Shown here: in pieces, positions 1-64,000 of the stretch | Layout of the letters: every line of letters starts with the position of its first letter | How positions within the stretch are numbered: position 1 is the stretch's first letter | Assembly (NCBI GenBank): GCA_043228905.1 | Contig: JBHGNT010000006.1 | Span: 20,832,001-20,896,000 of the forward strand | Length of the DNA stretch: 64,000 nucleotides | Source of the DNA: Azolla caroliniana | Lineage: Eukaryota; Plantae; Polypodiophyta | Direction: 5' to 3' | The notes under the pieces: generated by a model | What the model was told of the DNA's origin: nothing | The model's input: only the letters and a program-made list of their open reading frames with translations | Database searches by the model: none | Position numbers and translations under genes: made by a program

Positions 1-1290
1 ACTTTATGTAATTTCGGCTTGTCATCAGATTTGAGCTCATTGACCAACGCCCGCTCGACCATTTGTTGCTCAGCGTGTTGCTGAGCCATCCGAGACATGG
101 TTGCAACCTAGAGGCGAGCCAGGAAGTCTATGAGCTCGTATGTTATGCCATGCAGCAAAATGGCGCCGAGCTCGTAAGATTCCATAGGTAAGTCCTTGTA
201 GATCATAACTTCCTCCTCTAAGAATAGGGAATTCTACCCTTGCTCAATATTTCCGGTTAGGGCTAATGTTTTATCGGTGACAACCGTGACAGTTGCCTTA
301 TCCGGCACTATGACTAGCTGCTGGTCTTCAGTCAAAGAGTCCTCGGTAGTCTGTTCTTCGGTATGGGGATGGTGCCGACAGTGCTTCTTGGCGGGGTTCG
401 TCTTTAGTGTCGCGAGTACATCACGAGGCCGCTTTGTATGTGGTACCATGGACCAAATGGTATCTGCTCCGGTCTTCGGTGGGTCCACCCAATGTTCGGG
501 GCGCAAATTGGGTGAGGCCTGTGGGGAAGATACGATTGGTGCAGGGAGTTTTGGTTTTTCGCTACCCCGGATGGTGATGTTGTTTGTGGCGTCCTAGGTT
601 TATGTCTCGGGCCTCGGCCGTGGTGAGGTAAGGGTGTGGACAGGTGTGTCGTCTTCCCATTCCTCCTGAGCTAGGTGTACAATTCGTTGCTTTTTCACCT
701 GGGTGGTTGGGGCGGGGAGAGAAAAGGGTCATCGAGATGTTGTCGTGATTTGGGGAGGAGAAAGCATGGCCAAGTGATGTGTTAAGGCAACCAAGAATTG
801 TTCACCTATTTGAAAAACCAATATTGCGGTATGAATTCCTCCCCCGGTTGAGACACCCCAATCGATGGCGCCGCCTCGGTATGCCGTCGTGATGAGGCTG
901 GCCTTTTTCTTGGGCATGTTGTATGCGTTTGCATGTATACAGATGAATTCTAGGAAGAAATGGACCAGATTACCAAAAAACTCATTAGGCACCCCATGTG
1001 TGTGATAGGCTTTTCTGGACGCCGAGTACTCCCCGAAATGTTGTTCCAAGATATGCTAAGGTGGAGCCTCTATTTTATGTTCTCCCCCTCGTTGTAGTCC
1101 CAACACTGATCGGATCTGGTTGTTGGTGATGGTGTCGGGATGCACCCTTCGTGCTACTCCATGTGCCTCCGGGTGGGGAGTAGTGTCGAGTACGTGGAGA
1201 TAACCTCCAAAACCATGTTTGGTTAACCAAGCACGAAGCTCCTTGGATACTTCGAACGGTGTCGTGAGGATTTTCGGCTATGGTGAGAAA
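1..1290 (-). pseudogene. Extra sense-strand ORF downstream of gypsy pol (degraded accessory protein)
   Basis: Coding-like fragments such as 729-1049 (HFGEYS...KKKASLITTAYRGGAIDWG) and a Pro/charged region at 234-506, lying ~1.1 kb 3' of integrase on the same strand. Confidence 0.5.
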
Positions 1291-4200
1291 ACCCAAGCAG
1301 GATGAATAAAATGGGGATGTGCAACATTGCACATGCACTTAATAGAATTGTAAAATAGAGTAACAAATGTAAAAGGAAGGGTAGAATGTAAGGTGCTAAA
1401 AGTGCACTACAACATTTGTGAAGTATAAAGGTGATGTGTACTTAGGGGCTCATGCACATGTAGACTAAAGGGGAGTGCATGGAACTACAGTGTAATAAGT
1501 AGAGGGTGTGGTTGGTTGTTAGGAGAGGGAGTTAAGGCTCCCTCAATCTCTCCTCCTAAGATCAAGAAAAATATTCCCCATTGAAGGAAGGGGATATTTG
1601 GCCTCTCTTTTTGTAATGTGACTCACCCCTTATTACTATAAAGGGAGTGAGGGGTCACTTGGGAAGGGGTCGCCATTTTGTTGATTTGGGGTAGACCATT
1701 AGGGTATATATTTCTCATCCCTATTTCGTTTAGGGTTTCGGTTTAGGATTTTGTTTTAGGATTTTCTTCTTCTTCTTCTTCTTCCTCTATCGGGGTTTAG
1801 GGTTTCGTCTAGTGGTGCTTATGTTCGGCCTACACGACCACGGTTGTAATTGGTGTGGTGCTTTCCATAATGTAATTGTTTGATGTATCTTGTCTTGTTT
1901 AGATCTTATTCTCTCTTACCTTAATCTCTCGAATCTTAATCTTTCTCTTCCTTCTCAGTTGAACTCCCAATATTCTCTCCCTTGTCCTACTCCCTAGTCC
2001 AAGACCCCCATGATCCTGCCCCTTTTCGACACATACTCGCAGATTTCCGCGACAACTACATGGTTGTTCCAGAAGAAAGAAAAGAAGAGTGGTGATGGAA
2101 GTAAGGAGACAGAGAGTGACAGAGAGCTTCTCTGCAGGGGGTTTGGGAGCGAGAGGGTGTCTGAGCAGCTTGAATACTTTGAGTCTTTCTGCAAAAGTGA
2201 GGGTTGCGCATGTTGTGGCTCCCTTTTTGTATGTGCCTTGGTTCACGAGACGTGGCCTTGTGCACTAGATTCAGAATCTGCCCTGCCATACAGGGTGTTA
2301 AGGACCACGCGTCCTAGGAACCGTTTGTATTTTCTTTTTCTCGTGTGGCGTGCATGCTCTTTAAATAGTTAATGGGTCTTCTTTTTTTCATGACTATAGT
2401 ATACAATTTCGGGTAGTAGGTAGGGGAATTACCGTGATTGCGGCAAGGTTCCCCCGGAATCTTCTGTTCTACCTACCACGGGCTGGTCCCGACCGTGTTG
2501 TTTATCGACGAAGGGATTGGTGGGCATTGAGCCTAGGTATGGCTTTAGTCGAAATCCGTTAACCCAAGTTTGCAAGACTTCCCCTGCGAAAGTGCCGAGC
2601 TGGAAAGTTTCGTTGAATTCATCAATAATCCAAAAGGGTCCTGTCCACTGGAAATGAAGTTTCTCCATCCTCGAATTGAGCTGAGTTTGGAGTTTGAGGA
2701 CTGGTTTCCCGATCTCGAATGATTTTTTGGATCCTCGCCGATGTCAATCCACAAAAGTTTTCCTTTGTCGCTGCCCATTCTCCAATTGTGCAATATTGGT
2801 AATAGGAGCTTCCTTGAGCTCGAGTAATTGTTCGAGCCGTTTTTGCTCAGACTCGGACTCAGAAAGTCAATCGGTTACTTGAACATGTAAACTCAGCACT
2901 TGAAACTCGATGGGCATAACTGCTTCCAACCCGAAAGCCATTCGAAAGGGAGTAGATCAGATACTTGTTTTGAACATTGTACGATATGCCCATAGTGCAC
3001 AATGCAGTTTATCATCTCAATCGGTTTGATTCTTGTTCAAAATTTTCTTGAGGATGTTTTGTAAGGTCTTGTTCCTTGACTCGACCAACCCGTTTGCTTG
3101 AGGGTCGTGGGGTGTGCTTTTCTTATGTACGACCACATAATGGGTGTTAAGATTGCGAACCAAACGGTTGAGAAAGTGACCTCCTTGGTTGCTTACGAGC
3201 TCGATTGGGCAGCCAAATCGACACCATAGAAATTCATACATGAATGTGGCGGCGCCTTTGCTTTGACCCATTTCGTGCCGTAGTCGGTAGCCATGATTAT
3301 ATACTTATTGCCAGTTCGGGCCGCGACTGGTTTCAATGGACTGACGAAATTCAATCCCCACTTCTGGAAATGTTCTAATGGAAGGACTGGTTGGTGAGGC
3401 ATACATGCTTGTTCGGTGGGTTGGCCCATTCGCTGAAGAGGTTGCATTGTTTGCAGAATTCGTGAGCATGCTTCGTTGTTGTGGGCCACCACAACCCACT
3501 TTGCCAAAATTTCCGAGCCGTGGCATCGCCAACATAGTGACCGCCGGCTATCCCGTGATGTGCCTCCCGTAGGATTGCATTCTTTTTTAATTGGCATACC
3601 GCATGACGCCAGATGCCATCCGAGCCTTTGTGGTACAAGGTGTGTGTGACAAGGCAAAAACTCCGACTGCGAACTGCCAACCGTTTCTTGGCATCTAGGG
3701 TCAAATCTTCAGGTGGGAGGCCGGTGGTGAGGAAGTGTGTCATCTCGTTTATCCAGTCGTCCTCGTTGTCGGCTGATGGTGTGGCTGCGTCTAACCCGAA
3801 GAGGTTGGCGTCGGGTAATTCATCGTATTCCGTTGTGGTTGGCTCCACTGATTCGAGCCGACTCAAGTAATCCACGACAACATGCTATACCCCTGGTCGA
3901 TGTTGGATGTCAAATTCGAATTCTTGGAGAAGCAACATCCATTAGGCCATTCGACTGGTTAGTGCCTGCTTATTGACGAGATAGCACAACGTCACGTGAT
4001 CTACGTGGAATGTAAACTTTCGGCCGCGCAAATAGTGCCAAAATTTTCAGCTGTCGAAAGTTGATGGCTAGCATAGTAGATTGGGCAATACTAATTCGGA
4101 GGCGCCTTTTGCATGAGGGCACTCCCAATAGCCACGTCCGATGCGTCGACGAAAACGTGGAAGGGTTGCGACCAATCCGGTAGTTGCACCACTAGTGCGT

Positions 4201-6692
4201 CTGAGAGCATTACATTAAGGGAGCGATATGCATCGTCTTCTGTTGCCGTCCAACAAAATGAAACCTAGTGTACAGCCCCGTGTAACGGTGTCACGAACTC
4301 AGCCAGGTAACGTAATTATGATATGTCACCTAATCTAACCTAAAGACCGGCTGAGTTCTTTTGTTGTGGTTGGGGTCGGAGCATTCAGGATGGCATGCAC
4401 TTTGTCAGGATCCATTGTTATTCTGTCGTGCCTGACAATATGGCCAAGTAAGGCTCCGTTGGACACGTAAAAAGCACACTTGGTTGGGTTAGGCTTAGCC
4501 ATGCTTGCCAGCATCGCTCTAGACAAAGGCATAAGTACCCGAGGTGCTCGTTCTTCTGGCCGTACACAGAAAAGTCATCAAGAAAGACTTGCATAAAGGC
4601 CAAAATGTAATCATCAAAAATTTCGGCAATAATTCGTTGGAAAGTGGCCAGACCTGTCTTTAAGCCGAACGTCATCGTGGCTCCTATAAACACGCCCCAT
4701 TCAGTGATAAATGTTGTTTTTGTTTGATCGTCAAGATGCATTCAAAGTTTATTATAGTTGTTGAATCCGTCTAAAAAGCTACAGCATTCATGGCTAGCCA
4801 CCGCGTTGAGGACGCCATCTGTTAGAGGAAGAGGAAAGCCATCCGTAATAGTTGCGGTAGTCGACGCAAAATTGGATTTTCCCGTTCTTTTTCGGAACTA
4901 CGACGATAGGGCTCAACCATGTTGCCCGTTTTACCGGCCATATGAACCCTACCCAGAGGAGTTGTCGATTTGCTCCTTTACTTTGGCCGCATAATTAGGA
5001 TTCATCTAGTAGCGGCGCTGCTACACAAGTCGTGCATCGCGCTAGAGGTGAATCTAGTGCTATGTGTATTGCGGATCGAGCCCCTTCATGTCACTGTACG
5101 ACCAGGCAAACACATCTTGGTAATCAGTTAGTAGCCCAACCAGGGCTGATCGTTCCTCTGAAGCCAATTCATTCGCGAATTTAAGAGTGCGTGGCTTGGT
5201 GGGGGAACCGATACTAATTTCCTCAAGTGTGGACGCCTTGACTCTCTAAGAGACAACCAATTCGCAATCAAGCACGTCGCGGGCATGTCGTAATTCTTCG
5301 ATGGCCTGTAGGTCCAGTTCGTGCGGATCCTCGTTCTCCTCCGGGGCAAACTTAGATACATATGGTTCGACAACCGTAAGAACATCGATTTCAAATAGAG
5401 AAACGATCATGGGGTGTTCCTCGAGGCAGTGGTCCATTTCATTGTCTGTGAGGCCGTCAAACATGTGAACTCATTCGGCATATAACAGGTTGGTATCAGA
5501 AGCTGTCGCGATCCATTCCTTCGTGGTGATACGGATATTGGTTTTGCCGCAGCAGAAGGAGATCATATTCCGTTGCCAGTGTTGCTTAATGTTGGTCGTG
5601 CGCAACCATGGACGACCAAGCAACGTTGGGTATGCCCCGGGAGCATCCAGGCGTAATACCACCGCTGAGATGGTGAAATCGTGGCCTCCGAGGATGAAGT
5701 CCACATGGCGGATTAACTAGGCCATTGGTCGAACGGAACAGGTATCCGCCATTTGGAGCCAAAACGGACATGGTTCCCATTGGGTGATACCGAGGTTGTG
5801 ACATGTAGCCTCACTAATGACATTAACACCCAAACCACCATCAATAATGCAACCGTGAACATCGCGACCTTTGATGACGAGTTTTACCACGAGGTTCTAG
5901 GGTCCATTAATGTTGAACCAATGCTTGGCTTTGCCAGATGGACCGGCAAGTTGGTTGACGCTTTGCCGATGGTGAGAGAGGCCACTGTGTCCTTGAATCG
6001 GGGAAGCAATTGTAGTAGTTTATGTAAGGGCATTGAGATTTGGCAGCTTGTGAGAGGTTGCCACACAAGGTCATCGTCATGTGCCTCGGTAGGTTGAGAG
6101 GAAGCCAAGGGACCGATAGTGATATCGTTCTCGGTCTGCATTCTCTCGGTATTCGCTTGATTAACCATGTCAACCCATTTTCTGGCGGTCTGTTGGACTT
6201 TGTCCTAAATTTCCCACTATGTTTTATTGGCTTTGCTTCGGGTCGTGACCTGTTGAGCATCTGCCATAATGATGTTTACGGCAAGTGGTTTACCTGGATC
6301 GTTGGTTGGGCACTGAGTGGCGTAATGCCTTGGTTGGTTACAGTTAAAGCACGTTATTGGTGTCGAGTGGCTAGATTCCCCTTGCTCAAATTGGGATATT
6401 TGATTTTGTGGGGGATCATCTTCTCGGGCCAACGAGGCGTAGGTTTGGGCATGAGGAGCGTTTTCCTGAGACTCGGGCAGGGGGTGTCGTCGATTATCGG
6501 TACGTGGAGGGTCTCAGCGATGGTTTTCGAAGGGTTGTCGATTATTGCCCAAGGGTCGAGGACCGCGATTATAATATGAAGGTCGTCGTTCGTGCCATGG
6601 ATACCTAGGTTCATAGTAGTCCTCTCGGTCGTAATCATAACAGTAATAGTCGTCGTCCAGACGATCGCGGGGTAAAAGCATGCGAGCGGAAA
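1..6692 (-). mobile_element. Degraded non-chromovirus Ty3/gypsy retrotransposon (Athila/Tat-like); 5' end truncated, 3' end outside the window
   Basis: Minus-strand fragments in gypsy order: gag CCHC-like (CFNCNQPRHYATQC, ~6330), protease (LLGRPWL, ~5610), RT (FLDDFSVYG, ~4575), RNase H (FHVFVDASD, ~4150), integrase ([23 protein letters not shown]...VNGFRLKPY, 2429-3875). Many stops and frameshifts. Confidence 0.85.
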
Positions 6693-6959
6693 CACTATTA
6701 TAGCTAATTAGCTACTAAAATGGCCACAACTAATTAGCTATTTGTTTAGGTAGTTTTTTGTGGGAAAATCATAAGGATGGTTTACGAAATTTTATGTTTT
6801 ATTAGTTAAATACATGTCATTTAATTTATGAGAATACTCAAATTTTTTAACTTTGGTTTCTGACGTAGTGGAACATGGGGAATAGTGCCATTATCTAAGG
6901 TCGACTTGAATGTCATCAAATTCCTGATAATCCTGAGTTCGAGTTCGAACTCCAAACAG

Positions 6960-9550
6960 ATGGAGTACTTTGAGCATGAATGCAGACGAAGCTCCCGCAG
7001 CAGCACAAAAACTCTGAGATCGACATTGCACCTTTAGAGCTACAACACACGACCAAGTCGATCCTCGTCCAGGTATGTATTAGTTACATATTAAAAAAAC
7101 TTGTTTTTTTCTTTTCTGATAACTATCTGTAACTTTGGTGCATGTTCATCTTTCCCAAAAATCGAATAGGGCGAAGTCATTGGAGTCCCAAACAAGGATG
7201 TCTCGAAGATCGGGGTGTAGCAGCAGGTGTGTTTCTTATTGACAAAATTTGGTAGTACGGTTGATTTCTGCCTTTAGTGATGATTAGGGTTTTTGTTTCC
7301 CTTAAGTGGTTTAGGGTTTCAGATTACAAATTTTAGATTACAAGTTTTTGGTTACAAATTTCGTATTACTGTCGCAATGTGTTGTAATTTTGCACCAATT
7401 CTCATGACAAATTCTGATTAGAGTTTCCGATTTTTTAAGTGGTTGATTTCTGATACATGTTGAAAAGGACGAATTACAAATTTTAGATTACTGTCTCAAA
7501 ATGTTGTAATTTTGCACCAAATTCACATTAAAAATTCTGTTTTTGCACCAATTCTGATTACTGATTTTCTATTTCAGGTGACTCAATCCTCCCTATCCTA
7601 GAGTGTTGAACTTCGCAAAATTTTGTGAGTCAAAGGAGGACTTCCACACCATATATGGTCTGTTGCTCGAGGATATTGACCCTGTTGTTCTAACAGATAG
7701 ATTGATTAGTGATGTAGATTGGATGTCAATATATAAAGTGCCTAGAGTGAAAGGCAAGGTCAAGCTCAAGCATGTACGACCGGACTTGTACAACGACTAC
7801 ATGAGACTACACCAGAAAGTACATCAAGAGATCCTGGTCAACAACGAGTTGTCCGTTTCATTTGCCAGAGCTTTTGCATGTGAGTATTGCAAAACAACGA
7901 AGGAATCTCATGACCCTAAAATCTACAAGTTAGCTTGGGCAATTTATGGTGAGGCATCGATAGAAAGATGTCGGAAGATGGGGAGCTTGCAACAAAAAAT
8001 GGCAAGATTTTGGAGCATGGCAGTTGATGATGCAACTGCCGACTCCCAACGAACCCGCAAGTATACGCGACACGAACACACGATGAAAGCCAATGTCGAT
8101 GATACAGGTGAGACATTGATCAACATGAGCTTGAAATTGAGGGGTCGTTGGATCCCCAACGGAAAATTCAATTGCAAACAGAGATCCAAGTTCTCTCAAT
8201 GAACCTGGATCTTCTAGGTGTCGCAGATTACAATTTGGACAAGCTACAAGTAAGTTAATGATTCTTGTTTCTTGTTGTTGTATCTTCCGCATTAAGGAAT
8301 AATTAATCGGTAAATTTCTCGGCTGCATTGAAGGAACAATACCCCTGTCAAGAACAGGTAGTTAGCACTACATTTTGCGGAGGGGGTCGTAAGGAGCAGA
8401 CAAGAATTTGACCTGAACATTCTTGCTCGCTTACCAAATGAAGGAGAACCAGGAAACGATATATTGACTGTTCAAGCATGTTGCATCGCTATAGAGGAAA
8501 AATCTGCAACTCTGTTGGTTCACCTACAACCATACCAACACACATACCATATCGTTTGTTTTCAATATGCTTGTCGCATTGCTGCATTCTGTTTGGGGGA
8601 TTGTAGTACAGCTCTCCCAGATGAGTGGAGAAAACCAACAGGTAAAATTGTTGCTTATGACCATAGTGTAGCTAATTAGTTCCATCTTTGTTAATTGGGT
8701 AAGCCGTATAAAGTGTGGAAACTATTTAGCTGTTATGGTTGTAGTGTAGTAGCTAATTAGCTCCTACCATACTTTAGCTTAGTAGCTAATTAGCTATGTG
8801 GTAGCCAATTAGCTCCTACCATAGTTTAGTACAATAGCTAATTAGCTAAGTGGTAGCTAATTAGCTACTACCATAGTTTAATACAATATCTAATTAGCTA
8901 CTACCATAGTTTAGTACAATAGCTAACTAGCAACCAGTTAGCTAATGAGCTACTACCATACTTTAGTTGATTAGCTAATTAGCTAAGTGGTAGCTAATTA
9001 GCTACTACCATAGTTTAGTACAATAGCTATTTAGCTAAGTGGTAGCTAATTAGCTACTACCATAGTTTAGTACAATAACTAATTAGCTAAGTGGTAGCTA
9101 AGTAGCTACTACCATAGTTTAGTACAGTAGCTAATTAGCTAAGTGGTAGCTAAGTAGCTACTACCATAGTTAAGTTATAGTGGCTAATTATCTACTACCA
9201 TATTTTGGTTGAGTACCTAATTAGCTAAGATGTAGCTAATTAGCGACCATGTTGTTGTAGAATCTTGTGGATTAAGGACGGCGCATGAGGTGTCTGGTGC
9301 TGATGACGCTGCAACTGATGAGGAGATAGTTGCCAACGTGGCTGAAAGTAAGAGTGATGCAATCACATCTCCTTTAGATCAGTTCCACCCTATTCTTTTG
9401 GAAGATGGTGTTGAATTAGGCAACGATGTGAAAAGCCATGAAATATTGGAAACAACATGTAAATCTAAGGTTCACAACAATAGTGTTTTTGAACACTTGA
9501 TGCAACATTTCTTCGAATCCCAAAACCTTGATTCCACCCCACTGAGGCCA
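6960..9550 (+). pseudogene. Degraded multi-exon gene with a RING-like Cys/His region, probably transposon-associated
   Basis: Phase-compatible GT-AG exons: 6960-7072, 7170-7226, 7578-~8200, ~8400-8641 and 9261-~9550. Degenerate RING-like pattern C.CC...LQP(Y)QHTYHIVC...C...C at 8470-8610. In-frame stops present. Confidence 0.55.
8668..9245. repeat. Tandem array (~52-bp period) built on the palindrome TAGCTAATTAGCTA
   Basis: Unit starts at 8991, 9043 and 9095 (52-bp spacing). The same palindrome also occurs at 6701-6740. Confidence 0.9.
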
Positions 9551-9551
9551 A

Positions 9552-12399
9552 CTACTGATATTCTGACTTCTGTTGCTTCCAATCTTCAATCGTCTTCTCT
9601 TCCAGAAAGACTACATCCCGACTTCTCACTACCTTCTTGTTGACTAGATCCCATAGCCTATAGCCAAATTCATCTTCCGAGTATCCCATGAATATGCATG
9701 CTTTCGACTTGTTGTCGAGCTTTGACCTCTGATCTTTCGGTACATGCATGTACGCCAGACATCCGAACACCCTCAGATGTTGCTAGGAGACATCCTTCCC
9801 GTCCACACCCTCTGTGGGCCATCACCCTTCAATGGTACTGAGGGAGACCTGTCGATCAGATAAACAGTTGTGTACATCACCTGAACCCAATAGGATTTCG
9901 GAAGTTTTGCATGAGAGAGCATGCTCCTTACTCTCTCCATGATCGTTCGATTCATCCTCTCTGCAAGCCCGTTCAACTCTAGGGTCTTTGGCACTGTGTA
10001 TTCGATCCAAATACCTTGGCTCTTGCAATATTCCTCCAACTGCCCTTTGTACTCGCCACCGTTGTCGGTTCAGATAGCCTTCAACTTCCGACCCGACTCT
10101 CTTTCGGTTCTAGCCTGGAACTCCTTGAAAACCGACAGTACTTGATCCTTCGACTTCAGTACGAAGGCCCATGTCTTCCGACTATAGTCGTCAATGAACA
10201 TCACAAAGTATTGTCCACCTCGATGCGATGGAGTATCAACATAGCACACGTCCGTGTGTACTAGTTCCAATGCAGCCTCTCTTCTTCTCGGTGGTCTTGT
10301 GTGGAATGCAGCTTTGTTCTGCTTTCTGGCTAAGGAGACGACGCACTTCTCTAGATGCACGCCCTTGACTTCTGGTAGAAGTTTCTGGCAGCTAACAGGT
10401 GCATTCCCTTCTCACTCATGTGACCTAGCCTCTTATGCCATATCTCACCTACCAAGTCGGTTGCCACATTTACTTCCGATTTGCACAGTCGGGCATGCAT
10501 CATGTACAATGTGCCTTCTTTCTGTGCTCGGGCCATTATAAGATTTCCTTGATAGAACTTCCACTTGCCATTTCAAAAGCTACCACTATAGCCTTCATCA
10601 TCTAACCTTCCAGTCGATATCAAATTCAATCTGATATCGGGGACGTGTCGAACATCCTTCGTGTTAGTCGACACCCTGTCGATGTCGTCGTTAAGAAAAC
10701 ACTTCCGACTCTGGTTACCCTGCACTCTCCACTATCACCCATCTTTACATAGCCATGATCCCCAACTATGTAAGTCGAGAAATACTCTCTCGACGGAGTT
10801 ATGTGGAACGATGCCCCGGAATCAATCACCCACGTGCAATCTTCACTTGCAAGATTTGCACTCATCTGTTCACAAATGAACAGGAATTCTTCATTGCTCG
10901 TAGCAATGGCCGAACTGTTCTTCTCATCAAGAATCTTCCTAGGTTCGACATTATTTCCGACACTCTTATCTTTCTTTAAGTATCGATAGTCCTTCTAGAA
11001 GTGTCCAGGATTTCTACAATAAAAGCACACGGGCTTACCTCTGGACTTCGATCTGACATGGGATTTGTCTGTTCGTTGCAGACTTCTTCTTCGTCGGTCT
11101 CTTCCTCTGTCCATATGTTGATTCAGATTCGACTCTGATTGGGACATGACTCTTTTGTCTTTCCTCCTTGCCTCCTCATTTAGGATGCTTGTCTTCACCA
11201 TCTGTAACGACAAGTTCTCTTCTTGACAAGAGGTGCTGAGAGTAACCACCAGGTTCTCCCAGTTGTCCGACAGTGTGCACATCAGCAGGATGGCCTGCAT
11301 TGCATCATCCAAGGGAAACTTGGTCGTAACAAGTTGATTTACATACCCCATGAATGTGTTGATGTGTTTGATGATGCTCTCACCGTCTCTGTATTTCAGC
11401 CGTACGATTTTTCTCATCATGGAGGTATTATTGAGCGCGTTCTTCCTCTCATACAGACCTGACAACTTCTGCCACATCTTGTGAGCATTTGTGTCGTTCG
11501 CCACATGCTGGAGGACACTTACATCGACACATTGTCGGATAGGGGCCACCACCTTTCTATTCAGAAGCTTCCAGTCCGACTCCAATACCCCCCTGGGTAT
11601 TTCTACTCTGTCGGTTGGCTCGTACAAGTCTTTAACTATGAGAAGGTCTTCCATCTTGATCTTCCAGTCTACATAGTTCTGTGCGTTGAGAACTATCATA
11701 CTTGGGAAACCACTCACACCTCCTTCCATGCTTGCACCTCAAGCTCTGATACCAATTTGTTGAGAAATCATTCGGTCGAATCACAATAAATGAACTATGC
11801 TGAAATATGAGTCACAGATATGCCAGGGGGGAAAAAAAACCAGGACAACAATTGGTGCACAAAGATTTAACGTGGAAACCCTAAAATGGGAGAAAACCGA
11901 GGAGAATAGAGCTTCACTATGTATAGTGGATATACAACAGAGGGTATGTTACAACACTCTTACAAGTGTATTAGCCACGCGGAGCTCTTGGCGTCTGCTG
12001 TTACGCACACAACTATGGCGCCACACTCTCTCTCCTTCTCTCTCTGCTCACACCTCACGCTCTCCTGCTAATGCTACCTCACTCTCTATCTCTTCTATTC
12101 TATCTCACTCTCGTTTTGCCCTAAGTGTATTTATAGTTATACATTGTATGGGTTATTTACAAATGTAGCCTCTACTACGTATCATTATTATTATTGCTAT
12201 AATAATAATAGTCGAACTATCAAACAGTCGACTCACTGTTTTCGACTATTCGATTGTCGACTTTCCAAACAGTCGGATCTTCCCTGTCTTCGACTGTCGG
12301 CACTCCTTGGTCCGATCAGTCGGCTCCTCGTAGTCATCGACTGTCAGCAACTTCTGGACAGTTGGTTCCTCCTCCCACTGGAGGGACATATACCCAACA
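9552..12399 (-). mobile_element. Ty1/copia element, 3'-truncated: 5' LTR 11758-12399, iMet PBS, gag, protease, integrase
   Basis: LTR with TG..CA ends; PBS TGGTATCAGAGC at 11743-11754; gag 10995-11729 with CFYCRNPGHF; protease WVIDSGASFH; integrase LVHTDV...NGLAERMNRT...CIFMGY. No RT. Confidence 0.9.
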
Positions 12400-13197
12400 A
12401 GTGAGACTCCAGTACCAAGGCGGATACAGCATGGTGGAGCACATGAATGCATTCCAAGGGCTTCTAAATCAAACAACTTCTCTTGAAGTACCTCTGGCCG
12501 ACAAGGTACTTCCATTACTCCTACTCAGTTCCCTCTCGAATCGTTGGGAGACGCTAGTTGTCAGTTTGGGCAATGCTGGGCCGGAAGGAAAGAAATTGTC
12601 CCTAGCAAGGGTAAAATCAAGCTTGCTAGATGAAGAAGCTCGCCAGAAGGACCGCGAGTCCAAAATCGATCCGAAGGCCTTGGTTACGGAGGATGACCGT
12701 AACCGAGGAAGAGGCCGAAATCAGAGTCCCCAAAACGAGGACAAATCGGGGACAAGGTCGAAGTCAAAGGGGAGCCCCACATGCTTCTACTGTGGGAAGC
12801 CGGGGCACTTCTAGAAGAATTGTCGACACTTCCGGAAATCCAAAGGGGGAACCGAAGAAGATTTCGAAAAGGAGAGGAATGTCGGCGATCGTGACAAGTG
12901 AAGAAGAACCACTATTAATCACCAAGGAGAGTGAGATGCATCTTGTCGGCAACGAAATGACATGGGCGGTCGACTCTAGCGCATCATTCCATCTAACCCC
13001 CCACCGGAATGCTTCTCATCCTACACGGCTGGAGATCATAGCTGTGTTCAGATGGGGAATGAAGGTACATGCCGAACTGTCGGCATAGGAGATGTGTTGT
13101 TGACGACATCAACCGGATGCAAGTTGCTGCTAAAGGATGTCTGACACGTTCCTGAGGTTCAGTTGAACCTGATATCGGTCGGTCGGCTAGATGATGA
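12400..13197 (+). pseudogene. Ty1/copia gag-protease fragment
   Basis: ...WETLVVSLGN...CFYCGKPGHF, then WAVDSSASFHLTP. Cut on both sides. Confidence 0.85.
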
Positions 13198-14691
13198 ATT
13201 GTAACCTAGTTATAGTGGTTGCCTTTTTGTGGCTATGCAAGATTATTGAGTTGTGCCTAACTCTCTCTCTCTCTCTCTCTAACTCACTAGTTGCATTCCT
13301 GTTTTTTTGTCTATGTTGTCATCAATACATTGTGATCTTGTATCTACTTATGATCTTCCACACGAGGAGTGTTGATCTTGTTCCGCATCAGATGACGGCG
13401 CTCCCAACATATGGTATCAGAGCATGGTTTTGTTTGATTATGCCGCCACCATCTATCTAACCTCCATTAGCAACCCTTCTCTTGTACACCTTGAAGCTCT
13501 CGATTGGCAATTCCTCTTGAAATCACATTTGACAAAGAGAGACAACTAAAGGCCATACCCGTGCTCACTCGGTTAGGTGTAAATCAAATAGGTCATCTGA
13601 CGCTATCCCCTCACTTGCCATAACCACTCGAAGCAAACATGACTCCAAGGGCAACCCCAATCTGTGTTTCATTCGACTGAACGACATTTGGGAGGACCAG
13701 TTGGTTCCGTCTCTCTTATCGTTGCAGTTACATGAACCAGGATCGGCCTGGAGAATGGCAACAATATAGATGGCATCAACATCCGGCTCGTCAGAGATGA
13801 GTCTAAGGAAGTTCGACGGATCAAACTTCAACTTCTAGAAGGAGCAGATGCAAGACTATTTAATAGTCAAGGGGCACATTGAGCCCATTGAGAGTGAAGA
13901 TCCTCCAGAAGGATACAAGCTGCTTGAATGGGAAAAGCTCGACAGAGTCGTCTGAGCCACGATTTGGATGCACCTATCGGATTCTATGTACTTCACGGTG
14001 CAATCGTGTTCGACTGCCTTCCAACTATGGAAGACACTTTCAGACACTTATGAAAAGAAGGTCGCCGCCACCAAGATATACCTAATCGGCGCCTTTATAA
14101 CCTTCGGATGAAAGAGTTCGACTCGGTCCAGGCACACCTAAACGAGTACGAAAGCTTAAGCTCCCAAATTGCAGCCCAGGGGACGACTATCGAGGATGAA
14201 CTAAAAGCAATGTTCCTTATGAGTAGTCTCCCTCCTTGGGAAACTTTCGTTACAACCCTGTGCAATGCGTCGACAATTGTCGTCAAGTAATCCTCAGTCA
14301 CGAGTGCAATTTTGACTAAAGTAGATCGGAGAAAATCATTTGCAAACGATTCAGCCAACAACGCCTATGTAGTACAAGGTTCAACCGACCGATCGAACAA
14401 CCGTGGAAGAGGTTCTTCACGGCAGCTGAACAATCAACGAAATCAGAGCAAGTCCCAGGATAATTGAGTATGCAACTATTGCAAGAAACCCAGACACATC
14501 AAAGCCGATTGTCATGCACTCAAGGCCAAAAACGATAAAGCTCAATGAGCCGATCAGAAGAGTGGCCTACACGAGATAAACTACATCGGCTCCACAGCCG
14601 AAGTATTACCAAACGACCCAAACATACTATCAATTGAGAACCCAGTCGAATCAGAAGTTCTGCTTAAGACTGAAGAATCGAGCACATGGCT
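13198..14691 (+). mobile_element. Ty1/copia element D, 5' part: partial LTR (to 13409), iMet PBS 13412-13423, degraded gag from 13770
   Basis: LTR ends CCCAACA; PBS TGGTATCAGAGC; gag MASTSGSSEMSLRKFDGSNF...CNYCKKPRHIKADC. Interrupted at the start of protease (STWL) by element X. Confidence 0.85.
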
Positions 14692-16452
14692 TGTTGATAG
14701 ACAAGCTCAACATTCGATGCGTAATCGGGTGCGTAAAAACCGTGCGCACAATAGGCCGTAGCGGTGCGTAAACCGCGAGGCCATTAGAAAGATATTCCTC
14801 GAAAGGAATAATTTTGGGAGTGAGTGTAGCGGCTCATTTATGAGCATCAAGTACTGTCAGTACTTGTGTCAACCCAATTGTCAGGGTTTGTATATAAGGT
14901 GCTCACTGAGCACGAAGTATGTACGGATTGAGTATTATTTTGAATTTAGTTGCAGTGTCTGCTCTCTGTCTCTGTCTCTCCCTCTCCATCTTCATCTTTG
15001 CGTCTTCTGTGTTTTACCAAACTGTCTTATTCCTTCGAACTATGTACTCGTTGAAGTTGGTCGCTTTCGAAGAAGAAAAGGACAGTACTATGGACAGAAG
15101 AATGGGAAGCTCACTTCCGACTGAAAAACTTGACAGAAGCAACTACGCATCTTGGTCTTACAAGATGCACCTATACATGCTTGTCCATGGCTATTGGAGT
15201 TATGTTGAAGGAGCTAATGATGTAGCACCCGATTTGACACACAGAGATTTTTCGGCTTGGGAACAACCGGCAAGCAGAGTTCTCTACTGCTTTGCATCCT
15301 ATGTGAGCGACCAAATTTTGAGCTATATTCGGGATGCTAAGACGCCAAAGGACGCGTGTGCGAATCTCAAAAAGATCTTCGCCGCAAGCACTACAGCCAG
15401 GAAGCTTCAACTCAGGCAAGAGTTGAGCAATGTACGACAACGAGATATGTCGATGGCTGACTACACCACCAAGATCAGTAAATTTGCAACTCACTCGCCT
15501 CTATCAACGTGAACGTCGAGGAGGACGAGATGGTGCAGGTTTGTCTTGGCGGGTTAGCATCTAAGTTCGGAGCTTTCCGAACGACAATCTGCACGAGGGA
15601 GAATATGCCTTCATTTTTCGAGCTTCAATCAATGTTACTCGTAGAAGAAAACCATGCGGGTGCGTTGACGAGTGAGCATGCCGATGGCAAGATGCTCTAC
15701 ACGGAGGATGATAGGCCCCGTGTTCATGGTGAACGAGGCGGAACGGCGCGCAATGGAGGCGGCCGAAAAGAGAAGAATGGACGGCATAATTGAGATGCCG
15801 GAAGCCATTCCGAACCCTCCGGAAGCAGGGGGAGTCATGGCGGCGTCGGAAGACGGCAAGAGAAGGCCGCGTTGGAATGTTGGTATTGTGGCAAGAAAGG
15901 CCACAAGGAGAGCGAGTGCTAGAAGAAACAAGCTGATGCAGACAAAGCTTGATCGAGCGGAATAGGTGCAGGAAGGCATCAAAAGTCGCACTACGCGGAA
16001 GGCTCAGGACGAGCCGGAGATGGAGTGGGCCCTGCCTTCGTAATGAAGCATAAGGCCAACTCAATGGCCGTGAACACCTCGCAATCACGCGAGGTGTGGT
16101 ATGTCGATTCTGAAGCGTTAAATTATATGACAAGTCACAAGGAATGGTTCTCATACTTGGAGAAGCCAGAATCACGAGGGCTTGTCGAAACGGGAGATGA
16201 CACCCCGCATACCATCGAACATGTCGGTGAAGTTCCCCTCATCCACGTCGGGCAGAAAGGGAAGATTATGAATGTGTTGCACATCCCGACAATAACGAAG
16301 AACTTGGTGTCGGTTGGTCAGATCGTCGACCAAGGTATGCAAGTTCGATTCACGCACTTCGGTTGCTTCATAGAAGAGGAAGGCAAAGTGATTGCACAAG
16401 GGCATCGTGAAGGGAGGATGTTCATCCTCGACACTAATCAAGCCGGAACCGC

Positions 16453-19400
16453 TGTCGAGGTATTCCTCGCGGATGCGTGGAATGAGGCGGGACCTCGGGG
16501 GTCTTGTACCGAAGAGCAAGAGAGAAAGGAGAAGGGAAGGGACCCACTACGTGCGAGCGTAGATCCACACGGACACGACCCTTCGACACAAAGACGCGAG
16601 CGGGAAACTGACATAGAGAGACACGAAGGTGTGTATGTATATATTAACAGAGACAAACAACAAGAAGCACGAAGTCGGTTACAACCAAACAGGCCGGCGA
16701 ACAGATGGCGATGCTTGTTCGTAAACGCTCAGAAAGAAAGGAGTAGGTTGGAGGTGCTACCGGAAGCACTCGGGCATTCCTCAGAGCAGCGCGAGCCTCC
16801 CGAAAACCTGCACAGAAAGAAGCTACGGAGTATGGAAGAGAGAGAAGCCTTCGACTGACAACCCGACAGCACTTCGTCCTCTCTGATTCCGCGCGATCCC
16901 TTCTACCTCCTCGTCTCCCCCCTTTTATAGGCAAGAAAGGAGCCGTTTCCCATTAACTTCCTACCTACCAAATCTACCTACCTAGGATCTTCTATGTACC
17001 TAATTCTCTCTTATGTACTACATAAGACGCACGTGCATGAAGAGCTGGTTCCTACGCTCCGGTGCACCGATTCCGCTTGTGGACGGTTTTCTTCACGACA
17101 TCCGCCCCCACCTAACCACGCATCCACCAGCATGCGCCAATTTGAGTTGGGACGGAGAAAACCGGTCCAGCCTTCATTCCCCGCCCGTCGGTTCTTCCTC
17201 GGTTTCGGATCGTTCGTCGTCCCGGTCCAGGTTAACCGGATCCGGCTCGTCGTCGTGACGCTTCTTGAACGCTTTGATCCGCTTCCCGGCTACCGGTATC
17301 GCCATTCTCGTGCCGTCGAGCTCCGCCAGATGGTACGTCCCGTTGTCGTTGGCGCTTTGTACCACGTAAGGCCCGAACCACCTTCTTGCGAACTTCCGTG
17401 TCGCTCGGTGCTGGTTGTCGAGGCTGCTATCGTAGACTAGCACCCAGTCACCTTCCTCGATCTTCTTTGGTCGGAGCCAGTGCGTTCGGTCGAACCGGGC
17501 TTTGTTCCTCGTCCTTGCTATCCGAAGCTTTCCCGCAGCCTGCTCCACGTCCTCCGGTCTTCGCTCGAGCTGTCGTATGCGCGCCGCCAACAGTTCCTCC
17601 CGGCTCATCTCGTCTTTCCAGTCCACGGTTGCCCATGAGGAGATCGTATGTTCCATCGGCATGATCGGCTTCTGCCCAAACATGAGCTCTGCCGGCATGA
17701 ATCCGGTTACCGAACTGTGTGTAGTTCGGTCCGCCCACAACGCGTAAGGCAACAACCGCGGCCAATTCCCGACTTGACCTCCGCATGCCCGAACTAACGC
17801 CTTGACGATCGGTCCGTGTCCGCGCTCCACCTTCCCATTCGCCTCCGGATTGTACGCAGTGGTAAGTGAGAGCTTGACTCCTAGCCGGTCGAACAGCTCC
17901 TCGGCCTCTTCGGCGTCCAACTCCCCGCGATCAGCCATGATCTTCCTGACACACCCGTACCGGCATATCACGTCCTCGATCAGGAACCGACATACGGCCG
18001 CGGTCGTTTTGTTCTGAAGGGCTCGGCCTTCCACCTGGTTCGTCAGATCTTCCCGAGCCAGGACCAAATACCGCATCTGTCCTACTCCCATCGGCATCGT
18101 CACCAGATCTACCATCCATTTGAAGTGGATGGTCGGAGGGTACGTAGGGTGAAGCTCATCCCGATGTCGGACTATGGAGTGCATCTGACAGCTCTCGCAA
18201 GTTGTCACGAACCGATGCACGTCCCGGTACAGTCTCGGCCACCAGTACTTCCCCTTTATCGTCTCGAACGTGGCCCACGTTCCACGGTGTCCAGCCCAAG
18301 GGCTGTCGTGGTAGGCTGTCAGCAGCTCCTCCTGTTCTTCCTTCATCGCCACCACCCGGAGCGGGACGCCGTTCCTCTTCTTCGGGTGCTTCCATAAGTA
18401 TCTGTCCCGTAGAAAGAATCGGTATGGTTTCTTCCGGATCCGGTTAGCCTCGTCCCTTGTCCACGACGCATCCGGCGTCATTGTCCTCAAGAAACCACCA
18501 ATCTGCAGCCACTCGCCGTCGTACTTGCTCTCGTCGAAGCCGTTAAGCGCCGGAGTGCTCGTCCCATCGGTCTTCATGTACGCTGCTTCGAAGAAGTCCA
18601 CGCCGACTTCTTCGTCCTCCGAAACCATGCCGCCCTCGTCATCAAACCTCGCCCTCGAAAGCATGTCGGCCATGGCATTGTCCTTTCCGGAAATGTGTCG
18701 TATTTCCGGGTCCAAGGACTTGATGTACGCTATCCACCTGAGCATTGGCAGGTCCGGTGTCGCGCATCCGGAAACCATGCCGAGAATCGGCAGGCAATCC
18801 GTCTCGATAATCACTTCTGTCCCGATCAGGTAGTCTTTGTCGGCCTTTACCGCCGAAACGATACTCCAGAGTTCGCGTTTAACCTGGGCGTACCCTCGCT
18901 GTCGCTCATGAGAACCTTTGCGCCGAATCGGATCGGGAACCGAATGCCATCCTCGTCTTCTTGGTTGACGACCCATCCGATCTCGGTCGGACTCTTATCC
19001 ACCGTTATGTATACCGGGGTACCCTTCTCGTAGACAACCTTCCGGAGCGCCGGTGCTACCGCGAGAGCTTCCTTCAGCTTCCGGACCGACTCCGTGTGCT
19101 TGTCTCGCCACTCGAATTTTCGCCCCTTTTTCAGCAACCCGTATAGCGGCTCCACAACGTGGGCGTAATGCGGGATCCATATGTGGTAGAACGCGCATGG
19201 CCCCAGGATCCTCCGAACTTCCGTAACCGAGCTACAGTCGGTCTTCATCGCGGAGATGGCTTCTACCTTTGTCGGAGACGGCTTCCGGCCATATGGTCCA
19301 CATAGGTGTCCGACCACCAGGATTTCTGATTGCCTGAAGGCCGATTTCTCCCCGAAGAAGGTGAGCCTCGCATCCTCCTGCCTTTGTAGCACCCTCTCGC

Positions 19401-21536
19401 AGTTGTCGATGTGTGTTGCCACGAATCGCCGGCATCCGTCCGGCCCGAGTGTCTCGTCCTTCTCTTCCACCGGGCACCCCTTTATCGGGATGTCGTCTAG
19501 AAACGGCATGGTGATGTCCGGGATGCAATCCCTCAGTACCTTGTTCATTGCATTCACCATGTGGGCCACCGAGTTCGTCCCTCCTTGTGGCAAGGTGCAC
19601 ATTCGCACTAGGCCGAGGGGAGTTCGCATCGTCGTAATGTCTCTGCTCTCCATGGCCAGGTGGAACTGGTCGTACCCCGAGTACAGATCTCTGACTGAAT
19701 AAATCGACCTTCCGGCGAAGGCCTCCGCGAACTCGTCTATGGTCGGTCCGATTCCTGCGTTCCGAATGGTCACTCTGTTGACCGGCTGCAGGTCTTGAAT
19801 GAAGCGCAATGTTCCGTTTTTCTTTGGTACGGTAAACCATCGGTTCGAGTATGGGGCACTCGACGGTTCGAGAATGCCCATATCGACTTTCTGCCTCAAT
19901 AGCTCCATCAACTTCGGGATGTGAGCTTTCGGTACTAGAATCGGCTTGGGATTCCACGGCACATGCGGTACCGTGAATATCACCATCGGCTCCACGATTG
20001 TCGGGTCTACGCACCCGATCTCTTCCGGTGAGAATGCGAAGGCTTTCCCGTGCCTTCCGAGCATTCTCCGAAACCAGTCTTCCTCTGCCGGCAGTAGTGG
20101 ATGGCTTCCACGTGTCAGGCCGCTGCCTCTTCCATCAGCCTCTTCATACCTCCTCGCCCGTCGTTCCGGTTTAGGGCCCTTCTGGTATCGCCGGCGTGCA
20201 CCCGGCCTTCCCATAGGTACACCACCCGGTTCCTCAACGCCTCTGCGAAATCGCCGCAGTCCTTCCGGATGTGGCCGACCTCGTCGCACCACATGCACCT
20301 GTTCCCTGCTGCCGGCCGTCGGTCACGAGCCAGTTCGCCACCTTCCCTTCGAGTCTGGGCGATCTGGAGATCCTTTATTGCCCGCGTCAACTCCTCCAGC
20401 GCTGCTCCTCCAGTCGAGCCATTGACCACGCCGGTCGAAGCCGAACCGGTTTCGAGCCACTCCCGGGCCTCTTCCCTTCGCCCTTGCGGTGCCGGTTCAA
20501 GCCTCCTTGCTGTGACAGAGCCCGCACCGGCCGCCCCGTCATCAGCCCATTCTCGCCGTTTGTCGAAACGGCCACAGACTCTCTTAACCGCAGCCCAGTC
20601 GGTCGTCAGCCCGTCCTCGGTTTCCAGCAAGGAGCCGACTTGATCCCGGTCCCGCTCGTCCACCGACTTGACGAACAATAGGACCCGGCTCGTATCCAGA
20701 ATGGTTCGGTCAAGCGCCGAAAGGCGCGCAAAGCGTTCCTCAAACTCCCGGAGGAGTGCCGACGCGTTTCTTCCCTTGTCAGGGGACTCCACCCACTCCA
20801 TGAAGTCTCGTTTCGAAAGCCGGAGCGCGTCGTCCAGCCCGTATTTTTCTAGGAGTCGACCTTCGAACTCCTCCCAGGTACGGCTCTCTGCCCGCACCTC
20901 GAGCACCTCCGTATGGATGCTCGGCATCGCCACTCGAGGGAACCCGGCAAGACGCCTCTCTTCCGGAATGTCCCGCATCAGCATTTCCGTCCCGTAGGAC
21001 GCCAAATACTTCGTGGCATCCTTTCCGCTGAACCGGCCGATCGTACCGACGACCGCCTCAATGGCTCTGTCGACGGCGCCGGTGCCCTCGCGTGCGCTCA
21101 ATATCCGATCCACGGCCGAAGCCATGGCCTCCACAAGATCCGACCCCTTCATCTTCTGCTCTTCTGCCGCCTCCTTCACGTCGGGTTCACCAAGATGTCG
21201 AGGTATTCCTCGCGGATGCGTGGAATGAGGCGGGACCTCGGGGGTCTTGTACCGAAGAGCATGTTGAGAACTCGACGTTCCTTATGTCCGACCCTCGGCC
21301 ACAACCGAGATTCTTTACATACACAGAAAAACAGGTAATGAAACGCGACACAAAAGAGGAGAAATGGTACACATGAGGTGTACGTGGAAAACCCCAAAAT
21401 GGGGAAAAACCACGGCAGCCCACAAGCTGCAAACTGTCACTATGTAGAAATATACAACAGTGAGATCACTGAGGCAACGACCTCGTGCTCTCAGATCTTC
21501 GCCACAGGCGGCGGTTACAACAGAGGCAATGACCTC

Positions 21537-21587
<51 letters not shown>

Positions 21588-22590
21588 CAGTTACGCGCTC
21601 TGATTTCTTCTTGCACCAACAAGAAAGAAAAATAACAAGAATGACAAAAAACGACTTCCTAAAATATTGCCCTAAGTCATATTTATACTAATATGACTTT
21701 TCGGCTATTTACAAATGTAACCTCGATGGGCTCCATCCGGCTCTCCGCAGTCGGGTACTCTTCATCCGGCTCTCCGCAGTCGGGTACTCCTCATCCGGTT
21801 CATACCGGGCCTACACCATCCGACTCTCCGCAGTCGGGTACTCCTCATCCGGTTCATACCGGGCCTACACCATCCGACTCTCCGCAGTCGGGTACTCCTC
21901 ATCCGGTTCATACCGTTTCAGCCTCGGCCTATCGGCCTCGGCCGAGTTTGTTCGTCGGCACTGGTCTTCTCACTTCCCATCCGGAGGGACCTGTCTACCA
22001 ACAGAGCAAGAGAGAAAGGAGAAGGGAAGGGACCCACTACGTGCGAGCGTAGATCCACAGGGACACGACCCTTCGACACAAAGATGCGAGCGGGAAACCG
22101 ACATAGAGAGACACGAAGGTGTGTATGTATATATTAACAGAGACAAACAACAAGAAGCACGAAGTCGGTTACAAACGAACAGGCCGGCGAACAGATGGCG
22201 ATGCCTGTTCGTAAACGCTCAGAAAGAAAGGCGTAGGTTGGAGGTGCTGCCAGAAGCACTCAGGCATTCCTCAGAGCAGCGCGAGCCTCCCGAAAACCTG
22301 CACAGAAAGAAGCTCCGGAGTATGGAAGAGAGAGAAGCCTTCGACCGACAACCCGACAGCACTTCGTCCTCTCTTATTCCGCGCGATCCCTTCTACCTCC
22401 TCGTCTCCCCCCTTTTATAGGCAAGAAAGGAGTCGTTTCCCATTAACTTCCTACCTACCGAATCTACCTACCTAGGATCTTCTATGTACCTAATTCTCTC
22501 TTATGTACTACATAAGACGCACGTGCATGAAGAGCCGGTTCCTACGCTCCGGTGCACCGATTCCGCTTGTGGATGGTTTTCTTCACGACA
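16453..22590 (-). mobile_element. Ty3/gypsy element A1 (tRNA-Trp PBS, 4-bp TSD CCGC) with an internal deletion
   Basis: LTRs 16453-17100 and 21196-22590 (TGTCG..CGACA); PBS 21175-21192; gag 20115-21179; RT FLDDIPIKG; RNase H and integrase 17174-18976. The host reading GTALYAKGQK is restored on removal. Confidence 0.95.
21262..22003 (-). mobile_element. Solo LTR (family E) inserted in the 5' LTR of A1
   Basis: TGTTG..CAACA ends; TSD GAGCA at 21257-21261 and 22004-22008; internal ~54-bp tandem repeats at 21733-21914. Strand is inferred. Confidence 0.9.
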
Positions 22591-24559
22591 CCGCGTTGTA
22601 CGCGAAAGGACAAAAGGTCGAATTGGATATCGACCTCTAGCACAAGCAGTTCAGCCACATAAATTTCACACAGCTTCGTGAAATGCAGACGAAGAACATT
22701 GTATTTGGATTGCCGAACATTCGGGGCCATAATGCCCAAGTCTGCGAAGCTTGTCAGATGGGAAAACAGCACCGACTTCCATTCCCCAATGAGCGTAATC
22801 GTAGTCAATGTCCACTGGATTTGATCCATTCGGATGTGTGGGGTCCAGCATAGAATGTGGGTCTCAGTGGAAGCCGTTACTTTGTAACCTTCATCGATAA
22901 CTTCACTCGGCACACGTGGGCATGCATGATTGAGAGGAAGAGCGAAGTCTTCGCATGTTTCCTGAAGGTGAAGAGCCTTGCGGAAAGGGAAACGGGGCGT
23001 AAGATCAAATGCCTACGGTCCGATGGCGGGAAGGGGTACTTCTCCGACCAGTTCACATGTTATCTATGGAAGGAGGGAATTCGACGCGAATTCTCATGTA
23101 GATACACGCCGCAGCAGAACGGCGTGGCCGAGCAGAAGAATCGGAGGATTGAAGAAGCGGCCAGGGCAATGCTTGAAGAGAAACATATGCCGAAATTCTA
23201 TTGGGCTAAAGCCGTGAAGACGGCTATCTACCTGCAGGATCAGACTTTTGCTAATGGAGGAGTGTCGCCACATGAGTTGTATTTCGGAAAGAAGTCGAAC
23301 TTGGCACACTTGAGGATTTTCGGCAGCATTACGTACGTGCACGTGCCGAAGGAGAAAAGGAGGAAGCTGGATGCCAAGGCCGAGAAATGTATCTTGGTCA
23401 GCTATTTAGATGAGCAAAAAGGGTATAAATGGTATATAACCCTCGAACAAAGGAAGTACGTGTAAGCCGCGACGTCGTGTTCGACGAGTCTACTTCGTGG
23501 TACTTGCCTTCTCCTCCAATACCTCACGACTCCATTCCGATTTCTAAAGACGAAGTTAGCGAGGCTGAGATGCCTCCGTATGATGAGGATATCGAAGTTC
23601 TGAGAGAGAGTCTGATCTCATTCCGATTGAGTGGGCCTAATGATGGGTTGGGCCGTGATGGCCAACCAGATGACGAAACGGCGAGCAGTGGAGACTCAGC
23701 CGTGATGTCCCCGCGTAAAGAACCGAGGAGACGGTTTACGCGTAAAGAGAAAGGCAAGAAGAAAATGTCGGAATACGACTTCAGTAGTGCAGAGTCAGAT
23801 CGGAGCAAGTCTAACTACGAGCAAACTAGAAAGGAACCTCCACGCAAGAGGTCGACAGTAGCCGAAAAGGTTGCGAAATCGGGTAATCACGAATTATGCC
23901 GATCTACCCACCTGAAGAACCCCGTAAAGAAATACGGGTATAATGAATACATGGCGCACCATTATGCGTATATGACGCGAGTGGCGGAAGTGCGTCGGCC
24001 GGAGAGCTACGCAGAAGCGGCAAGAGACGCAAATTAGCGTGCCGCGATGGAGGAAGAGATGTGCGCCTTAACGTAGAACGAGACATGGGACCTGGTTGAC
24101 ACACCGAAGGGTGTGAAGCCGATCGGATGTCGATGGGTGTATAAAGTGAAATACAATACCAACGGCTCCGTCAATCGATACAAGGCCCGCTTAGTAGCGA
24201 AAGGCTACGCGCAACAACACAGCATCGATTACGATGAGACCTTCACGCCTGTCGCGAAGATGACCACCGTCCGTGTTCTGCTAGCCGTAGTTGCGGCAAA
24301 GGGGTGGCACTTACATCAAATGGATGTAAAGAACGCGTTCCTGCAAGGCCCGGGGGCTTGACTGTCAAAACTTGTATGGTAGCACGTGAGTTCATCAAGA
24401 GGGGTTTAAATTAATCAATGAGATACAGAATATATATATATATATAAGGGTATTAATAAGGATTTGAAAATATATTTACATAAGGGTATTATCAATTATG
24501 CTAGAAAAAAAAATTACATAAGCCCGTGAAATATTTGATATTTCAATGAGATAGTAAAG

Positions 24560-27119
24560 AATGTATTATGTAAACAATACTCAAATTTGGAGTAGCATAT
24601 ATACATACATAAATACATACACATGCATGCATCCATATATACCTACATTCAAACATTACATCCATGAATATGTATATACGTACATTACACCCATTTATAC
24701 ATGCATATTGACTAAACATAAATATATGTACAAATATATATGACCATATGTAAATATGTACATACACGTACATACATGCATTACATACTACATACATCTT
24801 AGAATCGGCCATATATATTGACATACATATATACATAATACATACATAAAAATTACATATTATATATATATATATATACACGTTTTTACAATTTACAAAG
24901 ATATTTTATATATTACATATTACACACATATATTATTATACGCACAATTTTATGCAAATGCAAATATACAAACCAAACAGAAAAAAATAAATTACATATT
25001 ATATATATACATTCCATACATACAATACAATACAATATGTACATACATACACACACAAACATAACACACATCACATATGAATACCACATACATGCATATA
25101 TACCTACATTCATATATCACAACACATCACACATGCATATATACCTACATTCAAACATTACATCCATGAATATGTATATACATATATTACACCCATTTAT
25201 ACGTGCATATTGACTAAACATAAATATATGTACAAATATATATTACCATATGTAAATATGTACATACACATACATACATGCATTACATACTACATACATA
25301 TTAGAATCAACCATATATATTGAAAGAAAGAAAGAAATATATATTAACGTCTTCTAAGACCAAATTTGACCCATGAGACAATTGGTTTACAACAAAATTG
25401 GGGTATTTACCCATTCATTGAAAGTAAAAACATACATATGTATTATGTATATATGTATGTATTGACATACATATATACATAATACATGCAATAAAATTAC
25501 ATATTACATATATACATACACAAATGCATATATACATACAAAACACAAAAATTAAATTACATATTATATATTATATATGTACACATCACATACATATTAA
25601 TACCTAAGATTACATATTATATGTATACAAATCTTAATATTTACAATTTACAAACAAGTTACATATATTACATATATGTATATTATGTATATACACGTGC
25701 ACACACACATAAATAATTTAGATATTACATAGCATATAATCCATACCTATTACACAATATACAAATTTACACATACATAAATTACATATATACATACATA
25801 TATTCCACATATGTACATACATATTCCACATATCACCATATATATAGATTATATTGGACCATACAAACCACAATACTTACATACACACACAAACACACTA
25901 GATATATGTATATTTACACATACATTGGATATATACATGCATATTACAAACATACATCCATATATGAGCCATATACATACTAAACATGAAAATATCCCAA
26001 AAATATACATACATAAATACATTACATATATACACATTCATACATTTACATACATATGACCACATACACACATACACATACATACATTGGATATATACAT
26101 ACATATTATACACATATTACAAACACATTCATACTCATTGAATGATGTATATTGATATATACATATATGCATACACATACATATATTACATATGTACATA
26201 CATGTTCCACATATCACCATATATATATGTACATATGCCTGCAATGTTATAAGTTTTACAAATAGACATCCATACACATAAATACATTACATACACATGG
26301 ATACATACATTACATATGTACATATATATCATCACCAACTACAATAAATACATATATACATACACATAAATAAATATTACNNNNNNNNNNNNNNNNNNNN
26401 NNNNNNNNNNNNNNNNNNNNNNNNNNNNNNNNNNNNNNNNNNNNNNNNNNNNNNNNNNNNNNNNNNNNNNNNNNNNNNNNACATAAAACATTTACAGGTA
26501 TGTAAAAGAAATACACACACGGACACAACACATACATACATATGCACATATATAGAATATATACTCCCACACCCATACATATATACACATGCAATGCAAT
26601 ACATACATATGCACATATATAGAACACACACACAACACATTCATACAAACACATGCAATATAATACATACATATGCACATGTATAGAACATATACTCACT
26701 CACTCACTCACACACACACACACACATATACATATATACACATGCAATACAATACATACATATGCACATATATATAACACACACAAACAACACATACATA
26801 CACACATGCAATACAATACATACATATGCACATGTATAGAACATATACTCTCTCTCTCACACACACACACATAACACATACACATATACATATACACACA
26901 TTCAATACAATACATACATACACACATTCCATACATACAATACATACATATGCACGTATATATAACACACACAAACAACACATACATACACACACATGCA
27001 ATACAATACATGCATATGCACATGTATAGAGCATATACTCACACACACATCTAACACATACATACATGCATACACACATTCCATACATACAATACAATAC
27101 AATACATACATATGCACAT

Positions 27120-27160
<41 letters not shown>

Positions 27161-27520
27161 CTAACACATACATACATGCATACACACATTCCATACATAC
27201 AATATAATACATACATATGCACATGTATATAACATTCACACACACATTCCATACATACAATACAATACATACGTATGCACATGTATAGAACATTCACACA
27301 CACATTCCATACATACACTACAATACATACATATGCACATGTATAGAACATTCACAAACACACACACATTACATACATACAACACATGCATTACAATACA
27401 ATATGTAAATACATACACATGCAATTCAATGAATACAATACAATATGTACACACATACATACATAACATGGAATACAATACAATACATACATATGCGTGT
27501 GCGCACACACACACACACAC
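24560..27520. repeat. Long degenerate AC/AT low-complexity tract with internal duplications
   Basis: ATACACATAC-type sequence; ~185-bp duplication at ~24635-24820 and ~25137-25320. The ORFs here are compositional artefacts. Confidence 0.9.
26381..26480. other. Assembly gap (100 N)
   Basis: Run of 100 n; true length unknown. Confidence 0.99.
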
Positions 27521-27524
27521 ATGT

Positions 27525-28130
27525 GTGCTTGCAAATGTTGATTGCAAGGTTAAAATATGTGATTTCGGATTGACAAGAGTTGTATTTCATGACAGCCCAA
27601 CGACTATATTCTAGACAGTATAGTAATCTATTTAAATATGCACATTTCATGTTCTTAACACACAGTTTGCAATCTTTAGGTGCCGAGAGATAATTAACTT
27701 ATTATTTTGCAAAGAAGGTACACTCTCATTGAACTTGTTTCATCTTTGATGAATATGAAAGTAGAGGTTGTGCTCGTATTTATTCTAGTTTGAGTCCAAG
27801 AAGAGATTGCTAAAAGTTTTACTAGTTTTTGTGAAGGCCTTAGTAAATCATTACTTCAAGGGCTTAGCTAAGGTAACCCATCAGTAAGTTGGAGTTTGAA
27901 TTCGAGAGGAGAAGAGTTTCAAAAAAGGATGTAAGGGAACTCATATATCGAGAGGTAATATAAACTTTGGTTTAGTGTATAATTTCATAATTATAATGGT
28001 ATTGATTGAGCCTTCTCTAATTTTTATGAAGATTCTTTTTTTATTGCCATTATTAGATCCTCGAGTATCATCTACGTATGCTCAAGGATTGTTTGAGTGG
28101 AGGGGATAGGCCCAACTTTTTGTATCCCAG
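27525..28130 (+). pseudogene. Intron-containing fragments of a plant group-D (TDY-type) MAP kinase
   Basis: 27525-27617 VLANVDCKVKICDFGLTRVVFHDSPTTIF*T|GT; ~27834-27954 ALVNHYFKGLAKV / PISKLEFEFERRRVSKKDVRELIYRE|GT; 28057-28130 AG|ILEYHLRMLKDCLSGGDRPNFLYP-S|GT. These match recalled MPK8/9/16-type motifs and exon borders. Confidence 0.9.
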
Positions 28131-29143
28131 GTTTCTATTGAATGATTTAAAATGGTTAGTTGTCATTGGTGGCCAACCATGTTTATTTGCTTGCTTGTTT
28201 GATGGTGGTAGAAACAATTCCGCTAGAGAGAAAACATACATCTTTGTCCAGGTTGTTCTTAAATATGTAAATTTGTTTTTTTATTACTGATCATGAATCC
28301 TCATAGTTGTGGATCTATTTATTCATGATTATTTACCATAAATGTTCATAGTTTTGGATATGCACACATATGGTTGATGTATTGATAGTATACGATGGTT
28401 CTCATATGGTCTTGTAGTAACACTAAAGTTGAGAAATTGAAGCATTATTTTTCCAAGGATGCCTTAGATATGATATATCATCTATAGAAACCATATAAGA
28501 GTTATATGAGGCCCATTGGTGTAGGTACATACTTGTGTCCCACGTTATGAACATTAATAACTTGACTTATTCTCAAATAGGTTCTGAATTTTACAGCAGG
28601 AAATTTGAAACCCCCAAAAATTTAGAAAAGAATATATTTTGGATAAAATTTAGAATTTTTTTTGAATGTAAGTCATTGATATTTGAAATACATAAGCTAA
28701 GATTGGATTGTTTTGTCATAAAGAAAGTATAAGAGCTTTGTTTGGACCCAATTATATAGAAGTCCTATATCAATGATCCTTAATAACTATTCTTGTATTT
28801 TTTATGATGATTCTGTTTATGAGTTACTGATTTTGATAGAAATGCAACTTTTGTTTTTCCTCATGCCTTACATGAACTACTCAGAAGGAAACAAGTAACC
28901 AAGAGAGCAACAAGCACCATCCTCCCTAAAAGGTCATATTATTGAGATTTAGAAAGAAAGTATGAAACAAACCAAGGATGTGGAGAGGGCGTAGAGTGAT
29001 GTCATGGCTATAATACATGTCCAACATTGAAGATAGAAACTACATGAAATTTATAACCTAAAATAAGCTTCTTTGGATTTTCTATTTATATAGTTGGTCT
29101 TTATGAAGATAACCTTTATTGTAATAAGTATTTTAAGTAGACA

Positions 29144-31690
29144 TTGGGGCAACGGGGCCCATCAATGCCATTATGCAAGTCTGTCCGGCAGGGGTGCCCA
29201 TTGGCCTCCTATCTTTATTTATTTATTTCAGAGGCATTCTCTTTCTTTCTAAATAGATCGGATACAGGAATTCGGGGTTTGGTTGTCCCACATGCTTGCA
29301 AGGACTTGTTGGACTCTATGTATGCAGATGACACTATGCTTTATTTGCAAGGCAATGATGCTAATTTACAGCAGGCTGAAAAACGGATTGAGTTGTTTTG
29401 TGAAGCATCAGGGGGGAAAATTAATTGGAACAAAAGTAGAGGGTTTTGGGTAAGTCCAAACTCCAAGCCGCATTGGCAACCTAATGATGATTTTCAATGG
29501 GTTCCTAATGGAAGGGCTGTTAAGTATTTGGGCTTTTTGGTGGGAGTAGAGATTTAGAAAAATCAGCAGCTTGAGCAAGTGAAAGACAAAATTAGAAAAA
29601 AGCTTTGGTTATGGACATCAGTAAAGCTTTCCCTTGCAGGTAGAGTGGTTGTGGTAAACCACATTTTGTTGGCCACCATGTGGCACTCGTTGGCATGTTG
29701 GATGTTAGATAAAGATTGCATCAAAAATATCAAGGCAATGGTGAGAGGGTTCCTTTGGTCGGGTAGAGACCATGAGACAACGTCAACTAAAGTGGCCTGG
29801 AGTTGTTTGATCAAGGAAAAAAGTCAAGGTGGACTTGGCTGGTGGATCCGGTTCACCAAAGTAAGGCTTTACTTGGTAAGCTCTTGGTGCGAAGTCTCCA
29901 ACCTGGACCAGAATTGTGGAAATTGCTTCTTAGAGACAGAGCTAAACTCTGGTGTCCGAGGAATGGCGGCCCTTGGACGACAAAGACGTGGTGGTTGTTT
30001 AGTTCAGGCCTAACGTTAAAAGAACCTACTAGCATGGAGGATAGGGTGGCCCGCTCCATAATGAGGGCATGGTCAAGTTTAAGAGAGGGGCTTGTCTTAA
30101 TGCAGCCAAAAACAATGGAGGAACAACTCCGTCAACCTCTATTTTGGAACCCCAGGATTCGAAGTGATGACGGTATGATGCTTGGTTAGAAAAAACACTT
30201 GCCATGGGGAAAAATGGTCGAGTACAATGTTAGTTCAGTAAGAGACTGGGAGGAGTTCAAAAGGAGAAGAAGGGAGGGACTGGTTGCTAGCCCTAGATTT
30301 ACTGGCAGGCTGGAAAAGATTACCCATTTGATAGATAAGGCTGTTGATGGTCTAGCTAGACTGAATGAAGAAGAGGGGGTCTGGTTTGGGTGGTTTGTGG
30401 GTGAGGACGATGCACAAATTATCCGAGGCAGGTGCCCATCTAATGAGTATCGATGGTGGGGCAACCTAAGTGCTTTGGCAGACAATGGCCAGTGGTTGGC
30501 AGTACAAGTGGCAATGCTGGAAGGTAAGAAATGGCAAGTAAACCCGGACCCAGGGAAGCTGCAATCTGATTGTAAGCTTTGGATAGTTGACAACAAGCCC
30601 GTATGTGATATGGATTGGGATCCACTAGAGGTGTGGTGGCAGAAACCGGGAACGGACAAACTTGAACGGTTTTTCGAGTACACTACCAAGCTAGGAAGGC
30701 AAATCATTGGATCTAAATCGATGGGTGTTGCCCTAACTTGCAATAGCTGGAAGGATAAAGGCATTTCTGATGGCTGGTTGAAGTCGTTTTGGAGGAGGCT
30801 ATGGGCATTCGATATGCCAGAAAAAATAAAGCTTTGGTTGTGGCTTCTTAGTCACAAAGTTGTACCAGTGGGGGAGTGGCTTAGGTGTCGTGGTGGTGAG
30901 GCTGGATGCAAAATTTGTGGTCACCCTTTGGAATCAATTCCTCATTGTTTTTGGAATTGTAACGAGGCTATTAACATTTGGGGTAGAAGTCTCCAGATAG
31001 TGGCAGCATGCGGCGTGAATGGGAGAGTTGTATGGGGGTCCGTACAGGGGCTGAAGTTAACAGGGGAAGGTTGGGCTGAACAGTTAAACCCTCACGGACA
31101 TGGATTTATAGTGCAGGGTGGCAAGGTGTTTCAACGGGCTGGAGTTCGACCTGGCACTAACTCATAACTTTTTGAAGAGATATGGAGGATGGTGGCTTGT
31201 TTATCGGTCTGGCACATTTGGACCAACCGTTGTAAGTTTGTTTTTCAACAACAAAAGATCCCTAGTGGTGAGGTATTAATAAATATCTGGTTTGAGTTGG
31301 TCTCTTGGCTGTGGGGACGATACAACTCGATTAAGGGGGAATCTGATGCAGCTGAAAGATCTCGATCAAAGTTCTTGCTGAAATGGGGTAATTCTCCTAT
31401 GGTCGGCAGATCATCATCAGGGCCTCAATGGCACTACCAAGCACCCCGATGGCTGTTTCCCCCAATAGTTTCCAACAGTGTCTAGGTGCTATAAATTTGT
31501 ATAGTTATGGTACAAATAACTAGGTTATTGGAGTTGTTTGGATACATTTGTTGAAAATGAGGTGGGGACTATGTCCGCTTTGGTGAGAGGGCCAGAGTGA
31601 GGGCCGTTGAGAGGAATTTTGAGAGTTCTATGATGTAATTTTGTTTGCTAACTAATGCGAAGCGGTATTTTTTTGGGAAAAAAAAAACAA
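29144..31690 (+). mobile_element. 5'-truncated L1/Tx1-type LINE (RT plus zf-RVT), degraded
   Basis: SVRQGCPL, MYADDT, KYLG, LSLAGRVVVVN, KIKLWLW...CKICGHPLESIPHCFWNC; A-rich tail at 31678-31693. No TSD found. Confidence 0.92.
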
Positions 31691-34538
31691 AATGATTATC
31701 TCATTTTTATAGTGTGATGTCTTACATTTCAAATGGAAATATAACATATGTTGTCATTTGTTTGATCAATGTATTTGGGAAAAAATAATGTAGTGGCTTC
31801 TTATGAGTTTATCCATTAAACCAAACATAATGATAATTTGTTAGTAATTTCATTATTGATATGCATTTGGATTGTCCCATGTGTGCTCTTTGAGATATGC
31901 ATGTCAAGTTCAAGATTGGTTTTTTTGTAAATTACATTATTTTTTATCACTTCATATTCTTCATATGTTTAAATAAACTATTGACATGAACTTATATGTG
32001 GCTTATATATGATATACCTCTAATGTTTTTGGGTAATGTTTTTGAATTGTTTGTGCATTACTATATACTTTACACATTTTGTTTTCAATTTATGTGGTAC
32101 TTGATGAAGCATTTCTACAAAATTGCATATGTTGTTTAATGTTCTTTTACAAATTTGTGAGTCATCAACTATAAAGAGGGTCATAGATCCATTCTAGGTT
32201 TCTTGGATTAGAAACTATGTGTGCATGTATATTTTCTATGTAAGGGCATTAAAAATAGGTGGTTATCAAAAAATATATTGGTAATAGGGGGTATTTTTAT
32301 TAATCTTTTTTTTACAAAAGGGCCTCTAAAATAGTAAAAAACATATATATAAGGGGTTTATAAATGATGTCATGAACGCACGTGATACAACCTTCTTATA
32401 TATAGTGGAGTCCCCGAGCTACAAGGTGATCTTGAGGAACAAGTGTACATGATACAGCCCCCCGGATTTCTATCCAAACGAAACACCTCGGCGGTTTGCC
32501 GACTGAAGAAGTCATTGTACGGACTTAAGCAAGCCCCGCGAGCCTAGAACGTGAAGATTACGCAACAGCTGCGTAGGATGGGCTTTACAACGTCGAAATT
32601 AGACTCTTCGGTATTTGTTCGGAAAGGTCAACACGGACCGATTAGTCTCCTATTATATGTTGATAATTTAGTCATTGCCGGTGCTGACCTGGACAAAATC
32701 CACAGCGTGAAGTCTCAGCTTGCGGCATCGTTTGAAATGAAGGATCTCGGAGACCTTCATTACTTCCTCGGGATCGAAGTGATCCGTACCCCCGAAGGCA
32801 TATTGATCAGCCATCGTCATTACGCGTTGTCTTCAAGTTCAGGATGGCAAACAATAAGCCCATCTCGACCCCTCTGGATAGAAACGTGAAGCTTCGCCTA
32901 GATTCAGGCAAGGTGTGCGACCCAACACGGTTCTGACAAATTGTTGGGAGCCTTATCTATTTGACGATTCCTTGGCCGGATCTTAGTTATCTAATCGGCC
33001 TAATCAGTCAATTCATGTCGCAACCTACGGATATTGCGTTATGTCAGTGGCACGAAAGACATGGCGTTGCTATATCGAGCAAGCGTAGCCTTACAGTTAG
33101 TCGGCTACACGGATGCCGATTGGGTTGGAAACGCCAATGATCGTCGATTCACATCCGGATACACCTTCTCGTTAGGAAGTGCGGCGATCACGTGGAGCAG
33201 CAAGAAGCAGCCGACAGTAGCACTGTCAAGCACGGAGGCCGAATATCGAGGGGCAACTATCGCTACATGCGAAGTAATTTAGTTGAAACGGCTATTACGG
33301 GATCTGCAGGTAGAGATGTCTAATCCGACGACGATTCATTGTGACAACCTTAATAGTATCCACCTTGCAAAAAACCCCGTTTTCTACGCCCGGACCAAGC
33401 ACATTTAGGTGCCTTACCATTTTGTCCGCGAGCGGGTCCTTTCAGGAGAAGTTGAATTGGTGCATGTTTCAACTAATCGGCAGCTTGCCGACATCTTCAC
33501 AAAACCTCTTGGTCTCGACAAGTTACGACATTTCTCGGGTGCGCTTGGGTTGCGTCACCTCAACACGCCGAACTTGAGGTGGAGAGAGGAAGATCAGGGA
33601 CCAGAGCATGAAAGGAGTGGAGATAAGCATCACGGCGGAAGTGACTGAGATGCGGAGTCGAATGCAGAATTTGACTTCGAACCGGCTAAAGAAACCGAAG
33701 ACGGAAGCAAGGACTGTAAGCATAAGAAGAAGCCGAGGACAACCGAATCAGGGGGAGATAAGGCCAAGCCGAAGACGTGGTCAGAAGTTGTCAAAGGCCT
33801 AAAGACAGGAGACGAATTGGAGACAGCCAATTCGGATGAGAGCGGCATGGAATCGGAAGCATTCGATTCAATCAGAACATTCGATTCTGATACGTCGGAT
33901 CAACTTAAGGCCATGCAGAGAAAACGGCAGCGAAGGACATGCCGACACCACGACAGCAAGGGAGCTGAGATGGGCCGAACAAGCAGACAAGCCGACCGGA
34001 AGGGTCGAAGCGCGTAGAATTGAACAAGTCGAGGAGCACGAGCGAGTCATGAAGCCAGAAGGAACCGGAGCATAGATTTGAAAGAACAGACGGAACCTCA
34101 AGTTGAGCTTGAGGGGGACTGTTGAGAAACAAGCTCAACATTCGGTGCGTAATCGGGTGTGTAACCCAGTGCGTAAACTGGCTGCGTAAAAACCGTGCGC
34201 ACAATAGGCCGTAGCGGTGCGTAAACCGCGAGGCCATTAGAAAGATATTCCTCGAAGGAATAATTTTGGGAGTGAGTGTAGCGGCTCATTTATGAGCATC
34301 AAGTACTGTCAGTACTTGTGTCAACCCAATTGTCAGGGTTTGTATATAAGGTGCTCACTGAGCACGAAGTATGTACAGATTGAGTATTATTTTGAATTTA
34401 GTTTCAGTGTCTACTCTCTGTCTTTGTCTCTCCCTCTCCCTCTCCATCTCTGCGTCTTCTGTGTTTTACCAAACTGTCTTATTCCTTCGAACTGTGTACT
34501 CTGTGTTTCGCATAAGCTTCCGCACAACGTTGTCGCAT

Positions 34539-36862
34539 TGTTACGCACGTGCGTGTAAAAAGGGGCGGGACCACAGGGGGTCTCGGATGAGGAAGCTCGA
34601 GAGACAAGAAAACCGACTCCGGACACGGCCCGGAGGCAACCGAATACGAGAGAGGGGGAGAGGAAAGAAAGCATGCGCGCACGTACCGACTCTTATGCAC
34701 AGACAATTACGAGTATGTATATTACAAGGGAAAGAATACAACCCCGGCTTCGAGCCGGACCAAGGTAGGGTAGGTCACAATAGTCGTCTGTTGCCAAGCC
34801 ACCGATCGGGGAGCTCTCGGGCTTGTTGCGCCGAGCGGGGCCTTGCACAGGAGACCGAGCAGAAGCAAACCCTACTGAACATACAAGATCTTTACCAAAC
34901 AAAACCCTAAACAGACGTGAAGGAGAAGAAGAAAGCTACCAAAGAGAAACCCTAAACAAAATAAGAGTATGAGAACCTACCTAACCTTAAACTATCGATA
35001 TACCCTCTAACACAAAATGGGCAACCCCTCTACAAGGGGCACTCCCCTCCTTTTATAGAACAAGGAGAGAGATGCGTAACAATGTGGGATAAATCCCGAC
35101 TTACATGGGATTCTCTGTCCCGACTTAACTCCTATTATTCACACGTTTTTATAAGGGTGAGCGCACATGGTGCACTCCGCTGATTCTTCCGATATTCCCC
35201 GGTTTCTCACTATCGCCCGGAATCTTCACGACATCCACCCCCACCAAACCGCACATCCACCGGTACGTGCCAAGTTCGGAGAAGGGTGAGAGATTCCAGT
35301 CGGCGAGGAACCGGTCCTCCGTGGCCTGCATCCCCGCTTGCCACGTCGACACTGCCGGTTTGAATAGTCGGCTCTAGTTCGTCCTTCGCGCTTGCCTCTC
35401 CATAGGCTCGTTCGACTCGTCAGTAGGTCGTCGACCATGATCCCGTAGCACGTGTGCCCCATTGTTGCCCCTCTTTTGGACCTTATGCACGCTTCTCGTT
35501 CCTTCACCAGGTGTCCCTGACAGCTTACCAGAAGATCACCCTTGCCGCGTCCTGGCCCGCATGGCCTCCTTCGTTCTCGTAATGCCTCGGCTAGTCGGTG
35601 CCTCTGCTGTTGCCGCCTTTGTCCCCTTGCCGCCACCTTCCATTACCCTCGGTCTCACGTTGCCACATTGGCCGAACAACTGAGGTCTCTGGGCAGGTGT
35701 GAAGAATCCTTCTCGGGCCTCCGTTTTGTTGGGTCATCGACTCGTGTACCAAGCGCGTCCGATCTTTGTCTTGCCGACCCTTCCGGTCGGGCCCGTATCC
35801 GGTTCGTGGCCGCCTCGCCGGCCTCATACCTCCTTTTGCTCTGCTTTCCGTCGTCCGATCACGTTCACCTGCCTCCACCGTCCCTTCCTATAGGACTCAT
35901 GCCGGCACTCGGGCCGACCGCCGGATCGGTGTGAGGATCTTCGTGGGACCTCCCCTTTTGCCTTCAGTTGCCCGCCTTGCCGCCGCCACCGTTCCTTACT
36001 CTAGGTCTCACGCTGGCTCTCGGGCCGACCGTCGGAGTGTCCCAAACCGGTGTGTGTAAGGTTGTGGCAGCACTGCTTGCCACTTTCCTTTCGTCGTAGT
36101 CCGGACCTCCGCGTCGGCCTCTTTGGTTGGTCACGTTCACCTGCCGCCACCGATCTCTCCTATAGGACTCACGTCGGCTCTCGGGCCGACCGTTGGATCG
36201 GTGTGAGGATCTCCACAAGACCTCCCCTTTTGCTGTCTTCGGTTGCCCGCCTTGCCGCCGCCACCATTCCTTACTCTAGATCTCACGCCGGCTCTCGGGC
36301 CGACCGCCGGAGTGTCTAGAAATGGTGTGTGTAAGGTCACAGCTGCACCGCTTGCCGTATCCCCAACCTCCATGTCGGCCTCTTCTGTTGGTCACCTTCA
36401 CTTGCCGCCACCGATCTCTCCTATAGGACTCATGCCGGCTCTCGGGCCAACCGCCAGATCGGTGTGAGGATCTCCGTAGACCGCCCATCCGCAGTCCTTT
36501 GCCTTCGTCCCCTCACCGCCACCGTTCGTCACTCTAGGTCTCACGTCGGCTCTCGGGCCGACCGCAGGAGTCTCTAGATCCGGTGTGAAGGATCCTCCTC
36601 GGGCTTGTTGTTTCTCTGACCCTTATCCCGGGTCTTCCTTCTTCGCAAGTCGAGAGGGTGGCTCGCACCACACCCTCTCCCATGGTACCGACATACCGCG
36701 TTCCCAAGCTCTCTCTCTTCTTACGGATCGGTTATCCAGAAATCCGTTCTGCCCCATTCTCGTCCAGGTCTGCCCGTCATTCTTTGGATTGTTGGGTCCC
36801 GTTCTCCTGTCGCCATCGATCTCTCCTATAGGACTCACGCCAGCACTCGGGCCGACAGCCGG
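34539..36862 (-). mobile_element. Ty3/gypsy family C: 3' LTR (34539-35233), PPT and long non-coding 3' region
   Basis: TGTTACG..CACGACA LTR followed by TCCACCCCCACC (minus-strand PPT) and the pre-PPT motif shared with families A and B. Confidence 0.75.
35850..36862. repeat. GC-rich higher-order tandem repeat (~265-bp dimers of ~130-bp subunits)
   Basis: CCTATAGGACTCA near 35887, 36159, 36420 and 36826 alternates with CTCTAG(G/A)TCTCACG near 36001, 36274 and 36531. Each is followed by CTCGGGCC(G/A)AC. Confidence 0.8.
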
Positions 36863-37534
36863 TGTCGCGAAAATATGACGAGGATACGTGAACGTTGAGG
36901 CAAGACCCCGGGGCCTTTGTCTAGAGGATATCAAATTCGTGTATTTATATACTAAGAATTAACCGAAATGAGAAAGATTAACAAATTTCATTAATAAAAG
37001 GGAAAGAAAGATTACAATCAATCCCAAGATTGGGATTACAAAAGTTTTATCTTATGGAGATGATTAGAATAATAGATTAGAGGAAATAAGAGATTATGAT
37101 TCTTGAGTGATATGGCTTTGACAAGGAATTTTGGATTTTGAGAGATTGCTTCCGTATGGAAATTATGGTTTACTTAAGAGATAGCTTCCGTAAGGAAGAT
37201 TAGGGTTATTGGCTTCGATAAGATAAGAGAGCTCTCCCCAACAAAAGAAAAAAAAATTAGATAATATAGAGAGTCCCTCCTAGTGTAGGAAAAAAAATGG
37301 AATAAATATGGAGTTCCCCCTTGATCATAGCCTTTCCACTTTTTGTTGCATGGCCTCTACTTTTAGTTGCCTAGCTTTTTCTTTTGGTTGCATGTGACTG
37401 TCCACATGACCTTTACTTTTTCCATGCACTCCCTTCTTTAGTTGCTTGCGTCCACATGGCCTTTACTTTAGTTCTCTTCACTTTACTTTAGTTTGTTGCA
37501 TGATCCAATCTTTCGTTCGTCCGCGTCCAACCTC

Positions 37535-37930
37535 GTCCGGTAGCCGGTTCCATTTTGCTTGCCGGCCGGTTCCAATTTGCTTGCCGGTTCTGGTTCTGGT
37601 TTTGCTTGCCGGCCTGTTCCAGTTTTGCCTGACGGCCGGTTCCGGTTTTGCTTGCCGGCCGGTTCCGGTTTTGCTTACCAGCCGGTTTTCGGTTTGCTTG
37701 CCAGTTCCGATTCCGGTTTTGCTTACCGGCCGGTTTGCATACCCGTTCCGGTTCCGGTTTTGCTTGCCGGCCGGTTCCGATTTTGCATACCGGCCGGTTT
37801 CCGGATTGCATACCGGCCAGTTTCCGGATTTGCTTACCAGCCCGTTTCCGAATTTGCTTACCGGACCCGTTTTCCGGATTTGCTTACTGGACCTGTTTTC
37901 CGGATTTGCTTACTGACCGGTTTCCGGTTT
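37535..37930. repeat. Tandem CCGG-rich ~20-27-bp repeats inside LTR B
   Basis: Repeated CCGGTTCCGGTTTTGCTTG / CCGGATTTGCTTAC units. Confidence 0.85.
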
Positions 37931-38797
37931 TAAGGAATTTGGCCACCATCATCCATCAAGACAAAGTGGCCAAAGTGCTCTTAGCACAAATGAAAAATGA
38001 GGGAGCTCAAGGTGTTTATATAGCCAGGGCCTTAACTTTCCTATCTATGTGGGATAGTTCTAATTTCCCTATCTAATCAAACTTTATTTTCTCATAACTT
38101 GGTATGTATTTCTCCATTTTGTATATAGTAAAATACATTTTGAAGCTCTTGAGTATATCCATCTTTCTATAGTAAGCTACTAATCTAATCTATAATAATT
38201 ATTTCATTATTTTTTTACATAGTGTGTGAAGATTCACACGACATTCGCCCCCACCAAACCTGCACATCCACCGGTATGTGCCAATTTTGGCGAGGATTCA
38301 TTTTTGTGTACTATACTTTTTCATCGATGCTTAAGATTGAATCGTCAAAAGCTTCGAATCCAATTTCTATTCTATCTCTTCTCTTGAAGATCTTGATTCT
38401 TTTACCGGCAATTGGCAAGGCAAGTGGTGTACCATCCAGTTCTACTAAATGATATGTTGCATTATCTTCCACTTTCTTCACCACATATGGCCCAAACCAT
38501 CGTTGTGAGAATTTTCGAGCCGTACTATGTTGGTTATCTAGGCTACTGTCATAGACTAGCACCCAATCTCCTTCAACGATTTTCCTCGGTCGAAGTTGAT
38601 GTCGTTTATCGAAGTCTTTCTTGTTCTTTAGCCTTGCATTCTTTAGCCGCGCTTTAGCCACCTCTACATCTTCCAAATTCCGCTCTAATTGTCGAATCAT
38701 CAATGCTAGAAGATCTTCTCTACTTATCTCATCTTGCCATGGCAATGCAAACCATGAAATAATACTTTGTTCTACCGGCATTATTGGCTTTTGTCCG

Positions 38798-38836
38798 TGA
38801 AAACGTAAGTGTTTGCGGAAGCGTAAAACAGGGAAC

Positions 38837-38887
<51 letters not shown>

Positions 38888-40558
38888 CGAGAGAGAGAGA
38901 GACAGGGAGAGCAAAACACAATTTCAAAATTATATTAAGACACTTTTTACACACTGTGCTAAGTAGCACTATTTATACAAGTCTTCTTAGGACTGACAGA
39001 AGTACCATGTACTTCAATGCTCACACGAGCATCTGACACTTACTACGAAACTATAGATACCTAGTAGTCTATCCTATTCTAGGCTTCCGATTAGACTGCC
39101 GGTTACGTATTGCACCCGGCCTCCACTGCTTGTCGGTTCGGTTGCTCACCGTCATACCGATCCGTTTCGCCCGATCCGTCTCGCTTACCAGCTCTGGCTT
39201 ATTCAGCCGATCCGGCTCCGGTTGAGCTTGTCGCTCAACACTCCCCCTCAAGCTCAACCTGAGGTGGGGTCGTAGTGTCGACCTCTGTGGCAGTCGGTTC
39301 TTTCAACCGACTCCTCCTGGCGTCACTCCGCCTTGCTCGCGCTCCTCGTCCGGTCCGGTCCCATTTGCCACGACCCCTTTGGTTCTGCGCGCCTCGACCC
39401 TCTCGGTCGGCATGTCTGCTCAATAGGCCCATCTCAGCACTCACGTTGCTGTGACTCCGGCGCTTGCCGATCCGTCGGTTCTCCCACGATGGCATCGACT
39501 TCCGCTGTGCCCGTGTCCCCTTGGCCTTCAGTCGATCCGACTCATCCGGATCCATCTGTTGATCCGAGTCAACTGTCTCCAACTCGTTCCAGCTCTTGTC
39601 CGAATCGGTACACTCCGATTCGACTTCCGGCTTCAGGCCTCTCACCACATCAGACCACTTCCGAGTCTTGGCCTTCTCCATGCTTCCCTCGGCTTCTTCA
39701 GCCGGTGAACCGAAATCGAATTCTTCATTCGACTCCGCCTCATGGTCAACACCGGTAGAGACTTTGCCCTTGCTTCTCCCCCTCAAGTGCGGCATGTCGA
39801 GATGCTGAATACCAAGCATGTCGGTAAAGTGCTGCAACTTGTCCGATCCGAGCGGTTTGGTGAAGATGTCGGCAACTTGCCGATCCGTATGAACATACCG
39901 TAGGTCAACTTCACCGCTCAGGACCCGCTCACGCACGAAGTGGTAGTGCACCTCCATGTGCTTTGTGCGAGCATGGAACACAAGGTTCCTGGCGAGCTGC
40001 AGGCTGCTCATGTTATCGCAGTAAATCGGGATCGGGGTCGGCACCTCGATCCGCAAGTCTCGTAGCAGTCGCCGAAGCCAGATGGCTTCACAAGTGGCAA
40101 CGGTAGTGGAGAACATGTATCCGGAAGTGGAGAACATGTATTCGGAAGTGGAGCGGCGATCAGACACATCGCCGGCCCAGTCAGCATCTGTGTAACCGAC
40201 AAGCTCTTCGGGTATACCTCGCCAGTATAGTAGACCCCGGTCTTTAGTGCCGCTGACATACCGTAATATTCGTTGCGCGCACTGAAGGTGCTCCACGGTC
40301 GGCTTCTACATGAACTAACTTACCATGCCGACCGGATAGCTGATGTCGGGTTGGGTGATGGTTAAGTAGATCAGGCTTCCGACAACCTGTCAGAACCGTT
40401 TCTCATTGTAGGCCGGTCCGGAGTTGGGACGGAGCTTCTGGTTCCGGTCCAGGGGTGTGGAGACAGGTCGGCAATCCGTCATGCCGAACTTATACAGCAT
40501 ATTCAACACGTAATGTCGTTGTGAGAGCAATATGCCGTCGGGGGTTCGGATCACTTCG
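38798..40558 (-). mobile_element. 3' part of a Ty1/copia element (same family as Y) inserted in the integrase of B
   Basis: LTR 38798-39240 homologous to 42958-43368; PPT; RNase H and extension ORF 39235-40296; RT end to 40558. Confidence 0.9.
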
Positions 40559-41219
40559 AACCCTAAACCGTATGAGGAGGACCCGGCTACGGAGAGCCAG
40601 ATGGTGCAGGCCCGGTATAAACCGGATGAGGAGTACTCGGCTACAGAGAGCCGGATGGTGCAGGCCCGGTATGAACCGGATGAGGAGTACTCGGCTACGG
40701 AGAGCCGGATGGTGCAGGCCCGGTGTGAACCGGATGAGGAGTACCCGGCTACGGAGAGCCGGATGACGTAGACCCGGTACGAAATATGTAAATAGCCCAT
40801 CGAGGCTACATTTGTAAATAGCCGAAAAGTCATATTAGTATAAATATGACTTAGGGCAAACTTTTAGTTGTGGGTTTTTTTTTTTTTTTTTGGTTGGTGC
40901 AAGAAGAAGGGAGAGCACGTAATAGTGTATAGAGAGAGAGAGAGAAAAAGAGGTCATTGCCTCTGTTGTAACCGCCGCGTGTGGCGAAGATCTGTGAGCA
41001 CGAGGTCGTTGCCTCAGTGAACTCACTGTTGTACATTCTCACATAGTGACAGTTTGCAGCCTGTGGGCTGCCGTGGTTTTTCCCTCTTTGGGTTTTCCAT
41101 GTAAACCTCCTGTGTATCTTCCTCTCCTTTGTGTTGTGTTTTATTTCCCGTTTTCTGTGTATCATTCTACGCTCGGTTGTGGCCGAGCGTCGCGCATAAG
41201 GAACGTCGGGTTCCCGTCA
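40559..41219 (+). mobile_element. Truncated family-E LTR adjoining the gag of B
   Basis: Reverse-complement homolog of 21262-21915, with the same ~54-bp repeats; ends ...TTCCCGTCA. Confidence 0.8.
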
Positions 41220-43286
41220 CTTCGTTGATTCTTCGACTTCCATCTGAGCAGGTTGGATCGATCCACCGGGCTTCATGTTTGTTTCACCAATCTCTTTTCT
41301 TGGGATAGGTTGGGGTGGCCCTTCTTTCCCTCCGTTCCTCGTGTTAGGTTGCTTTGATGTGCCATCTTCTTCACCGGTTCTCTTCCTCTTCTCTTCGACA
41401 AGGGCTTCATAGGTGTCACACACAACCTCCGCAAAGCTTGTGTTTTCGTCGATTGGATCTGACCATCCGGTTGCTCGTCGCACGTTTCGGTCAGCAAGTT
41501 TTAGATCCTCCGAATTAATTTTGCCTTTTTCTTCGCACTCGAAGACCATTGGCCAAAACCCAGCTCCTGGCTTGATCATTTTAAGATTCTCTTTTCCAAC
41601 TCGTATCCCAGCCGAAGCGGCATAGTGCATAGCCTCCACATGCCTTGCATCTTCTTCTTCTACAATCTTTTTCAGCCCACCTCTTCCGAAGCTCACTCGT
41701 AGTGGCTTCCGGGTCTCGCTTGAGTGAATCATGTTGCCGTCCAAATAGACGACATTCTTGTGGATCGCATCTTGCAAGTCCGCACATTCCCTTCGTGAGT
41801 GTTCAAAGCTATCGCACCACACACATCTATACGCTTCTTTTCCCTTGGGCCCGCGCCGACCTAAGTTGGCTAGCGATACCGCTTCAAACTTCTTGGAGAG
41901 CTCTTCGATTATAGACTCCTCCATTGCTTTCTTGTCGAAATTGTTGATCGGCTTACTAGGCTCAATCATCGTAGGTGCCTTCTTCCACAATTGTGGATTC
42001 TCGACCTCAGCTTCCTCTTGCCATTGTCGCCGCGTATCAAAACGGTTGCAAGCCTTCTTCACCGCCGCCCAGTCCGCTACCAAACCATTTGGTTGTGTTT
42101 CATCCTCCAAGAAACTACCCAATTCTCGCCGATCTTTCGCATCCATTGCCTTTAGGAATAGTAAGACTTTATCTCCGTCGAGAACTCGTTGCTCAACACT
42201 CGGAAGTTGGTTGTACTTCTGGTCGAATTCGGCATAAATTCCCGATGCACACAAATTCTTCCCTTTCTTCTCGATCCAATTCATTAACGTATGCCGAGTC
42301 ATCCGCGATGCGTCTTCAAGCATGTATTCAGTGAGAAGAGCCCTTTCGAACTCCGCCCAAGTTGCATGCTCGTTTTGGATCTCCATCACGCGCTCACGGA
42401 TCCCGGGTTCTACCACACGCTTAAAGCTTGAAATTTGTTTTCGATCATGGACATCTCTTCGTTGCATCTCATTCCGGTAGGTAGCAAGGAAATTTGTGAT
42501 GTTCTTCCCACCGAATCTTCCAACTGTCTCCACAGTTCGGTCAACAGCTTTGTCGACTAAAGCCTCACGATCTCTCTCTTTCAGCATGAATTCGACGACG
42601 GACACCATGCCTTTCGTCAATTCTTCTCCTTGAGTTCCACTTGTCGAAGCCATCTTCGTACTTGATATCCTCCTACTGCCTCGTTTCACGTCGGGTTCAA
42701 CAAAGATGTCGTGAAAATACGACGAGGATACGTGAACGTTGAGGCAAGACCCCGGGGCCTTTGTCTAGAGGATATCAAATTCGTGTATTTATATACTAAG
42801 AATTAACCGAAATGAGAAAGATTAACAAATTTCATTAATAAAAGGGAAAGAAAGATTACAATCAATCCCAAGATTGGGATTACAAAAGTTTTATCTTATG
42901 GAGATGATTAGAATAATAGATTAGAGGAAATAAGAGATTATGATTCTTGAGTGATATTGTTGAGCGGCAAGCTCAACCGGAGCCGGATCGGCTGAATAAG
43001 CCAGCGCCGGTAAGCGAGACGAATCGGGCGAAACGGATCGGTATGACGGTGAGCAACCGAACTAGCAAGCAGTGGAGGCCGGGTGCAATCCGTAACCGGC
43101 AGTCCAATCGGAAGCCTAGAATAGGATAGACTACTAGGTATCTATAGTCTCGTAGTAAGTGTTAGATGCTCGTGTGAGCATTGAAGTACATGGTACTTCT
43201 GTCAGTCCCAAGAGGACTTGTATAAATAGTGCTACTTAGCACAGTGTGTAAGTAGAGTCTTGATATAATTTTGAAATTACGTTCTG

Positions 43287-43329
<43 letters not shown>

Positions 43330-43463
43330 GTTCTCTGGTTTACGCTTCCGCAAACACTCACGTTTACATGGTATCAGAGCGCGAGGGATGAGAACCTCTG
43401 ATGCAGACATTTAACTCTTGAGAAGAAAACCCTAACAGGTCGAAAACAGACACAGTAGAAGAC

Positions 43464-46274
43464 ATGGATAGAGGAATGGTTACGTCGCTCCCGGTGGAGA
43501 AGCTCGACAGGACCAACTACGCATCCTGGTCTTACAAGATGCACCAGTACCTGCTTGGACACGGGTACTGGATTTATGTCGAAGGAGCGAATGATGCGGC
43601 ACCCGACTCGGCACACAAGGACTTCCCGGTATGGGAACAGGCGGCAAGCAGGGTGATGTACTGCTTCGCGTCTAGTGTCGGCGATCAGCTGCTCAGCCAC
43701 ATCCGTGACGCCAAGACACCGAAGGATGCTTGGGGGAACCTGAAAAAGGTTTTCGCCGCAAGCACCACTGCCCGGAAGCTACAACTCAGACAGGAGTTGA
43801 GCAATGTTCGACAGAAGAACATGTCCGTGGCAGACTACATGGGCCGGATAAAGGAGATCTGCGACTCGCTCGCCTCTATCAATGTTACCGTAGAGGAAGA
43901 CGAGATGGTCCAGGTATGTCTCGGAGGCCTGGCGTCCAAGTTCGGAGCGTTCCGGACTGCAGTGTGCACAAGGGAGAATACCCCCTCATTCTTCGACTTA
44001 CAGTCGATGCTCCTTGTAGAGGAGAACCACGCCGGTGCATCTACCAGTGCATCCCCGGACAGCCGGATGTTGTACACGGGAACGGATCGGCACTATGGGC
44101 GTGGTGGAAGAGGTGGGTCGGCACGCAATGGAGGCGGCCGGCAAGAGCAGGAACGGAGGCACTGTGAGTGTGCCGACAGCAATTCCGGGACTTCCACAAG
44201 CAGGGGGAGTCAAGGCAGTGCCAGAGGCCGGCAAGACAAATCCGCTACGGAATGCTGGTACTGTGGGAAAAAAGGCCACAGGGAAAGCGAGTGTTGGAGA
44301 AAGCGTGTCGATTCGGACAAATCCGGATCCGGCAAGACCGGTAAGGATGGCCGGCAAAACTCGCACTACGCAAACGGATCAGGAGGATCCGGAATCGGAA
44401 ATGCCGGTAAGGGGCCAGCCTTGGTGATGAATCACAAGGCAAACTCAATGAAGAAGACCACTTCCAAAATGGAGGAAGTGTGGTATGTTGATTCCGGCGC
44501 GTCGACCCACATGACGAGCCACAAAGAGTGGTTCTCCTTTCTGGAGAAACCGGATCAACCAGGAGTAGTCGAAACCGGAGACGACACTCCACACCCAATC
44601 GTGCATGTCGGAGAAGTCCCTCTAAGCCACGTCAGACAGAAAGGGAAGCTGATGAACGTATTACACGTTCCGACGATCACGAAGAACCTGGTGTCCGTCG
44701 GTCAGATTGTCGACCAAGGGATGCAGGTGCGGTTTACGCACCTCGGGTGCTTCATTGAAGATGAGGGCGAAGTCATTGCACAAGGGCGCAGAGACGGGAG
44801 GATGTTTATCCTCAACACCAATGACATTGGCACCGCTCTGTTCGCGAAACGACAGAAGGTCGAGTCGGACATCGACCTATGGCACAAGCGGATAGGCCAC
44901 ATCAACTACCGAAGGCTTCAAGACCTGCAAACGAAACAAGTCGTTTTCGGTTTGCCAAAGTTCAGCGGCCGGAGAGCCGAAATTTGTGAAGCCTGCCAAC
45001 TTGGGAAGCAACACCGGCTTCCATTCCCCACCGAACGGAACCGGAGCCGTAACAAGCTCAATCTCATCCATTCGGATGTGTGGGGACCGGCACAAAGTGT
45101 AAGCCTTGGCGGGAGCCGGTACTTCGTCTCCTTCATCGACGACTATACTCGACATACTTGGATCTACCTCATTGAGCGGAAGAGCGAAGTCTTCGACTGT
45201 TTCCGGAGCCTCCAGAAGATGGTGGAACGGGAATCGGAGAGGAAGATCAAATGCCTTCGGTCGGATGGCGGAAAGGAATATTTTTCCGGCCAATTCACTA
45301 GTTATCTACAGCAGAAGGGAATTCGGCGAGAGTTCAGCTGCAGATACACACCGGAGATAAACGGTGTGGCCGAAAGGAAGAACCGGACACTCGTCGAGGC
45401 GGCAAGGACAATTCTGGAGGAGAAGAGCATGCCCCGGTTCTACTGGGCAGAGGCGGTCCAGACGGCTGTCTACATACAAAACCGCATTGGTGACAAGGTG
45501 TCAGCTCATGAGCTGTATTTCGGGCGCAAGCCGAACTTAAGACACCTTCGGATATTCGGCAGCCTAGTGTATGTGCATGTGTCGGATCAGAAGCGGAGGA
45601 AGCTAGATACAAAATCGGAAAAATGCATCCTAGTCGGCTATGCTCAAGAGCAAAAGGGGTATAAGTGCTATAACCCCCGGACGAAGGAAGCCCGAGTTAG
45701 CTGTGATGTCGAGTTCGATGAATCGGCATCTTGGTACTCCGTACCGACTCCGACTTCCGATCCCGACCGAATGCCGGAAGATCAGGCCAGTGAGCCTGAA
45801 TCAACCTTGGAAGAGGATGATGAAGCCGAGACTCAAGATGAGAGTCCGGAATCGTTGCGGTTGAGTGGACCGAACGAGCGACTGAGTCGGTTGGACCAGT
45901 CAGATGAAGAGACGGCAAGTGGTGGAGACTCTGCCGTGCTCTCCCCGCGCAAGGAACCAAGGAAACGGTTCACGCGCAAAGAGAAGGGGAAGAGGAAGAT
46001 GCCGGAATTCGAAACCGGCAACGATGAGTCGGATCAGTGCGTATCCGACTCCGGAAAGGAGAAAGGCAGATCTTCGGCAACGAAGACCGAACTGGCCAAG
46101 AAGGGCCTCAAATCAGGTGGCGGTGCGTTGCCCCGATCAACCCGTCAGAAGGATCCCGTCGTGCGGTACGGGTACAATGAATACGTGGCGCATCATTATG
46201 CGTACATGACTAAGGTGACAGAAGTGCGCGAGCCGGAGAGCTACGCAGAAGCAGCAAAGGACGCAAATTGGCGT
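43464..46274 (+). CDS. Copia gag-protease-integrase polyprotein (open up to the A2 insertion)
   Basis: CWYCGKKGHRESEC, WYVDSGASTH, LWHKRIGH...CEACQLGK, LIHSDVWGP, LRSDGGKEY, NGVAERKNRT. Confidence 0.9.
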
Positions 46275-49200
46275 TGTCGAGGTTTTCCTCGTGGATGCGT
46301 GGAATGAGGCGGGACCTCGGGGGTCCTATACCGAAGAGCAAGAGAGAAAGGAGAAGAGACCCACTACGTGCGAGAGTAGATTCACAGGGACACGGCCCTT
46401 CGACACAAAGACGCGAGTGGGACAGCGACACAGAGAGACACGAACGTATGTATGTATTACCAAAGACAAACAACACAACACGGAGTCGGTTACAACCAAG
46501 CAGGCCGGCGAACAGATGCCGATACCTGTTCGTAAACGCACAAAAAGGAAGGAGTAGGTTGGAGGTGCTGCCGGAAGCACTTGGGCATTCCTCAGAGCAG
46601 CGCGAGCCTCCCGAAACCTGCACAGAAGGAAGCTATGGCGTTTGCGAACCAAAGAGAGAGAGAGAGAGAGAGAAGCCTTCGCCCACGAACCGACAGCACT
46701 TCGTCCTCCACTCTCTGCGATCCCCCTTTACCCCTCCTCGTCTCCCTCCTTTTTTAGGCAAGGAAGGGGCCGTTTCCCCTTTACTTCCTACCTACCGAGT
46801 CTGCCTGCCTAGGATCTCCTATGTACAACATAAGGCGTACGTGCATAAGGAGCCGGTTCCTACGCTCCGGTGCACCGATTCCTCTTGTGGACGGTTTTCT
46901 TCACGACATCCGCCCCCACCTAACCGCGCATCCACCGGCATGCGCCAAATTGAGTTGGGACGGACAAAACCGGTCCAGCCTTTATTCCCCGCCCGTCGGT
47001 TCTTCTTCGGTTTCGGATCGTTCGTCGTCCCGGTCCAGGTTATCCGGATCTGGCTCGTCGTCGTGATGCTTCTTGAACGCTTTGATCCGCTTCCCAGCTA
47101 TTGGTATCGCCATTCTCGTGCCGTCGAGTTCCGCCAGATGGTACGTCCGGTTGTCGTTGGCGCTTTGTACCACGTAAGGCACGAACCACCTTCTTGCGAA
47201 CTTCCGTGTCGCTCGGTGCTGGTTGTCGAGGTTGTTGTTGTAGACTAGCACCCACTCGCCTTCCTCGATCTTCTTCGGTCAGAGCCGGTGCGTCCGGTCA
47301 AACCGGGCTTTGTTCCTCGTCCTGGCCACCCGAAGCCTTTCCGCAGCCTGCTCCACGTCCTCCGATCTTCGCTCGAGCTGTCGTATGCGCGCCATCAACA
47401 GTTCCTCCTTGCTCATCTCGTCTCTCCAGTCCACGGTTGCCCATGAGGAGATCGTACGTTCCATCGGCATGATCGGCTCTGCCGGCATGAATCCGGTTAC
47501 CGAATTGTGCGTAGTTCGGTCAACCCACAACGCGTAAGGCAGCAGCCGCGGCCAGTTCCCGACTTGGCCCCCGCATGCCCAAACTAACGCCTTGACGATC
47601 AGTCTGTGTCCGCGCTCCACCTTCCCATTCGCCTCCGGATTGTACGCAGTGGTAAGCGAGAGCTTGACTCCTAGCCGGTCGAACAGCTCCTCGGCCTCTT
47701 CGGCGTCCAACTCCCCGCGGTCAGCCACGATCTTCTCGATGCACCTGTACCGGCATATCACATCCTCAATCAGGAACCGACATACGGCCGCGGTCGTTTT
47801 GTTCTGAAGGGCTCGGCCTTCCACCTGGTTCGTCAGATCTTCCCGAGCCAGGACCAGATACCGCATCTATCCTACGCCCATTGGCATCGTCACCAGATCT
47901 ACCATCCATTTGAAGTGGACGGTCGGAGGGTACGTAGGGTGAAGCTCGTCCCGATGCCAAACTATGGAGTGCATCTAGCAGCTCTCGCAAGTTGTCACGA
48001 ACCGATGCACGTCCCGGTATAGTCCCGGCCACCAGTACTTCCCCTTTATCTTCTCGAACGTGGCCCACGTTCCACGGTGACCAGCCCAAGGGCTGTCGTG
48101 GTAAGCCGTCAGTAGCTCCTCCTGTTCTTCCTTCATCGCCACCACCCGGAGCAGGACGTCGTTCCTCTTCTTCGGGTGCTTCCACAAGTATTCGTCCCGG
48201 AGAAAGAATCGGTAAGCTTTCTTCCGGATCCGGTTGGCCTCGTCCTTCGTCCATGGCACATCCGGCGTCATTGTCCTCAAAAATCCACCGATCTGGAGCC
48301 ACTCGCCGTCGTACTTGCTCTCATCGAAGTCGTTAAGTGCCGGAGTACTCGTCCCATCGGTCGTCACGTACGCCGCCTCGAAGAAGTCCACACCGACTTC
48401 TTCGTCCTCCAAAACCATGCCGCCCTCGTCATCAAACCTCGCCCTCGAAAGCATGTCAGCCATGGCGTTGTCCTTTCCAGAAATGTGCCGTATTTCCAGG
48501 TCCAGGGACTTGATGTACGCTATCCACCTGAGCATCGCCAGGTCCGGTGTCGCGCATCCGGAAACCATGCCGAGAATTGGCAGGCAATCCATCTCGATAA
48601 TCACTTCCGTCCCGATCAGGTAGTCTTTGTTGGCCTTTACTGCCGAAACGATACCCCAGAGTTCGCGTTTAACCTGGGCGTACCCTCGCTATCGTTCACT
48701 GAGGACCTTCGCGCCGAATCGGATCGAGAACCGAATGTCGTCCCCGTCTTCTTGGTTGACGACCCATCCGATCCCGGTCGGACTCGTATCCACTGTTATG
48801 TATACCGGAGTACCCTTCTCGTAGACAGCGTTCTGGAGCGCCAGTGCTGCCGCAAGAGCTCCCTTCAGCTTCCGGACCGACTCCGTGTGCTCGTCTCGCC
48901 ACTCGAAATTTCGCACTTTCTTCAGCAACCCATATAGTGGCTCCGCAACGTGGGCGTAATGCGGGATCCATATGTGGTAGAATGCGCATGCCCCCAGGAA
49001 CCTCCGAACTTCCGTAATCAAGCTACAGTCGGTCTTCATCGCGGAGATGGCTTCTACCTTTGCCGGAGACGGCTTCCGGCCATATGGTCCACATAGGTGT
49101 CCGACCACCAAGATTTCCGATTGCCCGAAGGCCGATTTCTCCCCGGAGAAGGTGAGCCTCGCATCCTCTAGCCTTTGTAGCACTTTCTCGCAGTCGTCGA

Positions 49201-52200
49201 TGTGTGTTGCAACGAATCGCCGGCATCCGTCCGGTCCGAGTGTTGCGTCATTCTCTTCTACCGGGCACCCCTTTATCGGAATGTCGTCTAGAAATGGCAT
49301 GGTGATGTCCGGGATGCAATCCCTCAGTACCTTGTTCATTGCATTCACCATGTGGGCCACCGAGTTGGTCCCTCCTTGTGGCAGGGTACACATTCGCACT
49401 AGGCCGAGGGGAGTTCGCATCGTCGTAATGTCTCTGCTCTCCACGGCTAGCTGGAATTGGTCGTACCCCGAGTACAGATCACCGACCGAGTAAATCAACC
49501 TTCGGGCGAAAGCCTCCGCGAACTCGTCTATGGTCGGTCCAATCCCTGCGTTCCGAATGGTCACTCTGTTGACCGGCTGCAGGTCTTGAATGAAGCGCAA
49601 TGTTCCGTTTTTCTTTGGTACGATAAACCATCGGTTCGAGTATGGCGCGCTCGACGGTTCGAGAATACCCATATCGACTTTCTGCCTCAATAGCTCCATC
49701 AACTCCGGGATGTGAGCTCTTGGTACTGGAATCGGCTTGAGATTCCACGGCACATGTGGTACCGTGAATATCACCATCGGTTCCATGATTGTCGGGTCTA
49801 CGCACCCGATCTCTTCCGGCGAAAATGCGAAGGCTTTCCTGTGCCTTCCGAGCATTCTCCAAAACTGGTCTTCCTCCGCCGGCAGTAGGAACCCGCCCCC
49901 ACCGATCTTGAGCTCCCGGGGCGTCCCGTCGGTGAAGGTGTGTCCTATGCAGGCCGGATCTCGTAAACTGGGGTCCAACGCAACCCCTCTGATTCGGGAC
50001 TCGCTGCCCTCCGGCAAGGGTGCCGCGACTAGCCTTACCTTCCGGTCCAGAGTCTTGTACTTCGTGCTAACTCGGGCCGTCCGATCCGACCCGAGCCCCC
50101 GACTGAAGTTCGCGATGGCTTCGTACATCTCTTCGGAACATACCGGTATCGTCCGGTCTTCGCTAAGGTCTTCTCCGGCTACCTTCCTCAGCATTCCCAA
50201 GGTGTCGTCGAAGGAGACCGCCTCCACGGCTCCGCTGATTTCCTCGTCCGGGCCGAAGAACTCCGCACGCTCGAAGTCGCACTTCCGCCCTTGTCCTTTC
50301 TCGGCCGACGATGCCGACTACCATACACCCTCCGTTGTTGGAGAAGCAAAATTTCCTACCTATCGTACAGTCGTGGGGTCTTTTCCGAGTGTCCGGGCTG
50401 TCTCGGCCCCACGCCTTGGCAGCCCTCTCTAGAAATCCTCCCGGTTCTCACCACCGAGGGACTCGCGGTTTCGCTCGTGATTCGGTCGCACCGTCAGAAA
50501 TTGGACCGAATGGCGCCCGTCCTGGCTTTTGACCCTCACATAGGCCGAACCGTTGTCCAGCACCTTGGTCTCCATTCGCGCCGCCGTGATGTATGGTTCC
50601 CCTAATATGACCGGGTGCGAGGACGTCTCCTGTACGAAGAAGTGCTGGTCAATCTCGACGTCGTCGATCTTGACTCGCACGTTCGGGCAAGCCCCGTGCA
50701 GTTGCTCGGTGGCGTGCGTCGCCGCCCGTATCTTGCACCCGTGCTTGGTGTTGATCGGCCACTTTCCCTTCCTATAGAAGTCCATGGACATTAGGTTTAT
50801 TTCCGAACCGTGGTCCACCAATGCCACCACCGGTTCCTGAACATCTCCGATCTTTACCGGGGTCTCCGTGGTCGCTCGGGCCCAGTGTGGCCTCGAATAG
50901 TGGCTCTCCGCCCACTCATCTGCCAGCGCCGAGTCGTCGATGTGCGTCGTCCGCACCTCTACCGGTCTTTCCGGTTCCGTCTCCGTCGACAGCCTCTTCC
51001 GTTTCACCAAGTCTACAATGGAGTCGTGGAACTCCTTCTTGGTAATCCCTAGCATCTCCCGCAATGACAGCTCCACTTTGCTGTCGAGGATCCGTTCTTC
51101 TAGGACCTTTCGTAGGTCCGTAGTCCTTTCTATTTCCGTCCCCAATCGGTATCCGCCCTTCCTGGGGTTATCTTGCGAGCTGGACCCACCGGCATCGTTC
51201 CGTCGTTGCCCGAATCGGGTCTCGTACCGTTGTGAGGGCCCGGCCGCTCCGGCTTTCCCCACCCGTTTGTCTTCAACCAAAGTTTCGTAGTTCCGGCAGG
51301 CGGCTTCTACAAAGCCCGTCTTCTCCTCGACCGGATCGCTCCACCCGGTTATTTCCCGGACCCGTCTCTCAGCGCGGTCTGTTTCATCTTTCCTTAGCCG
51401 TGCACCGGCAAGACCTTCCAGCATTGCCGACCAGAATCCGTCTTTGCCCTCCTTTCGGGCCTCGCTGCCCCCGACCCGAATGCCGACCGACGCCGAGTAG
51501 TGGATGGCCTCCACGTGTCGGGCCGCTGCCTCATCCATCAGTCTCTTCATTCCTCCTCGCCCGTCGTTTCGGTTCAGGGCCCTCCTGGTGTCGCCGGCGT
51601 GCACCCGGCCTTCCCAAAGGTACACCACCCGGTTCCTCAACGCTTCTGCGAAATCGCCGCAGTCCTTCCGGATGTGGCCGACCTCGTCGCACCACATGCA
51701 CCTGTTCCCTGCTGCCGGCCGTCGATCACAAGCCGGTTCGCCGCCTTCCCTTCGAGTCTGGGCGATCTGGAGATCCTTTATCGCCCACGTCAACTCCTCC
51801 AGCGCTACTCCTCCGGACGAGCCATTGACCATGCCGGTCGAAGCCGGACCGGTTTCGAGCCATTCCCGGGTTTCTTCCCTTCGCACTTGCGGTGCAGGTT
51901 CAAGCCTCCTTGCTGTGACAAAGCCCGCACCGGTTGCCCCGTTGTCAGCCCATTCTCGCCGTTTATCAAAACGGCCACAGACTCTTTTAACCGCGACCCA
52001 GTCGGTTGTCAGCCCGTCCTCGGTTTCCAGCAAGGCGCCGACTTGGTCCCGGTCCCGCTCGTCCACCGACTTGACGAATAGTAGGACGCGGCTCGTATCC
52101 AGAACGGTTCGGTCAAGCGCCGAAAGGTGTGCAAAGCGTTCTTCGAACTCGCGGAGGAGTGCCGTCGCGTTTCTTCCCTTGTCGAGGAAGTCCACCCATT

Positions 52201-52972
52201 CCATGAAGTCCCGTTTCGAAAGCCGGAGCGCGTCGTCCAGCCCGTATTTTTCTAGGAGTCGGCCTTCGAACTCCTCCCAGGTACGGCTCTCCGCCCGCAC
52301 CTCGAGCACCTCCGCATGGATGCTCGGCATCGCCACTCGAGGAAACCCGGCAAGACGCCTCTCTTCCGGAATGTCCCGCATCAGCATTTCTGCCCCGTAG
52401 GATGCCAAATACTTCGTGGCATCCTTTCTGCTGAACTGGCCAATCGTACCGACAACCGCCTCAATGGCTCTGTCGAGGGCGCCGGTGCCCTCGCGTGCAC
52501 TCAATATCCGATCCACGGCCGAAGCCATGGCCTCTGCAAGAGCCGACCCTTTCATCTTCTGCTCTTCTGCCGCCTCCTTCACATCGGGTTCACCAAAGAT
52601 GTCGAGGTTTTCCTCGCGGATGCGTGGAATGAGTCGGGACCTCGGGGGTCCTGTACCGAAGAGCAAGAGAGAAAGGAGAAGAGACCCACTACGTGCGAGA
52701 GTAGATTCACAGGGACACGGCCCTTCGACACAAAGACGCGAGTGGGATAGCGACACAGAGAGACACGAATGTATGTATGTATTACCAAAGACAAACAACA
52801 CAACACGGAGTCGGTTACAACCGAACAGGCCGGCGAACAAATGCTGATACCTGTTCGTAAATGCATAGAAAGGAAGGAGTAGGTTGGAGGTGCTGCCGGA
52901 AGCACTTGGGCATTCCTCAGAGCAGCGGGAGCCTCTCGAAACCTGCACAGAAGAAAGCTATGGCGTTTGCGA

Positions 52973-53020
<48 letters not shown>

Positions 53021-53253
53021 CCTTCGCCCACGAACCGACAGCACTTCGTCCTCCACTCTCTGCGATCCCCCTTTGCCCCTCCTCGTCTCCCTCCTTTTTT
53101 AGGCAAGGAAGGAGCCGTTTCCCCTTTACTTCCTACCTACCGAATTTGCCTGCCTAGGATCTCCTATGTACAACATAAGGCGTACGTGCATAAGGAGCCG
53201 GTTCCTACGCTCCGGTGCACCGATTCCTCTTGTGGACGGTTTTCTTCACGACA
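46275..53253 (-). mobile_element. Full-length Ty3/gypsy element A2 (tRNA-Trp PBS, 4-bp TSD GCGT)
   Basis: LTRs 46275-46908 and 52600-53253; PBS 52578-52595; gag-protease to the stop at 50429 (LVDHGSEINL); RT 48689-50227; RNase H and integrase frameshifted to 46982. The host reading NWRAAM is restored on removal. Confidence 0.95.
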
Positions 53254-54326
53254 GCGTGCCGCTATGGACGAAGAAATGCGGGCACTCGATGCCAACAAAA
53301 CTTGGGACCTAGTTGCTCCTCCCCGTCACTGTAAACCGATCGGATGCAAGTGGGTGTACAAGGTCAAGTATAACGCCGATGGTTCTGTTAACCGGTATAA
53401 AGCCCGGTTAGTGGCGAAGGGATACGCGCAAACCCACAGAATCGACTACGACGAGACCTTCACTCCTGTGGCGAAGATGACGACGGTTCGTGTGGTACTG
53501 GCGGTTTCTGCGGCAAGGGGGTGGCATCTTCACCAGATGGATGTGAAGAACGCCTTCCTTCAAGGAGAGCTTGAAGAAGAAGTCTTTATGACTCAGCCCC
53601 CCGGATTTCAATCGAAGATGAACAAATCGGCGGTATGCCAACTGAAGAAGTCTTTATGACTCAGCCCCCCGAGCTTGGAACGCGAAGATCACGCACCGGT
53701 TGCGTAAGCTGGGGTTTGCATTCTCTAAGTCGGACTCTTCGTTGTTCATCCGGCAAGGCTCTAACGGTCCGGTATATATACTCTTGTATGTGGATGATTT
53801 AGTCATCACCGGACCAGGTCTTCCCGAAATCAACCGCGTCAAGTCCCAGTTGTCAGACGCATTCGAAATGAAGGACCTGGGGGACCTTCATTATTTTCTT
53901 GGGATCGAAGTGATCCGGACCCCCGACGGCATATTGCTCTCACAACGACATTACGTGTTGAATATGCTATATAAGTTCGGCATGAAGGATTGCCGACCTG
54001 TCTCCACACCCCTGGACCGGAACCAGAAGCTCCGTCCCAACTCCGGACCGGCCTGCAATGAGAAACGGTTCCGATAGGTTGTCGGAAGCCTGATCTACTT
54101 AACCATCATTCGACCCGACATTAGCTATCCGGTCGGCATGGTAAGTCAGTTCATGCAGAAGCCAACCGTGGAGCACCTTCAGTGCGCGCAACGAATATTA
54201 CGATATGTCAGCGGCACTAAAGACCGGGGTCTGCTATACCAGCGAGGTATACCCGAAGAGCTTGTCGGTTACACAGATGCTAACTAGGCCAGCGATGCGT
54301 CTGATCGCCGCTCCACTTCCGGATAC

Positions 54327-55481
54327 ATGTTCTCCATAGGTAGCGCGGTCGTTGCGTGGAGCAGCAAGAAGCAGCCCATAGTGGCTTTGTCAAGCACTGA
54401 GGCTGAGTACCGGGCCGCTACCGTTGCCACTTGTGAAGCCATCTGGCTTCGGCGACTGCTGCGAGACTTGCGGATCGAGGTGCCGACCCCGTTCCCAATT
54501 TACTGCGATAACATGAGCAGCCTGCAGCTCGCCAGGAACCCTGTGTTCCATGCTCGCACAAAGCACATGGAGGTGCACTACCACTTCGTGCGTGAGCGGG
54601 TCCTGAGCTGTGAAGTTGACCTACGGTATGTTCATACGGATCGGCAAGTTGCCGACATCTTCACCAAGCCGCTCGGATCGGACAAGTTGCAGCATTTTAC
54701 CGACATGCTTGGTGTTCAGCATCTCGACGTGTCGCACTTGAGGGGGAGAAGCAAGGACAAAGTCTCTACCGAAACGGGCAAAGGCCAACAAACTGTTGAA
54801 CCCGTCAGTAAGAGGAGAGCCGAAAGAAGAGGAGACAAGAAGATAAAGGAAGCCGAGTCGGCGAAGGAAGTCGACACATCCGAACAGGTCGGAGCAAGCG
54901 GCTGTGAAGAAGAGTTGTGCACTCAGGAAGAGAAGTGCATGCTGTGCGGAGGTCATCACGACGGTACTGACCATGATGCGGAGTCCAATGAAGAATTCGA
55001 TTTCGGTTCACCGGCTGAAGAAGCCGAGGGAAGCATGGAGAAGGCCAAGACATGGAAGTGGTCCGATGTGGTGAGAGGCCTGAAGCCGAAAGTCGAATCG
55101 AAGTGTACCGATTCGGACAAGAGCTGGAACGAGTCGGAGACAGCTGACTCGGATCAACAGATGGATCCGGATGAGTCGGATCGACTGAAGACCAAGGGGA
55201 CACGGACACAGCGGAAGTCGATGCCATCGTGGGAGAACCGACGGATCGGCAAGCACCGGAGTCACAGCAACGTGAGTGCTGAGATGGGCCTATTGAGCAG
55301 ACATGCCGACCGAGAGGGTCGAGGCACGCAGAACCAAAGGGGTCGCGGCAAACGGGACCGGACCGGACGAGGAGCGCGAGCAAGACGGAGTGACGCCAGG
55401 AGGAGTCGGTTGAAAGAACCGACTGCCACAGAGGTCGACACTACGACCCTACCTCAGGTTGAGCTTGAGGGGGAGTGTTGA
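54327..55481 (+). CDS. Copia RNase H plus ~245-aa charged C-terminal extension
   Basis: WSSKKQ, SSTEAEY, CDN, RTKH and ADIFTKPL, then an open frame running to the LTR (…PQVELEGEC*). Confidence 0.8.
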   Translation: MFSIGSAVVAWSSKKQPIVALSSTEAEYRAATVATCEAIWLRRLLRDLRIEVPTPFPIYCDNMSSLQLARNPVFHARTKHMEVHYHFVRERVLSCEVDLRYVHTDRQVADIFTKPLGSDKLQHFTDMLGVQHLDVSHLRGRSKDKVSTETGKGQQTVEPVSKRRAERRGDKKIKEAESAKEVDTSEQVGASGCEEELCTQEEKCMLCGGHHDGTDHDAESNEEFDFGSPAEEAEGSMEKAKTWKWSDVVRGLKPKVESKCTDSDKSWNESETADSDQQMDPDESDRLKTKGTRTQRKSMPSWENRRIGKHRSHSNVSAEMGLLSRHADREGRGTQNQRGRGKRDRTGRGARARRSDARRSRLKEPTATEVDTTTLPQVELEGEC

Positions 55482-55872
55482 GCGGCAAGCTCAACCGGAG
55501 CCGGATCGACTGAATAAGCCGGAGCCGGTAAGCGAGACGGATCGGGCGAAACGGATCGGTATGACGGTGAGCAACCGAACCGGCAAGCAGTGGAGGCCGG
55601 GTGCAATCCGTAACCGGCAGTCCAATCAGAAGCCTAGAATAGGATAGACTACTAGGTATCTATAGTCTCGTAGTAAGTGTCAGATGCTCGTGTGAGCATT
55701 GAAGTACATGGTACTTCTGTCAGTCCCAAGAGGACTTGTATAAATAGTGCTACTTAGCACAGTGTGTAAGTAGAGTCTTGATATAATTTTGAAATTACGT
55801 TCTGCTCTCTCTCTCTCTCTCTCTCTCTGTGTTGTTCTCTGGTTTACGCTTCCGCAAACACTCACATTTACA

Positions 55873-56280
55873 AGAATCAATCCGATTACATCGGACACCC
55901 AGGATGTTTCTTGGACAATAGACCTAGATAGTTCGAACTTCGGGTTCAGTCTCTCCGAACTCAGCCAATCTGGCCTTCTGCTCTTCGGAGTTCACCGACT
56001 CGAACTAATTCTCGATTGTTCGGAAACCTTGTATCAATCTGTATTGTACATTAATTTCGGTTTACAGATTTCAAATGTATACGCCCATTACGAGGGAGTG
56101 TTGAACACGGGCTTCTAATGAACGTATTCACACCGTCTCCTTTGTACACACTAGGCTTAGGCTACTTATGTAAATAGTGAGAAGGGCAATTGCCCTAAGT
56201 CAATCAATATATAAACTGACTTTGTAACCTAGTTATAGTGGTTGCCTTTTGTGGCTATTGCAAAATTATTGAGTTGTGCC

Positions 56281-56328
<48 letters not shown>

Positions 56329-59300
56329 ACGCACTAGTTGCATTCCTGTTTTTCTGTCTATCTTGTCATCAATACATTGTGATTTTGTATCTACTTATGA
56401 TCTTCCACACGAGGACTGTTGATCTTGTTCCTGTAAAAAGAACAACATGCGGAAGCAACAGAAAACCAAACGTAGGAAAACACAGGTTTAATGGAGAGCT
56501 TGGACACACACAATACGCGGGAGAGAGAGAGAGAGAGACCCTTCTGGTCGGCTTGTGTGCTCGTGTGGCCCTTCTCAGCTCCCTTGTTGTCGCGGTGTTG
56601 GCGCCTCTTCGGCTGCCCTTTCTTCCACTTGGCCCTCGGTTGATTCGGCGTCTCTGAATCAAACATCCGAACCAAATCAGCTTCCTCCGATCGGTTTTCG
56701 CTCTCTTCTGAATTGGTTGTCTCCAACTCGTCTTTAGTCTTCTCGCTCTTGTTGGCTTCATCTCCCCCATGCTTGGCTGGCTTCGGCTCTTTCTTTCGGT
56801 TGTTGTCCTCACGTTCGCTTTTAGACTCTTTCGCGGATCCGCCCTCGGCTTCTTCAGTCGACCCGAAATCAAATTCGTCATCCGACTCCTCCTTTCCTAC
56901 TCCCTTCTGTGGTCATCTGGGACTTCTCTCCCCCTCAAGTTCGGCACATCGAGGTGTCGCAACCCAAGCACACCCGAGAATTGTCGTAACTTGTCGTAAC
57001 CAAGGGGCTTGGTGAAAATGTCGGCGGTCTACCGATCCATCCGAACATACTAAAATTCGACTTCACCGGAGAGGACACGCTCACAGACAAAGTGGTAGTG
57101 CACCTCAATGTGCTTAGTCCGGGCGTGGAAGACATGGTTCTTCACTAAGTGGATGCTGTTGAGGTTGTCGCAGTAGATCGTTGTCAAATCGGACACCTCC
57201 ACCTGCAGATCCTTAAGTAGTTGTTTCAGCTAGACAGCTTCGCATGTGGCGACAGCCGCTCCTCTATACTTGGCTTCAGTGCTCGACAGTGCAACTGTCA
57301 GCTGCTTCTTGCTACTCCATGCCTTCATGTCAAATGATGCCGCGAGTTGGAGCTTTATGCGGTCAATTTCACCTAGGTCGGCGCCGGTGATGACCAAGTC
57401 ATCAACATAAAGTAAAATACTAACCAGCCCGAGTCGACCTTGCCAAATGAACAGTGAAGAGTCCAGTTTGGACGTCGCAGATCCCATCCGACACAATCAC
57501 TACGTGATTTTCGTGTTCCAAGCACGTGGAGCTTGCTTTAGTCCGTAGAGGGACTTCTTCAACCAGCAGACCGCCGAAGTGTTCATTCCGGAGTGAAATC
57601 TGGGGGGTTGTACCATGTACACTTGTTCCCCAAGCTCGCCTTGTAGAAACGCATTCTTGACATCCATCTAATGTAAATGCCACCCCTTCGCTGCAGCTAC
57701 TGCAAGTAAAACACAGACAATCGTCATATTTGCGACCAACGCAAACGTCTCATCGTAGTCGATGCCGTGTTGCTGCGCATAGCCTTTCGCTACTAACCGA
57801 GCCTTGTATCGGTTGATCGAGCCGTTGGTGTTGTACTTGACCTTGAACACCCACCTACATCCGATCGGCTTCACACCCTTCAGTGCATCAACCAGGTCCT
57901 AGGTTTCATTCTCCGCCAATGCCTGCATCTCTTCCTCCATTGCGGCATGCCAATTTGCGTCCTTTGCCACTTCTGCATAGCTCTCCGGCTCACGCACTTC
58001 CGCTACACGCGTCATGTACGCATAGTGATGATGCGCCATGTACTCGTTGTATCCAAACCGCACAACAGGGTTCTTCTGGCAGGTAGATCGGCGTAATTGC
58101 TCATTAGCCGACGTTGAGGCTTTCTTGGCTGACGCGGACTTCGCTCTCGAAGGCCCATCATCGCTTTGCTCAGAGTCGGATTCGCGTCGATCGGACTCGC
58201 CCTTATCCGTGCCGTACTCCGGCATCTTCTTCTTCTCGTTTTCCTTGCGCATAAACTATCTCCTCGGCTTCCTGCGCAGGGAATGCACGGCCGAGTCTCC
58301 ACTACTCGCCGGCTCTTCTTCGGACTGATCAAACCAACCCAATCGCTCATTTGGTCCACTTAGCCGAAATGAAATCGGACTTTAATCAAGGGTATTGTTT
58401 TCGCGGTCATCCGGAGGCATTTCAGCCTCGCTGACCTCATCGTCAGAGCTCGGATCCGGAGATCCGGAGTTGGAGTTGAGGTCCAGAGTTGGAGGTAAGT
58501 ACCAGGACGCGGACTCATCAAACACAACATCGCGGCTCACGCGAACTTGTTTGGTTCAGGGGTTATAACACTTATAACCCTTCTGTTCGTTTGAATAGCC
58601 GACCAAGATACACTTCTCAGCTTTCGCATCCAACTTCCTCTATTTCTCCTTCGGTACATGCACATACGCAATGCTACCGAAAAATCTCAAGTGGCGTAGA
58701 TTTGGCTTTCTTCCGAAATACAGCTCATGCGCCGACACTTTATCTCCGATCCGATTCTGGATGTAGACTGCGGTTCGTACCGCTTCGGCCCAATAGAACT
58801 TGGGCAAGCTCTTTTCTTCCAGCATTGCCCGCGCCGCTTCCACAACCGACCGATTTTTCCTTTCGGCTACGCCGTTTTGCTCCGGTGTATACCTGCAACT
58901 GAATTCATGCCGAATTCCCATTTGTTGCAGATAACTGTTGAATTGGCCAGAAAAATACTCTTTCCCGCCATCTGACCGCAGGCACTTGATCTTTCTCCCT
59001 GTTTCCCTTTCTACGAAGCTTTTGAGGTCCCGAAAACAGTCGAAGACTTCACTCTTATTTTCAATGAGATAGATCCATGTGTGCCGCATGTAGTCATTGA
59101 TGAAGGAGACAAAATATCGACTCCCGCCAATACTAACGTTCTGTGTCGGCCCCCATACATCCAAATGTATCAAGTTGAGCTTGTTCCGGCTCCGATTACG
59201 CTCGTTGGGGAAAGGAAGTCGGTGTTGCTTCTCTAGCTGGCAAGCTTCACAAATTTGGGCCTTCCGGCCACTAAATTTGGGCAATCCAAACACAACTTGT

Positions 59301-60928
59301 TTCGATTGCAAGTCCTGAAGCCTTTGATAGTTGACGTGGTCTATCCGCTTGTGCCACAAGTCGATATCCGACTCAACTTTTTGTCCTTTTGCAAACATTG
59401 TGGTGCCAACGTCATTGGTGTCGAGGATAAACATCCTCCCGTCCCTGCGCCCTTGTGCAATAACTTGGCCTTCCTCCTTGACGAAGCACCCAAGATGCGT
59501 GAACCAGACTTGCATTCCTTGGTCAACGATTTGCCTGAGCGACACCAGATTCTTCGTGATTGTCGGGACATGTAACATGTTCATGAGTTTCCCTTTTTGC
59601 TCGACATGGCTCAGGGGAACTTCACCGACATTCTCTATCGAATGCAGAGTGTCGTCTCCTGTTGCGACTACTCCCAGTTGCGTCGGTTTCTCAAGGTATG
59701 AGAACCACTCCTTATGGCTCGTCATGTGGTTTGACGTGCCAGACTCAATGTACCACACCTCGGCTGATCTCGGGGTGGTCTTCTTCATTGAGTTCTCTTC
59801 GTGTCTCGTCACGAAGGCTGCCCCCTTTCCGACTTTTTCAGATCCTTCGGCGTAGAGTGATCGTTGTCGATTTCCTTTGTCGGTTTATCTAGATCTGGAT
59901 CCGGTTTCCTCCAAATCGGTGCACTTCTTCCAACACTCACTCTCCTTGTGGCCTTTCTTACCACAGTACCCGCATTCCGCGACATATTTCCCTTGCCGGT
60001 TCTCGTCACCTCGACTCCCCCTGTTTCCGGAGGGTCCAGAATTACTGTCGGCATCACTTCGGTAGGCCACCTCCATTGCGCATCGACTCGCCTCGTCCGC
60101 CACGACTACGGGGCCTATCTCCCTCTGTGTACAGAATCTTGCTATCGGTGTGTGTACTCGTCGACGCACCCGCACGGTTCTCCTCTATAAGGAGCATCGA
60201 TTGTAGGTCGAAAAACGACGGCGTATTCTCCCGTGTGCACACAGCAGTTCGGAACGTTCCGAACTTCGATGCCAGTCCCCCGAGACAGATCTACACCATC
60301 TCGCCTTCCTCGACGTTCACATCGATAGAGGCTAAGGAGTCGCATATCTCTTTGATCTTCGAGGTATAATCAGTCACCGACAAGTCGCGTTGTCGCAAGT
60401 TGCTCAACTCCTGTCAGAGTTGGAGCTTTCTGGCTGTGGTGCTTGCGGCGAAAATCTTTTTTAGATTTCCCCAAGCATCCTTCGACATTTTCATATCCCG
60501 AATATAGCTCAGAGGTTGTCCGCCCACACAAGACGTGAAGCAGTAGAGAACTCTGCTCGCCGACTATTCCCAAGCTGGGAAGTCTTTGTGTGTCGAATTG
60601 GGTGTTGTGTCATTTGCTCCGTCGACATAGCTCCAATACCCATGCCCGAGCAGGTACTGGTGCATCTTGTACGACCAAGATGCATAGTTGTTTCTGTCGA
60701 GCTTCTCAATCGGAAGCGAGCTAGCCATGCCTCTATCCATTTTGTTTTCCCTATTATTTACGAAGGTTAGGTTTTCTTCTCGAGCTCAAGTCGGTTGCAG
60801 AGGCTCTCAACCCTCACGCTCTGATGCCATGTAAAAAGAACAATGTGCGAAAGCAACAAAAAATGAAACATAGGAAAACACAGGTTTAATGGAGAGTTTG
60901 GACACACACAGTACGCGGGAGAGACACA

Positions 60929-60976
<48 letters not shown>

Positions 60977-61310
60977 ATACATACAACTCTATTCAAAAAT
61001 AATAATACTCACTCTGTACATAGGATGTGCTCAGTGAGCACTTTTATACAAGTCCATACGGACTGACAGAAGTACTGACACGTACTTCAATGCTCAAAAC
61101 TTAGCTCTACACTAACTCCCAAAATATATTCCTACGCGGAATATCTTTCCAACGGCCTCGCGGTTTACACACTGCTACGGCTTCTCGTTGCGCACCAGTT
61201 TGCGTACTAGTTTACGCACCGGTCCGGCCTAACTGATCGGTCCCAACCGATCCGGCCAATGTTGAGCTTGTATCTCAACAGTTCCACATCAGATGACGAC
61301 ACTCCCAACA
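55873..61310 (+). mobile_element. Family-D LTR (55873-56431 plus 61286-61310), split by element Z
   Basis: 56222-56431 plus 61286-61310 align with 13199-13409 and end CCCAACA. No PBS follows, so it is a 3' or solo LTR. Confidence 0.85.
56432..61280 (-). mobile_element. Ty1/copia element Z (X/Y group), degraded, TSD GTTCC
   Basis: 5' LTR 60830-61280; mutated PBS 60818-60829; gag from 60740; PR-INT 58640-59812; RT/RNase H with an internal deletion; only 56432-~56537 of the 3' LTR remains. GTTCC at 56427-56431 and 61281-61285. Confidence 0.92.
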
Positions 61311-63460
61311 CTAATTCCACTCAACGGCGCATGTGCACACCCCGATGTGGGCGTACATTCCATGGGGACGTTTGAATGCATGACGGGGTTGACAATGAGA
61401 CACTGGCCATTTCAATATATGGACCTCATAGTGGTTAGGTACCGGGTAGTAGGTCGGATGTGTACCATTTGCTAGCACACCCCAATGTCATACATTGTTG
61501 CAAAGATGACCTATCTGATGTTGGGTGTGCAAGGCATTTGGCACAAATGAGCATGTGTAAGGAAGCATATCATAAGTCAAAGGCTAGTCCATTAGATCTT
61601 GTTAGCTATACGTTCTTTATGATACCAAAGGAGGTCCATAACATGGCAAATAGGTTAAAAACCAGGAGTGCCATTTTAGAGTTTGATTGGTCTTTGATGA
61701 TGCAAGATGCCTATGCACTCCGAGATCTTGGGAAAGTGGCTCATGTTCAACCTTACATGCCTGATGAACCAAGATTTCTCACCAAACAACCATTTATTTT
61801 GATACTTCAAGATCAATGGATGTTGGAAATGTGTGAGCGGTTGACCCTAAACAACTCTTGGGCAATCGACTCAACATTTAAAACAAACCAATTCGGGCTA
61901 CCATTTATGTAGTTGTTGCCCCCAACGCCATGGGATTTGGGATGCCCTTATGGTACATGCTTTGTAGTTCTGATAAGGGATCGAACCATGAGCAAGTCAC
62001 ATTAAAAACTTGCTTGAGAATCATATTCGCAAGGATGCCCATGGTGAGGCCAAATGTGATCGTGATTGATAAATGTCGGACATCATATAATGCCATAACT
62101 AATGTGGTTGCAACAGACCATCAATCTTGGATTGTTGTAAATGGGCAACATTCGTAAACACATTGTTGACTTTTGCTGTGTTAGTTTCACGCCAAAAAAT
62201 CATGGGTGGACAACTTGTTGCCAAAAGTAAGTTTAACTTAGAGAAGCCATCTTTATCAGCAAATGTGCCAACTGATGCAATGCATTACTGAATCCGCATT
62301 CAATGTGATATGTGAGGAGTTAAAGGTAGAATATGCAGATAAGACCGGTGTTTGGCAATATATAGAGGGAGGATGGTTTGGTTTGACATATGTGTGGAGG
62401 AAACTCTGGCCCAAGTTTGGTAGAATGTTCAATTAAGGACATGTTGACATTACCAATATTGTGGAAAGACATTGGTAGTTTATCAAGTATATTGCTTTGA
62501 GAGGAAGAATAAACAGATCAATTACCGGCCTTGTGCATGTCTTAATCGGGGACAGTGAAACTGGAACTTGCATCAGAGGAACGGTCGTAGAGTGGTACAA
62601 GCAACAACAAGAAATATGTGAGGGTGGTCGATTTGCACCCCATACAAATTGTAGGGATCAAAGGTCCAAACTTAAAGAGGCCGAGAGAATATTGGAAAGG
62701 TATGTCGACGATACTTCCACAATGCATATTGTGGATGCGGCCCAATATTGGTTTAGAATCTTGAGCATGATGACTCCCACTCTATGGTATAATGTCTCAC
62801 TCCAATGCTCATATTGTGATTGTCAAGACCTTGCAAGTAAATGTAAGCATTTACTTGGTACCGAATGATTATTAAGAGGCACATGCCACATTTATGTGGC
62901 TTGTTGCCTTTTATACATCACGCCACCCAAATACAAATGGACCACAATACAAAAATAGAAGTGGAGACAAAGGTAGAACGAGTCGGGGAGACAAACCCCA
63001 CAACATTAGAGATGGAATCATTGAAGTCCAAAATACAAACGTCTGAGGAAGCACTTCAATGGCTCAAGCAAGGGTTAGGAGCCTTCGACCGTGCAACTAT
63101 TTTGGAATGTATACAACATTGGAAGATATGACTGAGAAGGTGTATCACATTGGTGCACCAAAATCACACAGTGAAGAAGATGGCAAATCAATAAGTCGCA
63201 ACCAACAAATAGGTGGCAAAAGAAGTGCAACAATAGACATCTCGCAAGAACTTATTGGCAGCTCCCCAACACTTCCAATTCCCACACCAGAAAACTAGAA
63301 AGAGGTGCAAGTCGGGCTAGGAGGCGATTGCCAATATATGACCATGAGAAGGTTCGGTGTTTGCGTTGCGATGGCTTGACCTTGACTTTAAGGGACTCGA
63401 TTGTTACATGTTGTAAAAATTGTGGTTGCATTTTGCCATCATCCCGACGTGAACCATAAT
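61311..63460 (+). pseudogene. Degraded Mutator-like (MULE) DDE transposase with SWIM zinc finger
   Basis: WAIDSTFKTNQFGLP, IVIDK...NAI, LLC*FH, TNIVERHW, YNVS...CDCQD...KCKHL. Multiple stops and frameshifts. Confidence 0.85.
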
Positions 63461-63750
63461 CTTAATATGTAACATGTATTCATATTTCATTTTAGGGTTT
63501 TTGGCTTGGATTATTCCCATTGTCGACATTTGACGTTTTAATCTTTTATGTAAGACTTGCTATTTGAAACTTTAGGTTGATTTGTTATTTAGAGCTTGGA
63601 GATATAAGTTTGTGTGATTTTTAAGTTTTAAGTTTTAGGTTTTCAGCAATTGGAAGTTTAGGTTTTTTTTGAGTAATTTTATGCATCATTTTCATGGCAA
63701 ATATTTGTTATACACTGAACAGTTTTTTGGAGTTTTTGATGTTGTTTCTA

Positions 63751-63960
63751 AGTCGGGCTCCTAGTGACAAAGGCAATCAGACAACAAGGCTCCTTTTGAC
63801 AGAGTCGGGCTCCTGGTGACAGAGGCTCTCAAACAACGGGGGGGCTCCTTTTGACAAAGTTGGGCTCCTAGTCACAGAGACTGTTAGACAACGGGGTTCC
63901 TTGTGATAGAGTCAAGTTCCTAGTGACAGAGGCTGTTAGAGAGTCGGGCTCTTGGTGATA
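63751..63960. repeat. Subterminal-type direct repeats GTCGGGCTCCT(A/G)GTGACAGAG downstream of the MULE transposase
   Basis: About 5-7 imperfect copies near 63752, 63803, 63859, 63911 and 63942. Confidence 0.75.
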
Positions 63961-64000
63961 AACGTTGTCAGCTTTTTTTCCACATCGGACAGTGGAGATT

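What the first reader, a model, noticed from the sequence alone, without database searches (positions are those of the whole stretch)
17101..46950. Covarying hairpin just upstream of the PPT in three gypsy families with unrelated LTRs
Seen on the element sense (minus) strand: B GCACAT-accggtgg-ATGTGC (38262-38281); A2 GCGCAT-gccggtgg-ATGCGC (46926-46945; a compensatory A-U to G-C change); C GCACGT-accggtgg-ATGTGC (35251-35270; G.U wobble); A1 GCGCAT-gctggtgg-ATGCGT (17118-17137; G.U wobble). Each is preceded by TTG and followed by GGTT(T/A)GGTGGGG and the LTR. All changes preserve pairing on the sense RNA only, and the loop contains a self-complementary CCGG in three of the four copies. Inference: a conserved cis-element for dimerisation (kissing loop), packaging or plus-strand priming.
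Basis: partly seen in the sequence, partly recalled or inferred. Interest (0 to 1): 0.7.

Follow-up and report, generated by a model that had tools for sequence, protein, structure and literature searches.

The report
Hairpin abutting moss retrotransposon primer site
A family of jumping genes, likely from a moss, keeps a small, strictly paired hairpin right against the site where second-strand DNA copying is expected to start, which likely helps the copying enzyme pick out an unusually purine-poor primer.

Summary
The four hairpins are at the stated places. All belong to one lineage, Phygy-type Ty3/gypsy elements (NCGN target duplication, tRNA-Trp primer site). The stem is conserved. Genome-wide there are three Watson-Crick stem types (1593, 730 and 542 copies), and both-side changes recur on an integrase tree. 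Of 80 loci fetched by integrase alone, 70 reach the site, and 68 of these keep at least 5 of 6 pairs. First, the G.U wobbles are CpG decay: G.U and A.C copies are equally common (68:74 and 56:59), so the strand is undetermined. Second, the CCGG palindrome is lost in three lineages, which argues against a kissing loop. New here: the hairpin sits 0-1 nt from an atypical G/U-rich PPT. A second helix starts just inside U3, paired upstream in one group and local in the other. Pol-less elements share only the PBS region and hairpin+PPT with autonomous ones at the DNA level. Best reading: an aid to plus-strand primer selection in the U-box slot (0.45); rival: a Gag-binding packaging hairpin (0.25). 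Function is untested.

The parts
17118..17137 (-). A1 apical hairpin (6-bp stem, 8-nt loop); the terminal G.U and the loop C-to-T are likely post-insertion CpG decay
17101..17117 (-). A1 G/U-rich PPT tract (17 nt up to the LTR TG)
17157..17168 (-). A1 5' arm of the predicted basal stem
17081..17091 (-). A1 U3 arm of the predicted basal stem
16453..17100 (-). A1 3' LTR (element 22590-16453, GCGG target duplication, internal deletion relative to A2)
46926..46945 (-). A2 apical hairpin, perfect Watson-Crick stem (G-C at pair 3)
46909..46925 (-). A2 G/U-rich PPT tract
46966..46977 (-). A2 5' arm of the predicted basal stem
46888..46898 (-). A2 U3 arm of the predicted basal stem
46275..46908 (-). 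A2 3' LTR (element 53253-46275, ACGC target duplication, gag-pol with RT, RNase H, integrase)
52578..52595 (-). A2 primer binding site, complementary to the tRNA-Trp(CCA) 3' end
38262..38281 (-). B apical hairpin, perfect stem (A-U at pair 3)
38244..38261 (-). B one-nt spacer plus PPT tract (18 nt up to the LTR TG)
38286..38295 (-). B pyrimidine-rich strand predicted to pair with the tract (weakly supported as a family trait)
38222..38242 (-). B local hairpin at the start of U3 (replaces the basal stem in this clade)
36863..38243 (-). B 3' LTR, followed by CCGG; B is inserted in the internal region of C
42685..42702 (-). B primer binding site (tRNA-Trp type, one mismatch)
35251..35270 (-). C apical hairpin; the G.U at pair 5 is likely a decayed G-C (542 genomic copies have G-C)
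35234..35250 (-). C G/U-rich PPT tract
35286..35314 (-). C 5' arm of the long predicted basal stem
35199..35229 (-). C U3 arm of the long predicted basal stem
34531..35233 (-). C 3' LTR, followed by ACGT; C belongs to a pol-less (non-autonomous) group

Best explanation
A 20-nt hairpin sits 0-1 nt upstream of a 17-nt G/U-rich tract at the 3' LTR of Phygy-type elements, keeps Watson-Crick pairing through repeated both-side changes, and likely helps define the plus-strand primer. Shown: the sequence, its position, the covariation, its retention by pol-less elements, the low purine content of the tract, and covarying or shuffle-significant pairing at the start of U3. Inferred: the tract is the plus-strand primer (from its position only). 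Inferred mechanism: the tract lacks the A-run and U-run that protect a retroviral PPT. Reverse transcriptase would stall at the stem after copying the tract, leaving RNase H near the tract/U3 junction. Alternatively or in addition, the copied hairpin would refold in minus-strand DNA and strip RNA 5' of the tract, setting the primer's other end. The U3 helix would bracket the tract from the other side. Which strand acts is undetermined.
For: Position is locked. The stem-to-LTR distance is 17 or 18 nt in 104 of 106 genomic and 69 of 70 metagenomic copies. The distance from the integrase stop codon varies from 2 to 81 nt in 39 of 42 representatives, and the other 3 read into or through the hairpin. 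The tract is atypical: 12-13 purines of 17 in 55 of 56 representatives, longest purine run 5 in 52 of 56. HIV PPT protection depends on A- and U-tracts (PMC5766924, passages). The same slot holds the U-box/T-box needed for plus-strand priming in retroviruses and Ty1 and the TCTT of Tf1-like elements (PMC10085805, passages). Structure-induced pausing has been proposed for the HIV/SIV PPT helix (PMC4439019, passages). Pairing is strict: no G.U is fixed on any internal branch, so the stem works on either strand. Second helix: cognate upstream/U3 duplexes beat non-cognate ones in 38 of 43 17-nt-offset representatives, and 5 of 6 basal pairs change on both sides. In the B-like group, U3 folds locally with z<-2 in 9 of 11, against 1 of 45 in the rest. 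Pol-less copies share the last ~44 nt with autonomous A-type copies.
Against: There is no experiment and no mapped cDNA end. The spacing does not match a known ruler exactly. The junction would lie 15-16 nt from the stem base if two bases precede the TG (recalled rule), while Ty3 RT spans about 13 bp (PMC5371799, passages) and HIV RT about 18 (recalled). A pause site needs no particular sequence, yet the G before the stem and several loop bases are nearly invariant, which points to specific recognition. A C.A mismatch at pair 2 is shared by two pairs of sister copies (support 99 and 94) and by 2 of 41 high-coverage or young proxies. Pairs 2, 3 and 5 are CpG sites, so some double changes (L104, L116, L036/L037) may be double decay. 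In 14 of 56 representatives the apical stem has probability under 0.5 in the sense fold with flanks. RNAalifold on the long alignment chose another register and did not find the basal stem. Whole-region folding z-scores of the window copies are weak (-0.6 to -2.6).
Confidence: 0.45

Rival explanations
1. The hairpin is a 3'-located packaging signal that binds the zinc knuckle of Gag through exposed loop guanines and the bulged G.
For: Only about 25 nt separate the PBS from the gag ATG, so there is little room for a 5' psi. The common loops contain C-GGAG-G or C-GGUG-G, and HIV-1 NC binds the GGAG loop of its psi hairpin (PMC7599994, passages). Gag has a CCHC knuckle in 6 of 7 autonomous copies scanned. 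Pol-less elements keep the hairpin. Unpaired Gs are nearly invariant.
Against: Packaging would not need a 0-1 nt spacer to the tract. The predicted fold favours two inner C-G pairs and a triloop (about 0.5) over a C-G closed tetraloop (0.02). AGAG and GAAG variants exist. In HIV, replacing the GGAG loop did not impair packaging.
Confidence: 0.25
2. The loop palindrome forms a kissing complex that starts genome dimerisation.
For: The CCGG core is present in 35 of 41 high-coverage or young proxies. Self-duplex energies are -7 to -10 kcal/mol for CCGG loops. Ty1 dimerises through kissing loops, though at its 5' end (PMC5454406, abstract).
Against: CCAG loops (self-duplex about -1 kcal/mol) occur on an internal branch (L124, L125, L142; two of them at 30-32x coverage) and in L157 and L178. 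Positions 1 and 6 vary independently, and A.A ends are common, including in a copy with 99.9% LTR identity. CC is predicted to pair inside the loop.
Confidence: 0.1
3. The whole stem-loop is an RNA element for transcript stability, export or 3'-end handling, like the export elements of some retroviruses that lie just upstream of the PPT (recalled).
For: A long fold-back encloses the hairpin and tract in A and C, and is longest in pol-less families (down to -48 kcal/mol).
Against: The long stem is absent in the B-like group (cognate better in 7 of 13 18-nt-offset representatives) while the hairpin stays. G.U pairs are rare in it (12 against 610 WC under scoring that penalises mismatches). No expression data.
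Confidence: 0.1
4. There is no function for the structure: it is a conserved primary sequence whose symmetry is kept by template switching in a quasi-palindrome or by paired CpG decay.
For: Arms are almost purely Watson-Crick. The varying pairs are CpG sites. Only about 7 independent both-side events are seen.
Against: A-U to G-C gains at pair 3 (three times) and pair 5 run against CpG decay. Hairpin identity averages 83%, against 32% for the adjacent 20 nt. It is intact at 58-59% integrase identity.
Confidence: 0.07

Closest known systems
Phygy lineage of non-chromovirus Ty3/gypsy elements (Neumann et al. 2019, PMC6317226; passages and supplement row seen)
   Same: 4-bp NCGN target duplication, tRNA-Trp PBS, short internal region filled by gag-pol, no chromodomain hit.
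   Different: No hairpin next to the PPT in the passages seen. The complete A copies here are about 7 kb, below the listed 7.7-10 kb. Pol-less relatives are not mentioned in what I read.
U-box/T-box upstream of retroviral and Ty1 PPTs; TCTT of Tf1-like elements (as summarised in PMC10085805, passages; U-tract role in PMC5766924, passages)
   Same: A conserved element immediately 5' of the PPT, tied to plus-strand priming.
   Different: Those are short pyrimidine runs read as sequence. This one is a 6-bp covarying hairpin beside a tract with no A-run.
[quoted passage not shown] 2015, PMC4439019, passages)
   Same: The G-rich 3' end of the tract is in a helix, with short helices nearby. RT pausing was proposed as a first step of primer processing.
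   Different: There it lies in coding sequence and rests on SHAPE data. Here it is mostly non-coding, rests on covariation only, and the conserved core is a hairpin abutting the tract's 5' end.
HIV-1 psi hairpin GGAG loop (PMC7599994, passages) and Ty1 kissing loops (PMC5454406, abstract)
   Same: Small hairpin with a G-rich loop; the common loop is self-complementary.
   Different: Both lie in the 5' leader. Here the hairpin is at the 3' end and the palindrome is dispensable in some lineages.
Conserved Hairpin Site of fungal GalEa copia elements (PMC5445492, passages)
   Same: Lineage-wide hairpin beside an LTR at a priming position, known only from comparison.
   Different: It is in copia, at the 5' LTR in place of the PBS, with a variable loop.

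Membership tests
Phygy (REXdb) | 4-bp target site duplication NCGN | tested here: met
   A1 GCGG and A2 ACGC on both sides; NCGN follows the B and C 3' LTRs; matching NCGN flanks in several fetched complete copies; defined
Phygy (REXdb) | PBS complementary to tRNA-Trp | tested here: met
   The PBS matches the 3' end of host tRNA-Trp(CCA) genes; 81% of Phygy elements use it
Phygy (REXdb) | Ty3/gypsy order RT-RH-IN without chromodomain | tested here: met
   Pfam RVT_1, RT_RNaseH, Integrase_H2C2, rve in that order; no chromo hit among 34 ORFs
Phygy (REXdb) | Placement in the Phygy clade of RT/RH/INT trees | not testable with these tools
   No REXdb reference sequences on hand; nearest named relatives are Riccia and Ceratopteris proteins
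Phygy (REXdb) | Length 7.7-10 kb | tested here: not met
   A2 is 6979 bp and internal regions are 5.5-5.7 kb in most complete autonomous copies; the paper calls size a minor trait
Covarying structured cis-element | Both-side changes that recur independently | tested here: met
   Pair 3 four times, pair 5 once, pair 4 once, pair 2 once on an internal branch, on a 129-tip integrase tree; genomic 2x2 tables with odds ratios 231 and 120 (copies, not events)
Covarying structured cis-element | Acts as sense RNA (G.U tolerated, A.C not) | tested here: inconclusive
   G.U equals A.C genome-wide; basal stem 12 G.U vs 20 A.C, p=0.29 after composition control
Kissing-loop dimer initiation site | Self-complementary loop kept in all replicating lineages | tested here: not met
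   CCAG loops in three lineages; positions 1 and 6 uncoupled
Kissing-loop dimer initiation site | RNA dimer formation | not testable with these tools
   Needs gels or probing
Classical polypurine tract | Uninterrupted purine run with an A-rich 5' part | tested here: not met
   Longest purine run 5 in 52 of 56 representatives
Classical polypurine tract | Primes plus-strand DNA | not testable with these tools
   Inferred from the position directly before the 3' LTR only
Psi-type NC-binding hairpin | Binds Gag/NC and confers packaging | not testable with these tools
   Only the loop resemblance and a CCHC knuckle are seen
Ty3-type bipartite PBS or tRNA-derived element | Complementarity or identity to the primer tRNA | tested here: not met
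   Duplex with tRNA-Trp 1-57 has mean z -0.3; D-arm likeness p about 0.5 or higher
Rfam RNA families | Match at gathering score | tested here: not met
   No match over B or C in 34000-39000; A copies not scanned

The most novel reading that the evidence does not exclude
Phygy elements choose their plus-strand primer by structure rather than by a purine code. A G/U-rich tract is bracketed by a fixed upstream hairpin and a U3 helix that evolved in two different ways, and this acts as a ruler for reverse transcriptase and RNase H, possibly folding in minus-strand DNA.
Probability: 0.3. Interest if true: 0.75.

Novelty: new variant of a known kind. Interest (0 to 1): 0.5.

Why it matters
How a PPT is spared and cut precisely is only partly understood, and a role for RNA structure has been proposed for HIV/SIV but is hard to isolate there because the site is coding. 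Here the element is a 40-nt, mostly non-coding module with natural compensatory variants, loop variants and two alternative U3 helices, so the question becomes testable with short oligonucleotides. If it is instead a 3' packaging hairpin, it would be a defined psi for a plant gypsy lineage. The module also marks pol-less Phygy elements that protein searches miss. The case is also a caution: G.U 'wobbles' in genomic copies of methylated retrotransposons can be CpG decay.

Tried and rejected
Sense-strand specificity from G.U pairs: rejected. A minus-strand bias in the basal stem: A.C exceeded G.U with loose scoring (37 vs 12) but not with strict scoring and a composition control (20 vs 12, p=0.29). 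Better z-scores on the minus strand may only reflect G-rich shuffles, so I do not count them. Pairing of the tract with the upstream pyrimidine strand is mostly compositional (mean z -0.4, z<-2 in 2 of 56; cognate tract preferred in 36 of 56), so it is kept as weak. tRNA-Trp D-arm mimicry and tRNA pairing: chance level. The alternative register from RNAalifold (loop RCC with the tract's first GGU) rests on near-invariant columns. A GG-GG-GG-GG motif is present in 55 of 56 tracts, but quadruplex formation was not tested. IMG/VR gave no match by pattern or by integrase. No RNA holder was listed, so expression is open. A divergent integrase query in the own genome returned two already-seen families: 28 of 30 loci reach the tract, one of which lacks the 5' arm. 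The covariance model found no further strong site type in 54 sources; weak hits are listed under noticed. Literature searches listed no paper describing this hairpin. The library lacks most subscription journals, and I searched only the text-held supplements of PMC6317226, for one term.
Full report
OBSERVATION. The four hairpins are present as written: A1 17137-17118, C 35270-35251, B 38281-38262, A2 46945-46926, all on the minus strand. B has one extra A before the tract. They are the only four such tracts in the window and the only window hits of a covariance model built later.

THE ELEMENTS. A1 (22590-16453) and A2 (53253-46275) are one family, about 90% identical, with RT, RNase H and integrase in gypsy order. 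Their flanks are duplicated GCGG and ACGC. The A2 and B primer sites match the 3' end of host tRNA-Trp genes. NCGN duplications and a tRNA-Trp PBS are the listed traits of the Phygy lineage (PMC6317226, passages and one supplement row). The host is likely a moss; this is inferred from Phygy, and the nearest named proteins are from Riccia and Ceratopteris. A and B integrase tails are 66% identical. B is inserted in C. No integrase lies in the sequence held upstream of C (1500 nt) or of its LTR relatives (600-1500 nt; one hit came from a neighbouring element). Of 20 fetched suspects, 14 show a 5' gag piece and none shows pol directly before the tract. Two have 99.7-100% identical LTRs, so pol-less elements have moved recently. 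The three 'families' are branches of one lineage.

HOW WIDESPREAD. Tract plus LTR start occurs 4132 times in the 523-Mb genome, and the control 0 times. I examined 106 genomic copies picked by the tract, not the stem. I also examined 80 metagenome loci picked by integrase alone (63-95% identity). Of these, 70 reach the site; 52 have a perfect Watson-Crick stem and 68 at least 5 of 6 pairs. One more is degenerate, and nine end or are interrupted earlier. All but one of the 80 contigs have accessions from one narrow range, and one resembles the window's B family closely, so host breadth is unknown. Two contigs with 58-59% integrase identity carry the exact hairpin. Among cluster representatives the hairpin is 83% identical on average, and the adjacent 20 nt 32%.

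COVARIATION. Three stem types dominate in the 17-nt context: GCGCAT/ATGCGC 1593, GCACAT/ATGTGC 730, GCACGT/ACGTGC 542. On a 129-tip integrase tree, both sides change together four times at pair 3 (two internal branches, L174, L178), once at pair 4 (L157), and at pair 2 (L036/L037, L104, L116). Pair 5 changes at the base of one clade; the parsimony output splits this event because of one decayed copy. In 50 distinct rows, 98.5% of cells pair and 22 cells change on both sides, against 5.6 in shuffles; that control ignores relatedness. All 5 copies with LTR identity of 97.8% or more have perfect stems, against 3 of 9 at 85-96%. Against strictness: a C.A at pair 2 is shared by two sister pairs and by 2 of 41 high-coverage or young proxies.

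THE WOBBLES ARE DECAY. At pair 3, 68 copies have G.U and 74 have A.C; at pair 5, 56 and 59 (p=0.67 and 0.85). Both are CpG sites. On the tree, all 17 changes to G.U are on terminal branches, beside 16 to mismatches. So the G.U pairs in window copies A1 and C say nothing about strand. The stem is as stable on the opposite strand.

THE LOOP. The consensus is R-C-C-R-G-W-G-G. Position 1 and position 6 each change seven times on internal branches. CCAG replaces CCGG in the clade L124/L125/L142 and in L157 and L178, several at 10-32x coverage, and this removes self-pairing. The conserved CC and GG are predicted to pair inside the loop (about 0.5), but no both-side change supports this.

THE LARGER FOLD. 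In A and C the hairpin tops a longer fold-back. The base pairs an upstream arm with U3 positions of about +8 to +25. Cognate arms pair better than arms from other clusters in 38 of 43 representatives with the 17-nt offset, but in only 7 of 13 with the 18-nt offset. Representatives share ancestry, so the number of independent events is smaller. On a plain MAFFT alignment, 79.8% of cells pair and 5 of 6 pairs change on both sides; a one-column slide scores nearly as well, because some families are shifted by one. RNAalifold did not recover this helix. The B-like group instead folds the start of U3 on itself (z<-2 in 9 of 11, against 1 of 45). Pairing of the tract itself with the pyrimidine-rich strand is weakly supported.

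CIS REQUIREMENT. I compared 11 pol-less with 7 autonomous internal regions by BLASTN. The last ~44 nt (hairpin and tract) hit in all 11, and the PBS region in 10 of 11. Other hits are a few short gag pieces, a shared copia insertion and a nested element.

MECHANISM. The stem ends 17-18 nt before the LTR in 173 of 176 copies, while the gap to the stop codon is variable. The tract has 12-13 purines of 17 and a longest run of 5 in most representatives. In HIV, PPT protection rests on A- and U-tracts (PMC5766924, passages). The slot just 5' of the PPT holds priming elements in retroviruses, Ty1 and Tf1-like elements (PMC10085805, passages). Structure-induced pausing has been suggested for the HIV/SIV PPT (PMC4439019, passages). 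I therefore rank a primer-selection aid first (0.45), by pausing on RNA or refolding in minus-strand DNA. The weak points are that the spacing (15-16 nt to a junction placed by a recalled two-base rule) falls between Ty3's ~13 bp (PMC5371799, passages) and HIV's ~18 (recalled), and that invariant unpaired Gs suggest protein binding. A Gag-binding packaging hairpin is second (0.25). Kissing loop 0.1, transcript-level role 0.1, no function 0.07.

KNOWN OR NEW. It works like the known elements 5' of a PPT and the conserved PPT helices of lentiviruses, but it is neither a U-box nor, by test, a kissing site or a tRNA mimic. Rfam has no match over B or C. Eight literature searches listed no description. 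I also read passages of PMC5445492, PMC7466625 and PMC11963269 and the abstract of PMC5454406. Earlier notes of this scan show no look-alike sequence. Two unchecked notes on another lineage in this genome report a tRNA-like hairpin in the PPT slot, which prompted the tRNA likeness test.

VERDICT. New variant of a known kind; interest 0.5.

Noticed in passing
L182 5657-5696, L184 5363-5402, L181 4958-4997 (483 nt after the PBS, in gag): One pol-less subfamily carries a second copy of the 17-nt tract inside its gag frame (exact in L182 and L184, one change in L181 and L199), after a different short hairpin containing CCGGAG or CCGGAA. It could be an internal priming site or chance codon use; no such tract was found in the other pol-less copies checked.
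   Followed up: partly
L190 1570-5832 (minus): A young pol-less element has one 1421-codon frame over its whole internal region: gag N-terminus, then G/E/A/R-rich sequence, no zinc knuckle, no Pfam hit. The frame runs through the hairpin and stops at the TAG inside the tract.
   Followed up: partly
window 35630-36881: Array of 110-290-nt-spaced repeats in the internal region of C, with small inverted repeats. A 231-nt array lies in relative L195, so these may be decayed coding repeats.
   Followed up: no
window 37410-37930: 23-nt tandem array inside the B LTR.
   Followed up: no
window 34531-55872: Deep nesting: B sits in C, copia pieces sit in B and in its 5' LTR, and A2 sits in that copia. 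All Phygy insertions read here are flanked by NCGN.
   Followed up: partly
G000 C8:17.80-17.82 Mb, C16:4.99-5.11 Mb, C5:10.11 Mb: Clusters of tRNA-Trp 3'-end matches, spaced about 1.2 kb on C8; likely tandem tRNA gene arrays.
   Followed up: no
L255, L256: Two contigs of a cyanobacterial metagenome-assembled genome carry Phygy-like integrase ends with the hairpin; likely plant contamination of the bin.
   Followed up: partly
G000 C3:15383567-15383825: Three hairpin-plus-tract copies in tandem at 113-nt spacing.
   Followed up: no
window 8698-9247 and 24600-27500: A 52-nt tandem array that also matches its own reverse complement, and a long CATA-rich low-complexity region.
   Followed up: no

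Follow-up and report, generated by a model that had tools for sequence, protein, structure and literature searches.

The analysed window (64,000 nucleotides of Azolla caroliniana contig JBHGNT010000006.1, positions 20,832,001 to 20,896,000) contains a copy of a high-copy, gene-capturing, non-autonomous DNA transposon, which we confirmed to be a real element. The copy (24349-32418) interrupts a degenerate copia LTR-retrotransposon (Table 1). An earlier note on this DNA, made from the sequence alone, had claimed that the insertion splits the copia reverse transcriptase (RT; RVT_2, E 2.6e-33) exactly. The two RT halves match 57638-58030 and 57322-57646 of an uninterrupted copia element in the window, and these two stretches abut, in agreement with the claim. 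The CT(G/A)CAAGG octamers described at the borders are present as well. The same note referred to an AT-rich block of 8 kb: the span of the element holds, but 2.5 kb of the block is a nested LINE with a GC content of 42-47%, and is not cargo.

Table 1. Features of the window element and its insertion site
Feature	Position	Strand	Remarks
copia LTR-retrotransposon, part before the insertion	22854-24348	+	integrase to RT; degenerate; left limit provisional
Left 8-bp TSD	24341-24348	.	CTGCAAGG
Left TIR, outer 17-nt block	24349-24365	+	CCCGGGG-N4-CACT core
Left 14-nt spacer	24366-24379	+	not complementary to right end; conserved among copies
Left TIR, inner 18-nt block	24380-24397	+	contains CACGTG
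Element-derived 5′ region	24398-27523	+	AAGGG at 24446 and 24482, then TA/CA-rich low-complexity DNA; contains assembly gap
Captured genomic fragment of TDY-type MAPK gene	27524-29012	+	exon and intron sequence, no longer intact
Element-derived 3′ region, part 1	29009-29146	+	matches DNA downstream of transposase gene in sister copies
5′-truncated LINE, secondary insertion	29147-31681	+	RVT_1, zf-RVT, A-rich tail; right end approximate
Element-derived 3′ region, part 2	31682-32369	+	subterminal AAGGG motifs
Right TIR, inner block	32370-32387	-	contains CACGTG
Right 14-nt spacer	32388-32401	-	
Right TIR, outer 17-nt block	32402-32418	-	
Right 8-bp TSD	32419-32426	.	CTACAAGG; one mismatch relative to left TSD
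copia LTR-retrotransposon, part after the insertion	32427-33648	+	remaining part of RT plus RNase H; degenerate; right limit provisional

The length of the target-site duplication (TSD) was tabulated for 41 paired copies of the family. An 8-bp TSD with at most one mismatch was found in 34 of them, and it was perfect in 27. TSDs of 9, 10 or 11 bp were found in none, including the 9-10-bp duplications that the earlier note had associated with an ordinary MULE. The seven pairs without a simple 8-bp TSD comprise two swapped pairs, one with a 7-bp duplication, one with a truncated end and three unexplained cases. A 9-bp reading of the TSD was rejected on these counts and on the base following the right TSD, which is C in only 9/34 cases. 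The duplications displayed no sequence preference among 21 sites, and the GC content of insertion flanks equalled that of random stretches. A preference for inserting into retroelements, an idea suggested by the barrel domain of the transposase (see below), was not seen: 28/45 flanks and 21/40 random stretches matched a local library of retroelement proteins (p 0.39).

Genome searches with the two termini yielded 241 and 258 candidates, 40 of each of which were scored. The termini, which might have turned out to be single-copy, are thus multi-copy, and copies of the family number about 100 or more in the genome. The outer 17-nt block has 192 exact genome matches, the reversed control none. Complementarity between the left and right ends reaches 0.82 in nt 1-17, drops to 0.24 in nt 18-31, is back at 0.80 in nt 32-49 and stops at nt 49 (41 paired copies). 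The proposal of a split TIR, with two complementary blocks and CACGTG in the inner one, is supported by these values, but the spacer is 14 nt long, not 13, and shows high conservation from copy to copy (0.99 on the left, 0.91 on the right). The AAGGG motifs noticed earlier do occur subterminally on both sides; a correction is that in the family the motifs of the two ends share one strand.

The cargo of the window copy consists of two pieces of the MAPK gene joined over a 1.57-kb deletion at 27709. The source gene is located at ~3.69 Mb of C4, and the two pieces are 90% and 83% identical to it. The cargo occurs in at least 14 copies in the genome; the other cargo copies are 87-97% alike to the window copy, compared with 83-90% for the source gene. 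The cargo keeps its introns and its source lies elsewhere; it was captured as DNA, as in Pack-TYPE elements. Candidate microhomologies at the junctions are just 2-4 nt. A tblastn search with the transposase sequence P0002 did not find a transposase in the window copy, in agreement with the earlier note. With TIRs, TSD and a multi-copy MAPK fragment, the element is a gene-capturing, non-autonomous Pack-type element, as originally proposed; no outcome that the earlier note had named as refuting came about. Inspection of other copies revealed that their large inserts are mostly nested LTR, LINE or hAT-like elements and do not represent cargo. The LINE of the window copy has no clear TSD, and its site is empty in 7/7 siblings.

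The 5′ region includes a gap of 100 N (26381-26480) within low-complexity DNA, and the window copy could in principle be an assembly chimera of two elements joined there. We find this scarcely credible: the TSDs on the two sides agree at 7 of 8 nt, copia continues across the element, and gap-free siblings have the identical order of parts. In 5/5 MAPK-carrying siblings checked, the sequence leads from the left end to the cargo without a gap.

The search for a transposase-bearing copy, recommended by the earlier note, was successful. Twelve paired copies, 11 of them with an 8-bp TSD, carry a transposase sequence on the sense strand of the element, and the TA/CA-rich 5′ DNA is common to the window element and transposase-bearing copies. 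A complete open frame was present in none of the 26 transposase-bearing genome copies examined. Pfam searches gave no match for P0001 at E≤1 or for P0002 at E≤0.05, and no KDZ/CxC/SWIM domain in 25 homologues either. Sequence searches of Pfam and PDB found no match for the single protein or for a profile of close relatives (A2).

An AlphaFold (AF2) model of the transposase (pLDDT 87.7) was compared with known structures. Foldseek placed P transposase first (E 6e-10), with RAG1 at 1e-4. VIA structure comparison aligned residues 79-572 of the model to residues 137-566 of the P transposase chain (6P5A) with Z 22.0 and an rmsd of 4.3 over 405 residues, at 14% identity; Transib (Z 10.1), ISCth4 (8.5) and Hermes (7.4) scored lower. 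The predicted model comprises an HTH and an RNase H fold split by a helical insertion domain, as in the P-type fold. The predicted catalytic triad, D180/D300/E537 (P0001 numbering), maps to strand 175-183, the end of strand 294-299 and helix 534-543, respectively. Over 122 sequences the conservation of D180 is 98%, of D300 97%, of E537 100%, of D347 97% and of H350 100%, and the motifs D347xxH350 and D534xxE537 are 90-100% conserved. In the ESM Atlas P/THAP9 Pfam families appeared in 8 of the 9 matches listed (best 0.95), and the top match was a mostly Basidiomycota cluster (0.96). The A2 profile missed P transposase, and a search with the distant profile (A3) returned its first member only. 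PF12017 matched 4/43 members (best E 5.5e-5).

Given the similarity of the model to Drosophila P transposase (Z 22, compared with 10 for the runner-up) and its conserved DDE triad and DxxH, we consider that the family is not hAT, MULE or KDZ, the superfamilies weighed in the earlier note; by predicted structure, the transposase of the sister copies is P-element-like. It could be argued that the P-like gene is an unrelated passenger in an ordinary Pack-hAT, Pack-MULE or KDZ derivative. An 8-bp TSD is typical of hAT elements according to PMC8903248, and a few copies contain hAT-like ORFs (L077, C5:12.97/12.99). The hAT-like pieces are, however, sporadic inserts, and the P-like gene occupies a fixed place and orientation in the 12 paired copies, flanked by a 3′ region in common with the window copy. 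In another organism, too, the gene is flanked by ends of this kind, and 9-11-bp TSDs are absent. The passenger interpretation is largely refuted, and we regard it as very improbable.

The transposase has further domains outside the predicted core. Full-length relatives encode a protein of about 1,400 aa. No THAP domain was found in P0002, in the long homologues or in the upstream exon; two C2H2-type zinc fingers (CxxC…H-x5-H) were recognized by eye at the N-terminus. The C-terminus is predicted to form an SH3-like barrel. In both structure searches with this domain BAH, one of the reader folds for modified histones, came first but on a par with Tudor, chromo and MazF (Z 7.0-7.5; lowest Foldseek E 0.034); the ESM Atlas returned no usable match for it. 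One RNA-like run contained a splice skipping the catalytic core. Three raw RNA runs under another organism label gave 0, 0 and 6 reads, too little to judge expression.

Close relatives of the transposase come from ferns and liverworts. Ends were looked for in metagenome loci (80 contigs), most of which were too short or had none. Only one element from another organism, L198, which is 41% identical, had both ends (CTCGGGG…CACT) and a perfect 8-bp TSD, and its ORF is stop-free. Another locus, L200, has both ends without a TSD. In relatives from other organisms a block similar to the inner block lies at nt 36-38. The two blocks may serve separate functions in cleavage and binding, as the earlier note proposed, and this idea gains some weight because the spacing of the two blocks is almost unchanged in L198 and further relatives. 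A search of the Azolla genome for a second, divergent P-like family found none and gave one weak 48% match.

Taken together, the window element very probably belongs, as a non-autonomous copy, to a family characterised by bipartite ends and 8-bp TSDs; in this copy the MAPK fragment has taken the place of the transposase gene, and the predicted P-like transposase of the family likely moved it. The family is predicted to be a divergent P-like lineage that produces natural Pack elements in a plant. This transposition would likely have proceeded by cut-and-paste, in trans. The N-terminal zinc fingers may have their binding site in the inner CACGTG block or in the subterminal AAGGG motifs, and the catalytic core may process the outer 17 nt. 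A single entry of the cargo, through template switching in the course of gap repair, would have been followed by multiplication of the cargo-bearing element; the LINE presumably landed later, in the window copy only. A different capture route, in which two nearby insertions are re-mobilised together with the DNA between them (the Pack-CACTA model), is proposed for plant Pack-TYPE elements generally in PMC8903248, and local pairs of copies do exist (C3 1.18/1.20 Mb). We think this route unlikely here: the cargo sits where sister copies have the transposase region, framed by element-derived 5′ and 3′ arms and free of internal TIR remnants, and there is no element end in the 30 kb examined around the source gene.

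Two plant transposon reviews put the number of TIR superfamilies in land plants at six or seven, and neither includes P. Descriptions of P-like elements from land plants did not appear in the titles and abstract openings searched; supplementary repeat tables of fern and bryophyte genome papers could contain an automatic 'P' class. Lacking a Pfam signature, the family would be overlooked or mislabelled by standard annotation. With this family, natural gene capture extends to a P-like group. The family also offers a natural comparison for questions about P, namely the possibly ancestral state of GTP use and of the 17-nt overhang, and the recognition of ends in the absence of THAP; these questions are directly testable because the L198 relative is stop-free.

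The model resembles P in its predicted HTH, split RNase H and helical insertion domain. D180/D300/E537, D534xxE537 and D347xxH350 correspond to D230/D303/E531, D528 and D(2)H in the P pattern. An 8-bp TSD, a 3′-terminal G, many internally deleted copies, a terminal block with an internal candidate binding site and possibly a spliced short isoform are also common to both. An inversion between two family copies resembles those reported for Galileo and BuT5. As to a GTP cofactor and 17-nt staggered cleavage, there are hints only: the outer block has the length of P's staggered cut (17 nt), D534xxE537 parallels D528xxE531, and the 3′ end is G.

There are also differences. Canonical P elements end in CA…TG, whereas the Azolla family has CCCGGGG termini. 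P has a perfect 31-bp TIR with 9/21-bp offsets, the Azolla family a 49-nt TIR that is split, with the same spacing left and right. Two C2H2-type fingers replace THAP, D1-D2 spacing is 120 instead of 73 (about 47 extra residues), and the C-terminal SH3-like barrel, the large protein, the land-plant host and the low sequence identity set the family further apart. Plants and fungi are said to lack THAP, so its absence bears only on the term 'canonical P'. The 'P-Fungi' class of RepeatMasker/Dfam contains THAP-less P relatives outside animals; the Azolla transposase would be alike in its THAP-less, non-animal character, and its top Atlas match is the mostly Basidiomycota cluster. The term 'P-Fungi' was absent from the papers listed by a literature search.

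These differences could mean that the family is a separate superfamily with P's fold and an end chemistry of its own, without a GTP cofactor or a 17-nt overhang, rather than a branch of P. No Pfam P model reaches its cut-off, the A3 profile matches P transposase (6P5A) at E 0.027, short of the Repbase convergence rule (E<0.005), and the family is large and coherent (2005 representatives at E≤1e-3). Its termini, DNA-binding module and C-terminus deviate as described. We nevertheless judge separate rank distinctly unlikely, for the Z score over HTH, RNase H and insertion domain is far above those of all other transposases, TSD length, D(2)H, DxxE and the terminal 3′ G agree with P, and the Atlas neighbours are P/THAP9 clusters. 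The divergent P-like lineage remains our preferred reading. A bolder version of it, which we put forward tentatively and with the balance against it, is a THAP-less sister lineage of P, widespread, undescribed, possibly of superfamily rank and with recent activity in seed-free land plants. Such a lineage would combine RSS-like bipartite CCCGGGG ends, 'Pack-P' exon shuffling, a chromatin-reader-like barrel and a spliced, zinc-finger-only repressor paralleling P's splice control.

Among other systems, RAG1/Transib provided the next-best fold matches (Z 8-10), far weaker than P. The bipartite ends recall heptamer-spacer-nonamer signals, but Transib has a 5-bp TSD, the Azolla family 8 bp, and no RAG2-like partner was seen. 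hAT elements (Hermes, Ac) and Zisupton have the 8-bp TSD in common with the Azolla family, and hAT, MULE (ISCth4/IS256) and Zisupton/KDZ an RNase H fold with an insertion domain. The transposase has no Pfam match to a BED finger or hATC, and Hermes scores Z 7.4 compared with 22 for P. MULEs have long TIRs and mostly 9-11-bp TSDs; the Azolla family has neither, nor a MULE domain match, and ISCth4 reaches Z 8.5. A KDZ domain was matched neither by the transposase nor by its 25 homologues. Pack-TYPE elements (Pack-MULE, -CACTA, -hAT, -PIF, -Mariner and the animal Pack-TIRs) are likewise non-autonomous and multi-copy, with TIRs and a TSD, and carry the same kind of intron-containing, sometimes chimeric host gene fragments. 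In the passages of PMC8903248 consulted, only MULE, CACTA, hAT, PIF and Mariner are named for plants, and gene capture by P is described as anecdotal and artificially induced in Drosophila. Unlike the Drosophila case, capture in Azolla is natural and multi-copy.

The insert interrupts the reverse transcriptase of a copia element, and its flanks align to adjoining parts of an unbroken copia elsewhere in the window (Table). The two terminus queries returned 241 and 258 candidates from the genome (the best 40 of each were scored), and the 17-nt outer block had 192 exact matches in the 523 Mb searched, versus none for the control. The termini are thus multi-copy. To examine the target site duplication (TSD), 41 paired copies were drawn from the top-scoring BLAST matches, transposase matches and exact matches to the 17-mer, a non-random sample. 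The 8-bp TSD proposed in the earlier note was perfect in 27 pairs and had at most one mismatch in 34, and its 9-bp alternative was abandoned, as a TSD of 9-11 bp fitted none of the 41. Two of the 34 copies (L318-L319 and L329-L330, loci at C5:12.97 and 12.99 Mb; C denotes contigs of the genome) have the same TSD and represent a segmental duplicate. The remaining seven pairs comprised two with swapped TSDs, one with a 7-bp TSD, one truncated at an end and three that are unexplained.

The 7-bp TSD (L322-L323, C8:17.04-17.06 Mb) is perfect. In L068-L069 (C2:17.12-17.13 Mb) the right end lacks its last bases and is directly followed by the left-flank 8-mer, possibly as a result of imprecise end processing. 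Two inverted copies 15 kb apart (G000:C3:1184526-1190606 and 1205708-1211756; loci L078, L079, L007, L019, L050, L051) are 98-99% identical and have reciprocally exchanged 8-bp TSDs, a mark either of ectopic recombination that inverted the intervening DNA or of an assembly flipped at this place. Copy lengths range from 3.7 to 22 kb, mostly because of nested retroelements. The insertion flanks were not enriched in retroelements (28/45 vs 21/40, p 0.39).

Features of the window copy and other repeats in the window
Feature	Position	Remark
Left TSD	24341-24348	CTGCAAGG
Insert	24349-32418	
Captured MAPK fragment	27524-29012	in place of transposase region; TDY-type, Pkinase domain
Truncated LINE	29147 to ~31681	secondary insertion
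Right TSD	32419-32426	CTACAAGG
Tandem array	8698-9247	52-nt unit; unrelated to element
Tandem array	37547-37874	23-nt unit; unrelated to element

Complementarity between the left and right ends was 0.82 in the outer block (nt 1-17), 0.24 in the spacer (nt 18-31) and 0.80 in the inner block (nt 32-49); two copies that bear the transposase have outer blocks complementary at 16 of 17 nt. The spacer had been described as unconserved. This holds for the comparison between ends, but not among copies, where its conservation is 0.99 on the left and 0.91 on the right, indicating that it is end-specific rather than unconstrained. A diverged left-end-like sequence, whose outer block is not intact, starts some 0.7 kb downstream of one complete copy (L072:~6150-7450, C4:7.25 Mb). 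Among 80 metagenome loci examined for end design, L198 holds an entire element of 6.1 kb that has a stop-free ORF (41% identical) and a perfect 8-bp TSD. Its ends read CTCGGGG…CACT; at nt 38 there is a GTGAGA block, and the spacer shows higher complementarity than that of the Azolla family. In L200 both ends are present but no TSD, and L199, L202, L222, L226 and L248 have one similar end each. The end design is thus a trait of the lineage.

In the window copy, the first 3.1 kb (5′) and the 3′ arm align to transposase-bearing copies, whose transposase region has no counterpart there. The MAPK cargo corresponds to two pieces of a source gene on contig C4, 90% and 83% identical with introns included, joined across a 1.57-kb deletion; the cargo junctions have 2-4 nt of common sequence, which may reflect chance. 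The cargo was found at at least 14 loci, 87-97% identical to the window copy (best 40 of 65 candidates scored), which points to a single capture before amplification. The LINE was missing in seven of seven siblings, and the LINE-free joint was present in three DNA runs. That the window copy is a chimera joined at its N gap is argued against by the siblings, since all five checked are gap-free from the left end to the cargo.

No element end was found in the 30 kb fetched around the source MAPK gene. Cargo may have been captured by template switching during gap repair, a route that PMC8277862 describes for Pack-TIRs of animals and for induced capture by P. Tandem re-mobilisation, the route of plant Pack elements in PMC8903248, fits less well.

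A second cargo subfamily (L091:3344-6187, L093, L097 and C8:17.04-17.06 Mb) carries TIC20 and SAM-synthetase fragments (Pfam E 1e-15), the TIC20 part intronless with upstream DNA and fused to an intron-bearing SAM-synthetase fragment. Further cargo subfamilies are represented by L316 (C8:4.69 Mb), L324-L325 (C9:14.2 Mb), L311 and L314, and a glycine-rich RNA-binding-protein-like fragment, recognized by eye, lies beside sequence common to the TIC20/SAM cargo. Seven copies (C4:12.8, C4:12.9, C5:12.97, C5:12.99, C7:4.7, C7:21.5 and C9:5.5 Mb) keep exactly residues 386-625 of the transposase (numbering of the family protein P0002) and are one amplified deletion derivative. A hAT-like element is also nested in both C5 copies and, judged by eye, has a reading frame resembling ribosomal protein S7. 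A different transposase-like type is represented by long ORFs, one of 619 aa without Pfam match and one of 278 aa with a weak HTH, inside or beside copies at L087:4185-8039 and L086:7850-8584.

The search for the transposase started from fragmentary ORFs in two copies and reached about 20 strong loci, with 36 rows for the core. The gene lies between the ends, on the element sense strand, in 12 paired copies, 11 of them with an 8-bp TSD. No complete open frame was present in the 26 genome copies examined; each of three near-identical metagenome contigs, which may be collapsed repeats, had one. In run X20, treated as RNA by guess, the MAPK intron was spliced, as was a GT-AG intron of 80 nt in the transposase gene. 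The 745-nt contig that shows the 80-nt splice also lacks 3157 nt (L133:1241-4399): a GTGAGT donor is joined to a T-rich AG acceptor, so that the catalytic core is left out. A second splice-like joint (L133:1243-5397), with the acceptor common to both, also skips the whole core. Each joint is seen in one contig of this run, with a shorter flank of 27-29 nt. The product would keep the N-terminal domain and both fingers; the transcript is a candidate repressor isoform.

The protein had no Pfam match and no PDB sequence match. It has 76 close homologues, the species-named ones from Adiantum, Riccia and Calypogeia, pointing to a seed-free land plant as the probable host, and a wider family of 2005 representatives at E<=1e-3. 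The top fold match of an AF2 model built from 122 sequences (pLDDT 87.7) was the Drosophila P transposase (E 6e-10; Z 22.0, rmsd 4.3, 405 residues), with lower scores for Transib (Z 10.1), ISCth4 (Z 8.5) and Hermes (Z 7.4), scores that speak against the hAT and MULE affiliations considered in the earlier note. P/THAP9 clusters made up eight of the nine Atlas matches listed, ranked below an unnamed, mostly basidiomycete cluster. A P-type fold with a catalytic triad is predicted. Sequence-level support for the P relationship is weak: a distant-relative profile (A3) matched the P transposase structure 6P5A at E 0.027, and PF12017 was matched by 4 of 43 members. Two fingers of the form CxxC…H-x5-H were recognized by eye at the N-terminus. 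The C-terminal ~100 residues (762-866 of P0001) form an SH3-like barrel, for which BAH ranked first in a tie at Z ~7 that also included Tudor, chromo and MazF; a BAH/Tudor/chromo-like domain is thus no more than a lead. Among the homologues, one has a Tudor domain at its end and another carries a SAP domain (C-termini of P0057 and P0141).

With such a transposase the window copy could be mobilised in trans, the fingers binding the inner block or the AAGGG motifs, and the outer 17 nt might be processed as in the staggered cut of P.

The family is P-like rather than a canonical P member because it departs from P in THAP, which the transposase lacks, and in the termini. P entries exist from green algae and fungi. 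The available portions of PMC10741241 and PMC9033089 list seven and six plant TIR superfamilies, P in neither; the term 'P element' is absent from that of PMC13317346, and those of PMC8226300 and PMC5718144 hold nothing on P in plants. No P-like element of land plants was described in the titles and abstract openings searched. Superfamily membership in Repbase follows a convergence rule (PMC4455052). The family differs from P in having two C2H2-type fingers (by eye) in place of THAP, and in its C-terminal barrel. Its D180, D300, E537, D347xxH350 and D534xxE537 (P0001 numbering), 90-100% conserved, parallel the D230/D303/E531, D(2)H and D528 of the P transposase described in PMC7776569, on the STC structure, and in PMC3698922.
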